Shown: positions 1 to 64,000 of the stretch, one piece after another
Layout of the letters: each line of letters starts with the position of its first letter
Position numbering within the stretch: position 1 is the first letter of the stretch
Origin: Maritimibacter sp.
GTDB taxonomy: Bacteria > Pseudomonadota > Alphaproteobacteria > Rhodobacterales > Rhodobacteraceae
DNA: 64,000 nucleotides
Direction: 5' to 3'
Assembly: GCA_050633625.1 (NCBI GenBank)
Contig: JBOEGW010000002.1
Span: 565-64,564, forward strand
The notes under the pieces: generated by a model
What the model was told of the DNA's origin: nothing
Database searches by the model: none
The model's input: only the letters and a program-made list of their open reading frames with translations
Made by a program: the position numbers and the translations under genes

Positions 1-147
1 TAGCATTTGCAACACCAAGTACCCGGAACTGCATGCACATTGGTCCTCTGTCTCTAAGCACCGATTTTCGATTTTTCTGCTCCGTCATCTTCGAATGTAA
101 CATATATCGCGTGGCGATATTTCGCGCACCGTGTCCGTTTCGCGGGC

Positions 148-357
148 ATGAACTTGCGGGACCGTGTAGCACTGAACATCCAGGAATTGAGACGCGCCCG
201 CGGCCTCAGCCAGGAGGAGCTTGCTCATCGGGCCGATGTGAGCCGCGGCCATATGGGCAAGGTCGAGAACGCCAAGTTCGCGGCCTCGCTCGACCTTCTC
301 GAACGCATCGCCCGGGCGCTCAATGTCGACCCCGAAGTACTCTTCGCGAGGCGCTAG
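148..357 (+). CDS. XRE-family helix-turn-helix transcriptional regulator (69 aa)
   Basis: Translation NIQELRRARGLSQEELAHRADVSRGHMGKVENAKFAASLDLLERIARAL is a classic Cro/C1-type HTH. GC-rich third codon positions. Confidence 0.85.
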   Translation: MNLRDRVALNIQELRRARGLSQEELAHRADVSRGHMGKVENAKFAASLDLLERIARALNVDPEVLFARR

Positions 358-433
358 TGCGCTTCCTGAGGCTTTGATCCTGTCCCCCAACGCGAGGACA
401 TAACGGCAAGAACGGTACGAGTGGCGCGGGTAC

Positions 434-634
434 ATGGCGAAGAGAAAGACAGGCTGGCCTTTCCAGGAAGGGTTTCTGAACGACGGAACACAGGAGATCC
501 ACCTGTTCACCGATTACCGTTGGAATAATGGCTCGGTGAGTCGCCGCTGGCATGTCGATCCAGAACGTTTTGATGCAGACCGTGCCGACCTGCGCCCAGT
601 CTCCCTGAAGGCATCGGACAGTTCGGATCAGTAG
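434..634 (+). CDS. Small hypothetical protein (66 aa)
   Basis: ORF 77 nt downstream of the XRE gene with moderately GC-rich third positions. No recognisable motif and a weak RBS. Confidence 0.3.
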   Translation: MAKRKTGWPFQEGFLNDGTQEIHLFTDYRWNNGSVSRRWHVDPERFDADRADLRPVSLKASDSSDQ

Positions 635-1206
635 GAAAACCACTCCGAATGGCCCATGTTGCCCTCAAAGTCACCGAACTCGACCATGATGCTGCGGGCA
701 TAAAAGTGCCATAAGCCTCCGCCCGACGGATAGGCGATCTCCTGCCCGCTTTCCGAGACGAATGTCGCGGGCCAGGGGGTGTGGGAGCCGTAGACCCGCT
801 GGATGTAGCGGCAGGTCCGGTTTTCGCGATCGCAGGAGCGGATCGACCAGTCCCACTGGCGCGGTTCGTCGCGCGGCTCGTAGGAGCGCCCGGTGAACCA
901 GATCACATGAGTGCGGTTCAGCCATTCATACTCCGGCAAGTTTGTATCGAGCTCGCCCTCTCCGCCGGGCCCACCCAGCTCGACCGGCACATGGGCAAAG
1001 GTGCAGACCCCGAAAGGCGGCAGGCTCGGCCAGGGTGTGATCCGACGAATCATCGTGCGATAGGCCCGCGCGCAGACGGCACTCGGTGGGAAACCACCCG
1101 CCATGCAGAGCATGATGGCGCAGTCGATATCATAGGCCTGCGCCTTCACCGGCACCCCAAGAGCACCAAACACCCCGATTATCGCCGCCATCGCCTGCCG
1201 TTTCAT
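628..1206 (-). CDS. Secreted Cys-containing hypothetical protein, T4SS-adjacent
   Basis: Internal ATG at 1206 is preceded by GGGAGAG. N-terminus MKRQAMAAIIGVFGALGVPVKAQA looks like a Sec signal peptide. The CAIMLCMAGGFPPSAVC motif is reminiscent of TrbM-like conjugation proteins (tentative). Confidence 0.6.
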   Translation of the reverse strand: MKRQAMAAIIGVFGALGVPVKAQAYDIDCAIMLCMAGGFPPSAVCARAYRTMIRRITPWPSLPPFGVCTFAHVPVELGGPGGEGELDTNLPEYEWLNRTHVIWFTGRSYEPRDEPRQWDWSIRSCDRENRTCRYIQRVYGSHTPWPATFVSESGQEIAYPSGGGLWHFYARSIMVEFGDFEGNMGHSEWFSY

Positions 1207-1338
1207 GTCACTCTCCCGCAAAAGTTGCGGCAACTATCGTGCAATTTGTTTTTTTATGCAATCTGTCGTATTGACTCTATATGTCTTTATGGCCTTAGTG
1301 TCGTGAAGTAGAAGGGCTCTCGTGGGGAGAGTCCGAAC

Positions 1339-1653
1339 ATGCCGATAGCGCGCAACCAGATCCTGATCACCATCGATGGTGTGAAAGACCTTCAAGAAGA
1401 AGGCATCGCGTTCCGCTGCCGGTATGAACTCGTAGGGTTCACGGACGATGGCAAGCCGCGCTACCAGTGCATCTACCTGCGCGCGGGCGAGCCGGAAGCC
1501 ATTCTGGTCTCGACCCGGATCACCCCACACGGACCTGAGCCGCGGTATTTCAACATATGGCCGGGGCTCTTCAAACATCATCTCGAGTTCGGTGACGGGC
1601 GCGATCTGCGCTTTGGTCCTGACTACAGCATCACCCTCGAGGAGCGCGGCTGA
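1339..1653 (+). CDS. Hypothetical protein (104 aa), first gene of the virB-side transcription unit
   Basis: ATG preceded by GGGGAGAG. Third codon positions are strongly GC-biased in this frame. The competing minus-strand ORF 1234..1806 runs through the AT-rich promoter region and is judged a shadow. Confidence 0.6.
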   Translation: MPIARNQILITIDGVKDLQEEGIAFRCRYELVGFTDDGKPRYQCIYLRAGEPEAILVSTRITPHGPEPRYFNIWPGLFKHHLEFGDGRDLRFGPDYSITLEERG

Positions 1654-1756
1654 CGTCATCGCCTTCGGTCGCGACGGCACGGCCCGGACCTCGGGCTGGA
1701 CTTTCCACGGCGCGAGGCCTGCCTGGGCGGGGCTGGATGATAGCGCTGAGGCCGAA

Positions 1757-2290
1757 GTGGTTCTGGCCTCGCTGGTCGCCACGCCGCCGTCCGGACGCGA
1801 CGACATCCTCTCCCTGATCCGGACGACTGCTGATCGCCATCAGGGGAACCGTGCCCTGCGCCGAGCTGGTCTGAGTGCCGACGACTGGCAGTTCCTGTTC
1901 CGAGCACTGGTCGAGGCCGAAAGCAGCTACAACCCAACTGCCGTCAGCCCCAAGGGTGCCTATGGTCTTGGCCAGCTGATGCCAGACACGGCCCGTGCCC
2001 TCGGGGTCGATCCGCGCAATCCGTCCCAGAACCTCGATGGCGCGGCGCGCTATCTGCTCGGGCAGCTCGCCATGTTCAAGGACATCGACCTGGCGCTGGC
2101 AGCCTATAATGCCGGGCCGCACCGGGTGGTCGAGTATTCCGGCATCCCGCCTTTCACCGAGACCCGCGAGTATATCGCGCGCATCCATCGGATCCGGTCC
2201 CGGCTGGCAGGCCCTCCCGTTTCCGCTCCGGACATCCGCGTCGCAGACGATGTTCCAGCCCACGCGCCCGTCCACATCGATCTTCAGTAA
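1757..2290 (+). CDS. Lytic transglycosylase (SLT domain), VirB1-like; start uncertain
   Basis: ALVEAESSYNPTAVSPKGAYGLGQLMPDTA...LALAAYNAGPHRVVEYSGIPPFTETREYI contains the SLT catalytic Glu-Ser and AYNAG motifs. The ORF is open from 1448 but overlaps the preceding gene. The in-frame GTG at 1757 was chosen as a plausible start. Confidence 0.75.
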   Translation: MVLASLVATPPSGRDDILSLIRTTADRHQGNRALRRAGLSADDWQFLFRALVEAESSYNPTAVSPKGAYGLGQLMPDTARALGVDPRNPSQNLDGAARYLLGQLAMFKDIDLALAAYNAGPHRVVEYSGIPPFTETREYIARIHRIRSRLAGPPVSAPDIRVADDVPAHAPVHIDLQ

Positions 2291-2306
2291 AACAAGGGAA
2301 CCTCGC

Positions 2307-2588
2307 ATGCTTCGACATCGCCTCAGCCGCCTCTTGCCTGCCGCCACAACCCTGGCGGCTTTCGCAACGCCCGCCCTCGCGCAGGACTTGTCACCCATCC
2401 AAACCATGCTGGAAACCGTCGAGGCCGCGCTGACCGGTCCGATCGGGATCGCGGTCGCGACGCTCGCGGTCATCGGCACCGGTTTCATGTGCATGATGGG
2501 ACGGCTCAACTGGGGCTGGTTCGCCTCGGTCATCATCGGGATCGTGCTGATCTTCTCGGCCGGCACCATCGTCGACGGCTTCTCCTGA
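2307..2588 (+). CDS. virB2: VirB2/TrbC-type T4SS pilin
   Basis: 93-aa product with a long signal peptide ending ALAQD followed by two hydrophobic helices (GPIGIAVATLAVIGTGFMCMMG, WFASVIIGIVLIFSAGTIV). Sits immediately before virB3/virB4. Confidence 0.8.
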   Translation: MLRHRLSRLLPAATTLAAFATPALAQDLSPIQTMLETVEAALTGPIGIAVATLAVIGTGFMCMMGRLNWGWFASVIIGIVLIFSAGTIVDGFS

Positions 2589-2603
2589 GGTTGGAGAATA
2601 GAG

Positions 2604-2882
2604 TTGGCAGAACGATCTCCCCTCTTTCTGGGCCTCGCCCGTCCGCCCAAGTATCTGGGCTTGCCCGTCGGATACCTCGTGGTTCTGGCGACCGGGGTCG
2701 TTCTGCCGTTTATCTGGACGAAGTCGATGGTCTTCTTCCTGATTGGTCTCATCGCCTATCCGATCCTCTGGTTCGTCGCTGACCGCGAACCGCATTTCTT
2801 CGAGGTTCTGCGCGTCTCCTATGGATCGGTGCGCCCGACGAAGAACCGGGCCCTGCATGGAGGCGACAGCTTTGGCGCTTGA
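2604..2882 (+). CDS. virB3: VirB3-family T4SS protein
   Basis: 92 aa. PLFLGLARPPKYLGLP followed by TM segments, the typical VirB3 signature and position. TTG start. Confidence 0.8.
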   Translation: MAERSPLFLGLARPPKYLGLPVGYLVVLATGVVLPFIWTKSMVFFLIGLIAYPILWFVADREPHFFEVLRVSYGSVRPTKNRALHGGDSFGA

Positions 2883-5250
2883 TGCAGGCACCCTTTCCAC
2901 TCACGGAACCGCGCTTCTTCAGGCCGGCGGCGGGAACTTCGCGCGAGAGAGTTATCTCGCCGAACACCTGCCGTATTTCGCGCTCGCGGATGACGATGTG
3001 ATGGTGCTGCGCGAGGGCGACCTTATGGCGACCCTGCGCCTTGATGGGCTCAATCCGATGACCAGCGAGGATGCCCGGCTCGACGCGCTCAAACGCGCGG
3101 TCGCTGCCATCGTCGCCCAGACCGGCAACGCCTTCGGTTTCTACATCCACCGGATCTCCGTACCGCAGGATCTCGGGATGCGCCCCATCGAGGGCGATAG
3201 CTTTGCCGCCGCGATCGACGCGCGCTGGCAGGCCCATGTCAAGGACATGCGCCCGGCCAAGCGCCAGCTCTATCTCAGCGTCATCCGGCGCCCCGACATC
3301 TCGGCCCGCATTCCGCTCCTGCGCGCGTTGGCCCGCAAGGCCTGGGTCAAGGACCGCGCGACCCGGATGCAGGAGCTGAACGAGGTCGTGGGCTTTTTCG
3401 AGGTGGCGCTCTCCTCGGCCAACCCTGTGCGCCTGACCCGCAAGGGCGGTGAATGGCTGGGCTACCTCAACACGCTGAACGCGGGGGCATTCTCTCCCAT
3501 TGCCTTCGGGCAAAGCGCCCTGCCCCTTTCACATACCTTGAGCAATTGCCGCGCCACCTTCGACGGCGACGTCGTCACCTTGGCCGACGCTGTGACAGGC
3601 GCGGTCAAATACGGCGCGCTCTTTTCGATGAAAACCTATCCGGCCCTCACCGACGTTACGCTGCTCGACGCCCTCGACCTTCCCCTCGACATCGTGCTGA
3701 CGAATTCTTTCAGCCCGATCCCGAACAACATCATGGCCGAACGCATTCAACGCATCATCCGTCAGATGCATGCCTCCGACGATGCCGCCGTCTCCCTGCG
3801 GGAACAGCTCGGCCAAGCCGCCGACGATCAGGAGGCGGGCCGCATTGCCTTCGGGGACCATCACCTCTCCATCGCGGTCTATGCGCCAGATCGCGACACG
3901 CTCGAGCGCGCCGCCGCCCAGATCAAGCGCGTCGGTCAGGAGATCATGTCGGTGATCGTCCGCGAGACCATGGCGCTGAAAGCCACCTACTTCGCGCAAT
4001 CCCCCGGCAATTTCGGCTACCGCGCCCGCAAGACGCCGATCTCCTCGATCAACTTCGCCGACTTCGCAGCCCTCCATGGCAGCGTCGAGGGGCGCGGCCC
4101 AGACCAGTCGCCATGGGGTCAGACCATCTCGGTCCTGCCCACGGTCGGCACCTCGGGCTATCGCTTCAATTTCCATGAGGCGGGCACCCCGGGTAAGGAA
4201 CCCACGGTCGGCCACACCCTCGTCTTGGGTCGCACCGGCACAGGCAAGACGCTGACCACCGCCTTCCTCGCGGCACAGGCGCAGCGGGTCGGCGCGCGGC
4301 TCTTCTTCTTCGATAAAGATCGCGGCCTCGAGATGGCCGTGCGCGCCCTCGGTGGCCGCTATAACGAGATCCGCGCGGGCGTGCCCACGGGCCTGAACCC
4401 GCTCGATACCGAAATCGACGAACGTGGCCGCGCCTGGCTCTCGGATTGGCTTGCGACACTTCTCACACGCAACGGAACCCTCACCGGCGAGCAGTCACGA
4501 CACATCCAAAGCGCGGTCTCGCAAAATGCCCATGCCGAGGGCTCGCTCCGGCGCTTCGCGAGTTTCGAGACCCTGTTTCAGTCGCTCGATGACGATGGCG
4601 AGCTACAGTCCCGCGTCGCCGAATGGGCCCCGGGCGGGCGCTATGGCTGGGTCTTCGACGAGCCGGAACAGGGTCGCGGCCTCAAGATGTCCGGCGACAT
4701 CCTCGGCTTCGACATGACCGAAATCCTCGACATGACCACCGAGCGCATGGCGGTGCTCTCCTATGTCTTTCGTCAGATCGAACGGCTGGTGGAAGACCGC
4801 CGCCCCACCATCATCGTGCTCGACGAGGCCTGGAAGCTCTTGGACGATCCCTACTTCGGGGCGCGGCTCGAGAACTGGCTGGTCACGTTGCGCAAGATGA
4901 ACTGCGTCGTGATCATGATGACGCAGTATCCGAGCCAGCTGCGGGAGTCCCGCGTCGGCAAGACCATCGTCGAGACGGTCCCGACCCAGATCCTCTTCCC
5001 GAACGACCGTGCCACCATCTCGGATTACGACTTCCTGCGCGTGAACGCCAAGGAGGCGGCCCTCCTTGTCCAACCCACCATCGGGCAGCGTATCGCGCTT
5101 GTTCGCTCGGCGGGCGACAGCGTCTTCGTCGATGCGGACCTGTCAGCGCTTGGCAGCCTCCTCCCCATCCTTGGCGGCGGCGCCACCGGAGAGGCGCGCG
5201 TACCCGCCGATTGGCGCACCAGCCCTGATTTCTGGAGACATGTGATATGA
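2857..5250 (+). CDS. virB4: VirB4 T4SS ATPase
   Basis: About 797 aa. Walker A GRTGTGKT, Walker B IIVLDEAW, and the characteristic C-terminal VIMMTQ motif. The start is taken at ATG 2857, overlapping the virB3 end. The ORF is open from 2743. Confidence 0.95.
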   Translation: MEATALALDAGTLSTHGTALLQAGGGNFARESYLAEHLPYFALADDDVMVLREGDLMATLRLDGLNPMTSEDARLDALKRAVAAIVAQTGNAFGFYIHRISVPQDLGMRPIEGDSFAAAIDARWQAHVKDMRPAKRQLYLSVIRRPDISARIPLLRALARKAWVKDRATRMQELNEVVGFFEVALSSANPVRLTRKGGEWLGYLNTLNAGAFSPIAFGQSALPLSHTLSNCRATFDGDVVTLADAVTGAVKYGALFSMKTYPALTDVTLLDALDLPLDIVLTNSFSPIPNNIMAERIQRIIRQMHASDDAAVSLREQLGQAADDQEAGRIAFGDHHLSIAVYAPDRDTLERAAAQIKRVGQEIMSVIVRETMALKATYFAQSPGNFGYRARKTPISSINFADFAALHGSVEGRGPDQSPWGQTISVLPTVGTSGYRFNFHEAGTPGKEPTVGHTLVLGRTGTGKTLTTAFLAAQAQRVGARLFFFDKDRGLEMAVRALGGRYNEIRAGVPTGLNPLDTEIDERGRAWLSDWLATLLTRNGTLTGEQSRHIQSAVSQNAHAEGSLRRFASFETLFQSLDDDGELQSRVAEWAPGGRYGWVFDEPEQGRGLKMSGDILGFDMTEILDMTTERMAVLSYVFRQIERLVEDRRPTIIVLDEAWKLLDDPYFGARLENWLVTLRKMNCVVIMMTQYPSQLRESRVGKTIVETVPTQILFPNDRATISDYDFLRVNAKEAALLVQPTIGQRIALVRSAGDSVFVDADLSALGSLLPILGGGATGEARVPADWRTSPDFWRHVI

Positions 5251-5456
5251 GCTTGAAACCCCTCCTCGCGCTTTGCGCCGCCGCAAGCCTGCTCGCCGCT
5301 TGCGAGAAATACACCGAGAAGACCTCGCCCTGCTTCGGGCGCGATGGCGAACCGCAGGTGACGCGGTCCGCCCTCTCCTTCTCGACCATGGGCGCTCCGG
5401 TCCAGCAGGCCGCCAAGCCAGACTGCAGCTTCGAGCCCCTGCCCCGTCCTGAATGA
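5247..5456 (+). CDS. Small lipoprotein (VirB7-like position)
   Basis: 69 aa with lipobox LLAAC after a signal peptide. ATGA overlap with the virB4 stop. Confidence 0.6.
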   Translation: MSLKPLLALCAAASLLAACEKYTEKTSPCFGRDGEPQVTRSALSFSTMGAPVQQAAKPDCSFEPLPRPE

Positions 5457-6565
5457 GCCGCGCCGCGATCATATCCGCCGGGTTCTGCCTCGGCCTCGGC
5501 GCTTTGCCCGCGCATGCCCAGGGAGTGCCGACGCAGGACAATTCCGCGATCGGCCGCGCGATTGCACGGGTCACGGCGCTCGCCGAAGATCTAGGTGTCC
5601 AGCAGGACAAGGACCGGACCGAGACGACGCTGGCCGATGTCCAGGCCGACCAGCTCCGCGTCCTCGAGGAGATGACGGCGGCAATCACCGGTCCCGGCTT
5701 CGATATCCGCGCGCTCGAGGGCAATGCGGATTTCGGAGTGGCGGCGGTCTATCCCAATTTCGATGCAAGCCCCATGAACAGCCGCCTTTTCGGTGAGGGC
5801 CGCGAGACGGTCGAGATGATGATCGTCGAAGTTGCGGGCGAGTTCGCAGGCGCCCCCGGTGTGGCCCGCGCCGGTCTCTCAGCCACCCAGTGGCGCTGCC
5901 TCTTCCAGGCCCTGATCAAGCAGGAGAGCCGATTCAACGTCGCCGCCCAAAGCCCGGTCGGGGCCTATGGCCTGACTCAGCTCATGCCCGGCACCGCCTC
6001 CGATCTTGGAGTCGACCGCTATGACGTGAAAGACAACCTCCGCGGCGGCGCACGTTACATCACCACGCAGCTCAACCGTTTCGGCAACATCCCCCATGCG
6101 CTCGCGGCCTATAACGCGGGCCCCGGCCGGGTCATCGAATACGGTGGCGTGCCGCCCTTCACTGAGACCCAAGGCTATGTCCGCAACATCTCCAAGTTCT
6201 ACAACGAATACCTGGCCGTGGTGGGCGGAGCCGACGCGCTCGGCACGCTCTCGCCTTCGGACTTTGCGCTGGCCGAATATGCCAGCATCTCCGAGGCGGG
6301 CGTCTATTATGCCGCCGACAGTTCCGCCACGACCGAGCAAGTGATCAACCGCCTCCGCGCGATCATCCTGCAGATCGATGCCCAACCCAATGCCAAGGCG
6401 GCCTGGGAACTCAACACCTACGCCAAGGCCGAGATCGGCCGCATCCTCAACCTTCGCGTCCGGCTGATGGCGGCAAACCAGCAACGTGAGGCGGCCTACG
6501 CCCAACACCTCGTCGCCGACCGGCTGGCCGAGCGCGACTTCATGCAGATGGGAGTTCCCGAATGA
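5453..6565 (+). CDS. Secreted lytic transglycosylase domain protein (second SLT paralogue)
   Basis: Signal peptide. LIKQESRFNVAAQSPVGAYGLTQLMPGTA...ALAAYNAGPGRVIEYGGVPPFTETQGYV closely parallels the first SLT gene. Long C-terminal extension. Confidence 0.85.
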   Translation: MSRAAIISAGFCLGLGALPAHAQGVPTQDNSAIGRAIARVTALAEDLGVQQDKDRTETTLADVQADQLRVLEEMTAAITGPGFDIRALEGNADFGVAAVYPNFDASPMNSRLFGEGRETVEMMIVEVAGEFAGAPGVARAGLSATQWRCLFQALIKQESRFNVAAQSPVGAYGLTQLMPGTASDLGVDRYDVKDNLRGGARYITTQLNRFGNIPHALAAYNAGPGRVIEYGGVPPFTETQGYVRNISKFYNEYLAVVGGADALGTLSPSDFALAEYASISEAGVYYAADSSATTEQVINRLRAIILQIDAQPNAKAAWELNTYAKAEIGRILNLRVRLMAANQQREAAYAQHLVADRLAERDFMQMGVPE

Positions 6566-7329
6566 GACACCTGCTTCTGACGGTGGCCACGGTCACCACA
6601 CTCGGGTTTGCCTCGCCCGCAACGGCCCAGGGCGTACCAACCTTCGATGGCTCGCAGCTTGGTCAACTCGTGGCGCAGCTCGAACACATGGCTGAGGATC
6701 TGAACGTCCAGATGCAGCAGCTCGCCACCATGCGGCTGGAACTGGAGACCCAGCTGTCGCAGCTGACGAACCTCGAGGCGCAACTGACCTCGCTCATTGA
6801 GGGCAGCGGGTTGGGCGAGCTTTTTGCCACGGTCGAAGAGTTCCGCGCGCTGCGTGGTAAGCTGGTCGCGCCCCTCAACACCGCGCAGTCTTTGGCGAGC
6901 GGCGATTTCCTGAGCGGCTTCAATCCCGGTACCGAACTGTCGGCCTCGGTCGAGCGCGTACTTTCAGGCAGCGGCTTCACCTCGGAACGACTGAGCACGC
7001 TTTCGGGATCGGATCAGCCTGCCGACAACCGCATCGCCGCTTCCGCCGGGGCCAGCGCCATGTTGTCGGTCGCGGCGCAGGAAAGCCATGAGGAAGCCGG
7101 GCAAAGCCTTGAGCGGCTCGAGACCATGGTCGGGCTCATCGACGATCAGGACGGGCTGAAGTCCGCGGTCGATCTCAACACCCGCGTCACCGCCGAGCTC
7201 GGGATCATCCTGACCCAGATCTGGCGGCTGGAAGCGGCCCAGGGCGTCAGTGCCGGCCAGCTTGGCGTCGTCGATGCAGCCACCCTCGCGGATGAGCGCA
7301 AGTTCCGCTCGATGGCGGTGGATCCATGA
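6562..7329 (+). CDS. VirB5-like / T4SS minor pilus-associated protein candidate
   Basis: Signal peptide (ATAQG) followed by heptad-rich helical sequence. Sits between virB4 and virB6. The assignment rests on position and composition only. Confidence 0.45.
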   Translation: MRHLLLTVATVTTLGFASPATAQGVPTFDGSQLGQLVAQLEHMAEDLNVQMQQLATMRLELETQLSQLTNLEAQLTSLIEGSGLGELFATVEEFRALRGKLVAPLNTAQSLASGDFLSGFNPGTELSASVERVLSGSGFTSERLSTLSGSDQPADNRIAASAGASAMLSVAAQESHEEAGQSLERLETMVGLIDDQDGLKSAVDLNTRVTAELGIILTQIWRLEAAQGVSAGQLGVVDAATLADERKFRSMAVDP

Positions 7330-7760
7330 GGACCTCCAAGCTTACCACGAGCCGCTTCACCCTGATGGAAGCCGGACTTCTGAGCCTTTCGCTTGCCCTG
7401 CCGCTCGGCCTCCTTGTCTTGCCTGACGCGGCATCAGGTCAGGATCGGCCCTTCACCTCTATGGAGATCGCACGAGAGGACGACGATGCGTGCCGCGTCC
7501 CAAAACCCCCCATGGATCTCGCCGAGACCGCATACTTGCGCAATGGCTACCGCGCGATCCTGCGCATCCTGATCGCCGAAGAGGCGCTGGCCTCGGAAAC
7601 CTGCACCTGCCTGCTGGACCAGTTCACCTGGGATCAGGCGCTTGACGCACTGCCCCGGTTTCAGACCTCGGACAACCCGCGCCTGCCGTTCAAGGTGCTC
7701 GATCTCTACGCCCAAGCCGACGCGCTCGAGGCGCAAGTTGCGGAGGTCTGTGCGGAATAG
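7326..7760 (+). CDS. Hypothetical exported protein in the virB operon
   Basis: ATGA overlap with the upstream gene. Hydrophobic N-terminal segment LLSLSLALPLGLLVL. No assignable domain. Confidence 0.5.
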   Translation: MRTSKLTTSRFTLMEAGLLSLSLALPLGLLVLPDAASGQDRPFTSMEIAREDDDACRVPKPPMDLAETAYLRNGYRAILRILIAEEALASETCTCLLDQFTWDQALDALPRFQTSDNPRLPFKVLDLYAQADALEAQVAEVCAE

Positions 7761-8774
7761 ATGGGGGTCATTCGCGACATCCTGAGCCAGGTCGACGCCG
7801 CGGTAGATACCGTGGCACAGGACGGCTTTGTCTCCTCGGCGGGTGCCGTCGGCGACGTGATCTCCGCCGGGGCCGCGCTCCTCGTCGTGCTTCTCGGGGT
7901 CAACGCGGTCATGCAACTCCGTCCCCTGCCCTTCGGCACCGGCTTTGCCTTCGGGATGAAGGTGGCACTGGTCGGGATCTTCGCGCAGAGCTGGGACAAC
8001 TTCAGCGTCATCTATGGCATCGTCACGCAGGTGCCCGACTCCGTGGGCGCATCGATCCTCGCGCTCACCGGCTCGGGTGACGAGGCCGGGGTCTATGAGA
8101 GCCTCGACAACATGGTCGCCCGCATCACCGCCTATGGCGACACGATCGGCGACCGGGCGGGCTGGGTCTTCGGCGCTGTTCTGGGCGCCATTTTCTTCGT
8201 CCTCTCCGCCGTTTTCGCCGCCGTCACCGCCGGGATCATTGCCTTCGCCCGCATCGTCTTCGCATTGATGATCGTGATCGCCCCCTTCATGATCGTGACC
8301 TCGCTCTTCAAGCCGACCCAGTCCCTCTTCGAGGCCTGGACCCGCGCCACCATCGGCTATGCGCTCATGCCGGTCGCGGCCGCCGGGGCCGCGGGCATCA
8401 TCGTGGCGATCGCCGAGGCCATCGGGGATGCTTCCGCCGATCCGGGCGATGTCGAGACCGTCAGCCTCATCCTGCCCTTCCTGGTCATCCTGATCCTCAG
8501 CGCCGGGATCATGGCCTCAGTCCCCTACATCGCCTCCAACCTCACCGGCGTCGTGGGCATTGCCTCGAATGCCGTGGGTCTCACGGGCCTTGCGCGCCAG
8601 GGTTTCGTGAACACGCGCCAGTACGGCACCGGCACCACCTCCCGCCTTTTCACCGGCAAGTCCCCGCAGGAGCTGAACCAGATGGCCAATACGGGCGTGG
8701 TGAAGACCGGCGAGATGATCCGCCAAAGCCCCGGCGCACTTCTCTCCGCCGCCAAGGCCTTCCGCAAACCCTGA
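7761..8774 (+). CDS. virB6: VirB6/TrbL-family polytopic membrane protein
   Basis: 337 aa with multiple long hydrophobic helices. Position between the VirB5-like gene and virB8. Confidence 0.8.
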   Translation: MGVIRDILSQVDAAVDTVAQDGFVSSAGAVGDVISAGAALLVVLLGVNAVMQLRPLPFGTGFAFGMKVALVGIFAQSWDNFSVIYGIVTQVPDSVGASILALTGSGDEAGVYESLDNMVARITAYGDTIGDRAGWVFGAVLGAIFFVLSAVFAAVTAGIIAFARIVFALMIVIAPFMIVTSLFKPTQSLFEAWTRATIGYALMPVAAAGAAGIIVAIAEAIGDASADPGDVETVSLILPFLVILILSAGIMASVPYIASNLTGVVGIASNAVGLTGLARQGFVNTRQYGTGTTSRLFTGKSPQELNQMANTGVVKTGEMIRQSPGALLSAAKAFRKP

Positions 8775-8791
8775 TGTGAAAGACGACTGAC

Positions 8792-9472
8792 TTGAAGAAA
8801 CCTGTGACCAGTTCCCCCGCGCCTGACCGCGACGCGTTTGAAGCGGATTTCATCTACGGGCCAAGGCGGCGCGAGCGATTTGCCTGGTTCGTCGCGGCCG
8901 CGGGCGTGCTGGTCGGCGTGGCGGGCATGGTCGCGGGCGCGAGCCTCTTTCCCCTCAAGTCGACCGAGACCTTCGTGGTCGTGGTCGACAAGGAAACCGG
9001 CGAGATGGATCGGGTCGCGGCTGTGCAGGCGCTGACACTCTCGGAAAGCGACGCCATCATCCAGGCCAATCTCGTCGCTTACGTCGATGACCGCGAAACC
9101 TATGACCTGACCGATGGCGAGCAGCGCATCAACTCGGTGCTCGACCGCTCGGATGGCGATGCCGCCCGCACGCTGCGCGATCTCTGGTCGTCGACCAATG
9201 AGGACTACCCGATCACTGTCTATGGGCGCGATGCCAAGATCGAGGTGGTGATCAAGTCGGTGAACCAGATCGAGCGCGGCGTGGCCCAGGTCCGCTTCAC
9301 CCGCACGCTGCGCCGTCCGCGCGATACCCGCACCGTGACCCGGTCTTATGTCGCCACCGTCGGCTACGACTTCCAACCCGAAACCCGCCAGCGCCTTCAG
9401 GACGTCTGGGCCAACCCCTTGGGCTTCGTGGTGACCTCCTACCGCGTCGACGCCGAGACCCTGGAGAACTGA
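8792..9472 (+). CDS. virB8: VirB8 T4SS protein
   Basis: Single N-terminal TM (FAWFVAAAGVLVGVAGMVAGA) plus a periplasmic domain with ANLVAYVDDRETYD..., consistent with the VirB8 fold family. Confidence 0.85.
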   Translation: MKKPVTSSPAPDRDAFEADFIYGPRRRERFAWFVAAAGVLVGVAGMVAGASLFPLKSTETFVVVVDKETGEMDRVAAVQALTLSESDAIIQANLVAYVDDRETYDLTDGEQRINSVLDRSDGDAARTLRDLWSSTNEDYPITVYGRDAKIEVVIKSVNQIERGVAQVRFTRTLRRPRDTRTVTRSYVATVGYDFQPETRQRLQDVWANPLGFVVTSYRVDAETLEN

Positions 9473-9477
9473 CCCCC

Positions 9478-10200
9478 ATGAAATCCCTGCCTGCGCTCCT
9501 CCTCGCGCTTGCCCTTCCTGTTGCCGCTTTGGCCGAGGCCACGCCGCAAGGCGGGTCGCTCGACATCCGCATCCGCACCGCCGTCTATAACGAGAACCAG
9601 GTCTACAGGATCGAAACCGATCTTCGGCATTCAACGACGATCCATTTTGGGGCTGGGGAGAGGTTCGAGGCGGTGATTGTCGGCGACACCGAAAGCTTCC
9701 AGGTCGATCCGATCCCGGAGCTAGGTAATGTGCTGACGATCAAACCGCATGTGGCCAATGCCTCGACCAACATGACGGTGATCACCAACCGCCGCACCTA
9801 TTCCTTCCACCTGCGCGAGGGCTCGATCCCGAACCGTACCGGCATGTTCTTCGAGGTCCGCTTCCGCTACCCCGACGAGGAACGTCGCGCCTCGGCGGCC
9901 TCCCAACCCAAGGGCTATGAGGCGCCGCGCAACTACTACTACCGCGTCTCGGGGATCGGCGACTTCCGCCCCAGCCATATCTACGACGACGGGCGCTACA
10001 CGTATTTCGTCTTCCCGGAAAACACTCGTCAGCCCGCCCTCTTCAAAGCCGATGACCAGGGCCGCGAACGCACGGTCAACTGGACCCAGCAAGGCAACAC
10101 CGTCCGCGTGCTCGGGGTGAACACCTATTGGACGCTGCGCATCGGTGACGAAGCGATCTGTGCGATGCGCGACGAGAGCGCCATCTACGTGAGCAATTGA
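9478..10200 (+). CDS. virB9: VirB9 T4SS outer-membrane complex protein
   Basis: Signal peptide. VYRIETDLRHSTTIHF...TNMTVITNRRTYSFHL... is typical of VirB9/CagX/TrbG. Position before virB10. Confidence 0.85.
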   Translation: MKSLPALLLALALPVAALAEATPQGGSLDIRIRTAVYNENQVYRIETDLRHSTTIHFGAGERFEAVIVGDTESFQVDPIPELGNVLTIKPHVANASTNMTVITNRRTYSFHLREGSIPNRTGMFFEVRFRYPDEERRASAASQPKGYEAPRNYYYRVSGIGDFRPSHIYDDGRYTYFVFPENTRQPALFKADDQGRERTVNWTQQGNTVRVLGVNTYWTLRIGDEAICAMRDESAIYVSN

Positions 10201-11627
10201 CCATGGCCGATCAAACCCCTCCCGATCTACAGGACCGCCTCGACCAGTTCAGCCAGCGCGGCAAGTCCAAGCGCCGGGGCAACAGCCTCGGGGTCGGCGC
10301 GCTCGCCGCAGCCCTCGCCCTTGGCGGGGCTGGAGTGGCGTATTTCCTGGCCACCGGTCTGCAGGACGGCGACAGTGCGCTTGAGACCTCCGATGTCGAA
10401 ACTTTCCAGGACCGCCGCCCTGGCACAGGCGGGCGGCTGGAGTTCCCGCCAGACGAGACCGAGCAACGGGTCAACGATGCGCTGATCGCCGTTGAGGAAG
10501 CGCTCGACGTACCCGCCGCCCCTGCCCCGGAGGCAAGCGCCGAGGTGCTGGCCGAGATCGCCAAGCTGCGCGAGGCCCTCGCCGCCAGCCAGGCCGCGCG
10601 CAACTCGGAAATCCAGTCCGCCGTCGCCGACCTGCGCGAAGCCTTCGATGAACAGAAGGCTGCATTGGAAGCGCTTATCGCTGAGAAAGAGGCAGAGCTT
10701 GCCAACCTGCAGCGCCAGACCGAGACCCGTATCGAAGGGCTGCAAGCCATGCTCGATGCCGAACGGGCGCAGCGCGAGGGGCTCGAGGCTGAGCTGGACC
10801 GCGAGGGTTTGATTGCCGATCAGCGCCTTCTTGAGGAACGCCGCCGGCAGGAAGAGGAGCAGCGTCAGCGCGAGGCCGAACGCATCGCCGAGGAGCTTCT
10901 GACCGCTCAGATCAAATCCCCCGCCGTGGTCTTTGCCGACGGTCCGCGTGGTGGCCAAAGTGGCGCGGCGGTCGCCGATCCTGCTGCCGCTGGAACCGGG
11001 GGACCCGTGCTTTCCGGCAACGAGGCGTTCCTGCAGAGCGCGCGGCCGCTCGAGGTGCAGGAGGCCGCGCGTCTCACCCACCCCGAACGCACCCTGACCC
11101 AAGGGTCCGTCATTCAGGCCGCGCTCCAGACCGCCATCAACAGCGACTTACCCGGCTCCGTCGTCGCAGTCGTCTCCGAGCCGGTCCCGGCGTTCTCCGG
11201 AGACCGGATCCTGATCCCCCGGGGTTCCCGCCTTTTTGGCCAATACCGCTCGGGAATTGCAATGCACCAGAAGCGCATCCTGATCCTCTGGACCCGCGTC
11301 CTGACCCCGGACGGCACCTCGATGGAGATCGCCGCCGTGGGCGGGGACCAGCTCGGCCGCTCGGGTCTCACTGGCCTTGTCGACACCAGGTTCACCGAGC
11401 GCTTCGGCGGCGCGGCGCTGATTTCCGTGATTGGGGCGGCACCAGCCGTGGCGGCCGAGAGTGCCAACAATGAAACCACCAGCATCGTCCTGGGCGATGT
11501 CGGCAGCGACCTGCAGGATGCGGTCGGATCGGTCATCGCCGACCAGGTCTCAATCGCACCGACGATCTATGTCGATCAGGGGGCCGCGGTCACCGTGCTC
11601 GTTGACAGGGATGTGGTGATTTACTGA
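10197..11627 (+). CDS. virB10: VirB10 T4SS protein
   Basis: N-terminal TM, a long Ala/Glu/Gln coiled-coil and Pro-containing linker, and a C-terminal TrbI/VirB10 beta-barrel region (TLTQGSVIQAALQTAINSDLPG...ILILWTRVLTPDG). Confidence 0.9.
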   Translation: MTMADQTPPDLQDRLDQFSQRGKSKRRGNSLGVGALAAALALGGAGVAYFLATGLQDGDSALETSDVETFQDRRPGTGGRLEFPPDETEQRVNDALIAVEEALDVPAAPAPEASAEVLAEIAKLREALAASQAARNSEIQSAVADLREAFDEQKAALEALIAEKEAELANLQRQTETRIEGLQAMLDAERAQREGLEAELDREGLIADQRLLEERRRQEEEQRQREAERIAEELLTAQIKSPAVVFADGPRGGQSGAAVADPAAAGTGGPVLSGNEAFLQSARPLEVQEAARLTHPERTLTQGSVIQAALQTAINSDLPGSVVAVVSEPVPAFSGDRILIPRGSRLFGQYRSGIAMHQKRILILWTRVLTPDGTSMEIAAVGGDQLGRSGLTGLVDTRFTERFGGAALISVIGAAPAVAAESANNETTSIVLGDVGSDLQDAVGSVIADQVSIAPTIYVDQGAAVTVLVDRDVVIY

Positions 11628-12604
11628 TGGAGCAGGCATCGCCAGCCTCCTACCTCGAACGCTATCTCGACCCGTTCCGCGACCTTCTACGACGCGACGA
11701 CGTGGTCGAGATCGCGATCAACCCGGATGGCAAGGTCTGGCTGGAGATGGCGGGTGACGCCACCATGCGCCACGAAGGTCAGATCGTGGATCGCACCACC
11801 GCCCTCAACATGGCCCAGACCATCGTCGGCGACGCCAAGGCCCGCGTTTCTGAAAAGAACCCCCTCGTCTCCGGCAAGGTGGAATATGCGGGCCGCCCGC
11901 TTCGGGTCCAGGTCGCCGTGCCGCCCGCCATCGATCGCGGTGCCTCGATCACCATTCGCCTCTTCGCCTCTGGCAGCATTAGGGACTACGCCCCGGCTTA
12001 TCTCTTCGGCAAGGCCGTCTCGCTCGACGCCCTCCGCGCGGAAAAGATGAAAAACATCGCCACACTCGCCGAAGAGAACCTCGAGGCCGCGCTGCAAACC
12101 CTGATCGAGGCGCGGCTCAACATGCTGATCAGTGGTGGGACCTCGACCGGCAAAACCACCTTCGCACGGCACCTTCTGACTCATGTGAGCGAGCACGAGC
12201 GGCTGATCACCATCGAAGACGCCTTCGAGCTCTTCCCCGGCCAACCGAACACCGTCGCCCTCCTGGCAGAGCGCGGGGCCGGATCGCAACGCAGCGCCAA
12301 CGCCCTTCTCCAAGCCTCCCTCCGCATGCGCCCCGACCGTATCATCGTCGGCGAGCTGCGCGGCGCCGAGGCCTTGACGTTTCTTGAGGCCATCAACACC
12401 GGCCATGGCGGGTCGGTGTCGACGATCCACGCCGAAACCGCGGAACTCGCCATCGACCGGCTGGCGATCATGGTGCTGCAGGCTGGCACACCGCTGACCT
12501 TCGCCGAGGTGCGCGAATACATCCGCAAGTCCATCGATGTAATCGTCCAGCTCGGGCGCGCCGAGGGAAAGCGGGGGATTACGGAGTTCTATCTGCCGAG
12601 CTGA
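11627..12604 (+). CDS. virB11: VirB11 secretion ATPase
   Basis: Walker A GGTSTGKTT, Walker B/Asp box RLITIEDAFE, His box GHGGSVSTIHA. Start overlaps the virB10 stop. Confidence 0.95.
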   Translation: MEQASPASYLERYLDPFRDLLRRDDVVEIAINPDGKVWLEMAGDATMRHEGQIVDRTTALNMAQTIVGDAKARVSEKNPLVSGKVEYAGRPLRVQVAVPPAIDRGASITIRLFASGSIRDYAPAYLFGKAVSLDALRAEKMKNIATLAEENLEAALQTLIEARLNMLISGGTSTGKTTFARHLLTHVSEHERLITIEDAFELFPGQPNTVALLAERGAGSQRSANALLQASLRMRPDRIIVGELRGAEALTFLEAINTGHGGSVSTIHAETAELAIDRLAIMVLQAGTPLTFAEVREYIRKSIDVIVQLGRAEGKRGITEFYLPS

Positions 12605-12780
12605 CGGCTATTTTCTACAGGGTGGGCGGGGAGCGGTCATTCGCTGCGGCTTGAACCAATGTCGGCATTGTAGAGCCTCACACGCCGGGGGGACAACGCG
12701 CTCGATCAGAACCTACGCCAGATCGCGACCGTGTCGGCGCGTCCCCACCAACACGTTCATTTCTTTACGACCAATGCCGG

Positions 12781-13863
12781 ATGTCTACCTCGCCAATATC
12801 GTGTTACATTGACAATGGAATCACGAGGAGGAGCGGGGTTTTGCTGGAACATGCACTTGTTCTGGATTCGTTAGGGGCGCCGATCAGGCACCGGCAGAAA
12901 ACCCATTCAGCTGATTGGGACGAAGTGGAGGACTTCTGCCGGTCGGTCTATATGCGATATCGGGTGCGGCCTTTGGATCGCTTGTCCCTGCCGGATGCGA
13001 CCATGATTTCGGCGAAGGCGGGCTGTGTGACCATGACCCGGTTTGCCTACGGCACCGGCATTCACCTTGACCGTTTCGATCCTGATGCCGGAAACATCCT
13101 TGTTCTTAACACCCTGCGCGGGGCATTGGATCATCAAACCGATGGTGGCTCTATTGCAACCGCTGCCGGGGAAAGCTTTGTCGTAGATTGCTCCCGAGCC
13201 GAATATTGGCTTGAGGGTGATCCCGACCATATGCAGCTGAACCTCACGATCCCGCATCAGGCGATGGTTGATACGGCCGAGAGGTGGTTCGGTTTCGTGC
13301 CGGATGACCGCCTGTGGACGAGCCGTGTCAAGATCGGCGGCCCCAACTCAGCCTGGCCCGCGCTTCTCGATTATGCCACCCGTGCCTTAACGCGCGCGGG
13401 CGAAGTCTCATCCGACGCAGTCTTGGTGCGGCATATCGAAGAGATGCTTTGCGTCGAACTTCTGCGACAGTGGGCATCGGCCGCTGGGTTGAGCCTTGAG
13501 ACCGGGGCCCGCTGTGCAGCCCCCGGTTACGTTCGCGCGGCCGAGGAGATCATGGAAGCCGAAGCGCGCGAAGCACCTTCAATCGGCGATGTGGCCAAGC
13601 GTGTCGGCGTTTCTGCAAGGACACTGTCCGGCGGATTTCAGAAGTTTCGAGGTATTTCGCCTCGGGCATTCCTCGTGGCGCGGCGGCTTGACGGCTTTCG
13701 CCGGGATCTTGAAACTTTGCCAGCCAATGTGACCGTCACCGTGATCGCCGCAGACTGGGGCTTTTCGAACTTCGGCGCTCTGGCCGGCCGGTATCGAGAA
13801 AGGTTCGGAGAAACGCCGTCGCAGACGCGTGGTCGGGTCGCACGACGCGTCCGCCCGCACTGA
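12781..13863 (+). CDS. AraC-family transcriptional regulator
   Basis: C-terminal dual HTH: IGDVAKRVGVSARTLSGGFQKFRGISPRAFLVARRL...DWGFSNFGALAGRYRERFGETPSQTR. Confidence 0.85.
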   Translation: MSTSPISCYIDNGITRRSGVLLEHALVLDSLGAPIRHRQKTHSADWDEVEDFCRSVYMRYRVRPLDRLSLPDATMISAKAGCVTMTRFAYGTGIHLDRFDPDAGNILVLNTLRGALDHQTDGGSIATAAGESFVVDCSRAEYWLEGDPDHMQLNLTIPHQAMVDTAERWFGFVPDDRLWTSRVKIGGPNSAWPALLDYATRALTRAGEVSSDAVLVRHIEEMLCVELLRQWASAAGLSLETGARCAAPGYVRAAEEIMEAEAREAPSIGDVAKRVGVSARTLSGGFQKFRGISPRAFLVARRLDGFRRDLETLPANVTVTVIAADWGFSNFGALAGRYRERFGETPSQTRGRVARRVRPH

Positions 13864-13959
13864 CTTCGTTTCCGAAATCGGACAGAACATACCGGTTGCG
13901 AACAGCGCGGCCGATCAGTGTTCCGCATTCTTCTCTTCACATCTTCAAGGGAGGAACCA

Positions 13960-15159
13960 ATGAAGGACATCAACCCAAACGATCTGAAAATCCGGTGTGA
14001 CGCCGTTCTGAACGGACTGGGCACCGGTCCGTCGCGTGTGCCCGGGGTTGTCGCGATGGCAACGGACCGCAATGGCGATATCTACGCCGGCGCGGCCGGA
14101 GAGCGGCGGCTGGACGGCGACGCAATGACGGAGGACACGGTCTTCGCCATCTTCTCGACCACCAAGGCAATCGCTGGCACCACAGCCCTGCAATGTGTCG
14201 AGGAGGGTTTGTTGGACCTCGATGCGCCTGCGAAAAACTACGCCCCGGCCATCGGTGAGTTGAAGGTGATCGACGGGTTCGACGCGGACGGCACCCCCAG
14301 ACTGCGCGCCCCCAAAAGTGATGTCACGACCCGCCAACTGATGCTGCACACGGCCGGTTTTGGCTATGATTTCTTTAACGAGACCTATAAGCGCCTCGCC
14401 GAAGAGCAGGGCCAGCCCTCTGTCGTCACCGGCAGCCGCGCCTGCATCGAAACCCCGCTGCTATTCGATCCGGGCACGAAGTGGGAATACGGCACGAACA
14501 TCGACTGGGTCGGACAGGTCGTCGAAGGCATCCGCGGCAAACGCCTGGGCGAGGTTATGAAAGAGAGGATCTTCGACCAGCTCGGCATGCAGGATATCGC
14601 CTTTACCCGGACGCCCGACATGAAGGAGCGGACCGCGACCATCCACGCGCGGGGCGAGGATGGCGGGCTGACCCCGATGGACGACTTCGCACTACCTGAT
14701 GACCCTGAGGTCCACATGGGCGGCCACGGGCTCTACGCGACTGTGCCGGAATACATGAAGTTTATCCGCATGTGGTTGAACGACGGTGCCGGTCCGAACG
14801 GGCGGGTCCTGAAACCCGAAACCGTCGAATGGGCCGTGCAGGGCGCACTTGTCCCACCGCAGAAAGTCACCATGCTGCCCGGCGTCATTCCCTCGCTTTC
14901 GAATGATGCAGAGTTCTTTCCGGGCATACCCAAGGACTGGTCCTACACCTTCATGGTCAACACCGAAGACGCGTCCACCGGGCGCCCGGCCGGCGCCATC
15001 GGCTGGGCCGGGCTGGCGAACAGCTACTATTGGATAGATCGAAAGAATGGGATCGGCGGCTACTGGGCAACGCAGATCCTGCCGTTCGCAGATGGGGTCT
15101 CCTTTCCAGGGTATATGGATTTCGAGAGCGCGGTCTACGCGGCCCTCTCGGGGCAATAA
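13960..15159 (+). CDS. Serine hydrolase, beta-lactamase/esterase (class C-like) family
   Basis: SxxK motif [12 protein letters not shown] at 13960 preceded by GGGAGGAA. Length about 400 aa. Confidence 0.85.
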
Positions 15160-15186
15160 CGGCATTTTCCTGCTATGCCAAAGGGC

Positions 15187-15204
15187 GGGGCGCATGCGCG
15201 CCCC
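15187..15204 (+). terminator. GC-rich hairpin downstream of the serine hydrolase gene
   Basis: GGGGCGC-ATGC-GCGCCCC is a perfect 7-bp stem 28 nt after the stop codon. No clear U-tract, so the call is weak. Confidence 0.3.
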
Positions 15205-15522
15205 GTCGGACTTGCCGGTTTTCACGCCTTAGATAGGTTATGAGATAAAGAAGCCATTGGACGGGTTTGGACCGAACGTCCGCTAAGGGCCGGAAGCGAC
15301 GCACGCGGGCGACGAGCGGGCGGTCGTCATGCTGCAACGCCGCAAGTCCGCTCCGAGCCCGAAATGTGGAATGCCGCAAATCCGCAAGATGTCCGCTGTT
15401 CGTCCGAGGGGCTTTGGTCTGTCTATACTCTCAGTGGGTGGTCATCTGAAATTCCGACCTATTTGAATAAGAGCATACGATACGCAGAATTGAAAATCTG
15501 CATTTGAAACAGGGAATAACTC

Positions 15523-16494
15523 ATGACTTCTTTTGATCTCTCGCGCCGTGGAATGATCCTCGGCGCCGCTGGCGGGGCTGCCCTTCTTGCCGCCGGACGC
15601 CCACAGGTCCTCCAGGCCGCGGCCCATACAACGGTGCCACTTCCAACCTTCTATGACCGTATGGTCGGCAATCTGCGCGTGACGACCTTACTGGACGGGT
15701 ATTTCGAGCTTGATCAGAACATGGTGACGAACCTTGAGGACGAGCAAATCGACGAAGGATTGAAGGCGGCCTATCTTGACCCTGCGGATCCGATTCCGCT
15801 GGCAATCAGTACGCACGTCATTCGCCAGGGGGACCAGGTCAGTTTGATCGATGCTGGTGCGGGCGGTTCCTTTGGACCAACAGCAGGCCGGTTGCGCACA
15901 TCGCTTGAATCGCTTGGCGTTGCACCTGAAGACGTGACGCGCGTTGTGTTGACCCACATGCACCCGGATCACATCGGGGGATTGATGGGAGATAATGGCG
16001 CGGTCTTCCCGAATGCATCTTTGCATGTCAGCGAAACCGATCATGCCTTCTGGACGGATGAGACGATCGCATCGGGTGCGCCGGAATCGTCGCAAGGTTT
16101 CTTCGCACTGGCACGTGCTGTCAGCGAAGCTTACACCCAGCGGACTGAAATGTTTGGAGACAATACCGATCTTGGTGGCGGCCTTACGACTTTGGCCATG
16201 CCGGGGCATACGCCTGGACACAGCGGGATCCGTGTGTCGGATGGCTCTGATCAGTTGATCATATGGGGAGACAGCACAGCTGTGGCGTCGCTGCAGTTTC
16301 AACACCCCGATGCCGGCATCGCCTTCGACGCAGATAGCACGCAGGCCGCCGAGACTCGCCGCCGCGTCCTGGATATGGTGGTTGCCGACAAGATTGCCGT
16401 TGCGGGCACCCATTTGCCGTTCCCCGGTATCGGCCATGTCGAAGAAAAAGACGGGGCCTACGCCTGGGTTCCAGAAGTATGGCGGCACATTTAA
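15523..16494 (+). CDS. MBL-fold metallo-hydrolase with a Tat-type signal peptide
   Basis: N-terminus SRRGMILGAAGGAALLAAG (twin-Arg). Metal motif LTHMHPDHIGG (HxHxDH). Confidence 0.85.
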   Translation: MTSFDLSRRGMILGAAGGAALLAAGRPQVLQAAAHTTVPLPTFYDRMVGNLRVTTLLDGYFELDQNMVTNLEDEQIDEGLKAAYLDPADPIPLAISTHVIRQGDQVSLIDAGAGGSFGPTAGRLRTSLESLGVAPEDVTRVVLTHMHPDHIGGLMGDNGAVFPNASLHVSETDHAFWTDETIASGAPESSQGFFALARAVSEAYTQRTEMFGDNTDLGGGLTTLAMPGHTPGHSGIRVSDGSDQLIIWGDSTAVASLQFQHPDAGIAFDADSTQAAETRRRVLDMVVADKIAVAGTHLPFPGIGHVEEKDGAYAWVPEVWRHI

Positions 16495-17124
16495 AGCGGT
16501 CGTCTCGCAAAGCCGAAAGCTGGTCGCGAATTTCCGGGCCGATTGCTACAATTAAGTAGCTGCTGAAGCCTCGGGACGGAAAAGACGAACCGCACACGCT
16601 GCGCCTGCTGAAAGGCGCTGTCGGATCAATTCCAATTTGTCCGATAGCGCTACTCGGGCGACATCATGCTGACCACCCGGGCGATTGGACCCGAAGGGTT
16701 CGGGCCCGAGACGTTGCCGTGGCAGAGATATCAGATTTTAGAATTCACAAGAATTAGGCAGTACATTGCACCGCCCCGACCTCATCCTGCCTGAACTGCG
16801 TCGTTCCGCCGCATCTAATGAGGGTAGAGGGACGTGCTTGGGAACTTGTCATCGCATGATCTTCTCTTCCTGAGTCGGCTGAGCATTGGCGTGGGCAGCA
16901 TTGGCATTGGAATTGGCATTGCCGATGCGGACAATCAAATTGGTGACGCGAACCGCAGCTTCGTCCCGCGGTGCAGTCAACCGGCATACCAACATGTTAC
17001 GGTCATGGAGCAATGTCCGCTACGCGGGCTGCAACTGCAGCATCTGAAGCGAGGGGCGAAGGTCCGGTATGGGCCGATCGCGTCAGCACCTTCGTGACGG
17101 GCCAATCACGGCATGATCAGGCCC

Positions 17125-19050
17125 TCATTCACCCAACAACTCCTCAATAAAATCCTCCTGTCGATCAAGCACCGCCTCCCATTCCTTCGGCACAGCCGCT
17201 TCCCGCTCGCGCGTCTCAGGCTCAGGTTGCCCACGCCCGCCCTCGAGCGCCATCACGCTCATCGCCCGCGCTTCACGGCGTTGCGAACGATCACGTACGA
17301 GCGCGCGTTCGGCTGGTTTGACAGTCTCGTCCACACCGGTCTCGTCACCCCCACCATCGCTCCCCCATGGCCCCACGCCCTGAACACTCGGCGGATACGG
17401 GAAGGGCTTGCCCTCCTGCCGGGCCAGCATCTCCTTGAAGAAGTGATCGTCGTAATATTTGATCCGGCTCGCCTTGATCGGGTGCTGGGGCGAGGCGAGG
17501 ATGATGACCTCGTCGGGATCCATCAGACGGGCTTCCGTCTCGGAAAGCAGCGGCCGTTCTTCCAGCCGCGCCGAAGTCGAGGTCGCGCCGAGGAAACCCT
17601 TGTTGCGACCATACATCCGGGTCACCGCCTCGCGGGTGGTGCTGCCGACAGCGGCGGACACCTCTTTCACGGTGCGCTGGTCGCGCGGGGTGATGTAGAG
17701 CTTGAGCCCTGCCCCGTTCTCGAGGCTTTCACGGCCCTCGGGCCCATAGATCCGGTCAAGAGAGGCCAGCGACTGCGCGATCATCGCGACGCGACCGCCG
17801 TAGCTCGCCAGCGAATGGATCGCGCGCTCGAGATAGGGCATCGCCCCCATCTGCTGGAATTCGTCGATCATCATCATGACCGGCCAGGGCTCATCCGGGC
17901 CAGGCTCGTTCAGGCGGATCGACGCGATGAGATCGGCGAACATCAGGCGCAGGAGCGGGGCGAGGGTCGCGATGTGATCCTCGGAGACGGCGATGTAGAG
18001 CGACTGCGGGGTCTTGCGGAAGGTCGAGAAATCGAAGTCACTCGCCTCGGTGGCCGAGCGCACGGCGGGGTTGTCCCATTGCTTGAGACCGGCGGTCATC
18101 AGCGCCTGAATGTTCGAGGTCAGCAGCCGCGACGATGCCGAGGCCGCATTGGTCCAGAGCTCGCGCAAGATGTCTTCTTCGGCCTCGTCGGCATAGGTCT
18201 TGTACTGGGCGTTCTTGTATTCGCCCCCGGCGACGATCTTGTTCACCTCGCCAAGGCTCGGCGTGCCGCGCTGGATCGCCAGTAGACAGGCGGCGACGAA
18301 GATCGACTTGCCCGCCTCAGAGAAGGTGTCGAGGGTCTTGTTGTCTTTGTCGAGGAAGAGGTCGGCCAAGATCGAGACCTCGGTGAAGCGCTGCGCGAAT
18401 GTCGGGGCCTTGGCGATCCGCGCGAGCGGGTTGTAGCGATGCGTGGCGTTGGCCCAGTCGAAGGGGCTGAAGCGATAGACCTCGTCGCCATTCAGTGCGC
18501 GAAGGCGCGCGGTCTTCTCGAAGTTCTCTCCCTTCACGTCGAGCACCACGACCGAGCCCGCAAAGCTCAGAAGGTTCGGGATCACGAAGCCGACGCCCTT
18601 ACCCGCACGGGTGGGCGCCACCATCATCACATGCGGAATGGTCGTCGAGGAGATGAACTCGGCCTTAGAGGTCGGCGCGCCGAGCTTGCCACAGACAAAG
18701 CCCTTGCCTGGGGCCTGCAGCATGTCGTTCTTCTTCAGCTCCGCCTTGGTCTGCCAATGGGCAGAACCGTAATCGTCGCGCTCCTTCTTCCAGGTCCACG
18801 CCAGTGCCAGCGCGCCGAGGCCGATCGCGCCGAAGCCGACGGCACCAAACCCCACCTTGAAGGCCTCGGGGTGCGCTGCGCGTGTAGCTGCACTCGCCTT
18901 CCAGAGCGCCAGCATGTCGAAGCTGCCAAAGCCGGTTTTCAGGGCCAGGGTCAGGTAGAAGGCGGCGACGATGGTGCCGATGACAGCACCGCAGATCACA
19001 CCGAAAAGAAGTGCTGCCCAGAGGGGAAGTGTCTTGGTCATGGTGGTCAT
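17125..19050 (-). CDS. virD4: Type IV coupling protein VirD4/TraG
   Basis: Two N-terminal TMs. Walker A APTRAGKGVG, Walker B MMMIDEFQQMG. ATG at 19050 preceded by AAGGGGAG. Confidence 0.95.
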   Translation of the reverse strand: MTTMTKTLPLWAALLFGVICGAVIGTIVAAFYLTLALKTGFGSFDMLALWKASAATRAAHPEAFKVGFGAVGFGAIGLGALALAWTWKKERDDYGSAHWQTKAELKKNDMLQAPGKGFVCGKLGAPTSKAEFISSTTIPHVMMVAPTRAGKGVGFVIPNLLSFAGSVVVLDVKGENFEKTARLRALNGDEVYRFSPFDWANATHRYNPLARIAKAPTFAQRFTEVSILADLFLDKDNKTLDTFSEAGKSIFVAACLLAIQRGTPSLGEVNKIVAGGEYKNAQYKTYADEAEEDILRELWTNAASASSRLLTSNIQALMTAGLKQWDNPAVRSATEASDFDFSTFRKTPQSLYIAVSEDHIATLAPLLRLMFADLIASIRLNEPGPDEPWPVMMMIDEFQQMGAMPYLERAIHSLASYGGRVAMIAQSLASLDRIYGPEGRESLENGAGLKLYITPRDQRTVKEVSAAVGSTTREAVTRMYGRNKGFLGATSTSARLEERPLLSETEARLMDPDEVIILASPQHPIKASRIKYYDDHFFKEMLARQEGKPFPYPPSVQGVGPWGSDGGGDETGVDETVKPAERALVRDRSQRREARAMSVMALEGGRGQPEPETREREAAVPKEWEAVLDRQEDFIEELLGE

Positions 19051-19057
19051 CTCCCCT

Positions 19058-20986
19058 TTAGAATTCCATCTCGTCGTCGAGTCCGCGGTCACGGCCAAGA
19101 TCCCGGCCCAACTCCTGCGCCTCTTGCTGGCCGCGCAGCCGGGCGACCTCGGTCGCCTTGTCCTGCTGCAACCCGGCGGCGCGGTCGGTGAAGACCTGGT
19201 CGCCGGTCTCCTCGAAGGTCATCTCCAGGAACTCCTGCGTGACGGTGATCTGGTCGAGCTTACTCGGCAGGGCAGCGTCCAGCACCTCGTAGTTGCCACG
19301 GCGTAGCTCGGCCAAGCCCTCCTCCCCCAATTCCTTGAAGAGCTCGGATTGCAGGGTTCGCTCGACTGTCTCTTCCTGTGCCTCGGTGAGCTTGCCATCG
19401 CGCAACATGTCGGCGAGGTCCTGCAGGTAGGGATTGGGCGTCCGGTCGTCCTCGTCGATGAGGGGCAGCGTCGCCTCTTCCTCATCGGCAAGGGTCCGGC
19501 CGATCTCGACGCCCAGTTCTTTCGCGCGTTCCATCAACGCGTCCATCACGCCGTCGACCTTTTCGAGCGCGGCATCCAGTTGGTCATCATTGGCCGTCTC
19601 GACGCTGAGACCGTCTTTGGCCAGCACCGCGTTCATGTCCCGCTCGACCCAGTCCTGCGCCATGCCGTAGTTCCGCGTGCCACCCGCCGCGATCCGGGCT
19701 ACCAGTTCCTCGCTGTCCATTCCGGCCTCCTCGGCGCGCTCGAGCACATCGCGGAGCCCCTCGTCATTGCCGGACTGCAGCGCGGCAATCAGCACCTCGC
19801 TGCCCGCCCCCGGCGGATAGGGTTCCTCCAGCTGCTTGCCAAACCGCGCCCGCAGGTCCGGGTCCGGCACCATCTGCGAGAGGTCCGCGATGATCGGTGC
19901 GGCCTTGGCTTCAAAAGCGGCACGCTCCGCCGGATCCAGTTCTTCGGCCTTGAGCCTGAGCGCCTCGATCGTGCGCTCGGAATAGTCGATCGCATCACCG
20001 ACGGTCTTGATGTCCTTCATGTCTATCTCTCCTTCGGTGAAATTCCACGGCGTGCCCGAGCCAAGCCCGTCCGCCAAGCCGCGTACGGCACGTGCCATGT
20101 GGCGCTGGTCCATCCGGTCCAGCAGGTCGGCGAGGTTCTTGTAGTCCTTGGCGAAGCCCACCACCTGCGCCTGCGCGATGGCGGATTCCTGGGCCGTCAT
20201 GACGATCTCGCGCGGCAGGCGGGCCTCTTCCTTGGCGCGGTAGATCTCCTCGATCCCGGCGGGCTTCTCGAAGATGCCGCGCTCGAGCCGGGTCGTGGCG
20301 TCGAGCATCACGCCATACGCTTCGGCGATCTCGGCCTGCTTCTCGCGCATGAGCTGCGGCGACATCACACCCTCGGCCCAGCAGGAGAACCAGGTGCCCT
20401 TCTCGACGCCGCGGTTGTTCAGGATGATGTGCGCGTGTTTGTGCGCCCGGTCGTCATGGACCGCGAGGACATAGTCCCACTGATCGCCATATTCGCCGCT
20501 CTCGAAGAAATGCTCCGTCCAGTCCATGGCGATGTCGCGCACCTGATCGACCGTGACGTCGGTCGGGAAGGACAGAAGCATGTGCGAGGTGAACCCGAGC
20601 TTGGTCGAGCCGCGCCAGGTCCCGGCCCAATCCTCGATGATGTTCTCTTTCTGATCCTCAGAAAGCACCGCCGCACCGGTCAGCGCATTGGTCATCGTCG
20701 AATAGGTGTAGACCGCCTTGTCGTTGACGTAGGAGATCTGCGCTCCGAGCGAAGCACGCGTCTTGCAGCCTCCAGCCCGGATCCGCTTGAACACCGCCGC
20801 CCGGCTCTGACCCGACGCAGCCTTCAGCGCGTTGCGCGCCGACATGGATCCGACGCGCGCGAAACTCCGCCCCTGCCGACGCCCCGCCAGCCGCGCGTCG
20901 ATCCGCGCCGCGGCCTGACCCCGGATGCGCTCATCCTCCCAGAGCCGGCCCATGACCGAAGTGTAGAGGGCGAGGGGATCAGGCAT
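19058..20986 (-). CDS. virD2: Conjugative relaxase, VirD2/TraI(RP4)-like
   Basis: His-triad motif LAVHDDRAHKHAHIILNNRG. N-terminal Tyr-containing segment GAQISYVNDKAVYTY. Lies directly upstream of virD4. Confidence 0.85.
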   Translation of the reverse strand: MPDPLALYTSVMGRLWEDERIRGQAAARIDARLAGRRQGRSFARVGSMSARNALKAASGQSRAAVFKRIRAGGCKTRASLGAQISYVNDKAVYTYSTMTNALTGAAVLSEDQKENIIEDWAGTWRGSTKLGFTSHMLLSFPTDVTVDQVRDIAMDWTEHFFESGEYGDQWDYVLAVHDDRAHKHAHIILNNRGVEKGTWFSCWAEGVMSPQLMREKQAEIAEAYGVMLDATTRLERGIFEKPAGIEEIYRAKEEARLPREIVMTAQESAIAQAQVVGFAKDYKNLADLLDRMDQRHMARAVRGLADGLGSGTPWNFTEGEIDMKDIKTVGDAIDYSERTIEALRLKAEELDPAERAAFEAKAAPIIADLSQMVPDPDLRARFGKQLEEPYPPGAGSEVLIAALQSGNDEGLRDVLERAEEAGMDSEELVARIAAGGTRNYGMAQDWVERDMNAVLAKDGLSVETANDDQLDAALEKVDGVMDALMERAKELGVEIGRTLADEEEATLPLIDEDDRTPNPYLQDLADMLRDGKLTEAQEETVERTLQSELFKELGEEGLAELRRGNYEVLDAALPSKLDQITVTQEFLEMTFEETGDQVFTDRAAGLQQDKATEVARLRGQQEAQELGRDLGRDRGLDDEMEF

Positions 20987-21599
20987 TCCTGACCAGCCTC
21001 AGACGGCCGCCGGTCGCGGGCGGGTCATCCTCCAGAACCGCGCTCTCCGTCCCCTGCCTTTCTTCCTTTTGCGGCCACTCCTGAGCGCGCAAGACCTGCG
21101 CCGCATCCTTCATCCGGCCCATCTCACGGCTCATGGACTGCGCCAGATCGAGCAGTTCGATCAGCACCGCACGGTCCGCCTCCGCGACCTCCAGCCGACC
21201 GCGATGGACCGCCTTGGCGAGCGCCAGTCCCGTGTCGCTCACGTCCTTCGCCTGACGCCACGCAGCACAGAATTCCGAGACCAGATCACGGGGTACATCG
21301 AGGAACCCGCACCGTCCGCGCAGCACCGCATTGAGCGCCTGGGACCGGTTGGCAAAACCCCGTTCGCGCCACTCGGCATCGAAGGCGTCCAGTTCGGATC
21401 GGCTTGCCCGGAACGACACCGTCTCGCTCGGATCGCGCACCGCGATGCCCTCGCCCGCCTCCTCTTTCGCGAGCCGGTTCACGTGGCGCGGAGAGATGCC
21501 GAACGCGGCCGCCAGGTCCTTCGCGCTCTCCCCCGCAGCAAAGCGCCGCGCGAGTTCGATGCGCTCTTCAAGCTTCAGGTTTTTCGCTGGTCTCGGCAC
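20979..21599 (-). CDS. Relaxosome accessory / HTH protein
   Basis: First gene of the relaxase operon, 8-nt overlap with the relaxase start. HTH-like ELARRFAAGESAKDLAAAFGISPRHVNRLAKE. GTG at 21599 preceded by GGGAGAA. The ORF is open to 21692. Confidence 0.6.
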   Translation of the reverse strand: MPRPAKNLKLEERIELARRFAAGESAKDLAAAFGISPRHVNRLAKEEAGEGIAVRDPSETVSFRASRSELDAFDAEWRERGFANRSQALNAVLRGRCGFLDVPRDLVSEFCAAWRQAKDVSDTGLALAKAVHRGRLEVAEADRAVLIELLDLAQSMSREMGRMKDAAQVLRAQEWPQKEERQGTESAVLEDDPPATGGRLRLVRNA

Positions 21600-21733
21600 T
21601 AGGGCGTTCTCCCGCTTCCAGAAAAAGGATGCATGCGCAGACGCGCGCGAGGCAGCGATTGCTCGCAATCGCGTTCGCGTGCGGCGGAGCATTCAGCTTT
21701 GCGGGAAACGCCCATGACAGACCCCTCGGACAA

Positions 21734-21762
21734 AATGTGCAAACATTGGCCATATCCTGCCA
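21734..21762 (+). other. Candidate oriT nick region
   Basis: ATATCCTGCCA (21752-21762) matches the conserved nick core of T-DNA borders and RP4 oriT (ATCCTG/C). A short hairpin AATGT-gcaa-ACATT (21734-21747) lies just 5' of it. Located about 150 nt upstream of the relaxase operon. Confidence 0.5.
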
Positions 21763-22140
21763 ACGTCTTCCTTCTCTCCTTCGCTTATACTTCAATAAAT
21801 CACATTGTGCAATATTACGTTTTGCGTGTCGTGTATTTTTGCAGGCATTGGCCGCCGTCAAGACCCCGCGTCGCGGCGCGACATGGGACGGGTCCCGCCC
21901 TCATCGATGCAGGACAAGCAGGTCGAAAAAGCTAACGAAACTTGTGTTCAAGACGCACGCTGCGACACGCAAACCGAACGCCCGAGCCGTTCACGGATCG
22001 GGCGCCAGGAACACGAAAACGGCCCGCGCGGGATGGCGCGTGTCACGCCCGTTTGGGGCGTCACAATGTTGGTAAGGATCAATGTCTGACCCCTGCGGAT
22101 CCGAAGACCCGCAGGGGTATCTGGGTCAGTGACCCAGTCC

Positions 22141-22302
22141 CTAAGAGCGCAGATCGTCGTAACGGCTGCGGGCGATCAGCGCCTCGGTCTCGAGGCTGTC
22201 GAGGGTCTCCGGATGGGCGTCGTCATCGAAGGCGGCGAGGTAGGCATCGAAGGCCATGTCGGCTTGCAGTTCGGCGAGGTCTATGGATTGTTCGAGTGTC
22301 AT
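22141..22302 (-). CDS. Small acidic hypothetical protein (53 aa)
   Basis: ATG at 22302 preceded by GGAAAGGA. Product MTLEQSIDLAELQADMAFDAYLAAFDDDAHPE... Followed by hairpins at 22090-22137. Confidence 0.4.
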   Translation of the reverse strand: MTLEQSIDLAELQADMAFDAYLAAFDDDAHPETLDSLETEALIARSRYDDLRS

Positions 22303-22896
22303 GGTGTGATCCTTTCCGTTGATCGTCGTTGGACGGATCGTGGAAAAGGCCGGGGGAATGAGAGCGGGCTGCACCCGGCACGGGGCGGAATGAAATGGAG
22401 CACGCCGGGGGCGGGTTTGTTGTGAGCGATGCCCCGCAGCGCTCAAGGCGCCAGCCGTCCAGAAACCTGCCCCCGGCGTTGCCGACCGCTCGACCCCGGG
22501 CTAGCGATCTCTAAGGCCAACAGGTCGACGGAAAGGCGCGCGGCGGTGACACTGACGTGAGACGTTGCCCCGGGATGCATGACGATGATTTGCGATTTCG
22601 TTGCCTGCGGCACAGGGGGAGTTCGGCGCCCCTGGCAGCTTCGCCAAGACGACCCAAGCGCTGGTCGCTCGAATGAGAGAAGGGGTGCGCTTGCATCGCT
22701 CAGTGGGCTCCCAGTTCTCCCTGCTTACATTCGGTTCCGCCACGGATTCGCGCGATCCACTCTGTCCCTCAACAGAACGATCAAAGCTGCTTCTGCGATC
22801 GATCCAGTCAGACTATCCGCCTCGGTGTCAGCGTCCGAAATATGCCGCGTTCTTCGGACACGGGTATCGGACCCGAACTGCTGCCATTCCTCAGAA

Positions 22897-22929
22897 CGAG
22901 AAAAAGCCAGACCGCCGAAGCGGTCTGGC
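22897..22929 (-). terminator. Rho-independent terminator of DUF736 copy A
   Basis: On the minus strand GCCAGACCGC-TTCG-GCGGTCTGGC is followed by TTTTTCT, 8 nt after the stop. Confidence 0.65.
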
Positions 22930-22936
22930 CCTTGGC

Positions 22937-23275
22937 TTAGGCGGCGTCTTTGGGACCCCAGGGGATGACCGCCTGAAGGGACAGATCGTCCTGGTTCGCG
23001 GCCTTGCCGAGGTTGGCGTTGAAGCCGTGATCGCGGATGGTCAGCGTGTAGTAGTCGGCGCCGGTCTCCTTGTTCTGCTTCTTCCAGATGCCGCCGCACT
23101 CGACCAGCTTGCCGCGCGGGGAGCGGCCGAGGACGCGGTGCGTAGGGGCCATCGGGTTCGCGCTTGCGACAGGTTCGACCGTGATGTCGAGGTCGAAGGT
23201 CAGGGTTGAGATGGAGCCTGTGCCCTTGGCGGTTTCGATGTCGGCGCTGGTGAATTTGATGCAGTTCGTGGTCAT
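22937..23275 (-). CDS. DUF736-family protein (copy A, 112 aa)
   Basis: MTTNCIKFTSADIETAKG...GGIWKKQNKETGADYYTLTIRDHGFNANLGKAA is the recognisable DUF736 pattern common on alphaproteobacterial conjugative elements. Start trimmed to ATG 23275. Confidence 0.85.
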   Translation of the reverse strand: MTTNCIKFTSADIETAKGTGSISTLTFDLDITVEPVASANPMAPTHRVLGRSPRGKLVECGGIWKKQNKETGADYYTLTIRDHGFNANLGKAANQDDLSLQAVIPWGPKDAA

Positions 23276-23474
23276 TGCTCTTCTCCTTGTTTGCGTTGCA
23301 ATGATGGTCACCTTGCAGCTGGCCAAGGCCCGGTCACACCGAAGGCGAAGCGCAGCGGAGAGGGGCAGGCGCCGGTCTTTTTGCTCCGCGCGGAATGACC
23401 CGCAGGGGCAGGGGAAAAAGATCGGCGACAACCTTTGTGGACGGGACGACAGCTGCGACCAGCATGTCATGCAA
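22941..23474. repeat. 534-bp direct repeat, copy A (partner at 50777..51310)
   Basis: Aligns without indels to 50777..51310 at a constant offset of 27,836 bp. Covers the DUF736 CDS (2 aa differences) plus about 200 nt of upstream leader. Confidence 0.9.
23372..23425 (-). promoter_or_regulatory. Conserved leader hairpin, copy A
   Basis: CCGGTCTTTTT ... AAAAAGATCGG arms enclose the conserved core GCTCCGCGCGGAATGACCCGCAGGGGCAGGGG. Lies 97-150 nt upstream of the DUF736 ATG. Confidence 0.55.
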
Positions 23475-24179
23475 AGCAACACATCGGGAGAAGTGCTCTG
23501 GCCAGGAAGGAAACTAGGTGATCTGCCGAGGGAGATGCTGCGGGGGGCGGTGTCTTCTCTGTCCTCTTGCCCGGAGACGCACCCGGACGGGTCAGAGCTT
23601 TGCCTGACCCTGCCTCACGCGCCGCCACGGCTGGTTTCCATGGCAACGCGATGTGTGTTGTCTGGCAGAGCAACTGGGAAACCGTCGGAGCCTCGACACC
23701 CTGCTCGGCTTACCCGGATTTCGAAAGGACCCTCCACGGCAGACCGAAGTATTACGATTTGCGCGTCACGACCACCACCAGCATTGTGCCAGCTGCGGCC
23801 AATACAATCCGGCGGTCGTCGGACCTCGTTTGCGGCCCATGATCGCGGCGCGGAGCTGCTTGTCCAGCAAAACGAGGACCAACACCGACCGAGACGCGAG
23901 GTACGTGATCACTGATGTCACGCGCCCGCCCCAGCGACCGAAACCGAAATGGCCGAGATGAAGCGTTGCCACGACCATGCGACGGCTGGTCGGGCTGGCT
24001 CCGGAGGAGACTGCGCTGCCAGCGGCACGTCGCAGGGAGAGGCGGCGTTTCAACTCGGGGAGGGCGGCTGCGTGCAGCCGACCGAGTAGGGTGCGGTCCT
24101 GGCCAAAGGGCAGGAGGGGCCAATGTTCCCCTTGAATGCTTCATCTTAAAAATCAAAAGTTACTTCAACGGCAGGGCCA

Positions 24180-24782
24180 TTGAGACAGACGGAACACACT
24201 TTGATTGAGCTGAAAATCGAACTGGTTGGCATCAAACCACCCATCTGGCGCCGTATACTCGTGCCGAATGACATCAGCTTGGACATCCTGCATTCCGTTC
24301 TCCAGGGCGCTATGCCTTGGCAGGACTATCATCTGCATGAGTTCGAGATTGGCGAAGACAGGTTCGAGGCCCGCGACGAACGTGACGACAGCTGGGACCC
24401 AAACGATGGCCGGAAAGACGAAAAGAAGTTTGCTCTTGGAGAGCTGGTCAAGAAAGGCAGTCAGTTCACATACACTTATGATTTCGGCGATGGTTGGCGA
24501 CATCTCGTCACTGTCGAGAAGGTTAGCAAGCCAACCGGAAGACCCGATCTGGACTTTCCTGCCTGTGTTGCCGGAGAACGCGCGTGTCCGCCAGAGGACA
24601 GTGGAGGGCCCTACTCTTACGAAGAGTTTCTCGACGCGCTGACCGACAAACGCCACCCGGAACATCGTGATACAAAGAAATGGGCCGGCGCGTTCGAACC
24701 GGAAGTGTTCAGCGTGCAGCAAGCCAATGCTGCCGTCGGTGCGATGTTTGTTTGGGCAAAAGAGCGCCGCGATCGAAAGTGA
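24180..24782 (+). CDS. Plasmid pRiA4b ORF-3-like family protein
   Basis: LKIELVGIKPPIWRRILVP...LHSVLQGAMPWQDYHLHEF...YTYDFGDGWRHLVTVEKV...CPPEDSGG is the hallmark pattern of this family. Confidence 0.85.
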   Translation: MRQTEHTLIELKIELVGIKPPIWRRILVPNDISLDILHSVLQGAMPWQDYHLHEFEIGEDRFEARDERDDSWDPNDGRKDEKKFALGELVKKGSQFTYTYDFGDGWRHLVTVEKVSKPTGRPDLDFPACVAGERACPPEDSGGPYSYEEFLDALTDKRHPEHRDTKKWAGAFEPEVFSVQQANAAVGAMFVWAKERRDRK

Positions 24783-25117
24783 GCCTAACGCTGTCTTGCA
24801 ACGCTTGCTCCGGCATAGACGTTGGCAATGTGATGCGATCTTCCGAAGCAGCGTCCAAAGAAACCATAAGCGCCGACGTGCAAACGGCACCGCAATAGGC
24901 AACCAAACCTGCTCGGGTAACGATAACCGAGAATTATTGTTACCGTACTGAGACGGCGCAAACCTGCTAAAACCAAATCGGTTTGCCTCTGGTTTTTGTC
25001 CAAGCTAGGCAACTGATTATTGGTGGTGCGCATCCTTCCGGCAAAACGGACCGTTCTTGACCCGCTTCTTGACATCCGTGACTGGCCTCCAAGGCTTGGT
25101 CGACAGGAAGTTTAGAC

Positions 25118-25438
25118 ATGCGTATTGTCTGCTCAAGAGCAATCGTTATCCGAAGGGGCACTCACTTGGCCTATGTAATTGTTGGCGTTTCAAGCACGAC
25201 CGGAACAATCCATCGACTCACACCGATGAAAGAGCGTGGCGAGTACCAACTAACGGCGCCAAAACTTACTGCCGACGAACGGAAGCGTGAAGTCAACTAT
25301 ACTTGGGTGGCTGATATTGAGGAGGTCGTTCGTCTCATTGAGAAGGAAGGCTATTATGCGCGGATGTACAACGTCGAAAACGATCAAGCTCCAGATATAA
25401 TTGCAAATCAGTTTATTAAGGTATTTCGACTGCCCTAA
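25118..25438 (+). CDS. Hypothetical protein (start uncertain; possibly ATG 25226)
   Basis: ORF only. The C-terminal 70 aa (MKERGEYQLTAPKLTADERK...) look protein-like. No motif recognised. Confidence 0.3.
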   Translation: MRIVCSRAIVIRRGTHLAYVIVGVSSTTGTIHRLTPMKERGEYQLTAPKLTADERKREVNYTWVADIEEVVRLIEKEGYYARMYNVENDQAPDIIANQFIKVFRLP

Positions 25439-25559
25439 GTCGTTGGGTTTGCTATAATCAAAATAAAACGGATTACTGACGTCGCCTAGCAATGTAATCC
25501 AACCTTTTATCTTACGCTGCTGACTATCCCGCCCGCCGTATTCCGGCATCACCAGCCTC

Positions 25560-26117
25560 ATGGCAGGATCCGGAATTTTACATCAACATGCAGCCAATTT
25601 AGGTGATCTTATGGAAGTTCTCTTTTCAACAACTCTCAAACCCATGGCCGACTTTGAGGTGGGAGAAATCGGTCTCTGCAACTTTGGCAGAGGGGCTGAA
25701 TTGGCCATGCTTGTCATCAAACTCGAGGAAGATCTTGGTTTCGCTACAATGCATGACCAGGGTGATGACCTGTTCAGTATTCACTATGTGGAGCACAGAC
25801 TTGACCTCTGCCTTTCGTATGGCCAAGACTGGAAGCTGGTGATCGACCCGACTGGGGATATCCAAATGGGAGGTTACGCTTCACCTGAAATTGGCGACAT
25901 GGTCATGTGGAACGGTGCCTATGGCTTGTGCGCGGCTCAGCCTCGAGGCCCCATGAAGAACAAGGTCAACTTTCCACTGACTGGCACCGTTTCTAATAGG
26001 TCACCCATCGAAGCAATATTTAAGTCTTGGAAAATTGTCCTCAACGAGAATGATCCCGAGACTGGCCTCGCTCCCGTAATCTTCCGCCGCCCCTCAAAGC
26101 AGGTTTCGCAGCCTTGA
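25560..26117 (+). CDS. Hypothetical protein (185 aa)
   Basis: Uninterrupted ORF in a low-GC region, convergent with the TIR gene. No motif recognised. Confidence 0.45.
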   Translation: MAGSGILHQHAANLGDLMEVLFSTTLKPMADFEVGEIGLCNFGRGAELAMLVIKLEEDLGFATMHDQGDDLFSIHYVEHRLDLCLSYGQDWKLVIDPTGDIQMGGYASPEIGDMVMWNGAYGLCAAQPRGPMKNKVNFPLTGTVSNRSPIEAIFKSWKIVLNENDPETGLAPVIFRRPSKQVSQP

Positions 26118-26143
26118 TTGAAACATTGCCAAAAGAAGGAACC

Positions 26144-27088
26144 CTACTGGAGTTGTTCGATCAGCATGTCCCAGTATAGTTCTGCTCCACCTTCAAATGT
26201 GAGCTTAACACCCTCTTGGCGACCAAACCCCATCCCAAGGCTTTTCATAAACAAGGCCTGCTCATCAGCTTCTACAGTAAGCTGCTCGTTGTAGCCGGTG
26301 GTGGCAGCGTTCTCGCTCCCTGAGAAGGCAATTCCACCAAAATGTTCTGACCCCATAAAAATGGTGCACGCACTGACTTTTTTGCCGTCGCGATAACAGA
26401 CTGCCGTGAACCTGTTGGCGTCGATACGCCGAAATGTCCCTTCGATCTCTGGATTACGAGCTGCAAGTTCGGTCAAAGAATTCTCAAAATACTTGGCCAT
26501 ATAGTCGAACGCCTCATGCAGAAAGGCGTCACGATCACGGTCTGTGAACGACTTGGATACTCTCAGATTGCTTGATCTAATGCCGGGATCGGCCATCATA
26601 GGTGAAACCGGCTGGGTGGCTTCAGGTAAAGCCTGAGATTGCGCTGAACCGCCAAGTCGCTTTGCCGCTTTCTGAACAGCTTGGGCAACCTCCCGAAACG
26701 CCTGATCTCTATCAGGCCACTGCGTGACTGGTTTTCCGTCGGTTGGAACTCCAAGAATTTTGCCAAATGGTGTATCGTGCCAAAGGCAATCACGCAAGAT
26801 GACTGGAATGACGATTGCTTCCTTCCGGTCATGCCTCTCAACGGCCCGCAACATCTCCTTTTCGTAGCAATATTCAGATGCAAGAAAATCGGAACTGATC
26901 AAAAGAAGTATGATGTCATCGTTCTCAACGTGAATGTCGATCTCACCACCAAACTCTTGGCCAGGATCAATTCGCCGGTCGTGCCATGTCTCGATCAAAC
27001 CTTGGCGTTTCAAGATTGCCAGTTGCTTTTCGAGCTGGTCGCGTAGCACCTCGTCGGCATGGCTGTAAGAGAAGAAAACTGAAGGCAT
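26144..27088 (-). CDS. TIR-domain protein with an unassigned C-terminal domain
   Basis: N-terminus SVFFSYSHADEVLRDQLEKQLAILKRQGLIETWHDRRIDPG...DIILLLISSDFLASEYCYEKEM...VIPVILRDC is the canonical bacterial TIR pattern, including the candidate catalytic Glu region. Residues about 150-314 are not assignable. Confidence 0.9.
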   Translation of the reverse strand: MPSVFFSYSHADEVLRDQLEKQLAILKRQGLIETWHDRRIDPGQEFGGEIDIHVENDDIILLLISSDFLASEYCYEKEMLRAVERHDRKEAIVIPVILRDCLWHDTPFGKILGVPTDGKPVTQWPDRDQAFREVAQAVQKAAKRLGGSAQSQALPEATQPVSPMMADPGIRSSNLRVSKSFTDRDRDAFLHEAFDYMAKYFENSLTELAARNPEIEGTFRRIDANRFTAVCYRDGKKVSACTIFMGSEHFGGIAFSGSENAATTGYNEQLTVEADEQALFMKSLGMGFGRQEGVKLTFEGGAELYWDMLIEQLQ

Positions 27089-27359
27089 CGCAATTCCAAA
27101 TCATATTATTCTGGAGTCTGTTTACCCGATTTTTTCTAGGCTGACAGTGGATTAAAGGATGTGCCCTTTGCCCCGATCCACGTCCCGCTAGTTCTCACGT
27201 TCGATGTCTAGCTCCCGCTCGTCCTGTTCTTGGTGATGGACGCTGATTGTGAAGGTCTCTGTGATCCCCAGATTTGGTCTGGCGAGTTTAATTGACTTTA
27301 CCACAACCAGCGAATAGCGATTTAGAGGAACAAATTAAGAACGAAGCGGAGTTATTTTC

Positions 27360-28787
27360 ATGCCGAAGAACATTCTAATTTTCTCGGATGGGACCGGACA
27401 AGTCGGTGGCATGAAGCCAGACCAACGGCTCTCAAATGTCTATAAGTTGTATCGTGCGGCCAGGCCCGGTCCATCCTCCCCGATCAAGCCATCTGAACAG
27501 GTTTGCTTCTATGACGCAGGCCTCGGGGCGGGAGAAGTTGGCGGGTTGACGTTTCAGCGAGTGCGCAACGTGCTTTCTGCGGCAGTAGGCACAGGAATCG
27601 ATGAAAACGTTATCGATTGCTACGAAAAAATAATTTCCTACTACGAACCAGGTGATCGCATCCTTGTGTTTGGTTTTTCACGTGGTGCATACACCGCACG
27701 CGCCGTAGCTAACGTGATGAACCTCTGTGGCATCCCAACCAAAATGCCGGATGGATCTGCTGTCCCACGCTATGGAGCGCCGCTCAGGAAGATCGCAAGC
27801 GACGCAGTCAATTTCGTCTACAATCACGGGAACGGATACTCGCGCGGTCAGGAACCCTATTTTACCCGAAGGGAAGAGCTCGGAAGGCGGTTTCGGCGAA
27901 AGTACGGGAGTTTCGTCCCTGATGCGGAGGAAGATGTTCAGGGCAACGTGCAGCCTACATTCATTGGCGTCTTTGATACGGTTGCAGCGCTTGGAAATGT
28001 CGTTGTCGGATATCTTATAGTCGCGAGTTTGGTGGCACTAGGCGGTCTGTTCTCTGCGGCGTTGTACTGGTCTTGGCATTGGATATTTTGGTCCGTCCCT
28101 GCGGTGTTACTGACCATCATTTCATATTGGTACATCAAGTTGCGCTGGTCGCAGTTCAAGTACTTTTCTCCCGATCCCGAAAAGCCATTGAGAATCTCGA
28201 ATCCGCGCGACTGGTGGGCGATTTGGAAGCACGGTCACCGAGCAGTCTGGAATCGCAAGAACTATGACAAATGGCTAGATTCCGATGTTGGGTTTGCCCG
28301 TCATGCATTGGCCATAGACGAGCATCGGCGAGACTTCCCCCGGGTTAAGTGGGCGATGAAAGCCGAGGCGGCCAAAACATCAGGCAGAAAGCCCGAATGG
28401 TTGAAACAAGTATGGTTTGCCGGGTGCCACAGCGATGTGGGCGGCAGTTATCTGGAACCAGAATCTCGACTCAGTGACATTGCGTTGGACTGGATGGTCA
28501 GCGAGTTGAAGGAATGCGTTCCTGAGATAAAGATAAACAAGAACATTCTTTTCCGATCTCCGGATGCTGTCGCTCTTCAACACGAAGAAACATACATGTT
28601 CAGGTTCGGCCCACTAAAGAGGAAGTGGCCGGCCAAACCACGTATCGTCGATCCAATTTTTAAGCTGCACCCATCGGTAATTCAGCGGCTTAAGGCTGAC
28701 TCTGTGCCTCAAGTTGGTGAGGTGAAGCCCTACCGGCCTGAACAGCTTAGGGAACACCCGCAAGCTAAGAAGTATTTCGAGGACTGA
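27360..28787 (+). CDS. DUF2235 (Tle1-like) alpha/beta hydrolase with two internal TM helices
   Basis: ILIFSDGTGQ start, nucleophile elbow VFGFSRGAYTARA, GVFDTVAALG and GCHSDVGGSY motifs. Hydrophobic insert YLIVASLVALGGLFSAALYW / IFWSVPAVLLTIISYWYI (aa about 214-259). Confidence 0.85.
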   Translation: MPKNILIFSDGTGQVGGMKPDQRLSNVYKLYRAARPGPSSPIKPSEQVCFYDAGLGAGEVGGLTFQRVRNVLSAAVGTGIDENVIDCYEKIISYYEPGDRILVFGFSRGAYTARAVANVMNLCGIPTKMPDGSAVPRYGAPLRKIASDAVNFVYNHGNGYSRGQEPYFTRREELGRRFRRKYGSFVPDAEEDVQGNVQPTFIGVFDTVAALGNVVVGYLIVASLVALGGLFSAALYWSWHWIFWSVPAVLLTIISYWYIKLRWSQFKYFSPDPEKPLRISNPRDWWAIWKHGHRAVWNRKNYDKWLDSDVGFARHALAIDEHRRDFPRVKWAMKAEAAKTSGRKPEWLKQVWFAGCHSDVGGSYLEPESRLSDIALDWMVSELKECVPEIKINKNILFRSPDAVALQHEETYMFRFGPLKRKWPAKPRIVDPIFKLHPSVIQRLKADSVPQVGEVKPYRPEQLREHPQAKKYFED

Positions 28788-28891
28788 TAATACCAGTGGT
28801 CAGCTTGGTGCAGGACAGGCAGAATGTGACGTACCATGGCGAAATGATGTGTGTTTCCTTCCAAGAAATTCGAACGAGTGGGGGCTGACTG

Positions 28892-30505
28892 ATGAAAATG
28901 AAGAGCCTAAAAAAATACAAGGTGGGCGGCACAGGATCCAAAATGCAGCTAGCTATTCCGCTGCCTCAAACACCGGACGGACGCGTTTACCGCTATTCTC
29001 CGAATGAAATCGCGCATCCCCGACACTTCGTTCTTGGCAATAGGGAAGCCGGTTTTGTCGTCGAAGAGCACAAGCGTGAGCGGATGAGGCAGGAACCAGG
29101 GACGACAAAGACTGTATGTCCTTACAGTGGTGTCATCGGCGATGACGGGGACTTCACACATCCGAAGGACCAGGAGGCCGCGATCAAGATCGTCAAACAT
29201 GCGGCAATGCAAGACGTCGAATCTGCATTGTCGGATATGCTCAAAGGCGTCGCTCAGAAAAGTCGTGGTGGGATCACTTTCAAGCCAGGTGCACGTACAC
29301 GTCGCCCAAACCCGCAATTTGGTCGACGTGATCTCATGCGCCTTCTGATTTGTGACTGCTGCGGGCGAGATTATGGCGTCTTCGCGATTGCGCTCTACTG
29401 TCCGGACTGCGGTGCCCCAAATATCGCACTTCACTTCGGGCGAGAGGTTGAGCTCGTCTTGCAGCAAGCCCGGATAGCAGAGGATTTGGGTGAAGATCGA
29501 CAAGAACTTGCGTACCGTCTCTTGGGTAACGCGCATGAAGATGTCCTGACCGCCTTTGAAGCGGTACAAAAGGTAGTCTACGTTCACAGGGTTTCTAAGG
29601 AGGAATCAGGTGTTGTGCCTGCCAAACCTGTGCGCAACGATTTTCAGAATGTCGAAAGGGCTCAAAAACGCTATGCTGAATTTGGCTTCAATCCGTTCTG
29701 CGCGCTGTCCGAGGACGAACGAGAGCTGCTCGATCTCAATATTCAGAAGCGGCATGTGATCGGACACAATCTCGGTGTGGTTGATGCCAAGTTCGCAGAA
29801 AACGCGCGAGACGCGCGCCTAGGTGAAACCGTGGAGCTAGTTGGGTCTGAAATTCGGGAGTTCGCCAGATTGTGCCAACTAGTGATTTCGGCGCTGAATG
29901 ATTGGCTTGGGGGCTTAAGCTTTCCGATTGCCCCAAAGGCTGAGGGGGAAACGGGCGGCGGGAACGAACCCGAGACTAAGGAAGGCACAGTGGGGGATCT
30001 TGGTAGTCTGGCATCCAGGATTGGCCGTTGGCTCTGTGAACATTCGGTTACTGGTATGCCCGACAATATCGACGAGGAGGGCGTTCTGACGGCATTTTCG
30101 GATATGGAAGAAGGCGAGCTGAAGGAGGCGTTAGCTGAGCTTGAAATGGAGAGCTGTGTCGTGCTGTCGCATGTAATCGGAACGCGCCTCCCACGCATCC
30201 AAACGGCAGAGGAACTCTTTCTGGTTTTTGACCCCCTTGTCTTGAAGTCGAGCCCGATCACAGACGCTTTGCATCTCGTCGATCTCGTTTTGGCGGGAGA
30301 TGGCTCAGTGAGCTTATCCGACTTACATGATCAAAGCGGAATGGACCAAAGGCGGTTCAACCCGGCGGCAGGGATGATCGTGGCAGAGATTGGCGAAGGT
30401 CGTGTGAGCCGCACATACTCGCCTGACTATCCGGCGAGGTATTTCACGATGGCCTCAGAGGACCGTGTCGCATTGAAGCGGCTTGGCAAACAGTTGACAG
30501 GGTAG
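28892..30505 (+). CDS. Hypothetical 537-aa protein with a central zinc-ribbon
   Basis: Long ORF. CDCCGRDYGVFAIALYCPDCG (CxxC-x13-CxxC). Isolated KRHVIGHN (R-x4-H) segment. Otherwise unassignable. Confidence 0.7.
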   Translation: MKMKSLKKYKVGGTGSKMQLAIPLPQTPDGRVYRYSPNEIAHPRHFVLGNREAGFVVEEHKRERMRQEPGTTKTVCPYSGVIGDDGDFTHPKDQEAAIKIVKHAAMQDVESALSDMLKGVAQKSRGGITFKPGARTRRPNPQFGRRDLMRLLICDCCGRDYGVFAIALYCPDCGAPNIALHFGREVELVLQQARIAEDLGEDRQELAYRLLGNAHEDVLTAFEAVQKVVYVHRVSKEESGVVPAKPVRNDFQNVERAQKRYAEFGFNPFCALSEDERELLDLNIQKRHVIGHNLGVVDAKFAENARDARLGETVELVGSEIREFARLCQLVISALNDWLGGLSFPIAPKAEGETGGGNEPETKEGTVGDLGSLASRIGRWLCEHSVTGMPDNIDEEGVLTAFSDMEEGELKEALAELEMESCVVLSHVIGTRLPRIQTAEELFLVFDPLVLKSSPITDALHLVDLVLAGDGSVSLSDLHDQSGMDQRRFNPAAGMIVAEIGEGRVSRTYSPDYPARYFTMASEDRVALKRLGKQLTG

Positions 30506-30557
30506 GTATCCGTCTTTCCAATCGGCAATTCTTGATGAGGCGATTACAAATGACCTG

Positions 30558-31568
30558 CTATGACCACACCGCTAATGGTGAGAATGAGATAGCCCTTCCT
30601 TCTTCCAAATCTTCCATAAACGTCTTCCACCGCTCCCGCCCCATTCTGACAGAGCAGTACCCTGCAGCCATAGCCGAAAAGCCAGTTAGGACTGTTGTCA
30701 GGTCATCGATGAATCCGTCTGCGAGTTTTGGAACTGCCTTGCCATACGCGAGGTAGATTGCATCACGATAGTTTGCTTTTCCCCGATATCTGGAGGCCTC
30801 ATGCAAGAAGCATATGCTCTTTCTACCAAAGGCATCGTCCCGCAACGCGCGTGCGGCTTTAGTGCGAAAATTGTCTACTCCCAATTCCTTGAATTCACGC
30901 GAATTTCTAACTTGTTGCTCAAGGTTCCATTGCTCCCAAGATGCAGTGCCCGACAAGTACTCTGCGTGACAGCCCCACGCCTGTTCTGGGGTTCTGGGTA
31001 CAGATGTGAGTGAGTGACTGCCACGGGATCGAGGCCCGGTTAGATCGCCCTCCACATCAGATTTGACGAGGCTGCCTAGCCGGTCGCTGAAGGGCGCCAT
31101 TGCCAACTTTGCTTCGACGATTTGTCGGTCCCACTGGCGGGCCGTTGAAGCGTGGGTCTCTGGAAACGAGCCGTCGGCTGCGGCGATCATTGCAGAGGCT
31201 GCGCCGTAGACACCATAGTACCATGTCACAATCCCAACACGTGCAACGTCGGCCTTGTTCGGCACTGCGGCCATTCCGCGAAGAGCAGCGATCTGATGCA
31301 GCGAGAAAAGCAATTGTTCGAATACCGAATTCAATTGGCGCTCGCTCAACTCCTTACGTTGAACCCGTCCATAGAATGCTTGGGCCGTACTGAAATCCAA
31401 AGCGCAATCTGAGACCAGTATGGCTTCCGCCCGCATCCAGTTTAGTGTGGATGGGAGTGCAAAAACCGCGTCTGGAATCTCCTCCGGTGTCTCGGTCAGT
31501 GTCCCGTGGGTGCGCATGCGGGTGTATAGTGATGTCATTGGCATTTCCTTCCGAGTAACTTTTTTCAT
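30558..31568 (-). CDS. Hypothetical 336-aa protein
   Basis: Long ORF convergent with the 537-aa gene (52-nt gap). Helical composition. The EASRYRGKANYRD segment is vaguely reminiscent of YaaC/HEPN-like proteins but is not assignable by eye. Confidence 0.7.
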   Translation of the reverse strand: MKKVTRKEMPMTSLYTRMRTHGTLTETPEEIPDAVFALPSTLNWMRAEAILVSDCALDFSTAQAFYGRVQRKELSERQLNSVFEQLLFSLHQIAALRGMAAVPNKADVARVGIVTWYYGVYGAASAMIAAADGSFPETHASTARQWDRQIVEAKLAMAPFSDRLGSLVKSDVEGDLTGPRSRGSHSLTSVPRTPEQAWGCHAEYLSGTASWEQWNLEQQVRNSREFKELGVDNFRTKAARALRDDAFGRKSICFLHEASRYRGKANYRDAIYLAYGKAVPKLADGFIDDLTTVLTGFSAMAAGYCSVRMGRERWKTFMEDLEEGRAISFSPLAVWS

Positions 31569-31832
31569 GATTTTTCTATTTTAGAAACATATTTCATGTG
31601 TTAGGAACATTTTTCGAGGCACCTTGTCTTTGGTAACGATATTCGCACAGGAGGGACGAAAATCAGAACTCAACCGGCAGAAGTCCAATTTTCAGGGACC
31701 GTAAACACAATTCACCAACGAAGGTTACCAGAGAACGCTATTCCCGTAGGCTATGGTGCGCTTATTGACGCCTATTCCCTCGCAGTCCCTATCCCACACC
31801 AACTCTCCGCGATCGGAGACCGGCACCGCGTT

Positions 31833-33206
31833 GTGATTTCGGATGAATGGCGCATCATGACACCGCGCCATGAACCCCAGGCTTCACTACGTGGTCATCT
31901 GACATTCGCCCTAAAATATGAAGGGCTCGATCTCGCTATCCTCAAACGTTTGTTTGAAGCTGTTGGCGATGAGCCAATCATCGCATGGGTCAGTGATGAA
32001 CCCAATGGTAGTTATGCGCGGAGGATTTGGTTCCTCTATGAATGGCTCTTCCAAACGCAGATCCGGCTGGAAGACGCAACTGGCGGACGCTACGTCCAAG
32101 TGCTGGACGACCGTCTTCAATATGGATCGACCGAGTCAAACTCTTCACGGCATCGGATAAAAAACAATCTGCCCGGGACACCAGACTTCTGTCCTCTGGT
32201 GTTTCGTACGCCGGAGCTTGAAGCTTTCTGCGCGATGGACCTTGCGCGTAGAGCCCAACAGATCGTCGACGAAGTGCCCCGCGATCTTTTAGCGCGTACA
32301 GCCGCATTTTTGCTACTGAAGGACTCTCGATCCAGTTACGCCATTGAAGGCGAACGCCCCCCCCAAGATCGTATTCAACGTTGGGGCCGCGCCATTGGCG
32401 AGGCAGGCCGACAGGCCCTTGATCAAGACGAACTGCTCCGCCTCCAACAGATTGTCATTGGGGATGACCGTTTCATAAAATTGGGCTTTCGACAGGAAGG
32501 CGGCTTTGTTGGATCGCATGATCGCGAAAGCCAGATGCCTCTCCCGGATCACATAAGCGCTAGGCATGAAGATTTGGACGACTTGATTGCCGGCATGGTC
32601 GCGTTTGACCGCACGAGTGGGCAGACCCTCGATCCAGTGATTGCCTCTGCTGTGCTCGCGTTTGGCTTTGTCTACATTCATCCGTTTGAGGACGGGAACG
32701 GGCGTCTGCACCGATATATCTTCCACCATGTTTTGGCCGAGCGCGGGTTCAATCCGCCAGGTGTCGTATTCCCGATCTCATCAGCAATCCTTGAACGGAT
32801 AGATGACTATCGTGCTGTTCTCGAAAGTTATTCAGCACGGCTACTGCCGTTCATCGAATGGAACCCAACTGAAAAATTCAATGTCGAAGTCACAAATGAG
32901 ACAGGCGATTTTTACCGCTTCTTTGATGCCACACCACACGCTGCGTTTCTCTACAGCTGCGTCCAAAAAACGATCGAAGTTGACCTCCCCTATGAAACAG
33001 AATTCCTCCGTCGCTACGACCAGTTCCGCGCAGCGATAGACGACATGTTCGACATGCCCACGCGCACCGTCGATCTTTTGTTCCGTTTTTTGCAGCAGAA
33101 TAATGGCCAGCTCTCTGCGAGAGCACGTGGCAAGGAATTTGCAGCCCTTACTGATCACGAAGTCGAACGGGTCGAGAACATTTATCGCAATTTCAATGCT
33201 TCCTGA
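31833..33206 (+). CDS. Fic/DOC-family protein (AMPylase-type motif); true start probably upstream
   Basis: Canonical Fic motif HPFEDGNGRLHRY. The frame is open and protein-like back to 31605 with no canonical start codon (see findings). Confidence 0.9.
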   Translation: MISDEWRIMTPRHEPQASLRGHLTFALKYEGLDLAILKRLFEAVGDEPIIAWVSDEPNGSYARRIWFLYEWLFQTQIRLEDATGGRYVQVLDDRLQYGSTESNSSRHRIKNNLPGTPDFCPLVFRTPELEAFCAMDLARRAQQIVDEVPRDLLARTAAFLLLKDSRSSYAIEGERPPQDRIQRWGRAIGEAGRQALDQDELLRLQQIVIGDDRFIKLGFRQEGGFVGSHDRESQMPLPDHISARHEDLDDLIAGMVAFDRTSGQTLDPVIASAVLAFGFVYIHPFEDGNGRLHRYIFHHVLAERGFNPPGVVFPISSAILERIDDYRAVLESYSARLLPFIEWNPTEKFNVEVTNETGDFYRFFDATPHAAFLYSCVQKTIEVDLPYETEFLRRYDQFRAAIDDMFDMPTRTVDLLFRFLQQNNGQLSARARGKEFAALTDHEVERVENIYRNFNAS

Positions 33207-33214
33207 GGTCACTT

Positions 33215-35263
33215 ATGTATTTGTCAAAACTAACCATCAGCGGATTCCGACAATTTGGACAAGGCGACGCAGCTGCTGAATTGACCTTCCAGCCAGGGGT
33301 GACAGCGCTGATTGGCAAGAACGATAGTGGCAAAACAGCGATCATTGATGCTATTCGCTATGCATTGCTGAGCCGTGATCAAATGTATTTCAAGGTGCAA
33401 CCGGAAGACTTTCACGTCGATGCGGCCGGCAGCAGTGTCGACGATATCAGGATCACGTGCGTTTTATCGGATCTCGGAACCGGTGATCAGGCAACCTTTG
33501 CGGAACATCTTACTTACTTGGACGGGAAGGTTTCGCTATTGGTGAATCTTCATGCCAGACGTCTTGCCACAGAGGGGTCTGCACGCAGATGGGTAGAAGT
33601 CAATGTCCGGTCGGGGTTGGATGGTGTGGGCCCTGCACTTGAGATGACTGTTCGCGAATTGCTTGCCTCAGCATATCTCAAACCGTTGCGGGACGCCGAG
33701 CGTGAACTCTCGTCTGGTCGCGGATCCAGACTGTCACAAATCCTCTACCACGTGGATGGAATCAAAGAGGGTGCTTCGTTTGATCCCGAAAACCCACCTG
33801 CGACACCGGCGGCAACAACTGGGTTAAGCCTGCTCGGTCTTTCAGAATACTTTGGACACAACGTGAAATCTCACAAGGGTGTTGTGGATGCGCAAAGCGC
33901 TATCAACTCCAATTACCTGAAGTCGTTACTTCTGGCTGGTGACAAAATGACCGGCAAGATCGATTTAACAGAAGGTGGAAACAAAGATGCTCGGCTTCGC
34001 CAAATTCTTGAGCGGTTAGAACTTGGCCTCATGGATGCCAGCGGCACTCAACCCCGAGGCAGGTTTGGCCTTGGGTCCAACAATATTCTCTACATGGCTT
34101 GCGAATTGCTGCTTCTTGGACGCGAACCAGAAGGGTTGCCACTGTTATTGGTCGAAGAGCCAGAGGCACATCTCCACCCTCAACGGCAACTTCGGCTTAT
34201 GCAGTTTCTCAAGACCGCTGCTGAGGGAAGGGTGCAGGATGAAGAAGGTCGTAAAGTCCAGGTCATCTTATCAACGCACAGCCCGAATTTGGCCTCGGGA
34301 CTTCCTGTAGCAAACACCGTTCTCTTGGACGGAGAGAATGCGCACCCTCTGTCGCACGACCACACTTGCCTTTCCTCAAATGACTATTCGTTTTTGGAAC
34401 GATTTCTCGACGCGACGAAAGCAAACCTCTTCTTTGCGCATGGGGTTTTGATTGTGGAGGGTGATGGTGAAGCCTTGGTCCTGCCCGCCATAGCGCGAGC
34501 GATTGGTCTCGATCTTAGTACGCATGGCGTTTCAATCGTCAATGTAAAGGGCACGGGGCTTCGCCGTTTCAGCAAGGTTTTTCAAAAGTCCGATGAAGCC
34601 AAGACCTGGATATCAATTCCTGTGGCTTGCATCGCAGACATGGATGTCATGCCAGACGCTGCGCCCGAGATACTTGGCCTCGTCACCGGCGATGATGATC
34701 CAAAGTGGACTAATCCGAAGCGGCGGTGGAAAGCGAACAAGCACTTTGGGCCAGATGCTTCCGCCATTGAAGCAGGTTTGAAAGAACGTTCTGAAGGTCT
34801 CTGCAAGGAAGACGCACAAAACGTACGAACGTTCGTCAGCAGTCACTGGACCTTGGAATATGATCTTGCCCGCAATGGAATCGCCTCAATGGTATTCAAT
34901 GCTGCAATGCTCGCCAAAGCTCACGACAAAATTTGCGATGGGACCGCGACACAAGATGATATTCTTGCAGAAGCGGGGGAGGCTTTCGAAAAATTGTTCG
35001 CCGATTGTGGCAAAGACGATGAACTCACGGCAATCCATATCTACCAACTCTTCACTTCGAAAAAGGCATCCAAGGCGATCGCGGCACAATACTTGGCTGC
35101 CGCTATCGACATTGAGGCGGCAAGTGAAGGATTTGACTCTGCAGCATTTGAGGCATGCCTTCCGACTTATCTTGTAGATGCGATCAAACACGCCTGTGAC
35201 AAAGGATCGGCGCCAGTCCTTGCTGATGAAGCTCAGCCAGGTGTCGTTGCGGCTGAGCAATGA
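33215..35263 (+). CDS. gajA: OLD-family ATP-dependent endonuclease (ABC-ATPase + TOPRIM), GajA-like
   Basis: Walker A GKNDSGKT, LLLVEEPEAHLHPQRQ, TOPRIM Glu in VLIVEGDGEALVLP, and DxD in ACIADMDVMPD. Paired with a UvrD-like helicase. Confidence 0.85.
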   Translation: MYLSKLTISGFRQFGQGDAAAELTFQPGVTALIGKNDSGKTAIIDAIRYALLSRDQMYFKVQPEDFHVDAAGSSVDDIRITCVLSDLGTGDQATFAEHLTYLDGKVSLLVNLHARRLATEGSARRWVEVNVRSGLDGVGPALEMTVRELLASAYLKPLRDAERELSSGRGSRLSQILYHVDGIKEGASFDPENPPATPAATTGLSLLGLSEYFGHNVKSHKGVVDAQSAINSNYLKSLLLAGDKMTGKIDLTEGGNKDARLRQILERLELGLMDASGTQPRGRFGLGSNNILYMACELLLLGREPEGLPLLLVEEPEAHLHPQRQLRLMQFLKTAAEGRVQDEEGRKVQVILSTHSPNLASGLPVANTVLLDGENAHPLSHDHTCLSSNDYSFLERFLDATKANLFFAHGVLIVEGDGEALVLPAIARAIGLDLSTHGVSIVNVKGTGLRRFSKVFQKSDEAKTWISIPVACIADMDVMPDAAPEILGLVTGDDDPKWTNPKRRWKANKHFGPDASAIEAGLKERSEGLCKEDAQNVRTFVSSHWTLEYDLARNGIASMVFNAAMLAKAHDKICDGTATQDDILAEAGEAFEKLFADCGKDDELTAIHIYQLFTSKKASKAIAAQYLAAAIDIEAASEGFDSAAFEACLPTYLVDAIKHACDKGSAPVLADEAQPGVVAAEQ

Positions 35264-37275
35264 CAGATCATCCGACCATACCGGAAGTGACCGACGAGGA
35301 CATTGCCTGGATTGCCGACACGATGGGTTTGGACGACCTGGATGGGGACCGGCGAGCCTTCCTCAAAAGAACTGGTACGTTCGATGTGTCGGCTTGCCCA
35401 GGTAGCGGAAAAACCACGCTGGTTGTGGCGAAACTCGCAATTTTAGCAAGGAAATGGCGTCACCCCACGTCAGGCATATGCGTACTTTCACACACGAATG
35501 TCGCCCGTGAAGAGATTCAGAACCGATTGGGTCACACACCAGTGGGGCACCGCCTGCTTCACTATCCGCATTTCATCGACACGATACATGCCTTTGCCAA
35601 TCGCTTTCTGGCTTTGCCGTATCTGCGCTCGAACGGCTTCCCATCACCGCTCGTTGATGATGACGTTGCAAAAGCGTTCCGCTGGAATGTGTTGCAAGGT
35701 CAAGAGCGCTGGAACTTCGAAAACTGGTTGAATAACAGACACACCAGCATAGATGACATCACCTTCCTCGATAGCGACTTATCGGTGGCGTTGACTTCAA
35801 GAGATTTTCCCGCTGGACCTCATACTGCAACTTATCAAAGGGCAAAGCGGATTATCGTAGAGTCGGCAACCGCGGGTCACTTCCGATATGAAGAAATGTT
35901 TGTTTGGGCGGAGTGCCTTCTGGAGCAGTTTCCGGAAATTTCGGTAAGCTTATCTCGCCGGTTTCCACTGGTTCTGATGGACGAGATGCAGGACACGTCG
36001 CAACGGCAGGCAGCACTTCTTGCGTCGATTTTCGACCGCACAAACGGACCCTGTTTTGTACAAAGAGTGGGAGACCCAAATCAGGAGATATTCAAGAGCG
36101 GGCAGGAGCAGAACATTGCCGATCCATTTCCTGATGTTTGCGAAGGTCGCACTATGTCGATCGGAAGTAGCCGGCGGTTTGGTGCCCCTGTCGCCGACCT
36201 CGCAAATCCACTTGCCATCGTTCCGATAGACGACGGCGGACTGCAGGGAAGTGGTCCGCAGCGCGCAGCCGCATTCTCTGATCACAATCGCAACCTCATC
36301 ATTGTCTTCCCCGATAACAATACAGATGGTGTTCTAGACGCGTTTGGAACGCACCTCCTCGAAACTTTCGACGATGAAACAATTGCGATCGGAGATTGCG
36401 TTGCGGTTGGCGGGGTTCATCGGCCGGCACCAGAGGCGATCGCCGCAGGGCATGCAAAGTTTCCAAGGTCTGTGGAACACTATTGGGGCGGGTATAGCCC
36501 CGAGGTATTAAAGTCAGACCGGCATCCCAAAACACTTGTCGGTTACGTTCATCATGCTCAGATCATGATGCGAATGTCCGGAGATACCGCCGGGGGGATC
36601 GCGCATTTTGCGACAGGCCTTAAGCGACTCGCTCGACAAATCGGTAAGCCAGAAAGCACGCTGGAGCGAACGCGTAAGCACATGGCCATTCGAGGCGTGC
36701 TTGCACCTATCCCTGACGCACTGGCGCGATATGATCAGTTCGTCAATACTTTCCTCATTGCGATGACGCCGGTGACTGAGGAAGTATGGCCGGGTTACGC
36801 GCAGCAATTTCGCGAGCTAGCTGGACAACTATGCCAAGGCGATATCAACCTTGACGCTGGTGCTGGTTTTTTGGCTTGGGAGGACCCGCAAGCCGACCTG
36901 CCTGAACCAGGAGTTGCGCAGGCGCATACCGACAACGTCGTCAATGTGAGTTTGGGTGACCGGGAAGTGTCTATCCGCCTTGGTTCGATTCATCAGGCTA
37001 AGGGGCAGACACACTTTGCGACGCTGCTATTGAGCACTTTCCAAAACCACCATTCATCGGAGAAGATCGTTCGCTGGCTCACGGGAGAAAAATTAGCCGG
37101 AATCGGCGAAGGTGTTCAGAACGTCTCGCGACTAAAACAATCCTATGTTGCGATCACACGACCAACGCATCTCGTGGCGATAGCTTTGCGCGATTCAGCA
37201 ATAGCGGCAAATAGAGCTCAGGCATTGGAGCAGCTTCAAGCGCGGGGATGGGAGATCAGGGACCTTTGCACCTGA
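35260..37275 (+). CDS. gajB: UvrD/Rep-family helicase, GajB-like
   Basis: Walker A CPGSGKTT and Walker B LVLMDEMQDTS. ATGA overlap with the OLD-nuclease gene. Confidence 0.85.
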   Translation: MTDHPTIPEVTDEDIAWIADTMGLDDLDGDRRAFLKRTGTFDVSACPGSGKTTLVVAKLAILARKWRHPTSGICVLSHTNVAREEIQNRLGHTPVGHRLLHYPHFIDTIHAFANRFLALPYLRSNGFPSPLVDDDVAKAFRWNVLQGQERWNFENWLNNRHTSIDDITFLDSDLSVALTSRDFPAGPHTATYQRAKRIIVESATAGHFRYEEMFVWAECLLEQFPEISVSLSRRFPLVLMDEMQDTSQRQAALLASIFDRTNGPCFVQRVGDPNQEIFKSGQEQNIADPFPDVCEGRTMSIGSSRRFGAPVADLANPLAIVPIDDGGLQGSGPQRAAAFSDHNRNLIIVFPDNNTDGVLDAFGTHLLETFDDETIAIGDCVAVGGVHRPAPEAIAAGHAKFPRSVEHYWGGYSPEVLKSDRHPKTLVGYVHHAQIMMRMSGDTAGGIAHFATGLKRLARQIGKPESTLERTRKHMAIRGVLAPIPDALARYDQFVNTFLIAMTPVTEEVWPGYAQQFRELAGQLCQGDINLDAGAGFLAWEDPQADLPEPGVAQAHTDNVVNVSLGDREVSIRLGSIHQAKGQTHFATLLLSTFQNHHSSEKIVRWLTGEKLAGIGEGVQNVSRLKQSYVAITRPTHLVAIALRDSAIAANRAQALEQLQARGWEIRDLCT

Positions 37276-37356
37276 GAATTCGTTGCAGACTCATTGTTCA
37301 AAATGCTTGGCGCGTCCCTTGAGCCAAATTCCCAGAACCAACATAATATTTTTGAC

Positions 37357-37836
37357 CTAGTGTGTTTTGAGCCAGATCATTCCGTCAAATGCTCCAAGCT
37401 TTGCCTTATCCTTGGTCTCGTAGAGACGGCGGGCCTGGATTGCGATTCCGGTGGCCGGATCGGTGATGGTTCCACTCCACCCACCGGGGTTTGAGAAAAC
37501 AACGATGTGGAAGCCATCCGTCTTTAGGTAGTCGTTTCCATTTGTCGACACTTTCCATTTCCGAGTCAGCCACCGTGCGCGTCGTTGGGCTAAGTTTTTG
37601 CTGTCAGATTCTCTCTTTGAAGCAGCTGCGTAGTCTTCTTCCAACTTACCGGCACAGACGCAGCCACAGTCTAGAATGTCCTGATAGTTTGGATGCTGCA
37701 TTTGGTGAACATAGCGAATCTCTTGGTTTTCGCACATCTCACATTCTGTGGCTGGCTCGCCGAGGTCCTCAAGCCCGATACAGATCCAGCCCTTCTTTGG
37801 AACACCTTGCTTTGACCATTTGCCTAATGACGACAT
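37357..37836 (-). CDS. Cys-rich hypothetical protein (159 aa)
   Basis: ATG preceded by AGGAAG. CEMCENQEIRYVHQMQHPNYQDILDCGCVCAG suggests metal binding. Third gene of the WYL-WGR operon. Confidence 0.65.
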   Translation of the reverse strand: MSSLGKWSKQGVPKKGWICIGLEDLGEPATECEMCENQEIRYVHQMQHPNYQDILDCGCVCAGKLEEDYAAASKRESDSKNLAQRRARWLTRKWKVSTNGNDYLKTDGFHIVVFSNPGGWSGTITDPATGIAIQARRLYETKDKAKLGAFDGMIWLKTH

Positions 37837-37845
37837 GCGTTCTTC

Positions 37846-38091
37846 CTAACCGTCAGAGGACGTCAGCCTGAGCAGATAGCCTCTTGCTAGTATTTGTTTG
37901 ACCAGACCGGATAGGGCGTATTCTGCTTCGGTTTTAGACGTGAACCAGTCATGCCGATGCCGCCCCCAAGTGCCGAAGCGACCCCACTGACGGTGAACAC
38001 CGATATGTCCGAAGAGGTCCTTGGTCAGTTCCACGGAATAGAAGCGGTTCATGTTGACTGATGGATCAACGCGTCGCATGTCAATTTGCAT
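37846..38091 (-). CDS. WGR-domain protein (81 aa)
   Basis: NRFYSVELTKDLFGHIGVHRQWGRFGTWGRHRHDWFTSKTEAEYALSGLVKQILARGY is the WGR pattern (W-G-R triad with flanking FY...L). Overlaps the WYL gene end by 11 nt. Confidence 0.8.
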   Translation of the reverse strand: MQIDMRRVDPSVNMNRFYSVELTKDLFGHIGVHRQWGRFGTWGRHRHDWFTSKTEAEYALSGLVKQILARGYLLRLTSSDG

Positions 38092-38899
38092 TGATTTCCT
38101 CTCCGCTCATCGGGACATAGTCTATGGAGACGCGTTGGAGCCGAGGCTCTTTTTGCTCAAGGCCCCATCGGCGTTTAGTGTAGAACTCGAGCGCCTTTCG
38201 GGTTCTGGCTTCAAGCACGTCTCCGTTGAACCCAAATTCAATGCGCACCACACGTTGTTGTGCTTCAGTAAGTCTGGAATGCGGTTTAAGCTTCAGAATA
38301 GCCCAGGTGAACCAATCATCATCTCGGGGCACCGCATCGGCTGGCTTGGTTTTTGAGAAAGAATGATCAGGATCGATGCGAGCAGGATGGAAGTCACGGA
38401 AACCCTCTCGTTCAAAGCACCAGGCTCGCACGTGAAGTCTAACTCCATCAGACGCGAACCGAACAGGTGCAATCCAGCGTGTCATCGGCTCCGGGTCTCG
38501 CATCGATTGGTAAACGATCTGCGTTGCCTCATTTGCCCGGAATGCGCGGAACAGCGGACGTAGGACGCGCAGGTCCTGAGTCCGTTGCAAATCGGGCAAT
38601 CTATCGAATGCAGGTAGTGGTGCGCTGGAAAGAAGCTGCTCCAACTCGATCGAAGAGGCTTTACCGGTCAGCTGTTCAAAGCTCGCGTCCGCACGGTATC
38701 TGCGCGCCGACGCATCATAGTGCAGTGCGTCTTTTGGCGCTTCAGCGAGGTAAGTACGAAAATCGAGCGCGGCTTGCGCATTTGAAATTCCAAACCGTTT
38801 AATCAATGAGGCACGGGTCGCCGCGCCATCCCAGAAAAACAATCTGTCTAGGTATTCCAAGCGTGCGCGCTGAGCATGTTTGAGGTCTTCGAAGGTCAT
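38081..38899 (-). CDS. HTH-WYL domain transcriptional regulator (BrxR/CapW-like architecture)
   Basis: N-terminal winged-HTH-like ATRASLIKRFGISNAQAALDFRTY. Central WYL-type segment RWIAPVRFASDGVRLHVRAWCFEREGFRDFHPARI. 272 aa. Confidence 0.8.
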   Translation of the reverse strand: MTFEDLKHAQRARLEYLDRLFFWDGAATRASLIKRFGISNAQAALDFRTYLAEAPKDALHYDASARRYRADASFEQLTGKASSIELEQLLSSAPLPAFDRLPDLQRTQDLRVLRPLFRAFRANEATQIVYQSMRDPEPMTRWIAPVRFASDGVRLHVRAWCFEREGFRDFHPARIDPDHSFSKTKPADAVPRDDDWFTWAILKLKPHSRLTEAQQRVVRIEFGFNGDVLEARTRKALEFYTKRRWGLEQKEPRLQRVSIDYVPMSGEEINAN

Positions 38900-38970
38900 G
38901 GATGGAAGCTAGCTTGACTCCCATCAATTGTCCATATACTTTTTACACGTATATAATTTAATGGTGTAAT

Positions 38971-40107
38971 ATGAAAATCCTTCATACGGCAGATCTGCAC
39001 TTGGGGCGGCAATTCATGGGCTTGAGCCTCGAGGAGGATCACGAGGTCATCCTCGACCAAATCCTTGAGACGCTTGTGGTCGAGAGCGCCGATGTTCTTG
39101 TGATAGCAGGAGACGTTTTTGATCGTGCCTCGCCACCCAATTCATCAATCCGGCAGTTCAACCGTTTCCTCAAGCGTTTATCTGAGGAGACCGATGCCGC
39201 CGTGGTGATGATCTCTGGCAACCACGATTCCGGCGATCGGATCGAGGCAATGTCGGTCTTCTCCACTGCATCACGGGTACTTGTTCGCGGCATTGCCGAC
39301 GCCGTCGAAACTCCACTTGTGCTGCGCGATGAACATGGCGAGATCGCTTTTTCCGCGCTGCCCTTTTCCTATGAATACGCTGCTCGAGAGGTGTTCGGGG
39401 ATACGGGCATCAGTGCGCCAGCAGATGTTATCGCTGCGCAAATTTCCGCGGCGAAGGCCCAAGTGCCTGAAGATGCACGTTGGGTAGTAGTGGCCCATGC
39501 ATTCGTTGCGGGCGGAGCAGTCGGCGAGGCCGAACGCGCGTTGACGCGGGTCGGCGGCATCGAAACCGTGCCCGCTGATGTCTTCGAGGGTGCGGACTAT
39601 GTTGCACTGGGACACTTGCACAAGCAGCAGGAAGTAGGCGCGCGCCATGTTCGATATTCCGGCGCACCGCTTGCATTCGGATTCGACGAGGCGGGAAGCG
39701 AAAAATCCATGACTGTCGTCGATCTGAAAGCCGACGGTGTTGATATCTACACCGTTCCGTTCCGTCCAATCCGGCAAGTGCACTCGCTCACAGGTGCATT
39801 CGCGGAACTTCTGGCAGGAACGCCGTCTGAGGACTTCATCCAAGCCATCCTAACGGATGAGGTTCCTCTCATTGATCCGATGAAACGGTTGCGCGCGATC
39901 TATCCCAATGCCTGTCATCTGGCGTACGCCCGACAGGCGCGCGCGCCGGAGACCAAGGCTTTTGGCACCGGGCGGGCCGCAGTTACGCCAATCGAAATGG
40001 TCGGCGAGTTCATTAAGGTTGTGCGCGGCCGAGAAACGGATGCCAACGAAACCACGATCGTAGCGGACAAGCTCCACGACGCAGCCTCTGGGGAGGAGCA
40101 GACATGA
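38971..40107 (+). CDS. sbcD: SbcD/Mre11-family nuclease
   Basis: Phosphoesterase motifs HTADLHLG, AGDVFD, SGNHD, GHLH. Confidence 0.9.
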   Translation: MKILHTADLHLGRQFMGLSLEEDHEVILDQILETLVVESADVLVIAGDVFDRASPPNSSIRQFNRFLKRLSEETDAAVVMISGNHDSGDRIEAMSVFSTASRVLVRGIADAVETPLVLRDEHGEIAFSALPFSYEYAAREVFGDTGISAPADVIAAQISAAKAQVPEDARWVVVAHAFVAGGAVGEAERALTRVGGIETVPADVFEGADYVALGHLHKQQEVGARHVRYSGAPLAFGFDEAGSEKSMTVVDLKADGVDIYTVPFRPIRQVHSLTGAFAELLAGTPSEDFIQAILTDEVPLIDPMKRLRAIYPNACHLAYARQARAPETKAFGTGRAAVTPIEMVGEFIKVVRGRETDANETTIVADKLHDAASGEEQT

Positions 40108-43100
40108 GACCCATTCGCCTATCGCTTCAGGCCTTCGGGCCGTTCGCGACAACCGAGGTGGTGGATTTCCGCTCCGCGCTGGAAACAGGACTGTTTGGAA
40201 TTTACGGTCAAACGGGCGCGGGAAAGTCGACGCTGTTTTCGGCGATGTCCTTTGCCCTCTTCGGGGCACCAACCAAGACCGATCAGGAACCACGCTCGCT
40301 GCGTTCGGATCACTCCGCGCCAGATCTACCTACGGAAGTTGAATTTGTCTTTGAACTGGGTGCCAAGGCCTATCTGATCCGTCGTCGTCCGGTGCAAGAA
40401 CGTCCAAAAGCACGCGGCGAAGGGACGACCGAGGATGCCGCGGAAGCCTCGCTTTTCGAAGTCACCGGGATCCCGGTGGACACGCTTGGCCCGAGCCAGC
40501 CTGGCCGTGTCATTGCTGAAAAGAAAGTCTCGGTAGTGGGGCAACAGGTCGAAGCGCTGTTGGGATACGGAGCAGATCAATTTCGACAGATCGTGCTCTT
40601 GCCACAAGGCAAGTTCGAGACGTTCCTAGCCGCAAAAACTGATGCGCGGGTCGAGATATTGCGAGATCTCTTCGACGTGAAGATCTATCGCGATCTCGCC
40701 GCCCGGTTGAAGGATGAAGCCTCAGAGGCAGAAAGAGCACTGCGCGAGCAGCGCGTGCTCTATGTAGCACGGCTAAAGGAACGCGGCTTTGAAAGCGCCG
40801 ACACGTTGGAACTGGGGATTGCCGCGGCTGAAGCCAACGTTGAAGAAAAGCTGGGTATTCAGCAGGGCACGGAGAAGGCGAATGAAGCGGCGCGTAAGGC
40901 TTTGACCGACGGCGAGCAAATCGAAAAGGCCTTTGTTGCAGTCGATACAGCGCGGCAGGCACTTGACGATCTCGAAGCGAAAACGGGCGAAGTCGATGCT
41001 CTGGCCAAGCGGGTTGATACAGTCAAGAATGCCTTGCAGGCCTGTGACCTTGAGACAGCTTGGCACAATGCAGAGCGCGATGACCAGGTTACAATGAATG
41101 CCGTGACCAAAGCCGAAGGGGAGCTCAACACGGCCACTGTGACCAGGAAAGAAGCGGCGCAAAAACTGGTTGAAGCGCAGTCGGGCGAGGAGCGACGGCA
41201 ACGGGTTCAGGCCGACCTGACAAGGTTAGAGGCGATCGAGAACCAGGTCGGGCAGGCAGCGGAGCTTCAGAAAGCGTTTGATGAAGCTGCGAACGACGAA
41301 GCCTCGGCAAAGAAGGCGCTGACCGAAGCCGTAGAGGAAAGCGAAACGCTCCAGTCTCAGCGCGACGCGACCGATCTGGTGCTTGAACAGGCGCGAAAGA
41401 CTGAGGCGGCGCGAGGCAAGCTGACGGGTGAACTGGCCGAGATCAACCGCGAACTGATCAACGCAACGGCACATGCGAAGGCGCAAGGAGCTGTCGTGGA
41501 TGCCAAACGAAAGGTCGAAGCGGCATCGAGCGAACTGCCGACAAAAACTGAAGCGGCGCAAGCCGCCGATGCAGCCTTGATTGAGGTTGAGGCTCGGCTT
41601 TCGCGCACACAGGCGATAATTCTGGCCGAAAAGCTGGCCGAAGGGGAGCCGTGCCCTGTCTGTGGTTCCCACGATCATCCTATGCCAGCCCATGGTGCGC
41701 CCGAACAATCTGGTTTGACCGAAGCGTTTCGTAACGCGCAGGCCCAGGCGAGAACCGCAGCCGAAGCCAGGGTTCGGGCGGAAAGCGAACTCGGCAATTG
41801 GCGAACGCGGCTCGACGAAACGAAACGGGCACTGGACGAACATGAACGGCCTGAGCGCACGTTGGTGGAACTCGAATCTGAAATCATACGACTGAAAGGC
41901 ACCGTCGCCGCGCTTGGAGAGGCCATCGATCTTGATGCGATGGAGGAGCGGTTGGCCGATCTCAAGCGGAAGGTGACCGAGGCCGAAGCTATCGAGGCTA
42001 CGGTGCGCACGGCTGCAGGACAGGCTGGAACCAATTTGGCCGGGGCGCGAGCCAAGCGCGATACAGTGGTTGGGGCCCTGCCGGACGGTCTGCGCACACC
42101 TGATGCGGTTGTCGCACGGCGGGAGGCTTTGCAAAGCGAGCAAAGGCAGCTTTCCGAAGCGCTGGACCTGGCGACGCAGGCGGATCAAGCAGCGAGCGAG
42201 GCGCTCGCCCGGGCGCAAGAGCAGTTCGAAGCAGCAAAGCGGGCGCGCGAGGCGCAGGCCCGGCGTGCGGAAAAGGCGCAAGGTGACTTCCGCGCACGGC
42301 TGGAAGAAGTCGGGCTAGACAAGGCAGAGTATGTTGCTTGCAAGGCGCATTTCCCGACTCTCGACGCCGACCGTCAGACGGTGATCGATCAACGTGAGGG
42401 CCTGATCGCAATGCGCACGACATGGCAGAACGCTGCAACCGCTTGTGCGGATCACGAGCGCGCTGATCTCGCGCCGCTTCAGTCAGCGCTGGACGACGCC
42501 ACCCAAGCTTTGAACGCGGCCAATGCGGTGCTCGCCACAGCCAGAACGGATGTAACGTCACTAACCAGATTCAAGGATTCGCTGGCTGAGGCCTTGGCCG
42601 AAACCGAGCGGCTTGAGTCCGAATCCGGGCCGCTTCGTGGGCTGGCCGATCTGGCCAATGGCAAGAACGATTTCAAGATGACGCTCGAGACCTTCGCGAT
42701 AGGCGCCATGTTCGACCAAGTGCTCGAGGCGGCAAACATGAGGCTCGACCCTATGACGCGCGGGCGTTACCGGCTGACGCGCGGACTTGACGCGTCAGGT
42801 GGGCGCGGCAAGCGCGGGCTCGAAATCGAGGTCTTTGACATCAACACCGGCAAGGCGCGTCCAACGGCTACCCTGTCCGGTGGTGAAACATTCATCGCGG
42901 CACTAGCCTTGGCGCTTGGGCTCGCCGATGTGGTCGAGAGCCAATCTGGCAAAATCCGGATGGACACGATCTTCATCGACGAGGGCTTCGGCAGCCTCGA
43001 CACCGAGAATGGAGCAGGCACGCTGGACCAAGTGATTCAGGTTCTTGCTGCGCTGACAGAGGGCAGCCGGGCTGTGGGACTGATCTCGCACGTCGGCCAA

Positions 43101-43184
43101 GTTCAGGAGGCCATACCCCAAGGCTTCTATGTGCGTTCGACCCCAAGCGGCAGCCGAGTCGAGGAAAGAAAGGGACTAGGATGA
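40104..43184 (+). CDS. sbcC: SbcC/Rad50-family ATPase
   Basis: Walker A GQTGAGKST, very long coiled coil with zinc hook CPVCGS, signature LSGGE, Walker B IFIDEGFGSLD. ATGA overlap with sbcD. Confidence 0.9.
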   Translation: MRPIRLSLQAFGPFATTEVVDFRSALETGLFGIYGQTGAGKSTLFSAMSFALFGAPTKTDQEPRSLRSDHSAPDLPTEVEFVFELGAKAYLIRRRPVQERPKARGEGTTEDAAEASLFEVTGIPVDTLGPSQPGRVIAEKKVSVVGQQVEALLGYGADQFRQIVLLPQGKFETFLAAKTDARVEILRDLFDVKIYRDLAARLKDEASEAERALREQRVLYVARLKERGFESADTLELGIAAAEANVEEKLGIQQGTEKANEAARKALTDGEQIEKAFVAVDTARQALDDLEAKTGEVDALAKRVDTVKNALQACDLETAWHNAERDDQVTMNAVTKAEGELNTATVTRKEAAQKLVEAQSGEERRQRVQADLTRLEAIENQVGQAAELQKAFDEAANDEASAKKALTEAVEESETLQSQRDATDLVLEQARKTEAARGKLTGELAEINRELINATAHAKAQGAVVDAKRKVEAASSELPTKTEAAQAADAALIEVEARLSRTQAIILAEKLAEGEPCPVCGSHDHPMPAHGAPEQSGLTEAFRNAQAQARTAAEARVRAESELGNWRTRLDETKRALDEHERPERTLVELESEIIRLKGTVAALGEAIDLDAMEERLADLKRKVTEAEAIEATVRTAAGQAGTNLAGARAKRDTVVGALPDGLRTPDAVVARREALQSEQRQLSEALDLATQADQAASEALARAQEQFEAAKRAREAQARRAEKAQGDFRARLEEVGLDKAEYVACKAHFPTLDADRQTVIDQREGLIAMRTTWQNAATACADHERADLAPLQSALDDATQALNAANAVLATARTDVTSLTRFKDSLAEALAETERLESESGPLRGLADLANGKNDFKMTLETFAIGAMFDQVLEAANMRLDPMTRGRYRLTRGLDASGGRGKRGLEIEVFDINTGKARPTATLSGGETFIAALALALGLADVVESQSGKIRMDTIFIDEGFGSLDTENGAGTLDQVIQVLAALTEGSRAVGLISHVGQVQEAIPQGFYVRSTPSGSRVEERKGLG

Positions 43185-43483
43185 CAAACCGATTGTATTA
43201 CCGCAAGGCGCACACCCGCCGACTGTCGACAGGCCGAACAGTCTCGGTCCGTGGCGGTTGGGCGCTCCGGGTCGGTCGCGGAAGTAGGAAGAGCGCATCC
43301 TTCAGGCGGACTTGTCCAATATGCGGTGCACTGATCGTAAGCGTTAGTATGCCCAAAGGTGGGTGGGTCCACTTCGAGGGAGGTAAAGGCCTGACACGCA
43401 TTAAACACCCGTGTCTGCATCTTGGCGAAGGTTTGAGCGGGCGACATGACGAGAACACTCCAGATCTTTTCGGTTTGCCCTGA
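43181..43483 (+). CDS. Small basic putative zinc-ribbon protein (100 aa), coupled to sbcC
   Basis: ATGA overlap with the sbcC stop. Arg/Lys-rich N-terminus, then CPICG...HPCLH. Competing antisense ORFs exist, so confidence is moderate. Confidence 0.4.
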   Translation: MTNRLYYRKAHTRRLSTGRTVSVRGGWALRVGRGSRKSASFRRTCPICGALIVSVSMPKGGWVHFEGGKGLTRIKHPCLHLGEGLSGRHDENTPDLFGLP

Positions 43484-43598
43484 AAAGGCCGTAAGGCTTC
43501 TAGAGTTTTACCTACTCCCCCTAAGAGCCCGCGCCAGTGACTTAGCTGTGTTTACAAAGCAAATGAGCTTTAGCTCAGCATTCTAAAAGTTAGGCCTC

Positions 43599-43643
43599 TT
43601 ACACGTATTTTCTGCTGTGCGTTTACACGTAAAGTCTGCTGTG
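43599..43643 (+). repeat. Tandem 21-nt direct repeats TTACACGTA-NNN-TCTGCTGTG (x2)
   Basis: 43599-43619 and 43623-43643 match at 18 of 21 positions. Followed by the inverted repeat GACTTTC-N8-GAAAGTC (43643-43664). Confidence 0.8.
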
Positions 43644-43693
43644 ACTTTCGACCGATTGAAAGTCAACGCCCGACCAATTGACAGTGTCGCACC

Positions 43694-44338
43694 TCAGACC
43701 CGCGGAACCTGAGCCTCCTCGTTTGGATCACCAACAGCCAAATCAAGCTCTGGCAAATCTCGCAGCGTCTGCAGATCAAACGTCGTCAGAAACACTTCCG
43801 TCGTGACAAACGTGTGCGGCGCACCCGGCCGCGGTGACCTCGGCCCGCTGGCAATCAGATCCTTGTAGCGCAATCGCGATAGCAAATCGCGGCTCACGTC
43901 CTTGCCAAAGATGTCCTTGAGCCCCGCGCGGTCAATGGGTTGATGATAGGCAATGGCACAGAGCACACCCATCTCCATCTCGGTAAAAGCGAGCGACTGC
44001 TCACCAAGATCCGCAGCCGCCTTGATCGCGTCCGCAAACTGCGTCTTCGTGCGGAACATCCACCCGCCAGAAACCTGCACCAGTTCGTAGGGCCGACCCG
44101 TCAACTCGGCTTGGATATCGTCAATCAGCATGTCGACCGAGGCCTCCTGCCCTAACACGCGCGCTAGGTCATCGCGACCGACGGGCGACGCACTGGCAAA
44201 GAGCACCGCTTCGATCCGCCCCATCCATTCGCGCCAGCGTAGATCTTGCGGCAAGTCTTCGAGCTCGCGGTCAAAGACACAATCGCGTCCCGAGCCCTCA
44301 TTTTCTTTCGCTGTTTTACCTTTGGCCGCGCCGGTCAT
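43694..44338 (-). CDS. scpB: ScpB-like (segregation/condensation protein B family)
   Basis: IEAVLFASASPVGRDDLARVL...ELVQVSGGWMFRT...GVLCAIAYHQPIDRAGLKDIFGKDVSRDLLSRLRYKDLI matches the tandem winged-helix ScpB pattern. Confidence 0.75.
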   Translation of the reverse strand: MTGAAKGKTAKENEGSGRDCVFDRELEDLPQDLRWREWMGRIEAVLFASASPVGRDDLARVLGQEASVDMLIDDIQAELTGRPYELVQVSGGWMFRTKTQFADAIKAAADLGEQSLAFTEMEMGVLCAIAYHQPIDRAGLKDIFGKDVSRDLLSRLRYKDLIASGPRSPRPGAPHTFVTTEVFLTTFDLQTLRDLPELDLAVGDPNEEAQVPRV

Positions 44339-45291
44339 GGCGCGATACCATACAGCCGAAACGTCGGTCGACCGGTCAGCTCACGCGCCACTCCCAATTC
44401 GACCAACCGATCACAAAGCCGCCGCGCCGCGCGATCTGTCATCGGAATAGTCGTCCCTTGGATCATCGGCGACAGCGCGGTCGAAGGTGCCACGGCATCC
44501 TCAGACAAAAACAGCGCAACGGCCGCATCGGATCCCTTGGCCCGCAGCTTCGGCGCGACTGCCTGAAGCGCGGCAGCGCGTTGAGCAAGGTCACATGAGC
44601 GGTGGACCGCATCTTCGATGGACTGCAGGATGCGCAGCTGAACCGCGAGTTCCGGCTCGTCCTCGTCCAGATCTCGTAGTATGGCCTTAGTAAGACAATG
44701 CGCCGAGACGGGCAAAACGACCGGCCAGTTCAAGACTCGCGCCAGCACCACATCAGAGAACAGACAAGCAACCCGCTCCGCCCGGTCGTCCACCTCCAGC
44801 ACCGAACGCATCACCGAAACGCACCCGACCAGCGGCCCATGGGTTTGACAGCGGGAAGCGGCCGATCGAAGCCAACCATCGACTTCCGTTTCAAGGTCCA
44901 ATCCAACAAATGCCTTGAGCGCCGCATTCCAATCGCGCCCAGTTATGCGCAGCCGCGCCGCGTCGCGCCAGAAGGCCAAGAGATCTCCATCCGGACCACG
45001 TGCCTCACCCGCTGGCGTCAGATGAAAAGCGTCGCGGATATCGACCTCTCGCGCCATCCGCCCCTCTAGCTTTGAGGTTGCCGACGCGGCAGTCAGCGCC
45101 AATCGGTTGGCAAGCAATTTCACTGGCACGCCTCCGGATGGATCGCTGACCAGCTGATCGAGGATCGTAAGGGCCACACCAGACCGAAATGCCACAGTTT
45201 CAAGGGTTTCTGCACGCCCTGAGGTGACCCAGGCAGGAAGCTTCGGTAGGCTGATCAAGTCGTTTGAGACAGTGGCAGGCTGAAAGGTCAT
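44335..45291 (-). CDS. DUF1403-like protein
   Basis: About 318 aa, overlaps the ScpB-like start by 4 nt. N-terminal LPAWVTSGRAETLETVAFRSGVALTILD recalls DUF1403 proteins of alphaproteobacterial plasmids. Assigned from memory and not verified. Confidence 0.5.
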   Translation of the reverse strand: MTFQPATVSNDLISLPKLPAWVTSGRAETLETVAFRSGVALTILDQLVSDPSGGVPVKLLANRLALTAASATSKLEGRMAREVDIRDAFHLTPAGEARGPDGDLLAFWRDAARLRITGRDWNAALKAFVGLDLETEVDGWLRSAASRCQTHGPLVGCVSVMRSVLEVDDRAERVACLFSDVVLARVLNWPVVLPVSAHCLTKAILRDLDEDEPELAVQLRILQSIEDAVHRSCDLAQRAAALQAVAPKLRAKGSDAAVALFLSEDAVAPSTALSPMIQGTTIPMTDRAARRLCDRLVELGVARELTGRPTFRLYGIAP

Positions 45292-45366
45292 GCTAGAACG
45301 ATACCTCAGCACGGCGCTTATATCCACAAAATATCACGTAAACCGCCCCACTCTGTCAGTCTTTTC

Positions 45367-45397
45367 TATGTCCAATAAGTTTGCATTATCGGACATA
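45367..45397. other. Candidate tyrosine-recombinase core site
   Basis: TATGTCCAATAA-gtttgca-TTATCGGACATA: 12-bp inverted arms (11 of 12 complementary) around a 7-bp spacer, 8 nt upstream of the recombinase ORF. Confidence 0.45.
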
Positions 45398-45404
45398 AAG
45401 AGAT

Positions 45405-46514
45405 ATGCTCAGCGCCATGTCGGAAAACAACGAGAAATCGCGCTCAAAGCCACCAAACGGGTCTTCGTTCAACGAGGACAACGAGAGAGATCGCCCGGAC
45501 GGCGAAGCCTTGAACCTCCCTTCCTTTGTGGCGGGTTCAGGCAGCCTCGACCGGCTGGTCGATACCGCCCGCGACTACGCACGCGCTGCGGCCTCGGACA
45601 ATACGCTGAAGGCCTACGCGAAAGACTGGGCGCATTTCGCGCGCTGGTGCCGGATTAAGGGCGCGGAGCCGCTGCCTCCTTCATCTGAAATGATCGGGCT
45701 CTACCTTGCGGACCTGGCGTCCGGAGCGGGCCCCTCGCCTGCCCTATCGGTCAGTACCATCGACCGCCGCCTGTCGGGCCTCGCCTGGAACTATGCGCAG
45801 CGCGGCTTTGCCCTCGATCGCAAGAACCGCCATATCGCCACCGTGCTGGCCGGGATCAAACGCAAACACGCCCGTCCGCCGGTGCAAAAGGAAGCGATCC
45901 TGGCCGAGGACATCCTCGCGATGGTCGCCACCTTGCCTTACGACCTGCGCGGTCTGCGAGATCGGGCCATCCTGCTCCTCGGCTATGCTGGGGGCCTCCG
46001 ACGCTCGGAAATTGTCAGCCTCGACGTGCACAAGGACGACACGCCGGACTCGGGCGGCTGGATCGAGATCTTCGACAAGGGAGCCCTGCTCACCCTCAAT
46101 GCCAAGACCGGCTGGCGTGAGGTCGAGATCGGACGCGGCTCCAAGGACCAGACCTGCCCTGTCCATGCGCTCGAGCAATGGTTGCACTTCGCCAAGATCG
46201 ACTTCGGCCCAATTTTCACCGGCACCTCGCGCGATGGCAAACGCGCCTCAGAAACCAGGTTGAACGACAAGCATGTCGCGCGCCTGATCAAGCGCACGGT
46301 TCTGGACGCCGGCATCCGGTCGGACCTGCCTGAGAAAGACCGCCTGGCGCTGTTCTCCGGCCATTCGTTGCGCGCCGGTCTCGCCAGCTCCGCCGAAGTC
46401 GACGAGCGCTACGTCCAGAAGCAGCTTGGCCACGCCTCGGCCGAGATGACCCGCCGCTATCAGCGCCGCCGCGACAGGTTCCGGGTAAACCTGACCAAAG
46501 CCGCCGGTCTCTGA
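45405..46514 (+). CDS. Tyrosine site-specific recombinase/integrase
   Basis: C-terminal catalytic region FSGHSLRAGLASS...QKQLGHASAEMTRRYQRR (R..HxxR..Y signature). Confidence 0.9.
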   Translation: MLSAMSENNEKSRSKPPNGSSFNEDNERDRPDGEALNLPSFVAGSGSLDRLVDTARDYARAAASDNTLKAYAKDWAHFARWCRIKGAEPLPPSSEMIGLYLADLASGAGPSPALSVSTIDRRLSGLAWNYAQRGFALDRKNRHIATVLAGIKRKHARPPVQKEAILAEDILAMVATLPYDLRGLRDRAILLLGYAGGLRRSEIVSLDVHKDDTPDSGGWIEIFDKGALLTLNAKTGWREVEIGRGSKDQTCPVHALEQWLHFAKIDFGPIFTGTSRDGKRASETRLNDKHVARLIKRTVLDAGIRSDLPEKDRLALFSGHSLRAGLASSAEVDERYVQKQLGHASAEMTRRYQRRRDRFRVNLTKAAGL

Positions 46515-46526
46515 GCCCCTGCCCTA

Positions 46527-47807
46527 TCACGCCGCCTGCCCACTGAGCCTACCATAGAAGCTGCGCTCGAGATGCAGCTCCCCTGCCCCGGCTTTCTCTA
46601 CCATGCCGCACAGATAGCCGCCCGGCGAGGCAACCTCGCCCGCACTGTGCTTCTCGAAGACGAGGGCAAACGCGGCCGTGGCCACCTGGGTGCCCATTCG
46701 GTCCTGCGCCACGTTCCAGGCATGCTCAGAGATACCGATCATCGGCCTGAGTTGTCCGGCAACCCGGTGCAGATCGCCCCAATCCTTCAGGAATCCACCC
46801 ATATTGCGCGCCCAGGATGCGAATTCCGGACAGGCTTGCATGATTGTCGGCAGGTCGAGCGCTGTCCGCTTCTTGCGCACCTCGGCAACCCAGTCTTCCA
46901 GCTCCCTGTCAACCCGCTCTTCCGGTGGCGCATTGGGCACCACACCCGCCGCTTCCTCTTTTTCAGAGGAATTACTAGTTACAGGATTAAGTTGATTTGT
47001 AATTAGTATATGAGGTTCGGAAATGACCCCCCTGGGGTTCATTTCTTGAGTCTTCTTCGTGACTTGGGTATCGTTATTATCGGTGTTTTCCACAGGTTTC
47101 ACCGCGCCAGTCGCTTTGAGATAGGCCGCCTCAACCCGTTCCTGGAGTTCCTTGAACCATGTGAGCAAACGCACCAGCTGTTCGGACGCTTCGTGTCGGC
47201 GTGGTAGCCGGTCGAGAAGCTCCTCAAAAAGCCCCGTGAATTGCCTCCAGGGCCCACGCAGCGCGCTGCTGAGAGCTGCCTCGATCCGGGCTCGGATCAT
47301 CCGGCGCGCCACAGTGATCTGGCGCTTCAGGCGCTGGCAGAGTTCGCGCTCGGCCTGCAACTCGGTATGAAGTCCCTCGAACTCCTCGACACGGGCGGAA
47401 AGCGGTGAAAGATCGAAGCCATAGGCCTCGACGATCCGCCCCTCAGCGTCCCTGCGGCCCCACCGCTTGCCATTGGGGCTATCCTGGAAGGAGATCACGC
47501 CGATCTCAGCAAGACGCCGCGCGTGGCGCTTGAGGGCCGACAGGGAAAAGCCCGTCTGCTCCATCAGATAGGCGTTCGACGCCCAGACGATCGGGCGCTG
47601 CCCCTCCTCCCAGTCCTGAGCTTGCGTGAAGGCCCCGAGCGTGTCGAGGAGCATCATGTCGCCTGCCTTCAGGCCGATATGTGCCCCCACGCGCTTGAGT
47701 GCCACGAAGGCCCGTGTTTTGGGTATTGCTACCCGTTCACCGGCTTGGGCAAGTTGCTCAGCAACCCCAAGACCCGGTGTCGGCTTGCGCCAACCTGTAT
47801 GTTTCAT
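46527..47807 (-). CDS. repC: Replication initiator RepC
   Basis: GKRWGRRDAEGRIVEAYGFDLSPL and overall N-terminal similarity to RepC. Third gene of the repA-repB-repC array. Confidence 0.9.
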   Translation of the reverse strand: MKHTGWRKPTPGLGVAEQLAQAGERVAIPKTRAFVALKRVGAHIGLKAGDMMLLDTLGAFTQAQDWEEGQRPIVWASNAYLMEQTGFSLSALKRHARRLAEIGVISFQDSPNGKRWGRRDAEGRIVEAYGFDLSPLSARVEEFEGLHTELQAERELCQRLKRQITVARRMIRARIEAALSSALRGPWRQFTGLFEELLDRLPRRHEASEQLVRLLTWFKELQERVEAAYLKATGAVKPVENTDNNDTQVTKKTQEMNPRGVISEPHILITNQLNPVTSNSSEKEEAAGVVPNAPPEERVDRELEDWVAEVRKKRTALDLPTIMQACPEFASWARNMGGFLKDWGDLHRVAGQLRPMIGISEHAWNVAQDRMGTQVATAAFALVFEKHSAGEVASPGGYLCGMVEKAGAGELHLERSFYGRLSGQAA

Positions 47808-47967
47808 GCCTGTTTCTCACCTCCGGTTAGTTGGAGGCAAAAGAAAGCCGTTCGCTCAGGAGCGTTCGTCGTTGACAGTGATTCGTGGGAGAGGTATCCT
47901 CTAAGCGACCAAACTTTTCAGATTAGCTCTCAGGCCACACTGCTTGGGGGCTTTTCTTTTGCCTAGA

Positions 47968-48966
47968 TCATTGTTCCGACTGCTCCTCTTTTGTCGCGAG
48001 GAAATCGCTGTAGAGCTGATCCAGTCGACCGGAGAGAAAGTCCCCGAACTCGGTTGAATCTTGCGCCGTTAGCGAAATACTGAATGCCTTACCGGACCGC
48101 CCGATGACGCCTTTGATGCGGCCTTTGCCGGCGGTCCAGGTGCGTTTTTTGGGCGCAGCGCGTGCTTTACGGCGCTTCGGCGCCCTGCCGGCTTCTGCCA
48201 GTTTGCTGTGCAAGAACTCGAAGCGAGCATCACTATCAAGATGCTGAAACCCGTCAAACTCCAAGGCTTCTTTCAGGATCTTGTCATTCGCGGGCTCCAA
48301 AGCCAGCTTTTTGAAATCCTCCCAACGATCCCGTCCGATCTGCTTGGCTGGGCCAATCTGCTCGATAACGTCCCGCGGAACGTTCTGAGCCACCGAGAGC
48401 ATGCGCGAAAGCAGTGTCCCATCAATGGTCAACGCAGCTTGGATCACATCCTTTGCCTGCCCCATATCCAAGAGATTCTTCGCGAACAGCGCCTTCTCGA
48501 TGAACGAGAGATCTGCGCGTGCCGTATTTTCCTGCCCTTGAGCAAGAATGTGCGCCACATCGTCCATTGGTTTGACAACAGCGCGAACCTTACGGTTGAG
48601 CGCCGACGCAACTCGCACACGGCGATGCCCGAAGACGATCATGTAGCGGCCGTCTAATTCCGGATGCGGGCGAAGCAATACTGGTGTGTCCTGGCGGCCG
48701 GCAGCGATCGATGCCTTCAGTTCATCGAACGCCTGATCGTCATCACTGAGGCGATCCGAGACAAAGGACACGTCGATCAATTGTGGATCGATCTCCACAA
48801 TCGTTTCCCCTTCGAGGAGACGCTTCGAGTTCTCCGCGAGGCTGTCGATTGAAACTTTCATCGACTTCGAAGCACCGCGCATTGCGTAACCAGAGCGGCC
48901 AGAATCCTTGGGTTGCTCAGGGGAACCGCTCATGACGCTTTTCAGGAGGTCTTTCCGAGCCATCAA
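47968..48966 (-). CDS. repB: Partition protein RepB (ParB family)
   Basis: ParB-box VFGHRRVRVASAL and an HTH region. Lies between repA and repC. Confidence 0.9.
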   Translation of the reverse strand: MMARKDLLKSVMSGSPEQPKDSGRSGYAMRGASKSMKVSIDSLAENSKRLLEGETIVEIDPQLIDVSFVSDRLSDDDQAFDELKASIAAGRQDTPVLLRPHPELDGRYMIVFGHRRVRVASALNRKVRAVVKPMDDVAHILAQGQENTARADLSFIEKALFAKNLLDMGQAKDVIQAALTIDGTLLSRMLSVAQNVPRDVIEQIGPAKQIGRDRWEDFKKLALEPANDKILKEALEFDGFQHLDSDARFEFLHSKLAEAGRAPKRRKARAAPKKRTWTAGKGRIKGVIGRSGKAFSISLTAQDSTEFGDFLSGRLDQLYSDFLATKEEQSEQ

Positions 48967-49066
48967 GCTAACTCCTTTGCTTTGCGATCCAGCCCACGCT
49001 CTGCACTCATCCGATCAGTTGCAAGGCTGTCAAAATCGGAGATCTGCACGGCTGTCAAAATGTCGG

Positions 49067-50278
49067 TCATTCGCGCCCCCAGGCCTTGTGAATCAGCTCT
49101 GCGATCTCGTCGTTCACGTCGTTCAAAGAAGTGACAGCGCGATCATAGGTGGTCCGGACAAACTGCGACCGCTCGACTTCGTAGAGCGTCTGCTTCGTGA
49201 TCCCTGCGTCGGATATCGCGGTCGATTTCAACACTGGAGCCGACAGCATCTGATTTGGAAACATTGCCTGGAGGAACCCGACCATCTGCTTTTGGGGGCC
49301 GTCCGTCGGTTCAAATCGCGTTACGAGGTAACGGAACCACTTCAGGCGCATGTTCGCTCCAGCGTCACGGATCGTCTTCATGATCCCGCCCAACATCAGA
49401 AGAAACTGGCTCATCGACATGACGTCCAGCATCTGAGGATGGACGGTCACAATCACCGAAGATGAGGCCGTCAGAGCGGTGAGCGTCAGGTAGCCCAACT
49501 GAGGGGGGCAGTCGATTACGACCACATCATAGCGCTCATCAACCTCGCCGAGCGCTTTGGATATCCGAGTGAAGAAGGTTCGGCCCTCATGGGGGTCGCT
49601 GCTCGTCAGTGCAACCGGGGTATCATATTCGTACTCTTGCAGCTCGAGGCTTGCCGGAACGATATCCAGATTTGGAAAGTTTGTCGGTCGGATAACTTCG
49701 GAGATGGGCTTGCGCTCGACATCATACCGGAGTGTCTCATAGAGCGATGGCACGTTGTCGAGTTCAGGCTGAATACCGTGCAAAGCTGTCAGCGAAGCTT
49801 GAGGATCCAAGTCGATCGCAAGAACGCGATGCCCCTTCAGCGCCAAATGCTGAGCGAGATGAGCTGCGGTGGTGGTCTTTCCGCTTCCCCCTTTGAAGTT
49901 CACGACAGACACAACGTGCAACTCTTCGCCTGGCTGTCGGTAGGGCACATATCGACGCTTGCCGGGCCGACCATGTTTGTCCAGATAAGCTCTCAGCTCG
50001 AGCATCTGCTCCGCAGAGTAACTACGCCTTCCGGATGACGACGTTTCAGGCTCGGGGCCTTTGCCCTCGAGGTGAAGCTTCTTGATGGTCGACTGGGTTA
50101 CGCCAAGATAGTAGGCAACCTCCGCCAGCGAAAACTGACGTAGACCTTTCTGGGCATCTGGAGGATACTGTTCCTGCCGCAACATATTGAGACGGTCAGA
50201 AATCAACTCTCCCTGCTGAAGGATGATCTCGTCGAAGGGTTGATCCTTCGTATCAGCCGTAAATGACCTATCTCGCAT
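49067..50278 (-). CDS. repA: Partition ATPase RepA (ParA family)
   Basis: N-terminal HTH extension plus deviant Walker A VVNFKGGSGKTTTAAHLA and DLDPQASLT. Confidence 0.9.
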   Translation of the reverse strand: MRDRSFTADTKDQPFDEIILQQGELISDRLNMLRQEQYPPDAQKGLRQFSLAEVAYYLGVTQSTIKKLHLEGKGPEPETSSSGRRSYSAEQMLELRAYLDKHGRPGKRRYVPYRQPGEELHVVSVVNFKGGSGKTTTAAHLAQHLALKGHRVLAIDLDPQASLTALHGIQPELDNVPSLYETLRYDVERKPISEVIRPTNFPNLDIVPASLELQEYEYDTPVALTSSDPHEGRTFFTRISKALGEVDERYDVVVIDCPPQLGYLTLTALTASSSVIVTVHPQMLDVMSMSQFLLMLGGIMKTIRDAGANMRLKWFRYLVTRFEPTDGPQKQMVGFLQAMFPNQMLSAPVLKSTAISDAGITKQTLYEVERSQFVRTTYDRAVTSLNDVNDEIAELIHKAWGRE

Positions 50279-50738
50279 CCGCCTGCCCTCTAAATATCGC
50301 TTTTTCAGCGATTTCGCTCTTTAAAGTGTTATCTACACGGAAAAATGAGTCTTAACAACGATTTTCACCCAGAGGTTCGAACCCACTCGATGCACCAGGC
50401 GGTTTAGATGCGGCGACAACCTGTAGCGATCACGGAACACCGCGACTCAATATATAGGGACAATAGCGACATCTTCGACGCAGATATTGGGTCACGTCTC
50501 GCGGCGAATCCTATCTAACCTTCTGTTTTATATTGAATTTATGCGACTGCACGGCTGTCAAAACACATGCAGGTCTAGGACTCGAAACGCCCGACAGTAC
50601 CTCGAAACCTAGGGTGCCAAAACGAACAGTATCGGCCGGGATTTACAAACGGACTATGATCATTTGCTGCCGTTCCGCTCTTCAATCACGGCAGACCAAC
50701 ATATAACCAAGTCGCTTCAGGGGCCTAGAAGGCAGCGG

Positions 50739-50764
50739 AAATCGGCTGGGTTGCCCCAGCCGAT
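50739..50764 (-). terminator. Hairpin downstream of DUF736 copy B
   Basis: AATCGGCTGGG-ttgc-CCCAGCCGATT is an 11-bp perfect stem 9 nt after the stop. The U-tract is weak. Confidence 0.4.
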
Positions 50765-50772
50765 TCTTTGCG

Positions 50773-51111
50773 TCACGCGGCGTCTTTGGGACCCCAGGGG
50801 ATGACGGCCTGCAGGGACAGATCGTCCTGGTTCGCGGCCTTGCCGAGGTTGGCGTTGAAGCCGTGGTCGCGGATGGTCAGCGTATAGTAGTCGGCGCCGG
50901 TCTCCTTGTTCTGCTTCTTCCAGATGCCGCCGCACTCGACCAGCTTGCCGCGCGGGGAGCGGCCGAGGACGCGGTGCGTGGGGGCCATCGGGTTCGTGCT
51001 CGCGACGGGTTCGACCGTGATGTCGAGGTCGAAGGTCAGGGTCGAAATGGAGCCGATCCCTTTTGCGGTTTCGATGTCGGCGCTGGTGAATTTGATGCAG
51101 TTCGTGGTCAT
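50773..51111 (-). CDS. DUF736-family protein (copy B, 112 aa)
   Basis: Differs from copy A at two residues (T18I, A39T). Confidence 0.85.
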   Translation of the reverse strand: MTTNCIKFTSADIETAKGIGSISTLTFDLDITVEPVASTNPMAPTHRVLGRSPRGKLVECGGIWKKQNKETGADYYTLTIRDHGFNANLGKAANQDDLSLQAVIPWGPKDAA

Positions 51112-51310
51112 TGCTCTTCTCCTTGTTTGCGTTGCAATGATGGTCACCTTGCAGCTGGCCAAGGCCCGGCCACACCGAAGGCGAAGCGCAGCGGAGAGGG
51201 GCAGGCGCCGGTCTTTTTGCCTCGCGAGGAATGGCCCGCAGGGGCAGGGGAAAAAGATCGGCGGCAACCTTTGTGGACGGGACGACAGCTGCGACCAGCA
51301 TGTCATGCAA
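50777..51310. repeat. 534-bp direct repeat, copy B (partner at 22941..23474)
   Basis: See copy A. Collinear with no indels. Confidence 0.9.
51208..51261 (-). promoter_or_regulatory. Conserved leader hairpin, copy B
   Basis: CCGGTCTTTTT ... AAAAAGATCGG arms around GCCTCGCGAGGAATGGCCCGCAGGGGCAGGGG. Confidence 0.55.
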
Positions 51311-51698
51311 CTCAGACAAAAGGAGAAGTGCGGTGGCCGCGAAGCCGAGGGAGATGTTGCAAGTTGGCGATCTATCTTGAAGCCGACTTCTTAGCCCGGT
51401 GGAGCCGACAAGTCGCGCTCTCGGGAACAAGAAAACCAATTTCAACGCAACGACGCTGGCTAAATGACCGAAGAAGTGAGGCTAGTAGTAATCTGGAAGA
51501 AGCCATAGGGCAGGGGGACCGGGTAGGAGAGTTTGCCTGTTGAGGACCCTCGGCTCCGAAGCGGTCATTAAGTTACCGTGCAGCTGATGGCGGCTACGAG
51601 CCCTAGGTTCGGGGTTTCTGCGACATGGCGAATGTCAGCTATAAGGGTCGTGCCACGCTCGAAGTACTCCAAGAAACTACCTTGTGACGAAGCAAACT

Positions 51699-52505
51699 CT
51701 ACAATTCGTAGGGTCGCTTGACACCTAAATCCTCTTTCAGCTTGGCCCAGGTCGCAGCTTCGAATTGCTCCGGCCACTCGACCCCTCTCTGCGCGGCAAG
51801 GCGGCGCGCTCGTGGTAAAAAGGCATTCGCGTAGGCAAGGTGTGTTGCAATCATCGCATCCCGCTCCGCGACCGGCGCAGGAAGGGCTGTAACCAACTCT
51901 TTTTGTTCTTCCGTCAGCAACCTATTCAGATGAAGCGCTCCACCTCGATCCGGCGCGGCGGTTTCTTCGACCAAAAGGTCGATTAGTTTGGTGCGCAGGT
52001 GGAAGATACCCGCGACACCGTTGATGTATTCTTCGCGGCCCGCTGCAAGATGCAGAAGCCCGAGTATGCGAATGAATTCCTCGATCTGACGGAACAGGCG
52101 CGCCGGTGAGGCCTTCGGTTGTGGTCGATCTTTCGGTAACTGGTCGTAACGAACGTCATGATCGAACAGAGGTCGAAGGCTTGCCTGATTCTGTGCTGCG
52201 AACTGTTCGGGCTTCAGGATGATCACATCCGTGCGTGTCCAGTCTGCGGTAATGGCGTTGATCAGCGCGGGACGAACATTCCGATCCCACCACATCACGA
52301 TGTCGCCGGTGCGCGCGACAGCGGCCTTCCATGTTCCGGCGACCTCGTCGGTTGGCCCGTCTTCCGACACCAGAACGAAGTCGATGTCGCTATAAGCGTC
52401 TGCCCGCCCGTTGCCGAAGCTGCCGCTCAGGAAAAGGCCGCGAACGGCAGAATGATCGCGCAGTGCGTTGCTGATAGTCTCAATGACACGCTCTGACTTC
52501 ATCAA
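51699..52505 (-). CDS. Nucleotidyltransferase-domain protein (aminoglycoside/lincosamide NTase-like)
   Basis: GLFLSGSFGNGRADAYSDIDFVLV matches the GS-x(n)-D-x-D polymerase-beta-type NTase motif. The substrate cannot be inferred. Confidence 0.7.
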   Translation of the reverse strand: MMKSERVIETISNALRDHSAVRGLFLSGSFGNGRADAYSDIDFVLVSEDGPTDEVAGTWKAAVARTGDIVMWWDRNVRPALINAITADWTRTDVIILKPEQFAAQNQASLRPLFDHDVRYDQLPKDRPQPKASPARLFRQIEEFIRILGLLHLAAGREEYINGVAGIFHLRTKLIDLLVEETAAPDRGGALHLNRLLTEEQKELVTALPAPVAERDAMIATHLAYANAFLPRARRLAAQRGVEWPEQFEAATWAKLKEDLGVKRPYEL

Positions 52506-52593
52506 CTCTTCCTTTCAAAGGCATACGGGTTCGCACTTCAATGACGTAAGACAGCCGTTGGGGCGCGCAGGAACCGGTGCGGTATGGCGGGTG

Positions 52594-53589
52594 CTACCGC
52601 TTGATGGACCAGATCATCGCGGTCTCGTAGCCAGCGGATTCCAGCAACTCGATCTTGGAAGTCCATCCCGCCGGACAGACGACAAAGGCGGCTCCAATCC
52701 CACGGTTGGCAAACGCCGTCTCGGCGGCGCGTAACAGCGCGCTCGCACCTTCACTGCCTTGGTCGAGAGCCGCCGGGTTGGCCAACTCGGGGTGATAATA
52801 GTCATCAATCACACCCGTCCCTGTGATTTCATGGGCAGGGGGAAAATGTAGCCGTGAGGCGGGCTGTGCGATGACGTATCCCTGCAAATCCTCGGACGCG
52901 CCCAGAACCATCATGTCCCGATCGCGGAGTGTAAGGCTTCGCGTCATCCAGGCTGAGAACCGTGAGTCAGCTTCGGGGTGGATTTCCCAGAAGGGGTCTA
53001 TGTCGAAAAGAACCTGCCGGTTCTCGGCGCTGCGCGCAACGATACCGGGAACATCGTCTTGCGTCGCTTGCCGAATGTCGGCTGGCATTCCCCGGTCACC
53101 AAGGTCGGTGCGCGAAAAGTAGAGCGTAAGGGGCTCGTACCCGTTTGCCTCGAAGGCGCTGCGCCAGTCCTCGCCTGCGACGTAAGAGGTCAAATTGATC
53201 CGCGCTCCGGCTTCATGAAGGGCGTTTTCGGCTGTGGACAGCAAAGCCTCGACTGTGCCGCGCGGCGCATCGGGTGCCACGCAAGAGTCGGGGAGGATCA
53301 GACCTGGTTCACCGAAGGAACCGGCATAGATCGGCGGCACAGGCAGCATCATCGCGTGAACCACGCCCGTGACCTGACCGCCATTCTCCGCGACCTGCCA
53401 AATCTGCTGAAAGGGCTGTTGTTCGGCGGTCAACGCGAAGGTCAGCGCCTTCTCGATCTGCGCGGACGCATCGTCCGCCAACTTCCAGAGGATTGCGTCC
53501 TGCGCGTGGCGTTCGCCCGCGTCCAGCATCAGAAGCTCGACCAGGCGCGGTATGTCGTCGGGTGTGGCTGGTCGAATTGTCTGGGTCAT
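52594..53589 (-). CDS. GNAT-family N-acetyltransferase (apparently tandem domains)
   Basis: Start trimmed to ATG 53589 (MTQTIRPATPDDIPRLVEL). The C-terminal half has the acetyl-CoA-type segment FANRGIGAAFV. Confidence 0.6.
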   Translation of the reverse strand: MTQTIRPATPDDIPRLVELLMLDAGERHAQDAILWKLADDASAQIEKALTFALTAEQQPFQQIWQVAENGGQVTGVVHAMMLPVPPIYAGSFGEPGLILPDSCVAPDAPRGTVEALLSTAENALHEAGARINLTSYVAGEDWRSAFEANGYEPLTLYFSRTDLGDRGMPADIRQATQDDVPGIVARSAENRQVLFDIDPFWEIHPEADSRFSAWMTRSLTLRDRDMMVLGASEDLQGYVIAQPASRLHFPPAHEITGTGVIDDYYHPELANPAALDQGSEGASALLRAAETAFANRGIGAAFVVCPAGWTSKIELLESAGYETAMIWSIKR

Positions 53590-53711
53590 CGCTCGGTTCC
53601 TTGGCTCTCGCTGAGTGCTGCTTCCCCGCTTGTATCGACCGCCTGCACTAGATTGACAAAGCAGGTTAACTCCATAAGCGTTTAGAAAAACTATCGCCTT
53701 TGGAGCGTCGA

Positions 53712-54575
53712 ATGAAGAATGTGAATCTGAACGCGCTCCGTGTGTTCGCGGTTGTCGCATCGCACGCGAACCTGCAACGCGCCGCCGAAGAGCTGAACCT
53801 CTCGCGTGGCGCAGTCTCCCAACGGATCAAACAGCTCGAAATCGAGCTGGGGGTGGTTCTTCTGGTGCGGGGCGCGCGCGGCGTCTCGCTCACGCCGGAA
53901 GGCGAGCGCTGCCGCGCGGCCATAGAGGAAGCCTTAGCGATCCTCGACACGGCGTTGGTGAGCCTCGGCGAGGAGGATGATCGCGTCACGATCCATCTTG
54001 GTTCGTCCACAGCAACGAAATGGTTGATGCCCAGGATGGAAGCTTTCGCGGCCAGGTTCCCGACTGTCTCCCTGACCACACAGGTTCACGAGCGGAGCTT
54101 GGCGCGCAGCCTGGGCCGGAACGAGATCGCGATCTGGCCCGGCAAAACGCAAGACACGAACCCGGCCCACGGATCACGCCGACTGACCGAGATTCGCCTC
54201 ATTGCTGTGTGCAGCCCCGATTTACTGCGCCCCGACTGGCCCATAGGCCTGGAAACCCTGCTGACCCTGCCTCTGCTTCAAGATGCACACCGCCGTTGGG
54301 AAAAGTTGATCAAGGCCACCGGATCTGGCAACACAAACAAGCTGCTCAACTTCGACCGATCCGCCTTAGCTCTCGATGCTGCTATCGGTGGTCACGGTGT
54401 AGCAATCGCGCCGACCTACATGGTGGAGAGTGATCTCCGGTCTAAGAAATTGGTGGAGATTTGGGTCGATCCCGAACCCTCTGATGATGGGCTCTATATA
54501 TCATGGGCAAAGGACCATTTGGGTCAGACGCGTATCAAGCGGATCGTTGATTGGTTTGCGTCAGAATTCGATTGA
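53712..54575 (+). CDS. LysR-family transcriptional regulator
   Basis: LNALRVFAVVASHANLQRAAEELNLSRGAVSQRIKQLE is the canonical LysR HTH. Divergent from the GNAT gene. Confidence 0.9.
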   Translation: MKNVNLNALRVFAVVASHANLQRAAEELNLSRGAVSQRIKQLEIELGVVLLVRGARGVSLTPEGERCRAAIEEALAILDTALVSLGEEDDRVTIHLGSSTATKWLMPRMEAFAARFPTVSLTTQVHERSLARSLGRNEIAIWPGKTQDTNPAHGSRRLTEIRLIAVCSPDLLRPDWPIGLETLLTLPLLQDAHRRWEKLIKATGSGNTNKLLNFDRSALALDAAIGGHGVAIAPTYMVESDLRSKKLVEIWVDPEPSDDGLYISWAKDHLGQTRIKRIVDWFASEFD

Positions 54576-54687
54576 AGCAGTCCTTCGGTTCAGGAAGGCG
54601 AACGGCAGGAATGTACTGCTTGCTGCCCTTTTGCGAAAACAGGGCCAATGGCTGCTTCCTTGAACCAAGCCAAGAACGAACCGGGGC

Positions 54688-55599
54688 CTAAGCCCCGATC
54701 CTCTTGATGCGGATTCCGAGCTTGCGGGCCTTGTCGACGATGTTCGCGGTGATCCCGGAGCCCGGCGTTGCGATCAACCCTTGGGGCATGGTCTCGAGCA
54801 TCTTGTCGTTGCGCTTGAAGGGGGCGGCCTTGCCGTGGCTCTTCCAGTCGGGTTTGAAGACCACTTGGGTGACACCCCGGGTATCTGCCCAGCGGGCGGC
54901 GATCATCTCGGCGCCTTTGGGCGTACCGCCGTGCAGCAGCACCATGTCGGGGTATTTCGCAAGGGTGGCATCGAGGACGGACCAGATCAGGTCATAGGCC
55001 TGATAGTCCCCGCCCGAGAAGGCGATCCGCGTGCCTTCGGGGCAGTGCACCTCGGTCTCCTTGCGGCGCTTGGCCGAGAGATAGGCCCGGCTGTCCACCA
55101 CGGCGGAGGTGAGACCGCGATGTGAGACCTTGGATCCGGTGCGGGGCAACCAGGGCGAGCCCGTGGCGGCCGAGAAGTGGTCCACGGCCAGATCGCGCAT
55201 CTGCTCGAAGGCGTCGCGATGGTCCCAGAGCTTGAGCCCGATCATCTGGAGGCGCTCGAGCTCGACCGAGGCGACCTCGGAGCCGTCCTGTACGCCCAAA
55301 CTTTCCCGGACCTCGAATTCGTTGTCGTCGAGGAGCTTCTGGATATGGGCAAGCCGGCGATGGAAGATAGAGGTCAGGGACCAGAGCATCTCTTCGAGAT
55401 TGTCTTCCAACTGGCTACCGTTGAGAAGGCCGATGGTGGTGTCGAAGAGGGTCGCCATGGCGAAATCGACCTCATCAGGTTGGGGCAGGAGGCGGTGATC
55501 GGTCTCGCCGGGTCCCGGTGTTGCGCCGTGAAGTGCCAGGTGGTCGAGGATGGCGGAGGTCACGTCGGTCTCCTCTTGGATGTCTGTCTGATGGGGCAT
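54688..55599 (-). CDS. DUF2493 (SLOG-type) domain protein
   Basis: C-terminal MVLLHGGTPKGAEMIAARWADTRGVTQVVFKPDWKSHGKAAPFKRNDKML is the DUF2493 pattern. Start trimmed to ATG 55599. Confidence 0.7.
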   Translation of the reverse strand: MPHQTDIQEETDVTSAILDHLALHGATPGPGETDHRLLPQPDEVDFAMATLFDTTIGLLNGSQLEDNLEEMLWSLTSIFHRRLAHIQKLLDDNEFEVRESLGVQDGSEVASVELERLQMIGLKLWDHRDAFEQMRDLAVDHFSAATGSPWLPRTGSKVSHRGLTSAVVDSRAYLSAKRRKETEVHCPEGTRIAFSGGDYQAYDLIWSVLDATLAKYPDMVLLHGGTPKGAEMIAARWADTRGVTQVVFKPDWKSHGKAAPFKRNDKMLETMPQGLIATPGSGITANIVDKARKLGIRIKRIGA

Positions 55600-55710
55600 T
55601 GTCTGGTTCCTCTGTTTGATCTGACCCGATTTGGATGGGGCGATACCAGGACCGGCGGCGACCGGGCCGCATCCGTCAGGATCGGAGCGCAGTGGAGAAC
55701 GCGCCGCGGG

Positions 55711-55763
55711 CCGGAAAATTGCTCCCGCGAGGAATGGCCCGAAGGGGCAGGGGAATTTTCTGG
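55711..55763 (-). promoter_or_regulatory. Conserved leader hairpin, copy C (covarying stem)
   Basis: CCGGAAAATT ... AATTTTCTGG arms around GCTCCCGCGAGGAATGGCCCGAAGGGGCAGGGG. Lies 112-164 nt upstream of the DUF2493 ATG. Confidence 0.55.
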
Positions 55764-55912
55764 TGCGGGGCGCATTGCTGCCCGGGCGAGGGGCCCCTCT
55801 TTCAGCTTTCTTGGGCCCCGACCCGCTGGTCCATCGCACCCCTGTTCCAAACGGGATCAGATCGAACCGGCGGAACCTTTGCCCTGTCGGACATCACCGG
55901 GGAGGCTGGCGC

Positions 55913-56959
55913 TCACCCGTCCTCGATCTCCAGGCCTTGCTCTTTCATGGCCTCGAGCAGGGAGCGGCGCAGCGCGTCTCTGCCAAATGCCCGCAGATCG
56001 TCGTTGAAATCGCCCATGTTCGGCACGAGATCACCACAGGCAATTCCAATAGATTCCAATTGGTTACGCAATCTCGTTGATGCGTTACGTCCAGCCTCGT
56101 CATTGTCGCGGGCGATCCAAATGCGCTTGATCCCCGGCGGCGGGATGAAGAGACCGAGATGGGTGGCGGTGAGACAGGAGGCGAGATCGAACTCGGGGAG
56201 GGCTGTGCCGACCGAGAGGGTATTCTCGAGACCTTCGCCAACGATGAGATCGCTGCGAGGTGAGCCGGACCAGAATCGGATGGCATGACCGTGCAGCTGC
56301 CCGAGGATCCGCTTCGGGCTCTCGATCTCGGTCAAACCGCCGGTGGAGGGGTCGAGATAGACCCTTGCGCATCCGGTGATCTGGCCGCGATTGTCGGTGA
56401 TCTTCGCGAGCAGGGCAGGAGCCCTTTGCGGCAGATCAGGGTCGTCCTCGCCCGGCCGCAGGAAGACCCGCGGGTGATAGCGCAGGGCCGGGCCGAGCCG
56501 TGTGATCCCGCGCCCCTGCAGATAGGTGGCAGCCAAGGTGCCGAGAACCGGCTTGCCAGCGGCAAAGAGCTTCCGCGCCCGCGCAATGCGTTTGCTGGAG
56601 GCTGCCTCCGGGCGCTCAGCCTTTCGAGTAGAACGAGACTCGGCAGGGCAGGGGGCTTCGCCGAGAAAGGACTGGGCCTCCCTCAGCGTCTCCTTGAGCG
56701 TCACGGACCCAAGCCGTTCCTGCAGCAGGTCGATCAGGTCGCCATATTCACCCGTCGCGAAATCCTGCCAGGATCCGGCCTTGCGCCCACCTTGAGCTTG
56801 CAGACGGATGGCGAGGCTCTGGCCCTTTGCACCGGACGTGTCGCCAACCTGCCAATAATTGCCCTGCTTGCGCCCCTCGGGGAAATACCGGCGACAGAAA
56901 CTCTCGGCTCGGTCTGCCAGATCGGCCGAGAGGTCTGCGATGCTGCGCCGCGCGCTCAT
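55913..56959 (-). CDS. Toprim-domain protein (primase-like, conjugative-element type)
   Basis: Toprim Glu in LIVGEGLENTLS and DxD in IARDNDEAG. ATGA overlap with the upstream large gene. Confidence 0.7.
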   Translation of the reverse strand: MSARRSIADLSADLADRAESFCRRYFPEGRKQGNYWQVGDTSGAKGQSLAIRLQAQGGRKAGSWQDFATGEYGDLIDLLQERLGSVTLKETLREAQSFLGEAPCPAESRSTRKAERPEAASSKRIARARKLFAAGKPVLGTLAATYLQGRGITRLGPALRYHPRVFLRPGEDDPDLPQRAPALLAKITDNRGQITGCARVYLDPSTGGLTEIESPKRILGQLHGHAIRFWSGSPRSDLIVGEGLENTLSVGTALPEFDLASCLTATHLGLFIPPPGIKRIWIARDNDEAGRNASTRLRNQLESIGIACGDLVPNMGDFNDDLRAFGRDALRRSLLEAMKEQGLEIEDG

Positions 56960-59900
56960 ACGGCGGCATCCGCGGCGTTGGCGCCAACCGGATGTTCGGT
57001 GAGCACTCGAGCCAGAACCTCGGTGGCATCCACCGGGATAAACACCCGCGTCTTCCACTGGATCACCTCGGTGAAACAACCCATCGCTTTCAGACGGGGC
57101 AGGGCCGCGCCCGACGCGCCGATGAGCTCAAGTCTCGGCTGCCCCATGACCAACGACCGGCGCAACTGGTAGCCCCCGAGCAAGCTCAGGGCGGTTCTAG
57201 CCTCCATCACCGCAGCGAAGATCTCCTGCGGTGTCATCTCGATCTGACAATCGAGGCCGAGCCGCGCGTAGACATTGAGAAGCTGCTCCTGGCTGACCAG
57301 ACGGCCGATGGCGCGTTCCCCATCCTCGGTCTGCAGGCGGTAGATGCGCATGTTGTCAGCGGGCAGCCGGTCCCAGATCGGCAGAAGGAGGCCGCAGATC
57401 AGCGTGATCTTTGATGTCGTAAACTCCGGCACCGCCTCAACCTCGGCCTGCCAGAGCTGCTCGAACATCGCATCATCGATCTCCTCCCAATGCGATCTCG
57501 AGAACTCGGAAAGCGCGAGGATTTCTGTGGCCATGGGCCGCACCAGTTTCACCCGCAGGATCGGCATACCGTCCTCATCCATGAAGGCCGGCGCCTTCAC
57601 CATCAGGGCCGCGCGTTTGGAGGTCTTGTTCCAATAGAGCGTCGCGCCTTTGTTATCAGCGCAGATGGCTTTCACGCGGGGCAGGGTCAGCGGGTCGTTG
57701 CGATCCGTGCGCTCCACGGTCAGGGCGGTGGCCGTTGCCCCCGTCGCCTCATGCTCGAAAATCACTTTGCGATCAACAATCTTGAATTTTTCCGCGCGCA
57801 GGGTCTCTAGCCCGACATCGAGCGTTCCCGCCTGGCGCGCATCTTCGATGATGGCCGAGAGGAATCCGCCAAAAGCTTCGAAAATTGCGTCCTGCATTTC
57901 GATGTGGAGCGCGAGGCAGCGATTCAGGAACTGCTGGATTGGCGGCAGGGTTTCCTTCATCGTGCCGTCCGCCTCATCAAGCGTCAGACCGGTCATCTCC
58001 TGGAACCTGGCGTAGGAGCAGGCGTCAATTTTGCCTGCGCGCAGCTTGTAGAAGAACTGCCGCAGCGCTGCGCGCGCATAGGGGCTTTCGAGATTGTCCT
58101 CGGCGCGGAACATGTTCTGGCCGCCGGTCTCGCGTTGCCCCTTGGTAATCGCCCCGAGCGTGTCGAGGCGGCGGGCGATGGTGGAGAGAAACCGCTTCTC
58201 GCCTTTCACATTGGTCGCGACGGGTCGAAACAGCGGCGGTAGCGCCTGATTGGTGCGGTTGGTGCGCCCGAGCCCCTGGATCGCATTGTCGGCCTTCCAG
58301 CCGGGCTCAAGGAGGTAGTGCACCCGCAGGCGTTGGTTCTTGGCCCCGAGATCGGCGTGATAGCTGCGCCCTGTACCACCCGCATCGGAAAAGATCAGGA
58401 TGCGCTTGGCATCATCCATGAAGGCTAGGGTTTCTCCAAGATTGGAGGAGGCGGGACGATTCTCGACCTTGAGCCGCCCCTCGCGCGTTTTCACGATGCG
58501 CCGTTTGCGCCCCGTGACCTCGGCGACCGCGTCGCCCCCGAAATGCCAGAGGATCTGGTCGAGCGCGCCTTGCACCGGGGCGAGGGCACCAAGATGCTCG
58601 ACAAGCTCGTCCCGCCGCCACTCCGCCTCGCGGCAGATGATCGGGTTGCCGTCACGATCGAGGGCAGGGCGAGACCGCAGATCGCCATTCTCGTCGGTGT
58701 AAGGTTCGAAGAGCTGCGTCGGGAAGCTGTGCATCAGGTAGTCCATGATGTTCTCGCGCGGCGTAAAATCGACCTGCAGATCATCCCACTCCGAAGGCGG
58801 GATATCCTCGAGTCGCCGTTCCATCACCGCCTCGCTGGTCGAAACCACCTGGATCACTGCAGAATGCCCCGCCGCGAGGTCCGCCTCGATGGCGCGGATC
58901 AGCGAGGGGCATTTCATGGCGGTGATGAGATGATTGAAGAAACGCTGCTTGTTGCTCTCGAAGGCCGAGCGCGCAGCGGATTTCGCCTGGGGGTTCAGCG
59001 TACCGGTCTCGGAGGAAATACCCGAGGCCTGAAGGGCGGCCTCCAAGTTGGTGTGGATGATCTGGTAGGCGTCGGCATAGCTGTCATAGATCGCGATCTG
59101 TGCGGGCGTCAGCTCATGCACCAGCATTTCGTATTCGACCCCGGCATAGGAGAGGGACCGCGCAAGATAAAGCCCGAGCGCCTTCAGATCGCGCGAGATC
59201 ATCTCCATGGCAGCAATGCCCCCGGCCTCCATCGCGGCAACGAACTCGGCCCGCGTCACGAAGGGGAAATCACCCGTGCCCCAGAGCCCGAGACGGGAGG
59301 CATAGGCGAGATTGCCGACCACCGTCGCGCCGGTGGCCGAAACGTAGAGCACCCGGGCATCGGGAACGGCATTTTGCAGCGCGAGGCCAGCAAGGCCTTG
59401 TTGGGATGCCTTCTTGTCGCCGCGGTCGGACTTTTCGCCGGCGGCATTCGCCATGGCGTGGCTTTCGTCGAAAGCGATGACCCCGTTGAACCCCTCGCCA
59501 AGCCAGGACGTCACCTGATCGAGGCGGGAGGCTTTCCCGTCGCGTTCAGCAGAACGCAGGGTGGCATAGGTGACGAAGAGGATGCCCTCTGGGAGACGGA
59601 TATCGCTCCCCTGGCGGAATTTCGAGAGCGGCACGATATCGCTTTCACGCCCCCCAAGCGCCATCCAGTCGCGTCGCGCATCCTCGATGAGCTTGTCGCT
59701 CTTCGAGACCCAGACCGCCCGTCGGCGTCCCTTCAGCCAGTTGTCGAGGATGATGCCCGCGACCTGCCGCCCCTTGCCGCAGCCGGTGCCATCACCCAGG
59801 AACCAGCCCTTGCGCAGACGGAAGGCACCGTTGTCGCCCTCAGACGCGGCCATCACCTGGCCTTCGATTTCGCCGCGCTTGAACCAGCCCTTCAGGTGCG

Positions 59901-61353
59901 TCTCGTGGGCATTGCCCGCATAAATGACGCTTTCGAACTGCGGCGCTGAGAGGAGGCCGTCGGCGATGAGGGACTGGGGCAGGACGGGGCGGTAAGTCGG
60001 GACGGGCGGCGGCACCGAGGCCATGGCGGCGGATTGCACGAGCGCTGTCGGATGCTCCGCCGCGCCGTCGATCCGGATCGCCTGAAGGTCATAGGCCTCG
60101 TAGACCGTGTCCTGCAGCGCGCCGTCGGGTTCGCTCCAGGCTTTCGGCAGGTAGTCGAGTGGGGCCGTCTCGATGTCGTCAAAGGGATGTTTCGCGCGTT
60201 CCTCGGCAAGGGCACGGGTTTCCTTGCGCGCTGCGTTGCGTAGAGCGTGCAAGTTGGTGCGGATCGGGCGGGGCGGTGCCGAAAGGGCCGATGTGGTGGG
60301 GCAGGGCGGGGGGCTGCGGCGCTCCGGGCAATGGGTGATCACTGCGGTGAGAAGATCACCCGTGGTCGCGCAGATCGGATGATAGGCCGCCTCGATGTCG
60401 ACCAGCTCGGCCTCGCGTTCGCCCGCCGCGCGCTTGTCGATCACCGTCAGCCGCGTGTCGATCGTGGTGCCGTGCCGCGCGAAGACCTTGCCGTCGATCG
60501 CGGCGGAAAACACAACGTCAGCGCTCTGCCCGATCCGCTGAAACGTCGACTGGAAACTCTTCGTGGAGGGGCGAAAACTCTCGCCAGTGATGACGACGAG
60601 ACGCCCGCCGGGCACGAGACGCGCCAAGGCGGAGAGAACATGCTGGCTGGTGGCCTGCCGGAACTTGCCCTCGACATGGTTGGCCGCAGAAAACGGCGGG
60701 TTCATCACAATAACCAAGGGCGTGATTGACCGATCCAAACGGTCGTCGATCGAGGCGGCATCGTGTTCCGAGACTGCAGCGTCGGAGAATAGCTGCTCCA
60801 GCAACGCGCGGCGCGTCTCCGCGAGCTCGTTCAGCGCCAGGCGAGCGCCTGCGATCCGGGCGAAGATCGCCAGCATGCCGGTGCCCGCCGACGGCTCGAG
60901 CACGAGGTCGTCGTCCCGAAAGCCCGTCGCCTGTGCGACGATGGCCGCAAGGGGCAGAGGGGTCGAGAATTGTTGCAAGCGCACGCTGTCTTCCGAGCGA
61001 CGTGTGTGTGACGGGGCCAGAGCTGCGAGACGCTCGATCATGGTGAGGAAAGTTTGCGGAGAGGTTGCCTGCCGCTGCATCAGCGCGCCGTAGCGCGCGA
61101 GCATCAGGATCTGGGCCACCTCGGCGGCCTCATAGGCGTCCTTCCAGACCCAGGCACCACTCGTGTCGCTTGCGCCGAAAGCATCCTCCATCGCGGCGCG
61201 CAGGGCAGCGGCGTCGATGGACCTGCCTGCCTCTAACAAGGGGACGAGGGTTCTTGCAGCATGGATCAGGTTTTGGGCGAAGCGCGAGGCTTCCGGGCGG
61301 GCAGGGGCCTCGGCCTCGGGCGCAAGAGGGACGGAATGGGGGTGAGCGTTCAT
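56956..61353 (-). CDS. Large N6-adenine methyltransferase / SF2 helicase fusion (strawberry-notch-like)
   Basis: 1465 aa. SAM-binding LEPSAGTGMLA and the catalytic VMNPPFSA motif are N-terminal. Helicase motifs follow (GDGTGCGKGRQ, IAFDESH). This architecture is typical of large proteins on alphaproteobacterial ICEs and plasmids. Confidence 0.85.
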   Translation of the reverse strand: MNAHPHSVPLAPEAEAPARPEASRFAQNLIHAARTLVPLLEAGRSIDAAALRAAMEDAFGASDTSGAWVWKDAYEAAEVAQILMLARYGALMQRQATSPQTFLTMIERLAALAPSHTRRSEDSVRLQQFSTPLPLAAIVAQATGFRDDDLVLEPSAGTGMLAIFARIAGARLALNELAETRRALLEQLFSDAAVSEHDAASIDDRLDRSITPLVIVMNPPFSAANHVEGKFRQATSQHVLSALARLVPGGRLVVITGESFRPSTKSFQSTFQRIGQSADVVFSAAIDGKVFARHGTTIDTRLTVIDKRAAGEREAELVDIEAAYHPICATTGDLLTAVITHCPERRSPPPCPTTSALSAPPRPIRTNLHALRNAARKETRALAEERAKHPFDDIETAPLDYLPKAWSEPDGALQDTVYEAYDLQAIRIDGAAEHPTALVQSAAMASVPPPVPTYRPVLPQSLIADGLLSAPQFESVIYAGNAHETHLKGWFKRGEIEGQVMAASEGDNGAFRLRKGWFLGDGTGCGKGRQVAGIILDNWLKGRRRAVWVSKSDKLIEDARRDWMALGGRESDIVPLSKFRQGSDIRLPEGILFVTYATLRSAERDGKASRLDQVTSWLGEGFNGVIAFDESHAMANAAGEKSDRGDKKASQQGLAGLALQNAVPDARVLYVSATGATVVGNLAYASRLGLWGTGDFPFVTRAEFVAAMEAGGIAAMEMISRDLKALGLYLARSLSYAGVEYEMLVHELTPAQIAIYDSYADAYQIIHTNLEAALQASGISSETGTLNPQAKSAARSAFESNKQRFFNHLITAMKCPSLIRAIEADLAAGHSAVIQVVSTSEAVMERRLEDIPPSEWDDLQVDFTPRENIMDYLMHSFPTQLFEPYTDENGDLRSRPALDRDGNPIICREAEWRRDELVEHLGALAPVQGALDQILWHFGGDAVAEVTGRKRRIVKTREGRLKVENRPASSNLGETLAFMDDAKRILIFSDAGGTGRSYHADLGAKNQRLRVHYLLEPGWKADNAIQGLGRTNRTNQALPPLFRPVATNVKGEKRFLSTIARRLDTLGAITKGQRETGGQNMFRAEDNLESPYARAALRQFFYKLRAGKIDACSYARFQEMTGLTLDEADGTMKETLPPIQQFLNRCLALHIEMQDAIFEAFGGFLSAIIEDARQAGTLDVGLETLRAEKFKIVDRKVIFEHEATGATATALTVERTDRNDPLTLPRVKAICADNKGATLYWNKTSKRAALMVKAPAFMDEDGMPILRVKLVRPMATEILALSEFSRSHWEEIDDAMFEQLWQAEVEAVPEFTTSKITLICGLLLPIWDRLPADNMRIYRLQTEDGERAIGRLVSQEQLLNVYARLGLDCQIEMTPQEIFAAVMEARTALSLLGGYQLRRSLVMGQPRLELIGASGAALPRLKAMGCFTEVIQWKTRVFIPVDATEVLARVLTEHPVGANAADAAV

Positions 61354-61629
61354 CGGCAGTCTCCGGGTTTGAGGGTTTTCCCCAAGCCCGCGCGCACTCT
61401 CTCACCCGGGAGGGGTCACCCCTCCCGCCCTGTCTCTCCCTCTTCTCGGCTGGTTTTTTGCGGCGGCAATAGCACCGCCGATCGGCAGACCGGACATAGC
61501 CAACAGTAATGTTGAACGGTGGCTATGCGGGACAGAGCTGCCGCCCAACTTCTCAAAGCCAAAGACTGCTTTTCCGAAGGAATCTGGTGGGCTAGGCTTG
61601 CGTAATCGTAACATCGAAGAGGCGGCAAG

Positions 61630-62706
61630 ATGGCACATCACCAACGACCCTTGGTCTATGTTGCTCTAACGCTGGTGTTGGGCCTTTTCCCCTATGTCGG
61701 TTGGGCTCAAAGCATGGAAGAGCGACTTAGCGCTGCGATGAAAGCAAATGAGATTGTAGGTCTCCATAGCACCGTAGTTATGTTGGATGGCGATAGGATT
61801 GCCGAAGCCTACTTCCAGGGCGAAGATGAGCGATGGGGAACACCGATTGGGTCAATCGACCACGGCCCGCAGACATTGCATGATCTACGCTCAGTGACGA
61901 AGTCAGTCGTCGGCCTACTCTACGGCATCGCCTTGTCGGAGGGTGCTGTGCCATCACTCGATACGCCATTGCTGGACCTATTCCCCGAGTACGCAGATTT
62001 GCGCGACGGAACGAAACGAGATGAAATTACTGTAGAACATGCGCTCACGATGCAGATGGGCACGGAATGGGATGAAAGCCTGCCATACACCGATCCGCGC
62101 AACAGCGAAATCGCTATGGAGCTTGCCGAAGACCGTTGTCGCTTTGTTTTAGGCCGTCCGATGGTGACCGAACCGGGAACGATCTGGACCTACAATGGCG
62201 GCGCCGTCGCTTTGATCGCGAAGTTGATTGCCGATGGCACTGGACAAGAGATTGACACGTTTGCCAGAACCCGTCTCCTTGATCCTCTCGGCATTGAAAC
62301 CTTCGAATGGGTGCGCGGCGCTGATGGTGTCCCTTCTGCAGCGTCTGGATTGAGACTGACAGCGCGCGACCTCGCAAAGATCGGAAAGATGATTGCCCAA
62401 AACGGTTCCTACAATGGCCAGGAAATTGTTCCTCCGTCCTGGCTGGAAGCGTCATTTCGCACGGCGGCAACCATCCAGGAAGGGTTTGACTACGGGTTCC
62501 TGTGGTATCTGACCAAAGGCCCCGGCGGTGACCCCATCCTGATTGCCGTTGGCAACGGAGGTCAGCGGCTCACTGTGCAGCCGAATGCAGGATTTGTCGT
62601 CGCGACCTTTGCAGGGAATTACAACGATCCGAATGCTTGGCAGACACCTGTCCGCGTTCTGCTGGATTTTGCAATCCCAGAAGTCGGCAGGTACCGCCAG
62701 CAATGA
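61630..62706 (+). CDS. Serine hydrolase, beta-lactamase-related family, secreted
   Basis: Signal peptide LVYVALTLVLGLFPYVGWAQS. SxxK motif LRSVTKSVVG. Confidence 0.85.
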   Translation: MAHHQRPLVYVALTLVLGLFPYVGWAQSMEERLSAAMKANEIVGLHSTVVMLDGDRIAEAYFQGEDERWGTPIGSIDHGPQTLHDLRSVTKSVVGLLYGIALSEGAVPSLDTPLLDLFPEYADLRDGTKRDEITVEHALTMQMGTEWDESLPYTDPRNSEIAMELAEDRCRFVLGRPMVTEPGTIWTYNGGAVALIAKLIADGTGQEIDTFARTRLLDPLGIETFEWVRGADGVPSAASGLRLTARDLAKIGKMIAQNGSYNGQEIVPPSWLEASFRTAATIQEGFDYGFLWYLTKGPGGDPILIAVGNGGQRLTVQPNAGFVVATFAGNYNDPNAWQTPVRVLLDFAIPEVGRYRQQ

Positions 62707-62770
62707 CCGTGAAGCTCTGCTAAGGCGAAAGCAGACATCGGTTCATACCGCAGCATTCGTCACTTCGGGC

Positions 62771-63397
62771 TCACAGTGTGAGTTTGCTGCGGTTTTCTTG
62801 AACGTCAGCTCTTGCGGATGTTACAACCGCATTCCGCGCCTCCGGTAAGCAATGCGATTCATAGTCGCTGAAGAAGCCCCAACAGGCGTCGATCTCCTCG
62901 CCGTCCTGCTCGATGACATAGCCATAGACCCGGCCGCCGAGATAGGCGTCGTAACTGACGATTTCGCCGCGCAGGATGTCGGCTGCCTTTTCGCGCAACG
63001 CCTTGGTGACGCGTTTCACGCCGAACTCTTCCCGGACCGCTTCGAGCGTCACGTAGACAAAACCGACCTGGCCGGAATCCCAAGGGCAGTGAAACCCGAT
63101 AGTGTTCATCGCGAGGCCGGAATGGTCATAGAGAAAGACGGGCAGTAGGATCACCTTGCGCTCGGCGCGGTCGCGCAGCTGGTCCATCGAGAGGTCGCTC
63201 TGATCCGAGACGCCCGAAAGATCGCGCAGGAACGCCTCAGGGCTGTCGTTCTGATGGCTGTCACCCAGCCGATAGCGCCGGTGCCAGCAGATCAGCGTAC
63301 CGAGGTTGGACCATTCACGCGGGCTCTCAGAATCGGGGTCATGGTAGATCTTGATCGTGTGGCCTTGGTAGGCCTCCTCATAGACGGGATCTTGCAT
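62771..63397 (-). CDS. Conserved hypothetical protein (208 aa)
   Basis: Clean ORF with GC-rich third positions. YEEAYQGHTIKIYHDPDSESPREW... resembles proteins seen on conjugative elements. No function can be assigned. Confidence 0.6.
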   Translation of the reverse strand: MQDPVYEEAYQGHTIKIYHDPDSESPREWSNLGTLICWHRRYRLGDSHQNDSPEAFLRDLSGVSDQSDLSMDQLRDRAERKVILLPVFLYDHSGLAMNTIGFHCPWDSGQVGFVYVTLEAVREEFGVKRVTKALREKAADILRGEIVSYDAYLGGRVYGYVIEQDGEEIDACWGFFSDYESHCLPEARNAVVTSARADVQENRSKLTL

Positions 63398-63502
63398 GTC
63401 AATGTCCTTTCTTGAAACGCAATTGACCCGCCGAGCCGGATGTGGCGCGAGCGGGTCGATCTGGACTTGGTCAAGTAGCAGGTGAGTTTGCCGTCGGACG
63501 TG

Positions 63503-63979
63503 TCAGGCCGCAGCGCGGTTCTGACGATGCTGGACGTGCTCGACAGAGACCTTGAGAAGCCAGTCTTCGAAACCGAGAACGGTCTGGTGATTGGAGACCG
63601 CCTCGATCCAGACCGCACGCGGATCGCCAACAATCTGCGGCGGGTCGTGGTCGATCCGGCCATTGGCCATCCACGGTTCCGGCTGAATGCGGACAAGCCA
63701 GTCCGCCAGCGAGGGAATACGCCCTTGGCAATCCTCGCGCACATGCTGCTCGCCGATCCAGCGGATGGGAACGACCCGGCCCGCGCTGTTGATCAGGCTG
63801 CGACCGCAGTGACGTTCAGCATCATAGATCCCAACGGTGTGATGTTTTTGGGCTCTGTGGACGAATAGGCCCAAGTGCTCTTTTGATGAGTCAAACCAGT
63901 CATGCACGAACTGATAGTCGTCCGGAACGCCGCCGAACTTTCGGGCCGAACTCTCGGCGTGATGGAGGGGATGTGCCAT
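63503..63979 (-). CDS. Conserved hypothetical protein (158 aa)
   Basis: N-terminal HHAESSARKFGGVPDDYQFVHDWFDSSKEH...HRAQKHHTVGIYDAERHCG is a recurring mobile-element protein pattern. The family name is not verified. Confidence 0.55.
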   Translation of the reverse strand: MAHPLHHAESSARKFGGVPDDYQFVHDWFDSSKEHLGLFVHRAQKHHTVGIYDAERHCGRSLINSAGRVVPIRWIGEQHVREDCQGRIPSLADWLVRIQPEPWMANGRIDHDPPQIVGDPRAVWIEAVSNHQTVLGFEDWLLKVSVEHVQHRQNRAAA

Positions 63980-64000
63980 CTCAGAGCCCCTCGTGTTCGG

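Follow-up and report, generated by a model that had tools for sequence, protein, structure and literature searches.

Genes and hairpin copies in the window

The window, the whole 64,000-nt stretch of DNA that we analysed, contains a relaxase operon (17125..21692, minus strand) that would be transferred last. Using Pfam and NCBIfam, we identified in it the genes of an HTH protein (20979-21692), a MobA/VirD2-like relaxase (19058-20986, resembling VirD2, NF010437, E 1e-17) and a VirD4 coupling protein (17125-19098), all on the minus strand. About 70 nt upstream of this HTH-relaxase-VirD4 operon, sequence similarity points to a putative oriT nick site, ATATCCTG/CCAA, at 21752..21763 on the plus strand. 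The 22-mer GGCCATATCCTGCCAACGTCTT, or a 1-nt variant of it, was found on the same strand approximately 1.6 kb (1.63) 5' of a DUF736-type hairpin element in 20 other loci, and the ATATCCTGCCA core lies 5' of an element in 23 loci, with spacings of 2.6-4.2 kb in the three extra ones. The putative site also matches the T-DNA border core. A further match is the RP4 nic, CTATCCTG/CCCGGC (PMC4814116). Judged from this putative nick, the plus strand appears to be the transferred strand (T-strand), and increasing coordinates appear to represent the leading direction.

Three hairpin copies (A, B and C) had been described upstream of two DUF736 genes and one DUF2493 gene, and Pfam confirmed these genes downstream of the copies. 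DUF736-A (22937..23275, minus strand) encodes 112 aa (PF05284, E 1.9e-10); a longer ORF across it (22937-23482) was judged spurious. DUF736-B (50773..51111, minus strand) is located directly upstream of repABC (repA 49067-50278, repB 47968-48966). The DUF2493/YAcAr gene (SLOG family, 54688..55599, minus strand) encodes 303 aa (PF10686, E 5e-26). Also on the minus strand, at 55913..57079, lies the gene of a primase-like protein with DUF7146 and Toprim domains (PF23639, PF13362), for which the NCBIfam matches, to TIGR02760 (C-terminal part) and PRK07078, were partial and scored under the curated cutoffs.

Core, arms and second block are present in all three copies, at the positions that the sequence-only reading had given. 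Its spacing of 97-164 nt mixes two measures: from the gene-proximal arm to the ATG we counted 97, 97 and 112 nt, while 164 nt refers to the far arm of copy C. Copies A and B, moreover, are the product of one duplication of gene and leader (about 570 nt; ungapped core of 300 nt with 94% identity, source segment 22932-23231), and the window therefore holds two independent versions rather than three. All copies would lie in the leading direction of the putative nick. Copies B and C, at 29 and 34 kb from it, are far away for 'leading' genes, with apparent cargo in between.

A long, conserved hairpin on the plus strand

The 54-nt hairpin first described is only the apex of an imperfect hairpin of 230-265 nt, which extends from the ribosome-binding site and start codon of the gene to an upstream 'mirror' of the entire leader. 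From the TTG motif to the Shine-Dalgarno sequence and the start codon, this gene-distal arm copies the leader base for base. Among 62 non-redundant elements from unrelated sequence families, alignments of mirror arm and leader scored 76 on average (versus 35.5 +/- 7.2 for shuffled sequences), and the lower stem also shows compensatory changes. The hairpin is capped by a highly conserved apical module. Its stem top is rich in A/T, its two single-stranded segments are CGCGAGGAATG and CAGGGGA, and it carries a mini-hairpin of 5 bp whose loop is GNA. This apex matches no known polymerase or primase signal and is located upstream of any plausible promoter.

Copy A (23270..23502, plus strand; DNA fold -64.6 kcal/mol, z -5.6) has the complement of the DUF736-A ribosome-binding site and start codon at one end and the mirror arm at the other; in 240-nt windows the plus strand folds at -58.9 kcal/mol versus -44.6 kcal/mol for the minus strand. 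Its apical module (23355..23441, plus strand) includes the arms first described (23372-23425) and a mini-hairpin with a GCA loop at about 23397-23409, flanked by the conserved single-stranded segments CGCGCGGAATG and CAGGGGA. A comparison of leader and mirror arm placed the second block, TCTCCGCTGCGCTTCG (23346..23361, minus strand), at the junction of upper and lower stem, within an extra 25-30 nt exclusive to the template arm. Copy B (51101..51343, plus strand; -74.5 kcal/mol, z -7.1) has its apical module at 51191-51277, its arms at 51208-51261 and its second block at 51182-51197. Copy C (55604..55869, plus strand; -78.2 kcal/mol, z -4.4), with the corresponding parts at 55693-55780, 55711-55763 and 55683-55698, occupies nearly the whole intergenic gap between the toprim and DUF2493 genes.

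A fourth long hairpin, an inverted repeat at 22292..22560 on the plus (transferred) strand (-80.5 kcal/mol, z -4.2), precedes a 53-aa ORF that runs from 22302 to 22141 on the minus strand. It shares the stem, the second block and the TTG junction with the three copies, but its apex differs (arms 22402-22418 and 22463-22479). This hairpin is kept, with compensatory changes, in about 25 Roseobacter-group loci.

We built a covariance model (R1) on 39 non-redundant homologues. In the window, R1 found exactly three copies, all on the plus strand, with 87.8 (copy B), 87.3 (copy A) and 68.8 bits (copy C) and E values between 5e-21 and 7e-16 (7.5e-21 for copy A); since B and C are among the training sequences, their matches arise partly by construction. 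The next best score was 14.8 bits, and the fourth hairpin reached just 14.8 bits. Scores of 69-88 bits on the plus strand compare with 9-10 bits on the minus strand (9.3 for copy A, 10.3 for copy C). The search for further homologues, plasmid and genomic, yielded more than 120 alphaproteobacterial loci, and the arms covary strongly. Across the 39 homologues, arm covariation was 0.426 versus 0.159 +/- 0.013 in shuffled alignments (0 of 500 reached 0.426), although shuffle and Wilcoxon tests overstate significance because the sequences are phylogenetically related. With slid partners, covariation in the same 39 sequences was 0.10-0.17; 20 of the 23 P1 pairs had changed on both sides, and mini-hairpin pair 49-55 is switched from C-G to G-C in 15 of the sequences. 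This bears out the proposal that covarying arms reflect a selected secondary structure rather than a simple protein-binding repeat in duplex DNA. The core is nearly invariant, which was partly imposed by the search pattern used. As in the sequence-only reading, the element matched no named RNA family: a search of Rfam gave no match.

The same apex precedes not only DUF736 and DUF2493 genes but also ORFs of 53-65 aa, a 166-aa ORF and an 85-aa ORF that is followed by a DNA methyltransferase gene, the methyltransferases (including one after DUF736 in locus L014) having been assigned by eye from sequence motifs. Such genes are typical leading-region cargo of F-like plasmids (PMC11541004).

The strand on which the structure forms could be read from several measures. 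G.T pairs in the stems are far more frequent on the plus strand than on the mRNA strand (89 versus 11), as they are in well-aligned stems alone (34 on the antisense, plus strand versus 8). In the lower stem, 536 transition mismatches are of the kind that forms a wobble on the T-strand and 177 of the opposite kind, against a null ratio of 1.3:1. In 45 of 46 non-redundant elements, the more stable fold is that of the plus-type strand, which is antisense to the genes. The mean strand difference of -10.9 kcal/mol compares with -5.0 kcal/mol in composition-matched shuffles; G-richness alone accounts for about half of this asymmetry. Thus, the earlier placement on the minus strand holds for the genes, while the plus strand is favoured for the structure.

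In every multi-copy locus, all copies are co-oriented. Plasmid pCMU01 carries an inverted repeat and CATAAGTGCG/CCCC, an RSF1010-like putative nick site. Its two elements share the strand of this site and lie on its leading side, at distances of 3.4 and 5.7 kb. This geometry is the same as in the window and independent of it.

Promoter signals and readings of the element

A clear canonical -35/-10 pair inside the stem was found in one family only, L032. Here the stem contains TTGACA-N17-AAGCAT; the -35 is base-paired, and a 4-nt internal loop holds the complement of the -10. In its duplex form this promoter is at least equal to that of the hairpin form. The design of Frpo, reportedly described by Masai and Arai in 1997, is the same, with a paired -35 and a -10 in a bubble. 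The families of the window lack a conserved sigma-70-type -10 at a distance of 17 +/- 1 nt from the TTG. The best candidate there, TGGACR-N16-CAGCAT, is weak; it lies on the mirror arm in the Roseobacter-group DUF736 type. Of 16 families inspected by eye, 12 carry TTG on the mirror arm at the position that is GTG or ATG in the leader, and none shows the reverse; the mirror-arm TTG would amount to a -35-like motif that the hairpin form alone contains.

We lean towards the view that the elements are single-stranded DNA structures of the T-strand that work like Frpo and ssp1-3, with an enzyme starting on the hairpin and thereby allowing early gene expression. A single-stranded DNA structure for early expression after transfer had been the second option of the sequence-only reading, and evidence such as the plus-strand wobbles favours it. 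The analysis shows the structure of the elements, its strand, conservation and extent and its orientation to nick sites assigned by similarity; transcription or priming, and the enzyme responsible, we infer. During conjugation, the plus strand would enter the recipient 5'-first from the nick near 21759/21760, and some 230-265 nt of it would fold back upstream of several leading-region genes. Because the distal arm copies the gene leader, the incoming single strand would rebuild a duplex promoter-leader region. An RNA-synthesising enzyme, most likely the host RNA polymerase, could then start on the hairpin and copy the T-strand towards oriT, and DUF736, DUF2493 and similar genes would be expressed while the complementary strand is still missing. 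This RNA could also prime or pace complementary-strand synthesis, as could the hairpin itself. Conversion to duplex DNA would abolish the hairpin. Transcripts reading through from upstream would contain the two arms, which would hide the ribosome-binding site and keep expression zygotic. Zygotic induction, priming and action as roadblocks are described for Frpo/ssp hairpins (PMC12672017; bioRxiv 10.64898/2026.01.09.698686).

The apex might instead be a primase-specific signal: the DUF7146/Toprim protein that the plasmid encodes would read it on the incoming T-strand to prime the complementary strand, as RepB' reads RSF1010 ssiA/ssiB. In that case the association with genes would be secondary, and such priming could coexist with promoter function. 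Several observations fit: the primase-like gene directly precedes copy C and shares synteny with an element in 28 of 123 short loci (Roseobacter-group and Methylobacterium plasmids, and a Thalassospira contig), every copy is on one strand, and the apex, devoid of promoter-like hexamers, has its sequence conserved within a structural frame, as is typical of protein-recognised hairpins. The Toprim protein is thus a candidate reader of the apex, by association only. However, a 100-nt lower stem with a copy of the leader down to its Shine-Dalgarno sequence and start codon would be superfluous at a primase site, as would a fixed position ahead of start codons, and the fourth hairpin retains stem and junction with another apex. 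A PDB search found no relative, and the primase activity is itself putative. We therefore regard this reading as doubtful.

The remaining alternatives concern duplex DNA or RNA. That a plasmid regulator binds core and inverted repeats as an operator or cruciform, and represses leading-region genes in established cells, would agree with the highly conserved core before several co-regulated genes, with the HTH and MucR-type regulators nearby, and with the position of the short family apex just upstream of the -35, where a regulator would bind. It is improbable, as the arms keep their pairing and not their sequence, the opposite of operator half-sites, strand-specific wobbles are meaningless in a duplex site and the 100-nt leader mirror is left unexplained. 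The first option of the sequence-only reading, an mRNA 5'-leader whose hairpin controls translation or stability or serves as an sRNA target, is disfavoured by the same wobbles, which become A.C mismatches on the sense strand, and we consider it quite improbable. Location upstream of start codons is what one would expect of it, a long transcript with both arms would sequester the ribosome-binding site, CUCC in the second block could pair with the Shine-Dalgarno GGAG, and Watson-Crick covariation alone is blind to strand. Yet the sense strand gives R1 scores of just 9-10 bits, folds worse in nearly all elements beyond the effect of composition, is without a match in Rfam and carries a TNC loop where the other strand has GNA. 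TNC is, to our knowledge, no known stable motif. The strand preference and the GNA loop, which is stable in RNA too, would equally suit a cis-antisense RNA transcribed from the plus strand across the leader. Such a transcript would need a promoter within the opening codons of genes as unrelated as DUF736, DUF2493 and small ORFs, where none is conserved; no terminator follows the hairpin, and the orientation to oriT in two independent transfer systems would go unexplained. This makes it highly improbable, the least probable of all these readings.

Comparison with known single-stranded DNA elements

Primase-read ssi signals (RSF1010 ssiA/ssiB with RepB', and G4-type ssi with DnaG) likewise are strand-specific hairpins with conserved sequence in a structural frame, and here, too, a conjugative plasmid encodes its own primase-like protein. 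They measure 40-70 nt and are located at replication origins and not in gene leaders, whereas the present apex is part of a structure about 250 nt long in which a gene leader is copied, and no recognisable primase initiation triplet was found in the present elements. The sso elements of rolling-circle plasmids and ICEs of Firmicutes (ssoA, ssoU, sso1 of ICEBs1) are long, orientation-dependent structured single-stranded DNA, in which only short blocks (RSB, CS-6) are conserved as sequence and the remainder as structure; they are read by host RNA polymerase and aid establishment after conjugation. The present elements are similarly long, orientation-dependent and structured, with short conserved blocks, but they occur in another phylum, lack RSB and CS-6 motifs and, unlike sso, are tied to a downstream gene start.

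Likenesses were also found with the single-stranded DNA promoters Frpo/ssp1a, ssp1b, ssp2 and ssp3 of F and IncI1 plasmids (also called ssi1-3 of ColIb-P9). These are also long imperfect T-strand stem-loops in the leading direction, GC-rich compared to their surroundings, present in several copies per plasmid and placed upstream of co-oriented genes that have the T-strand as template; in the L032 family alone, -35 and -10 in the stem, with the -10 in a bubble, complete the likeness. There is no sequence similarity, however, and blastn found no match to the elements in 5,426 complete E. coli genomes and their plasmids. The present elements, hosted by Alphaproteobacteria and known from sequence alone, differ further in their near-invariant apical module with its GNA mini-hairpin, in the extra conserved segment of 25-30 nt on the template arm, in sigma-70 boxes that are not evident in the window copies, and in a hairpin that extends to the start codon. 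Taken together, they seem to be an alphaproteobacterial counterpart, not reported before, of the E. coli plasmid single-stranded DNA promoters that switch on entry genes early.

Hairpins in the window

The sequence-only reading had described a conserved core with complementary arms, followed by a second conserved block, in the leaders of two DUF736 genes (DUF736-A, 22937-23275; DUF736-B, 50773-51111) and of a DUF2493/YAcAr gene (54688-55599), all on the minus strand. Positions, core, arms and second block were all as it had stated, and a chance origin of the three copies (A, B and C) is excluded. R1, a covariance model built from 39 non-redundant homologues, including copies B and C, gave 87.3 bits to copy A, 87.8 to copy B and 68.8 to copy C, while the remainder of the 64 kb scored at most 14.8 bits. 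All three copies are present, but A and B are one duplicated block, so that the window holds only two independent versions. This duplication comprises gene, leader and hairpin: the DUF736 gene plus leader at 22932-23231 recurs at 50768-51067 as a 300-nt ungapped core of 94% identity, and the alignment runs on through the leader. The second DUF736 duplicate adjoins repABC on its upstream side, so that oriT and the replication module each have a hairpin-led gene at their flank.

Each core is the apex of a long plus-strand hairpin, in which the distal mirror arm (L', the upstream flank) repeats the gene-proximal leader arm (R) nearly base for base, AAGGAG and a look-alike of the start codon included. 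As DNA, the predicted folds reach -64.6 kcal/mol for copy A (23270-23502, z -5.6), -74.5 kcal/mol for copy B (51101-51343, z -7.1) and -78.2 kcal/mol for copy C (55604-55869, z -4.4). The three rank among the most structured plus-strand windows of the 64 kb and are 10-14 kcal/mol stabler than their complements. A fourth plus-strand hairpin (22292-22560, -80.5 kcal/mol, z -4.2) precedes a 53-aa ORF on the minus strand (22302-22141), 0.5 kb from the putative nick; all four hairpin-led genes of the window lie on the minus strand. It has the stem, the second block and the TTG junction in common with copies A-C. The apex is a different one, pointing to two or more apex classes. The second block belongs to an additional segment of 25-30 nt, located where upper and lower stem meet and carried by the leader (template) arm alone; a 'short' family lacks this segment (homologous loci L032, L081, L088, L108, L014 and L055).

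Between the nick and the 53-aa ORF, 21961-22200 has strong predicted structure on either strand (z -3.9 and -4.6) and includes an inverted repeat at 22089-22118; it could represent a terminator or relaxosome-binding repeats. Suspected extra structure downstream of virD4 (16760-17130) was not significant (z -1.07). From about 24000 to 38000, GC3 is 0.57-0.70, well below that of the transfer genes (0.75-0.88). Cargo has probably been inserted here, separating copy A from copies B and C; this would account for the latter two sitting 29-34 kb from the nick.

A GC3-based gene caller extended the DUF736 and DUF2493 genes across the elements, to minus-strand ORFs of 181, 177 and 383 aa (22937-23482, 50773-51306 and 54688-55839). 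Comparison with homologues led us to reject these as coding. The extensions are spurious because in 34 non-redundant cases a homologue has an in-frame stop within the core or beyond it, frame-breaking indels occur, and core-to-ATG distances cover all three mod-3 classes.

Relatives and the genes behind them

The element is widespread in Alphaproteobacteria. BLAST hits came from 62-63 plasmids, of Roseobacteraceae and of Methylobacterium, and invariably lay in intergenic DNA without annotation; a degenerate core pattern matched at least 119 stretches among one-genome-per-species contigs. Further homologues, which the sequence-only reading had proposed to look for, exist, and R1 recovered additional copies in the same loci that the core pattern had overlooked. 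Hosts include members of Rhodobacterales, Hyphomicrobiales (Bradyrhizobium, Methylobacterium, Aminobacter, Xanthobacter, Bosea), Thalassospira and Maricaulales. In this set the search pattern itself partly imposed the near-invariance of the core; arms and flanks were unconstrained. In every locus holding two or three copies, these are co-oriented. The core pattern also matched MAG contigs assigned to Chloroflexia (L014), Armatimonadales (L019), Planctomycetaceae (L024) and Gammaproteobacteria (L056), and seven 'viral' IMG/VR contigs (L125-L131), which may reflect mis-binning or true spread beyond Alphaproteobacteria.

Among the copies recovered by R1 was a variant apex, CGCGATGCAAAG-[hairpin, variable loop]-CGGCGGAAAA, at L001:587-679, L002:710-800, L043:3172-3263, L052:3650-3742, L057:3126-3219 and L120:5807-5890; it stands ahead of DUF2493 in L001 and L002, the Methylobacterium loci that were checked, and L120 is one further locus with a copy. 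Compared with class I, the apex of copies A-C, the frame is kept and both single-stranded segments are changed. In L014, an extra hairpin is inserted within the apex.

DUF736 is the most frequent gene behind the element, followed by DUF2493. Other followers are a 57-aa ORF (Methylobacterium), a 63-65-aa ORF, a 166-aa ORF and an 85-aa ORF that precedes a DNA methyltransferase; in L014, DUF736 is followed by a methyltransferase (methyltransferases were named by eye from motifs). Six element-following proteins, five from other loci plus the 53-aa ORF of the window, matched no Pfam family, and a PDB sequence search with DUF736 returned no relatives.

Pairing, strand and rival explanations

On the plus strand the apical module reads TTTTG-NNN-CGCGAGGAATG, a 5-bp stem with a GNA loop, and CAGGGGA-AAAA. 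Its arms are almost wholly different between families, with complementarity kept. Across the 39 non-redundant sequences the covariation score of the proposed structure was 0.426, versus 0.159 +/- 0.013 in column shuffles (none of 500 reached the observed value) and 0.10-0.17 when partners were slid by 1-3 columns. This bears out the selected secondary structure that had been read from the window alone. Changes on both sides occurred in 20 of the 23 pairs of P1, the stem formed by the covarying arms, and pair 49-55 of the mini-hairpin switched from C-G to G-C in 15 of the 39 sequences. An RNAalifold prediction on the long Hyphomicrobiales alignment proposed a pairing between apical CGCGA and junctional TTGCG; since it competes with the strongly covarying P1, we set it aside as an alignment artefact or alternative conformer. 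Pairing extends beyond the apex: the lower stem carries compensatory changes (Hyphomicrobiales alignment), and among 62 non-redundant elements from unrelated families mirror arm and leader matched with a mean local score of 76, versus 35.5 +/- 7.2 in shuffles.

The non-Watson-Crick positions tell the strands apart: they are G.T on the plus strand of the window and A.C on the mRNA strand. Counted over all unique elements, the arms hold 89 G.T on the plus (antisense) strand versus 11 on the minus (mRNA) strand, and the well-aligned inner stems 34 versus 8. Transition mismatches between mirror arm and leader are likewise biased towards plus-strand wobble (536:177, null ratio 1.3:1). R1 scored the three copies at 69-88 bits on the plus strand versus 9-10 bits on the minus strand. 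In 45 of 46 non-redundant elements the strand of plus type was the stabler one, by 10.9 +/- 5.0 kcal/mol, about half of which is compositional, as G-richness alone yields a strand difference of 5.0 +/- 3.2 kcal/mol. The apical loop is GNA on the plus strand in 37 of the 44 copies recovered by R1 (alignment A4), where the T and C that yield its G and A were fixed in the search pattern. GNA loops closed by C-G form exceptionally stable DNA mini-hairpins; to our knowledge TNC, its opposite strand, is no known motif. At L116:3400-3499 an 18-nt insertion replaces the GNA loop and the copy still scores 73 bits, so that the triloop is dispensable, at least in L116.

These results bear on what the structure could be. 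The sequence-only reading had left two options, an RNA leader and a single-stranded-DNA structure for early expression after transfer. An mRNA riboregulator, with structure selected on the sense strand, is contradicted, as wobble pairs, R1 score and folding all favour the antisense strand. In addition, the failure of the sequence-only reading to match the element to a named RNA family agrees with Rfam 15, which gave no match at the gathering score across the whole window and none at E <= 10 within 50500-56500, around copies B and C. (The repB-repC counter-transcribed RNA expected in the repABC operon, 46527-50278 on the minus strand, was also without an Rfam match at the gathering score.) A cis-antisense RNA transcribed off the plus strand would fit that strand, but it would require promoters within unrelated coding regions. 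A duplex-DNA operator would explain neither the strand-specific wobble nor the fact that pairing, and not sequence, is what the arms conserve. The single-stranded-DNA option is supported by the strand tests and by placement on the putative T-strand, the strand transferred in conjugation, and we infer from this that the hairpin of the incoming T-strand would act as an ssDNA promoter of the leading region.

The main rival of this promoter model, or else its partner, is a single-strand initiation signal of the RSF1010 ssi type in the apex that is read by a primase, since a DUF7146-Toprim primase-like gene (55913-57079) adjoins copy C and is syntenic with the element in distant hosts. The invariant apex contains no recognisable polymerase or primase signal, and a PDB sequence search with the Toprim protein found no relatives. 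In its most specific form, the apex would be more than a passive cap: it would be the recognition site on incoming ssDNA for a plasmid-borne factor, most plausibly the DUF7146-Toprim protein, and would define a new, protein-specific class of initiation signal that couples complementary-strand priming to zygotic expression of leading-region genes across alphaproteobacterial plasmids and ICEs; we consider this version unlikely.

Transferred strand and comparison with known ssDNA promoters

The promoter model depends on which strand is transferred. On its minus strand the window, a repABC replicon, has an HTH-relaxase-VirD4 operon whose relaxase resembles VirD2; gene order, with scanning confined to the flanking genes, suggests a virB-type operon as well. 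Some 70 nt ahead of the relaxase operon, 21752-21763 on the plus strand carries a putative RP4-like nick site, GGCCATATCCTG/CCAACG (also written ATATCCTG/CCAA), which has the nick core of RP4 and T-DNA borders. The nick region of RP4 reads CTATCCTG/CCCGGC (PMC4814116). In 20 other loci the nick 22-mer, exact or as a 1-nt variant, is found on the same strand as a DUF736-type element and some 1.6 kb 5' of it, three more loci have a 3-nt variant at 2.6-4.2 kb, and the ATATCCTGCCA nick core is conserved in 23 other loci. If nicking occurs here, the plus strand is the T-strand, increasing coordinates enter first and the relaxase operon last, and the hairpin-bearing strand is both the transferred strand and the template of the downstream genes. 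Plasmid pCMU01, which encodes a Ti-type TraA (MOBQ), has an inverted repeat plus CATAAGTGCG/CCCC between traC and traA; the RSF1010 nick region reads GGTAAGTGCG/CCCTCCC. This putative RSF1010-like nick is on the strand of the two pCMU01 elements, which sit on its leading side at distances of 3.4 and 5.7 kb. As far as both nick sites can be placed from sequence similarity, pCMU01 would be an independent system that agrees with placement on the T-strand and leading side.

In promoters of the Frpo/ssp type the stem restores -35 and -10 boxes, with mismatches at the -10; here the direct evidence for a promoter is incomplete. In L032, the stem encloses a TTGACA-N17-AAGCAT promoter whose -35 is paired and whose -10 has its complement in a 4-nt internal loop. 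By eye, the junction reads TTG(C/A/T) on the mirror arm versus GTG/ATG on the leader in 12 of 16 families, and the reverse was never seen; the mirror-arm TTG may be a -35-like motif present solely in the hairpin form. The best pair of the DUF736 copies in the window, TGGACG-N16-CAGCAT on the mirror arm beside a bulge and a mismatch, has weak hexamers, and we found no sigma-70 -10 that is conserved across families at a spacing of 17 +/- 1 nt from the TTG of the junction. Two other signals were rejected: TGGC-N7-TTGC on the mirror arm, read as a sigma-54 signal, fits a single Methylobacterium copy and fails in its close relative and other families (by eye), and TCCACA upstream of the DUF736 type, read as a DnaA box, is confined to the Roseobacter group.

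The observation of three structured leaders is confirmed and considerably extended. For Alphaproteobacteria, which include Ti/Ri and symbiosis plasmids, Roseobacter-group plasmids and many ICEs, it provides a family defined by sequence and structure that numbers more than 120 members, is captured by a working covariance model and has comparative evidence specific to one strand. Experimental proof of ssDNA promoters is so far limited to a few enterobacterial plasmids, and these promoters function poorly in Sinorhizobium (PMC12672017). We found no description of an equivalent in Alphaproteobacteria, and our literature searches on DUF736, DUF2493 and alphaproteobacterial ssDNA promoters turned up nothing relevant to the element. 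The element flags DUF736, DUF2493, small ORFs and neighbours of orphan methyltransferases as the genes whose expression probably comes first once the plasmid enters, which gives these families of unknown function a testable role in establishment or anti-defence. It could further serve to orient leading regions and T-strands of unannotated alphaproteobacterial plasmids, and a new system of DNA-protein recognition may emerge from its unexplained invariant apex.

Frpo/ssp1, ssp2 and ssp3 of F and IncI1 plasmids are long T-strand stem-loops of the leading region that rebuild a duplex promoter, drive zygotic induction, and can act on complementary-strand synthesis by priming or by stalling it (PMC11541004, PMC12672017, PMC13478746, bioRxiv 10.64898/2026.01.09.698686). 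Like these, the element is a long, stable, imperfect stem-loop by prediction, would lie on the T-strand on the leading side of oriT, given the putative nick sites of the window and pCMU01, and would have the T-strand as template of downstream genes directed towards oriT. Sequence homology to Frpo, ssi1-3, ssp2 or ssp3 was not found: 51100-51345 had no blastn match in complete E. coli genomes and plasmids, F and IncI1 included. By analogy, the element is best filed as a sequence-unrelated variant of the leading-region ssDNA promoter or initiation hairpin, and it is from this likeness that its function would follow.

Follow-up and report, generated by a model that had tools for sequence, protein, structure and literature searches.

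On balance, we favour the view that three minus-strand genes of the window (the whole 64-kb stretch of DNA that was analysed), which encode a WYL-domain regulator, a WGR-domain protein and a 159-residue protein (p159), form one arm of a conserved plasmid module in which an ssDNA-responsive repressor co-controls the SbcCD nuclease and two small DNA-binding helpers. The invariant core of this module is probably the WYL repressor gene lying divergent from sbcD–sbcC, with orf100 coming next in the clade to which the window belongs. A Sulfitobacter pontiacus plasmid (AP027376.1) matches the window, and its annotation names sbcD as such and lists the WYL, WGR and p159 products all as "hypothetical protein".

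The WGR gene opens with an ATG at 38091 and shares 11 nt with the end of the WYL gene, whose stop codon occupies 38081–38083; p159 starts 9 nt past the WGR stop, with an RBS-like AGGAAG 5 nt upstream of its ATG that overlaps the WGR TAG (Table 1). On the opposite strand, 4-nt overlaps join sbcD to sbcC and sbcC to orf100 (ATGA at the latter). A first-pass annotation, made from the sequence alone, had given the coordinates and junctions of the three minus-strand genes, all of which hold to the base, and had placed the trio 71 bp from a divergent sbcDC–orf100 operon, a distance that we confirm.

Table 1 Features of the WYL–sbcDC locus and the adjoining Gabija system in the window.
Feature	Position	Strand	Description
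gajA (Gabija)	33215–35263	+	PADLOC GajA, E 2e-189
gajB (Gabija)	35260–37275	+	PADLOC GajB, E 1e-157
p159 gene	37357–37836	-	159 aa; large family without a Pfam model
WGR gene	37846–38091	-	81 aa; free-standing WGR domain, W36-G37-R38
WYL gene	38081–38899	-	272 aa; by sequence, CapW/BrxR-family wHTH-WYL-WCX transcription regulator
Divergent control region	38900–38970		71 bp, between WYL gene and sbcD
sbcD	38971–40107	+	378 aa, Mre11-like nuclease subunit; Metallophos E 1e-12, SbcD_C E 5.7e-12 (Pfam)
sbcC	40104–43184	+	1026 aa, Rad50-like SMC-family ATPase; AAA_23 E 6.7e-19, SbcC_Walker_B E 6.4e-10 (Pfam)
orf100	43181–43483	+	small conserved protein; without a Pfam match

On sequence grounds, the WYL protein is a member of the CapW/BrxR family of repressors. 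It carries a Pfam WYL domain (E 5e-9), and a search of PDB sequences matched its residues 8–250 (of 272) to CapW (7tb5, E 1.9e-31; 7tb6, E 2.9e-31) and also matched BrxR (7t8k, E 4.5e-27), whereas the match to PafC is far poorer (E 0.09, against 2e-31 to 5e-27 for CapW/BrxR). The protein has the three-domain architecture of CapW and BrxR (winged HTH, WYL and C-terminal extension), and homologues at ~65% identity show WHD_BrxR, WYL and BrxR_CTD domains; together with the PDB matches, these homologue domains bear out the earlier suggestion of a BrxR/CapW-type HTH-WYL regulator. The residues of Rl CapW that contact ssDNA are S144, R164, R168 and R184 (PMC11662680). The motif R154-L-H-V-R158 of the WYL protein corresponds to RWHVR in CapW, with R154 and R158 matching R164 and R168, S132 matches S144, and R184 has candidate counterparts in R168 (FRDF) and R174, such that three of the four contact positions could be located, all of them conserved. 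The tryptophan of RWHVR, which relays the ssDNA signal in CapW, is replaced by leucine in the WYL protein.

The divergent operon encodes a nuclease with the hallmarks of SbcCD/Mre11-Rad50, namely a metallophosphatase with an SbcD C-terminal domain and a coiled-coil ABC ATPase that has Walker B and a CxxC hook, all within one operon; the hook (CPVC, in CPVCGS) was read mid-protein from the translation of sbcC. SbcCD, a canonical repair nuclease, cleaves hairpins and blocked DNA ends. The copy in the window has the two-gene operon organisation of the chromosomal SbcCD of E. coli, along with its domains, its zinc hook and subunits of the same size, but differs from it in being plasmid-borne, in being paired with a WYL repressor wherever inspected, in having a conserved zinc-finger ORF after sbcC, and in being sited in a defence island. 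That ORF, orf100, has the invariant pattern CPxCG...HFE...KHxCLHxG and ends in TPDLF; within the first set of loci 19, counting the window, have a homologue 3′ of sbcC, as do 4 more plasmid loci, and its dN/dS is 0.10–0.24.

The region between the two operons is conserved across 28 related loci. In an alignment of 29 intergenic sequences, window counted, and in those of loci carrying WYL paralogues, the motifs CTTGACTC and GTCCATA proved invariant in 33 of the 34 sequences shown, the exception, L024, reading GTACATA. Within the 71 bp of the window lies an A/T-rich, partly palindromic block (38929–38953), and a promoter scan identified a promoter-like TTGTCC-18-TATAAT at 38928–38957 that ends 13 nt short of the ATG of sbcD. 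It may be that the conserved motifs are no more than promoter elements. The operator-like block occurs once in the 64-kb window, where 0 copies are expected by chance, and a search for a second copy across the window, including upstream of gajA, returned none.

The trio recurs in the same order and spacing in 28 loci, so the conservation elsewhere on which the first-pass annotation had made its proposal depend is there. Gaps and overlaps within the trio range from -18 to 11 nt across loci, the negative values being artefacts of calling starts by longest ORF. dN/dS values are 0.05–0.24 for all six genes and 0.05–0.19 for the trio, and because order and spacing recur under such constraint we take the trio to be more than a chance arrangement. 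In each of the 28 module loci the WYL gene and sbcDC are divergently arranged, as they are in all seven plasmids inspected (those of Leisingera, Rhodovulum, Phaeobacter P83 and P24, two Paracoccus and Roseovarius indicus), and the pairing is also seen with WYL paralogues only 37–45% identical to the WYL protein of the window. In a Yoonia locus (L012) the trio is 81–87% identical to that of the window and SbcD and SbcC are 47% and 35% identical, respectively; the trio therefore pairs with two SbcCD clades that are mutually only 35–47% identical, and the WYL–SbcCD pairing survives module shuffling. WGR and p159 are dispensable for this pairing: several plasmids that keep WYL–sbcDC have them deleted or replaced.

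The WGR protein matches PF05406 over residues 1–74 (E 3.4e-17; 62.8 bits, where the curated cut-off is 22; model positions 1–74 of 79), which confirms the free-standing 81-residue WGR domain of the first-pass annotation. Its likeness to the WGR domain of PARP1/2/3, which in PARPs reads DNA breaks, consists in the Pfam domain and the W-G-R motif, both of which are retained; the similarity is weak, however, with PDB sequence matches to the WGR domains of PARP3 and PARP2 at E 0.04–0.16, and the protein, unlike those enzymes, has no catalytic or zinc-finger partner in its chain. Bacterial WGR proteins have been linked to DNA damage, MolR being reported as a member of the LexA regulon and DR2173 of the DdrO regulon. 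The WGR gene has dN/dS of 0.06–0.19 and that of p159 0.05–0.07, and the two appear as accessories of one lineage, kept in 28 loci under strong purifying selection. Outside the module lineage they were never seen to co-occur, and a WGR profile found no natural fusion of the two among 182 p159-family proteins, in which N-terminal extensions look like miscalled starts. We also considered a type II toxin–antitoxin pair and rejected it, given that no toxin fold is recognisable, neither protein matches a toxin or antitoxin family, and the two co-occur only in the module lineage.

Judged by its sequence relatives, p159 is the founding example of a large family without a Pfam or NCBIfam model. The family comprises at least 2,492 clusters at 50% identity (E<=1e-3), and p159 matched nothing in Pfam, NCBIfam or PADLOC, with only a marginal PHROG match for the family. 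Its cysteines follow the pattern C32xxC35 ... C57xC59xC61; in a 26-sequence alignment C35 is invariant, C32, C59 and C61 are at least 90% conserved, and C57 varies. An N-terminal four-cysteine unit (C32, C35, C59 and C61, with H44 and H48) is followed by a four-strand-plus-helix unit. The cysteine cluster and the unrecognised family had both been remarked on in the first-pass annotation and both stand, homologues being plentiful, four of the cysteines conserved and the family without a description. The structure prediction suggested there gave an AF2 model with pLDDT 89.6, but fold searches of PDB and BFVD with this model returned nothing at E<=0.001, and a PDB profile search with the p159 alignment found nothing. 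The best PDB fold matches, PUR-alpha (E 0.06) and Sub1/PC4 (probability ~0.5), weakly hint at a strand-strand-strand-helix nucleic-acid-binding shape in the model; the other top match, likewise non-significant, is an uncharacterised protein of Bacillus phage JL. Since none of these structural matches is significant, DNA binding by p159 is only a guess.

The p159 family is also linked to UvrD helicases, a connection absent from the first-pass annotation. Elsewhere the p159 domain occurs in N-terminal fusions with UvrD helicases and is fused to RNase H and Toprim, and in 20 loci it forms the C-terminal domain of UvrD/PcrA-like helicases of ~900–1050 aa; the neighbourhoods of helicase–p159 fusions in Clostridia are not conserved. 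Two loci (L040 and L044) contain Gabija-like operons that run OLD-ATPase, UvrD, p159, with p159 as the third gene.

The 3′ end of the trio is a swap site for defence cargo, an observation that goes beyond the first-pass annotation, as does the complete Gabija system (PADLOC; 33215–37275) that lies convergent with p159 in the window, 82 bp away. The cargo seen next to p159 includes Gabija, BREX, AbiE, SIR2, P2-Old-like, PDC-S06 and CapP; it always abuts the trio, in varying and often convergent orientation. Gabija is the neighbour in 9 of 27 scored module loci (window counted), and in Aeromonas pAsa4 p159 is divergent from gajA–gajB. OLD-family genes, of at least four types (three Gabija subtypes and P2-Old-like), flank the module at its p159 end in 13 of 27 loci, against 0 of 17 at its sbcC end, these being counts over related loci and so not independent. 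Defence genes flank the module in nearly every locus; in some plasmids it is placed in the backbone, between relaxase/coupling-protein genes and virB or rep genes.

These neighbourhoods bear on several other readings of the locus. It is possible, though we think it doubtful, that the module serves plasmid housekeeping, with SbcCD clearing hairpins and blocked ends that arise from plasmid replication or conjugative transfer, the WYL protein making SbcCD damage-inducible, and WGR and p159 acting as minor DNA-binding accessories. Backbone placement in some plasmids speaks for this, as do the role of SbcCD in repair, the control of DNA-damage responses by other WYL regulators, and the abundance of small WGR genes on alphaproteobacterial plasmids (1,283 records), some beside transfer genes and, in pLPU83a, co-regulated with them; yet the WYL protein is nearer to CapW/BrxR than to PafC, CapW and BrxR homologues reportedly form one clade apart from the DNA-damage regulators DriD, PafBC and DdaA, and the module is flanked almost throughout by defence genes. 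We hold it to be very improbable that the WYL protein instead regulates the defence cargo, which varies (Gabija here), at the level of the whole island and lies next to sbcDC only incidentally. BrxR does repress a multi-system island (BREX and BrxU) with a second binding box inside it, and cargo is a constant neighbour of the trio, but the operator-like block is single in the window and missing upstream of gajA, cargo orientation is inconstant, and WYL–sbcDC persists with unrelated cargo. The first-pass annotation had itself offered two readings. One, that the trio stands apart from sbcDC as a complete defence or stress module, now seems very improbable: the three genes are tightly coupled and co-conserved, and BrxR-like genes often head defence operons, but no enzymatic or toxic domain can be recognised in any of the three proteins, the trio was never found without sbcDC among the module loci, and WGR and p159 can be lost while WYL–sbcDC stays. 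The other, a regulatory arm of the divergent sbcDC–orf100 operon, is favoured by a WYL gene that is divergent wherever inspected, even where WGR and p159 are missing, and by the pairing of the trio with both SbcCD clades.

A further reading concerns p159 alone, which might be functionally tied to the neighbouring OLD-family/UvrD systems (Gabija here). There it would serve GajB-like helicases as a third component, an adaptor or a safety factor, and its attachment to the WGR gene at the cargo edge would be purely physical. The one-sided distribution of OLD genes of several types, the operons that end in p159, the divergent arrangement in pAsa4 and the UvrD fusions all favour such a tie. We nevertheless regard it as unlikely, as the coupling of p159 to WGR is kept where the cargo is BREX, AbiE, PDC-S06 or CapP without OLD or UvrD, p159 is convergent with gajB in the window and therefore not co-transcribed with it, and an OLD or UvrD gene stands within 6 kb in just 6 of the 43 loci where p159 is stand-alone (related loci again not being independent). 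Gabija, moreover, is defined by two genes, the OLD nuclease GajA and the UvrD-like helicase GajB; p159 resembles a Gabija component in its adjacency, in its place at the end of OLD–UvrD operons and in its UvrD fusions, but it matches no PADLOC model, lies outside the gajAB operon, and is for the most part encoded elsewhere.

Returning to the WYL–SbcCD module, we propose that a CapW/BrxR-type WYL dimer would sit on the 71-bp bidirectional promoter and keep both operons low. ssDNA, arising through DNA damage, from replicating phage or with conjugative DNA entering the cell, would bind the WYL domain and release the repressor. Derepression would then yield, on one side, the SbcCD hairpin and DNA-end nuclease with orf100 as a small zinc-finger partner and, on the other, more repressor together with two small helpers predicted to bind nucleic acid. 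By analogy with PARP enzymes, the predicted role of the WGR domain is to bind at DNA breaks or 5′-phosphate ends. For p159 we predict a DNA-structure or helicase-docking module, given that its domain forms part of UvrD/PcrA helicases, RNase H and Toprim proteins and comes last in OLD–UvrD operons. Acting together, WGR, p159 and SbcCD may steer the processing of ends and hairpins towards DNA that is abnormal or foreign, with the module as a fixed anchor beside a site of defence-system exchange.

This arrangement is closest in design to the CapW-controlled CBASS operons of E. coli upec-117, P. aeruginosa, S. maltophilia and R. leguminosarum; the CapW gene studied in PMC11662680 sits next to a CBASS operon, and a bidirectional promoter separates the two. 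The regulator family (E ~1e-31), the divergent layout and, of the four ssDNA-contact positions, the three that could be located are shared with these; in contrast, the predicted target next to the WYL gene is SbcCD and orf100 rather than a CD-NTase and effector, the regulator transcript carries the additional WGR and p159 genes, and the RWHVR tryptophan is changed. With the islands of Acinetobacter BrxR and pEFER BrxR the locus shares the regulator family (as seen with 7t8k), the WHD_BrxR/BrxR_CTD domains of homologues, a plasmid location and a defence-island setting. BrxR, however, lies upstream of BREX and co-directional with it, whereas in the Rhodovulum module locus BREX is convergent cargo and not the regulated operon.

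We found no description of a WYL-controlled plasmid SbcCD module in the literature or defence libraries searched. Literature searches for WYL with WGR, BrxR with SbcC, WYL with SbcCD, and bacterial plasmid WGR gave no account of it, in keeping with the remark in the first-pass annotation that neither of its arrangements was a described system; one apparent hit, "WGR" in a pipolin paper, was rejected as the abbreviation wGRR. In PADLOC-DB v2 only a generic WYL accessory model matched the WYL protein (E 1e-12), SbcD and SbcC gave weak partial matches to PDC-S10/S60 and LmuB, and WGR, p159 and orf100 gave none.

A more ambitious reading, speculative and in our judgement unlikely as it stands, is that the six genes together make up a new immune or immune-safeguard system carried on plasmids, in which a CapW-like ssDNA sensor switches on SbcCD and two small readers of DNA lesions, and p159 is an unrecognised helicase-docking or DNA-structure-reading domain that PcrA/UvrD helicases also contain and that some Gabija-like OLD–UvrD systems carry as a third gene. 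Recent work implicates SbcCD both in blocking conjugation and in modulating the activation of OLD nuclease. In one concrete version, suggested by a 2026 preprint reporting that SbcCD eliminates the hairpin DNA responsible for activating the P2 OLD nuclease, the module would shield plasmid and host from self-activation of adjoining OLD-family systems and attack hairpin-rich invading DNA. CapW/BrxR-type WYL repressors are already known to switch CBASS, BREX and restriction systems, and the pairing with SbcCD would add a classical repair nuclease to the inducible functions borne by mobile elements; the ligand of p159 could likewise explain how helicase–nuclease systems of this kind locate the DNA that they act on. 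In addition, the locus identifies a well-defined site of defence-system exchange on plasmids of marine Rhodobacterales, which is useful for mining new systems.

The first-pass annotation described three minus-strand genes packed for coupling, and the ORF listing and sequence bear this out, including the overlap, the gap and the AGGAAG element between them (see the table) and the 71 bp that separate the WYL gene from the divergent sbcD start. On the plus-strand arm there are 4-nt overlaps at the sbcD/sbcC junction and again at sbcC/orf100. The module region is 100% identical to Sulfitobacter pontiacus BL28 plasmid p4 (AP027376.1), in which the WYL, WGR and p159 genes are all annotated as 'hypothetical protein'. 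Past about 45.4 kb the window departs from AP027376.1 and its ORFs mismatch the annotated coordinates; the window may derive from a related but rearranged plasmid.

Features of the module and its surroundings (window positions)
Feature	Position	Strand	Remarks
PRiA4_ORF3-like	24201-24782		island cargo
TIR-domain protein	26144-27088	minus	island cargo
Tle1-like/DUF2235 phospholipase-type protein	27360-28787		island cargo
Protein without Pfam match	28892-30505		island cargo
Protein without Pfam match	30558-31538	minus	island cargo
Fic protein	31857-33206		immediately 5′ of gajA
Gabija system	33215-37275	plus	PADLOC GajA E 2e-189, GajB E 1e-157; complete
p159 gene	37357-37836	minus	159 aa; start 9 nt past WGR stop, AGGAAG in front
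WGR gene	37846-38091	minus	81 aa; ATG overlaps preceding stop by 11 nt
WYL gene	38081-38899	minus	272 aa; from ORF listing and minus-strand sequence
orf100	43181-43483	plus	conserved gene; ATGA overlap with sbcC
ScpB-like gene and overlapping DUF1403 gene	43694-45327	minus	just past orf100; PF04079 E 4e-32, DUF1403 E 2e-91
Tyrosine integrase	45405-46514
RepC	46527-47807
ParA/RepA-like gene	49067-50278
Strawberry-notch-type helicase-domain protein	56956-61353	minus	1465 aa; AAA_34 E 4e-119, Helicase_C_4 E 1e-96

The loci compared were p159 homologues with flanking DNA, drawn from 80 species-representative genomes as well as metagenomes and plasmids; the window proteins were searched against all of their ORFs. 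The trio proved to be conserved elsewhere: the order sbcC-sbcD, then divergent WYL-WGR-p159, recurs in 28 loci, which include 20 species-level genomes (Rhodobacterales and Hyphomicrobiales) and three complete plasmids. All p159 homologues of at least 77% identity have this arrangement except one on a 5.9-kb MAG contig (L016), as does a clade at ~65% identity, and dN/dS values of 0.05-0.24 show purifying selection on each of the six genes. The pairing of WYL with sbcDC is found without WGR and p159 in Paracoccus sp. SCSIO 75233, where an IS6 element follows WYL. Phaeobacter inhibens P24, Paracoccus albus and Roseovarius indicus also lack WGR and p159, and their WYL paralogues, only 37–45% identical, are each still divergent from sbcD-sbcC-orf100. 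Because the pairing outlasts the absence of WGR and p159 and spans two deep SbcCD clades, we argue from these gene arrangements for a functional tie between WYL and sbcDC.

In a Yoonia MAG (L012, 2562-8376) the trio is 81–87% identical to that of the window, SbcD only 47% and SbcC only 35%; this module is a mosaic whose arms differ in their kinship to the window, which shows recombination between them at or near the shared promoter. The Rhizobium leguminosarum Vaf10 plasmid (L099, 2951-6813) has a distant variant with its genes in another order: WYL and an orf100-like gene are divergent, and an SbcD-like gene comes after the latter. This variant has no clear SbcC and may be decayed. The orf100 product has an invariant CPxCG...HFE...KHxCLHxG motif, likely a zinc finger, and is missing from the second SbcCD clade (L001, L002, L012 and L031). 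Its C-terminal TPDLF loosely resembles a sliding-clamp-binding peptide.

The WYL protein matches the solved CapW structures 7tb5 (E 1.9e-31) and 7tb6 (E 2.9e-31) over nearly its full length, as well as the BrxR structure 7t8k (E 4.5e-27), and its ~65%-identical homologues contain the Pfam domains WHD_BrxR, WYL and BrxR_CTD. These comparisons place the regulator in the CapW/BrxR family, as the first-pass annotation had proposed. In R. leguminosarum CapW, single-stranded DNA is contacted by S144, R164, R168 and R184, in and around an RWHVR motif (PMC11662680). The window motif is R154-L-H-V-R158, with Leu in place of Trp, so that R164 and R168 are matched; S132 is the counterpart of S144, and R168 (in FRDF) and R174 are candidate counterparts of R184. 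A Haematobacter relative, 32% identical, is an ordinary BrxR heading BREX, which sets the SbcCD-linked WYL regulators apart as a distinct subset of the family.

The arrangement matches that reported for CapW, where regulator gene and operon lie side by side and are served by one bidirectional promoter. The 71-bp region is strongly conserved, aligning with the window in all 28 related loci. Of the 34 intergenic sequences shown, 33 keep the CTTGACTC and GTCCATA motifs unchanged, even where the neighbouring WYL gene is a divergent paralogue. A promoter scan found a promoter-like TTGTCC-18-TATAAT ending 13 nt upstream of the sbcD ATG. It is overlapped by an A/T-rich, partly palindromic block (38929-38953), of which there is no second copy elsewhere within the 64-kb window.

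The second product is, as first described, a WGR domain standing on its own, a clean match to PF05406 (62.8 bits over model positions 1–74 of 79) with the W36-G37-R38 motif retained. Small, uncharacterised WGR genes are very common on plasmids of Alphaproteobacteria: by tblastn they occur in 1,283 records, mostly conjugative, in varied contexts (3′ of traG and a thermonuclease gene on a Ti plasmid, or adjoining a resolvase gene). One of them, on pLPU83a, is co-regulated with the transfer genes; elsewhere in bacteria, WGR proteins are reported to belong to DNA-damage regulons (MolR to that of LexA, DR2173 to that of DdrO).

The third product belongs to an uncharacterised, very widespread family. 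It has no match in Pfam, NCBIfam or PADLOC, only a marginal one in PHROG, and is a 'hypothetical protein' in every naming source; when 1.84 billion representatives were searched with a profile, 2,492 clusters matched at E<=1e-3 and, at the stricter E<=1e-30, 504. The description of a protein without a recognised family is borne out. Across a 26-sequence alignment C35 and H48 never vary, C32, C59, C61 and H44 reach at least 90% conservation, and C57 is variable. The AF2 model, a confident one (pLDDT 89.6), has two strand-strand-strand(-strand)-helix units and no significant structural match in PDB or BFVD.

Members of the p159 family turn up again and again linked to nucleic-acid enzymes. At 60% identity or less, relatives have neither WGR nor sbcDC beside them, and a distant WYL-family gene is near only two of them (L065 and L078). 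Some members are fused N-terminal to UvrD helicases, and there are fusions to RNase H and to a Toprim domain. Twenty loci, from Clostridia, Treponema and Bacteroidales, encode p159 as the C-terminal domain of UvrD/PcrA-like helicases, which measure about 900–1050 aa where the gene is complete. In the helicases of L061–L091 it lies at the extreme C-terminus, after ~300 residues without Pfam match; in L069 helicase and p159 are separate adjoining genes, and L086 has sbcD-sbcC at a distance of 1.4 kb upstream. Two loci (L040 and L044) have an OLD-ATPase, UvrD-helicase, p159 operon with p159 third, and on Aeromonas pAsa4 p159 is divergent from gajA-gajB. Elsewhere p159 is preceded by an AAA_13 ATPase, by an ABC ATPase with nSTAND3, or by an XRE-IrrE regulator. 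WGR and p159 occur together in the module lineage only, and a search for WGR-p159 fusions among 182 family proteins found none.

The DNA directly past p159 varies between loci and mostly encodes defence systems, making this flank a defence-cargo swap site. Next to p159 are Gabija subtype A, convergent (window, L013, L014, L018, L021), B, co-directional (L017, L020) or C, co-directional (L023, L032); P2-Old-like (L009, L015, L022); BREX-1 (L010, L019); AbiE (L001); PDC-S06 as first large gene (L025, scanned; L034, by its matching 696-aa size); CapP (L026, scanned; L028, by its matching 304-aa size); and SIR2 plus ATPase with p159 truncated (L011). The window Gabija system ends 82 bp from p159; AP027376.1 annotates only hypothetical proteins there. 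OLD-family genes flank the module at its p159 end in 13 of 27 loci, as against 0 of 17 at its sbcC end. The loci are related and these figures thus exaggerate independence, but the OLD genes are of at least four different types. On a Phaeobacter inhibens P83 plasmid (L011, 6951-7133) p159 is reduced to a 60-aa remnant at the SIR2 and ATPase insertion, and L027 retains a 94-aa OLD-family fragment; cargo exchange thus cuts at or inside the p159 3′ end. In L026 and L028 the CapP-like metalloprotease gene (PADLOC capP E 1e-66) lies just downstream of p159 and has a 109-aa partner; it places another kind of defence regulator, also responsive to DNA damage, beside the WYL module.

We see the block as a mobile module, probably under the control of its WYL repressor, that carries a new payload, and in which SbcCD and WGR are members of known families; the combination matched no PADLOC system and was not found in the literature retrieved, including a BrxR survey of co-localised systems. 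On balance we lean towards an SbcCD module repressed by WYL, induced by single-stranded DNA and assisted by WGR and p159, its binding, induction and biological role being inferred. A WYL dimer would repress the bidirectional promoter until released by single-stranded DNA that arises through damage or phage replication or enters by conjugation, whereupon one arm would yield SbcCD and orf100 and the other more repressor, WGR and p159. WGR might mark breaks or 5′-phosphate ends, p159 might read DNA structure or dock an SF1 helicase, and SbcCD would act on abnormal or foreign DNA by cutting its hairpins and blocked ends. A defence-related role is plausible, because two recent preprints report that sbcD insertions restored conjugation in resistant strains and that SbcCD clears away the hairpin DNA by which the P2 OLD nuclease is activated; that such removal is why OLD-family systems so often adjoin the module is speculative.

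Plasmid housekeeping repair, which SbcCD as a canonical repair nuclease would suit, is a possibility we hold at low confidence; the defence genes that adjoin the module in nearly all loci speak against it. That p159 serves the adjoining OLD/UvrD systems is a little less likely again; the helicase fusions and OLD operons fit it, whereas the fact that the module lineage keeps p159 beside varied cargo counts against it. It is compatible with the SbcCD module reading. We give very little credence to WYL regulating the cargo, which lies next to the trio and is exchanged while the WYL-sbcDC pairing persists. Least probable is a self-contained trio: its packing and joint conservation would suit this first alternative of the first-pass annotation, but the pairing of WYL with sbcDC without WGR and p159, and across SbcCD clades, supports the second, a regulatory arm of the sbcDC-orf100 operon.

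Elsewhere in the window, the 1465-aa protein has a weak methyltransferase match besides its helicase domains.

Follow-up and report, generated by a model that had tools for sequence, protein, structure and literature searches.

A mobile SbcCD cassette with a CapW/BrxR-type regulator and a conserved putative zinc-ribbon gene as a candidate defence system in Alphaproteobacteria

SbcCD/Mre11-Rad50 is among the best-studied DNA-end nucleases, and its bacterial form is regarded as a two-subunit housekeeping enzyme. A stretch of 64,000 nucleotides from Maritimibacter sp., referred to here as the window, raises the question of what such an enzyme does when it is found next to anti-phage genes, under a regulator of its own and followed by a third small gene, orf100. 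Here we describe an SbcCD clade, catalytically intact as judged by motifs, with the habits of a defence cassette: it occurs rarely, moves between hosts and is plasmid- or island-borne, and its regulator belongs to an immune-type ssDNA-sensor family.

SbcCD, its regulator and the extent of the cassette

Both nuclease genes are intact open reading frames and overlap by 4 nt (ATGA). The first, sbcD (38971..40107, + strand), encodes a Mre11-type phosphoesterase nuclease subunit of 378 aa with matches to the Pfam families Metallophos (E = 1e-12) and SbcD_C (E = 5.7e-12) and a score of 164.7 bits against NCBIfam TIGR00619, above the cut-off of 77.65; motifs I-V of the calcineurin-like phosphoesterases are present, as is the C-terminal domain typical of SbcD. 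The second, sbcC (40104..43184, + strand), encodes a Rad50-type ABC ATPase of 1026 aa with a coiled coil and the AAA_23 and SbcC_Walker_B domains, and its translation contains the Walker A motif GQTGAGKST, the CPVC zinc hook, LSGGE, DEGF and the H-loop. Thus all the phosphoesterase, Rad50-type and zinc-hook motifs that the initial annotation had listed for two complete genes were found. Across related loci the SbcD motifs D.H, GD..D, GNHD and GH.H are kept in 58/58, as are the Walker A, signature, Walker B and H-loop of SbcC (58/58), and the zinc hook is retained in 55/58. Judged by these motifs, the complex is predicted to be a catalytically intact Mre11-Rad50-type nuclease. The best solved match of SbcC is E. 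coli SbcC (6s6v, E = 1.4e-28). The protein falls below the curated NCBIfam SbcC cut-offs (TIGR00618, 246.8 versus 478.5; sbcc_Staph, 347.5 versus 920) and is only 31-35% identical to other alphaproteobacterial SbcC proteins, encoded without orf100 and WYL; on domain-level evidence it is a divergent clade still placed in the SbcCD family.

Divergent from sbcD lies a gene (38081..38899, - strand) for a WYL-domain transcription regulator, which the initial annotation had called only a possible one. Pfam (WYL, E = 5e-9), PADLOC (WYL, E = 1e-12) and solved structures confirm it and place it in the CapW/BrxR (wHTH-WYL-WCX) family: within the solved CapW pair 7tb5/7tb6, 7tb5 matches nearly the full length (residues 8-250, E = 1.9e-31), and BrxR 7t8k matches at E = 4.5e-27. 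Two variants of the regulator, with identities of about 90% and about 38%, have been swapped among related loci. Members of the CapW/BrxR family are repressors of immune operons that are released by ssDNA (PMC11662680, PMC9122601), and release of the repressor from its operator by ssDNA is known for CapW (PMC11662680); by analogy with CapW, the regulator described here may respond in the same way. The 71 bp between the two genes (38900..38970, unstranded) form a putative divergent promoter/operator region containing, in order, CTTGACTC, GTCCATA and a palindrome-like box, TTACACGTATA, right before the sbcD start. About 55 distinct loci share both the length of this region (70-78 bp) and its layout. 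Next to WYL variant B the box reads as the perfect palindrome CTATACGTATAG, and next to variant A it reads TTACAnnTGTAA; this operator-like palindrome changes along with the WYL variant; analogy with CapW/BrxR suggests that it could be the operator.

The initial annotation had placed sbcDC in a low-GC island on a plasmid. The plasmid origin is supported by a Sulfitobacter pontiacus repABC plasmid that encodes a 100% identical orf100 protein (tblastn) and shares the downstream gene arrangement and a tandem repeat with the window. The composition is another matter: the low stretch (49-55% GC, about 24 to 39 kb) covers Gabija, orf159 and the WYL gene, but sbcDC has 58-63% GC, so it abuts the island without sharing its composition. 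Homology of the cassette DNA has sharp borders, on the left at about 37360 (often 37358-37366) or 38865 and on the right at 43470-43473, just before the orf100 stop codon, so that orf100 lies inside the cassette. The Cys-rich orf159 (37357..37836, - strand) is a possible optional fifth gene of cassettes with WYL variant A. Full-length copies occupy this position in 14 loci, and a few others have shorter fragments. Pfam, NCBIfam, PADLOC and PDB gave no match, but downstream of orf100 in L089, a distant metagenomic locus, there is a weak relative (22% identity, E = 4e-7).

At least 32 plasmids carry the cassette (of the 32 plasmid records, 29 are conjugative or mobilizable), Agrobacterium plasmids among them, and it also occurs on chromosomal islands. 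Copies in Rhodobacterales, Martelella and Litorimonas, which belong to different orders, are 80-87% identical, and one genome holds two diverged cassettes. Distribution is patchy, at 1-2% of genomes: within the family, 3 of 151 genera have a full-length SbcC, and within the class 4 of 301 genomes do. Sequence comparison thus identifies the cassette as a self-contained, horizontally mobile unit that moves between marine and soil bacteria. The sbcC gene of the window is the sole copy in its genome, which is one half of the outcome that the initial annotation had set against a defence role, namely a plasmid sbcCD that is the only copy and serves repair with no effect on phages or plasmids. This objection loses force because SbcCD is largely missing from the family and the class as a whole, and the cassette therefore adds a function instead of duplicating a housekeeping one.

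Gabija does stand beside sbcDC, as initially proposed, with the adjacent genes GajA (OLD-like ATPase-Toprim, 33215-35263, E = 2e-189) and GajB (UvrD-like helicase, 35260-37275, E = 1e-157) as neighbours outside the cassette. Elsewhere, a ThsB-like (Thoeris-like) TIR gene adjoins the cassette in 11 loci, SIR2-HerA recurs as immediate neighbour (SIR2 gene in 8 loci, HerA in 3), and Gabija, AbiE, Shango SngA/SngC and PDC-S73 recur as well. Almost all recurrent neighbours are defence systems, which is circumstantial evidence of a defence role. As it nearly always keeps company with anti-phage genes, the cassette is a good candidate for a defence system not described before, and we give a probability of about 50% to the reading that it encodes an SbcCD nuclease, inducible by ssDNA and equipped with a third subunit, that acts on foreign DNA.

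A possible but clearly less probable reading is an accessory DNA-repair or damage-tolerance module, in which the WYL protein would sense ssDNA arising from damage and induce SbcCD and its cofactor with foreign DNA left untargeted. Such a module would process protein-blocked ends, hairpins and stalled-fork structures of the host or plasmid, to the benefit of lineages without chromosomal SbcCD. It agrees with the established role of SbcCD in blocked-end and hairpin repair, as given in the part of the source consulted (PMC6265447), with the sole sbcC of the genome being that of the cassette, and with the control of sbcC among damage genes by a WYL regulator in some Moraxellaceae relatives (PMC12392091); the WYL activators DriD and PafBC, too, run DNA-damage regulons. 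However, it is the immune-operon repressors CapW and BrxR, rather than DriD or PafBC, that the regulator of the cassette most resembles, and the nearly exclusive company of defence systems, the patchy distribution with inter-order transfer and plasmid carriage, and the upkeep of two diverged copies in one genome are all at odds with repair.

The third gene, orf100

The sbcC stop overlaps the start of a 100-aa ORF by 4 nt (ATGA), a claim of the initial annotation that holds at 43181. The ORF, orf100 (43181..43483, + strand), is predicted to encode a small basic CCHC zinc-ribbon protein. Its pattern of substitution marks it as a real gene: differences by codon position amount to 1299/1189/3212, third positions carrying most substitutions. 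It has 53 homologues at 50-91% identity. A profile search of 1.84 billion cluster representatives returned 104 clusters of relatives. The zinc ribbon first read as CPICG...HPCLH is present as a motif, but the ligands kept family-wide are C45, C48, H76 and C78. C45, C48 and H76 are invariant, and at least 90% of sequences keep C78 together with D95, L96 and F97; across the family, H64 and H80 vary. C45xxC48 and H76xC78 would supply the CxxC and the second C/H pair of the two beta-hairpin zinc knuckles that characterise a zinc ribbon.

The protein ends in a conserved, acidic T[P/L]DLF[D/E] tail. The beta-clamp-binding motif is a pentapeptide, Q-L-[S/D]-L-F, within a disordered region. Compared with that motif in 57 sequences, the tail ends in D-L-F in at least 90%, has L as its second residue in 17/57, and starts with T or M at position 1, never with Q; QLDLF is described as a strengthened form of the clamp motif (PMC3664792). 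The AlphaFold model is all-beta (pLDDT 87), and the protein is very basic, with a pI of 11.3. No PDB or BFVD fold match was found, with nothing at E < 0.3, and similarity to known zinc ribbons goes no further than E = 0.098 for Pfam Zn_ribbon_3 and E = 0.11 for eS27. At minimum, orf100 represents a small protein family absent from Pfam, NCBIfam and PADLOC, in none of which it matches any family. The gene is apparently unannotated in most plasmid records examined, the plasmid gene table being incomplete.

The initial annotation had proposed checking whether homologues of orf100 recur right after sbcC in other mobile elements. They do: among the 76 informative loci that come from other Alphaproteobacteria, orf100 stands immediately behind a full-length sbcC in 60, the cassette being present on plasmids as described above, and sbcD and a divergent CapW/BrxR-type WYL gene lie upstream in 58 of these 60 complete loci. 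The WYL-sbcD-sbcC-orf100 arrangement is kept down to 41-44% SbcC identity. In every lineage among the 60 loci, the tblastn match to SbcC ends 0-15 nt away from the orf100 start, which lies behind a purine-rich tract. Across loci the identity of SbcC correlates with that of orf100 at r = 0.94, compared with 0.39-0.50 for WYL; orf100 co-diverges with SbcC, whereas the WYL regulator has been swapped. The recurrent arrangement, the overlap or near-abutment of the genes and the matched identities point to orf100 as a conserved partner of this SbcCD clade, probably coupled to sbcC in translation, and we propose it as a third subunit or cofactor.

It is quite unlikely that orf100 instead acts as a brake or immunity factor, keeping SbcCD inactive or shielding host forks and hairpin ends until a trigger arrives, in analogy to an antitoxin or to the phage and telomere proteins that tame Mre11-Rad50. 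Production downstream of the nuclease and in coupling with it would suit such a role, as would the very basic, DNA-binding-like nature of the protein. Some cassettes are carried by Agrobacterium, which has a linear chromosome with hairpin ends, and orf100 is intact in 10 loci in which sbcC is truncated by deletion. Inhibitors of Mre11-Rad50 at hairpin ends do exist, TelN being an example in the part of the source consulted (PMC12624138). However, the loci with sbcC remnants resemble recent deletions abutting truncated unrelated genes and not selected retention, and the cassette has no toxin-antitoxin-like signature. E. coli SbcCD, moreover, is tolerated without any orf100-like factor.

Some relatives of orf100 have no SbcCD next to them: they adjoin a DUF6119 gene, follow a gene for ribonucleotide reductase or lie close to a PLD-like gene, and orf100 is therefore not strictly tied to SbcCD. 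These stand-alone homologues and the want of a fold or family clue would fit an unrelated hitch-hiker at the 3′ end of the cassette with no functional link to SbcCD, a reading made highly improbable by the junction with the sbcC stop kept across lineages down to 41% SbcC identity, by the tracking of SbcC identity, and by the cassette border that encloses orf100.

Proposed working

Under the favoured reading of an inducible defence cassette, a WYL dimer would rest on the palindromic box overlapping the sbcD promoter and start and hold the operon low. ssDNA from phage replication, conjugative entry or DNA damage would bind the WYL domain and take the repressor off, as it does with CapW. SbcD, SbcC and orf100 would then be produced in fixed ratios through their overlapping stop and start codons. 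In an ATP-dependent manner, SbcCD would cut hairpins, cruciforms and free or protein-blocked DNA ends, and it may degrade such structures on invading or replicating foreign DNA in a host lineage otherwise without SbcCD. As a stoichiometric cofactor, orf100 could bind nucleic acid or the SbcC head through its very basic N-terminal beta-hairpins and CCHC zinc ribbon, with the acidic tail as a docking peptide that recognises either SbcCD or a host protein, for instance the sliding clamp. A precedent comes from a transposon screen for barriers to conjugation, in which a core-genome SbcD was found (bioRxiv 10.64898/2026.07.06.735840).

In a bolder version, which we consider unlikely, a bacterial Mre11-Rad50 would for the first time have a third subunit dedicated to it. 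This subunit, orf100, would be a zinc-ribbon adaptor that docks through its tail on the beta sliding clamp, or on a different part of the replisome, and directs SbcCD, once induced by ssDNA, to foreign DNA under replication. In that case the cassette would be a new class of anti-phage or anti-plasmid system with a repair nuclease as its effector. More generally, if the cassette restricts phages or plasmids, it offers one more system for the defence catalogue and also a simple bacterial model of the cofactors that target Mre11-Rad50.

Comparison with known systems

The initial annotation was aware of no three-gene defence system made of SbcDC and a small protein, and none was found in PADLOC v2 or the literature searched: no model of a named system in PADLOC-DB v2.0 recognises the cassette, and the literature searched held no published description of a WYL-SbcD-SbcC-orf100 cassette. 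SbcD has weak PADLOC matches to PDC-S10 and PDC-S60 (E about 1e-7), and SbcC has a weak, partial match to one LmuB model (residues 27-447, E = 2e-20). Lamassu was rejected as an identification, the partial LmuB match standing alone with no LmuA- or LmuC-like gene in the cassette.

Canonical SbcCD (E. coli, 6s6v) shares with the cassette the two-subunit core, the phosphoesterase and ABC ATPase motifs, the long coiled coil with its CxxC zinc hook, and the gene order sbcD-sbcC with overlapping genes. The cassette differs in being accessory and mobile, not core, and in adding both a dedicated CapW/BrxR-type WYL regulator and a conserved third gene, for a putative zinc ribbon, that is predicted to be coupled to sbcC in translation. 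We know of no zinc-ribbon third partner of canonical SbcCD, and the literature search found none. The CapW/BrxR-regulated immune operons (CBASS, BREX and others) resemble the cassette in their divergent wHTH-WYL-WCX repressor, short intergenic palindromic box and defence-island setting (PMC11662680, PMC9122601). Here the cargo is an SbcCD-type nuclease with a small, putative zinc-ribbon protein; the text of the BrxR survey makes no mention of exonuclease, SMC, Rad50 or Mre11 cargo.

Lamassu (LmuA/B/C; DdmABC) and Wadjet likewise use a Rad50/SMC-like coiled-coil ATPase thought, according to the parts of the sources consulted, to recognise foreign DNA ends or structures (PMC10586767, PMC11707656). 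In the cassette, however, the partner is a true Mre11-type SbcD and not an LmuA effector or JetD Toprim, and the cassette has neither LmuC nor a kleisin-like gene, its small partner being a putative zinc ribbon.

The eukaryotic Mre11-Rad50 cofactors Nbs1/Xrs2 and CtIP/Sae2 each have a short docking peptide and, as non-catalytic third subunits, tune the nuclease or direct it to its targets. At 100 aa, predicted to bind zinc and without sequence or fold similarity to these cofactors, orf100 would resemble them by analogy only, in the concept of a third subunit.

Gene content and conservation of the cassette

The locus carries three intact genes on the forward strand, sbcD (38971-40107), sbcC (40104-43184) and orf100 (43181-43483, 100 codons), and ORF listing and translation confirm the coordinates and the sbcC/orf100 ATGA overlap of the initial annotation. 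A 4-nt ATGA overlap joins both sbcD to sbcC and sbcC to orf100, consistent with coupling. SbcD has the Pfam domains Metallophos and SbcD_C and scores above the threshold of the NCBIfam SbcD subfamily. SbcC matches AAA_23 and SbcC_Walker_B, and its translation contains Walker A (GQTGAGKST), the CPVC hook, LSGGE, DEGF and the H-loop. The closest solved relative of SbcC is that of E. coli; the score falls under the curated NCBIfam SbcC thresholds and the protein therefore represents a divergent clade. Upstream of sbcD lies a divergent gene for a 272-aa WYL protein (38081-38899), also part of the cassette. To its left are the Cys-rich orf159 (37357-37836, reverse strand; CEMCEN...CGCVC) and a complete Gabija pair, the neighbour proposed initially (GajA E = 2e-189, GajB E = 1e-157). 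The earlier placement of sbcDC inside a low-GC island does not hold: the low-GC stretch (49-55 %) spans approximately 24-39 kb, whereas sbcDC has a GC content of 58-63 %.

To the right, a ScpB-like gene (43694-44338, reverse strand) is convergent with orf100 and overlaps a DUF1403 gene (44335-45327, reverse strand), next to which is a tyrosine integrase gene (45405-46514, forward strand). The ScpB-like/DUF1403 pair was found at one other locus only (L041), 5 kb from the cassette, and the pair seems to form a module of its own, belonging to the plasmid or an island. By tblastn, the orf100 protein of a repABC plasmid from Sulfitobacter pontiacus is 100 % identical, and this plasmid matches the window in downstream gene arrangement and in a tandem 24-bp repeat. 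This repeat, TTACACGTA-N4-CTGCTGTG, occupies 43599-43646, between orf100 and the convergent ScpB-like gene, in two copies (TTACACGTA at 43599 and 43623), and its first 9 bases are those of a box in the sbcD promoter (38943). It is absent from other cassettes, occurring only in this plasmid and a near-identical record; being plasmid-specific and outside the conserved cassette, it was rejected as a cassette border or shared operator.

Scanning one genome per species yielded 80 loci, 76 of them informative. A full-length sbcC ends 0-15 nt before orf100 in 60 of the 76, which establishes the recurrence of orf100 homologues immediately after sbcC elsewhere, and 58 of these 60 also have sbcD and the divergent WYL gene. 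The arrangement is kept down to 41-44 % SbcC identity and ranges over Rhodobacterales, Hyphomicrobiales, Hyphomonadaceae, Parvibaculum and Rhizobiaceae plasmids. All catalytic motifs of SbcD and SbcC are kept in 58/58 loci. Identity to the window co-varies between SbcC and SbcD (r = 0.99) and between SbcC and orf100 (r = 0.94), a co-divergence that upholds orf100 as a conserved partner following sbcC. Identity of the WYL protein shows no such co-variation (r = 0.4-0.5), since two variants of it (~90 % and ~38 % identical) were exchanged at a point immediately inside the start of the WYL gene. Nucleotide homology between cassettes begins on the left at ~38865 or ~37360; on the right it breaks off sharply at 43470-43473, some ten bases short of the orf100 stop codon, which makes orf100 the final gene within a discrete unit. 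Neither the WYL gene nor orf100 accompanies the alphaproteobacterial SbcCDs of 31-35 % identity. One genome of the host's family (G110) carries two diverged cassettes (L096 and L097; SbcC identity to the window 83 % and 44 %), both with a WYL gene and an orf100 of their own; the 83 % copy again adjoins Gabija and orf159.

The remaining loci include ten in which only a 3′ piece of sbcC precedes orf100 and six without sbcC. In three of the six, orf100 is 5′-truncated and its neighbours are unrelated genes, likewise truncated; the other three are stand-alone copies (54-57 % identity) in heterogeneous contexts. Partial sbcC and truncated orf100 loci were considered as alternative operons and rejected, since the sampled ones are what deletions left behind, bordered by truncated genes of other kinds (NnrS, SDR, Strawberry-notch helicase). 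On the G414 chromosome (L091), the WYL gene and sbcDC (SbcC 45 % identity) are followed by a 232-aa transposase-like ORF, IS6-like by eye, in the place of orf100, which was probably lost there through an IS-mediated event.

The orf100 protein family

A word-indexed search returned 53 homologues at 50-91 % identity. Among 1.84 billion cluster representatives, searched exhaustively with a profile, no more than 104 clusters matched, almost all of them stand-alone proteins of ~100 aa. The window and 75 related loci differ 1299, 1189 and 3212 times at codon positions 1, 2 and 3, a bias that indicates purifying selection in the orf100 frame. The zinc-ribbon reading of CPICG...HPCLH is corrected as to its ligands: an alignment of 57 sequences shows no variation at C45, C48 and H76 and almost none at C78, pointing to a putative CCHC zinc site, while H64, and H80 in the HPCLH stretch, are unconserved. 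The N-terminal half is extremely basic (13 K/R, zero D/E) and the whole protein has a pI of 11.3. AlphaFold2 modelled the protein poorly from 24 sequences (pLDDT 62); the 57-sequence alignment raised the pLDDT to 87 and gave a confident, all-beta model. Its fold has no global match in PDB or BFVD (Foldseek; best E = 1.0 and 0.36), and comparison with Pfam, NCBIfam, PADLOC and PDB sequence profiles gave nothing significant, nor did tblastn against a phage collection find a match.

The tail contains the peptide T[P/L]DLF[D/E], in which D, L and F are each kept in 90 % or more of the sequences. It resembles the clamp-binding pentapeptide QL[S/D]LF (QLDLF motif, PMC3664792) at the last three positions of that pentapeptide, and at four of them in 17/57 sequences, a likeness that may serve as a lead. 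More distant relatives occur in other settings: next to a DUF6119 gene, downstream of a ribonucleotide reductase gene or close to a PLD-like gene. On two metagenome contigs (L084 and L085) a family member (~32 % identity) is divergent from a 552-aa DUF6119 protein and does not follow sbcC, which suggests that the zinc-ribbon protein is able to pair with other partners.

Going by the PLSDB gene table, which is incomplete, orf100 is apparently unannotated in most plasmid records, among them Phaeobacter inhibens pP66_d (L082) and a S. meliloti plasmid (L083), the latter with an opposite-strand "hypothetical protein" called over it. Within the limits of that table, gene callers appear to miss the family systematically.

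Regulator and genomic context

The WYL regulator suspected beside sbcD is well founded: the protein aligns almost end to end with CapW (E = 2e-31) and BrxR (E = 4.5e-27), solved repressors of immune operons. CapW leaves DNA when ssDNA binds its WYL domain (PMC11662680), and many defence systems co-localise with BrxR-type regulators (PMC9122601). In all lineages 70-78 bp separate the WYL gene from sbcD, and the order of elements in this intergenic region is fixed: CTTGACTC, GTCCATA and then a palindrome-like box directly before the sbcD start. This box is a perfect palindrome, CTATACGTATAG, beside WYL variant B, one of the two exchanged forms, and TTACAnnTGTAA beside variant A; in the window it reads TTACACGTATA. 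Co-variation of box and variant, together with CapW/BrxR membership, supports a putative repressor-operator pair.

orf159 accompanies variant A in 14 loci, and searches of families and structures brought up no match for it. A weak orf159 relative (22 % identity, E = 4e-7) directly follows orf100 at L089 (1268-1957), a distant cassette from a metagenome. Perhaps the gene is a fifth, optional member of the cassette.

The notion of a mobile SbcCD is borne out by 32 plasmid records with the cassette (19 conjugative and 10 mobilizable among them) and by copies 80-87 % identical in different orders. Other cassettes are on chromosomes of 1.4-4.3 Mb. Flanks are highly variable, 317 flanking ORFs falling into 201 protein clusters, and almost all recurrent neighbours are defence genes: SIR2-HerA upstream (SIR2 gene at 8 loci, HerA at 3), a ThsB-like TIR protein downstream (11 loci), and Gabija, AbiEi/AbiEii, Shango SngA/SngC and PDC-S73. 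Plasmid partition, conjugation and transposase genes adjoin them.

Interpretation and relation to known systems

Taken together, the evidence best fits a mobile SbcCD nuclease that would be induced by ssDNA and work with a zinc-ribbon cofactor present in stoichiometric amounts, making the cassette a candidate for defence against the structures and ends of foreign DNA. The WYL protein would repress the operon until ssDNA induces it, orf100 would physically associate with SbcCD, and the nuclease would act on such structures and ends. The chief alternative is a module for DNA repair or damage tolerance carried on the plasmid, as damage regulons are also run by WYL regulators; almost all recurrent neighbours are those of defence islands. 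As a second possibility, orf100 might restrain the nuclease instead of helping it. A housekeeping SbcCD that happens to sit on a plasmid was discarded as a complete account, given that the host's family and class are mostly without SbcCD: although the window sbcC is the sole copy in its genome, which the initial annotation had named as one part of a condition refuting defence, a full-length relative occurs in only 3/151 genera sampled of the family and 4/301 genomes sampled of the class, and SbcCD is thus accessory rather than core in this lineage.

The earlier impression that no sbcDC-plus-small-protein defence system has been catalogued is unchanged, as no PADLOC v2 model describes WYL-sbcD-sbcC-orf100 and the literature searched yielded no description of the cassette or of any third subunit of bacterial SbcCD. 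The mechanism is not categorically new and joins known kinds: the cassette combines the nuclease of SbcCD/Mre11-Rad50 with the type of regulator found in CapW/BrxR-regulated immune operons.
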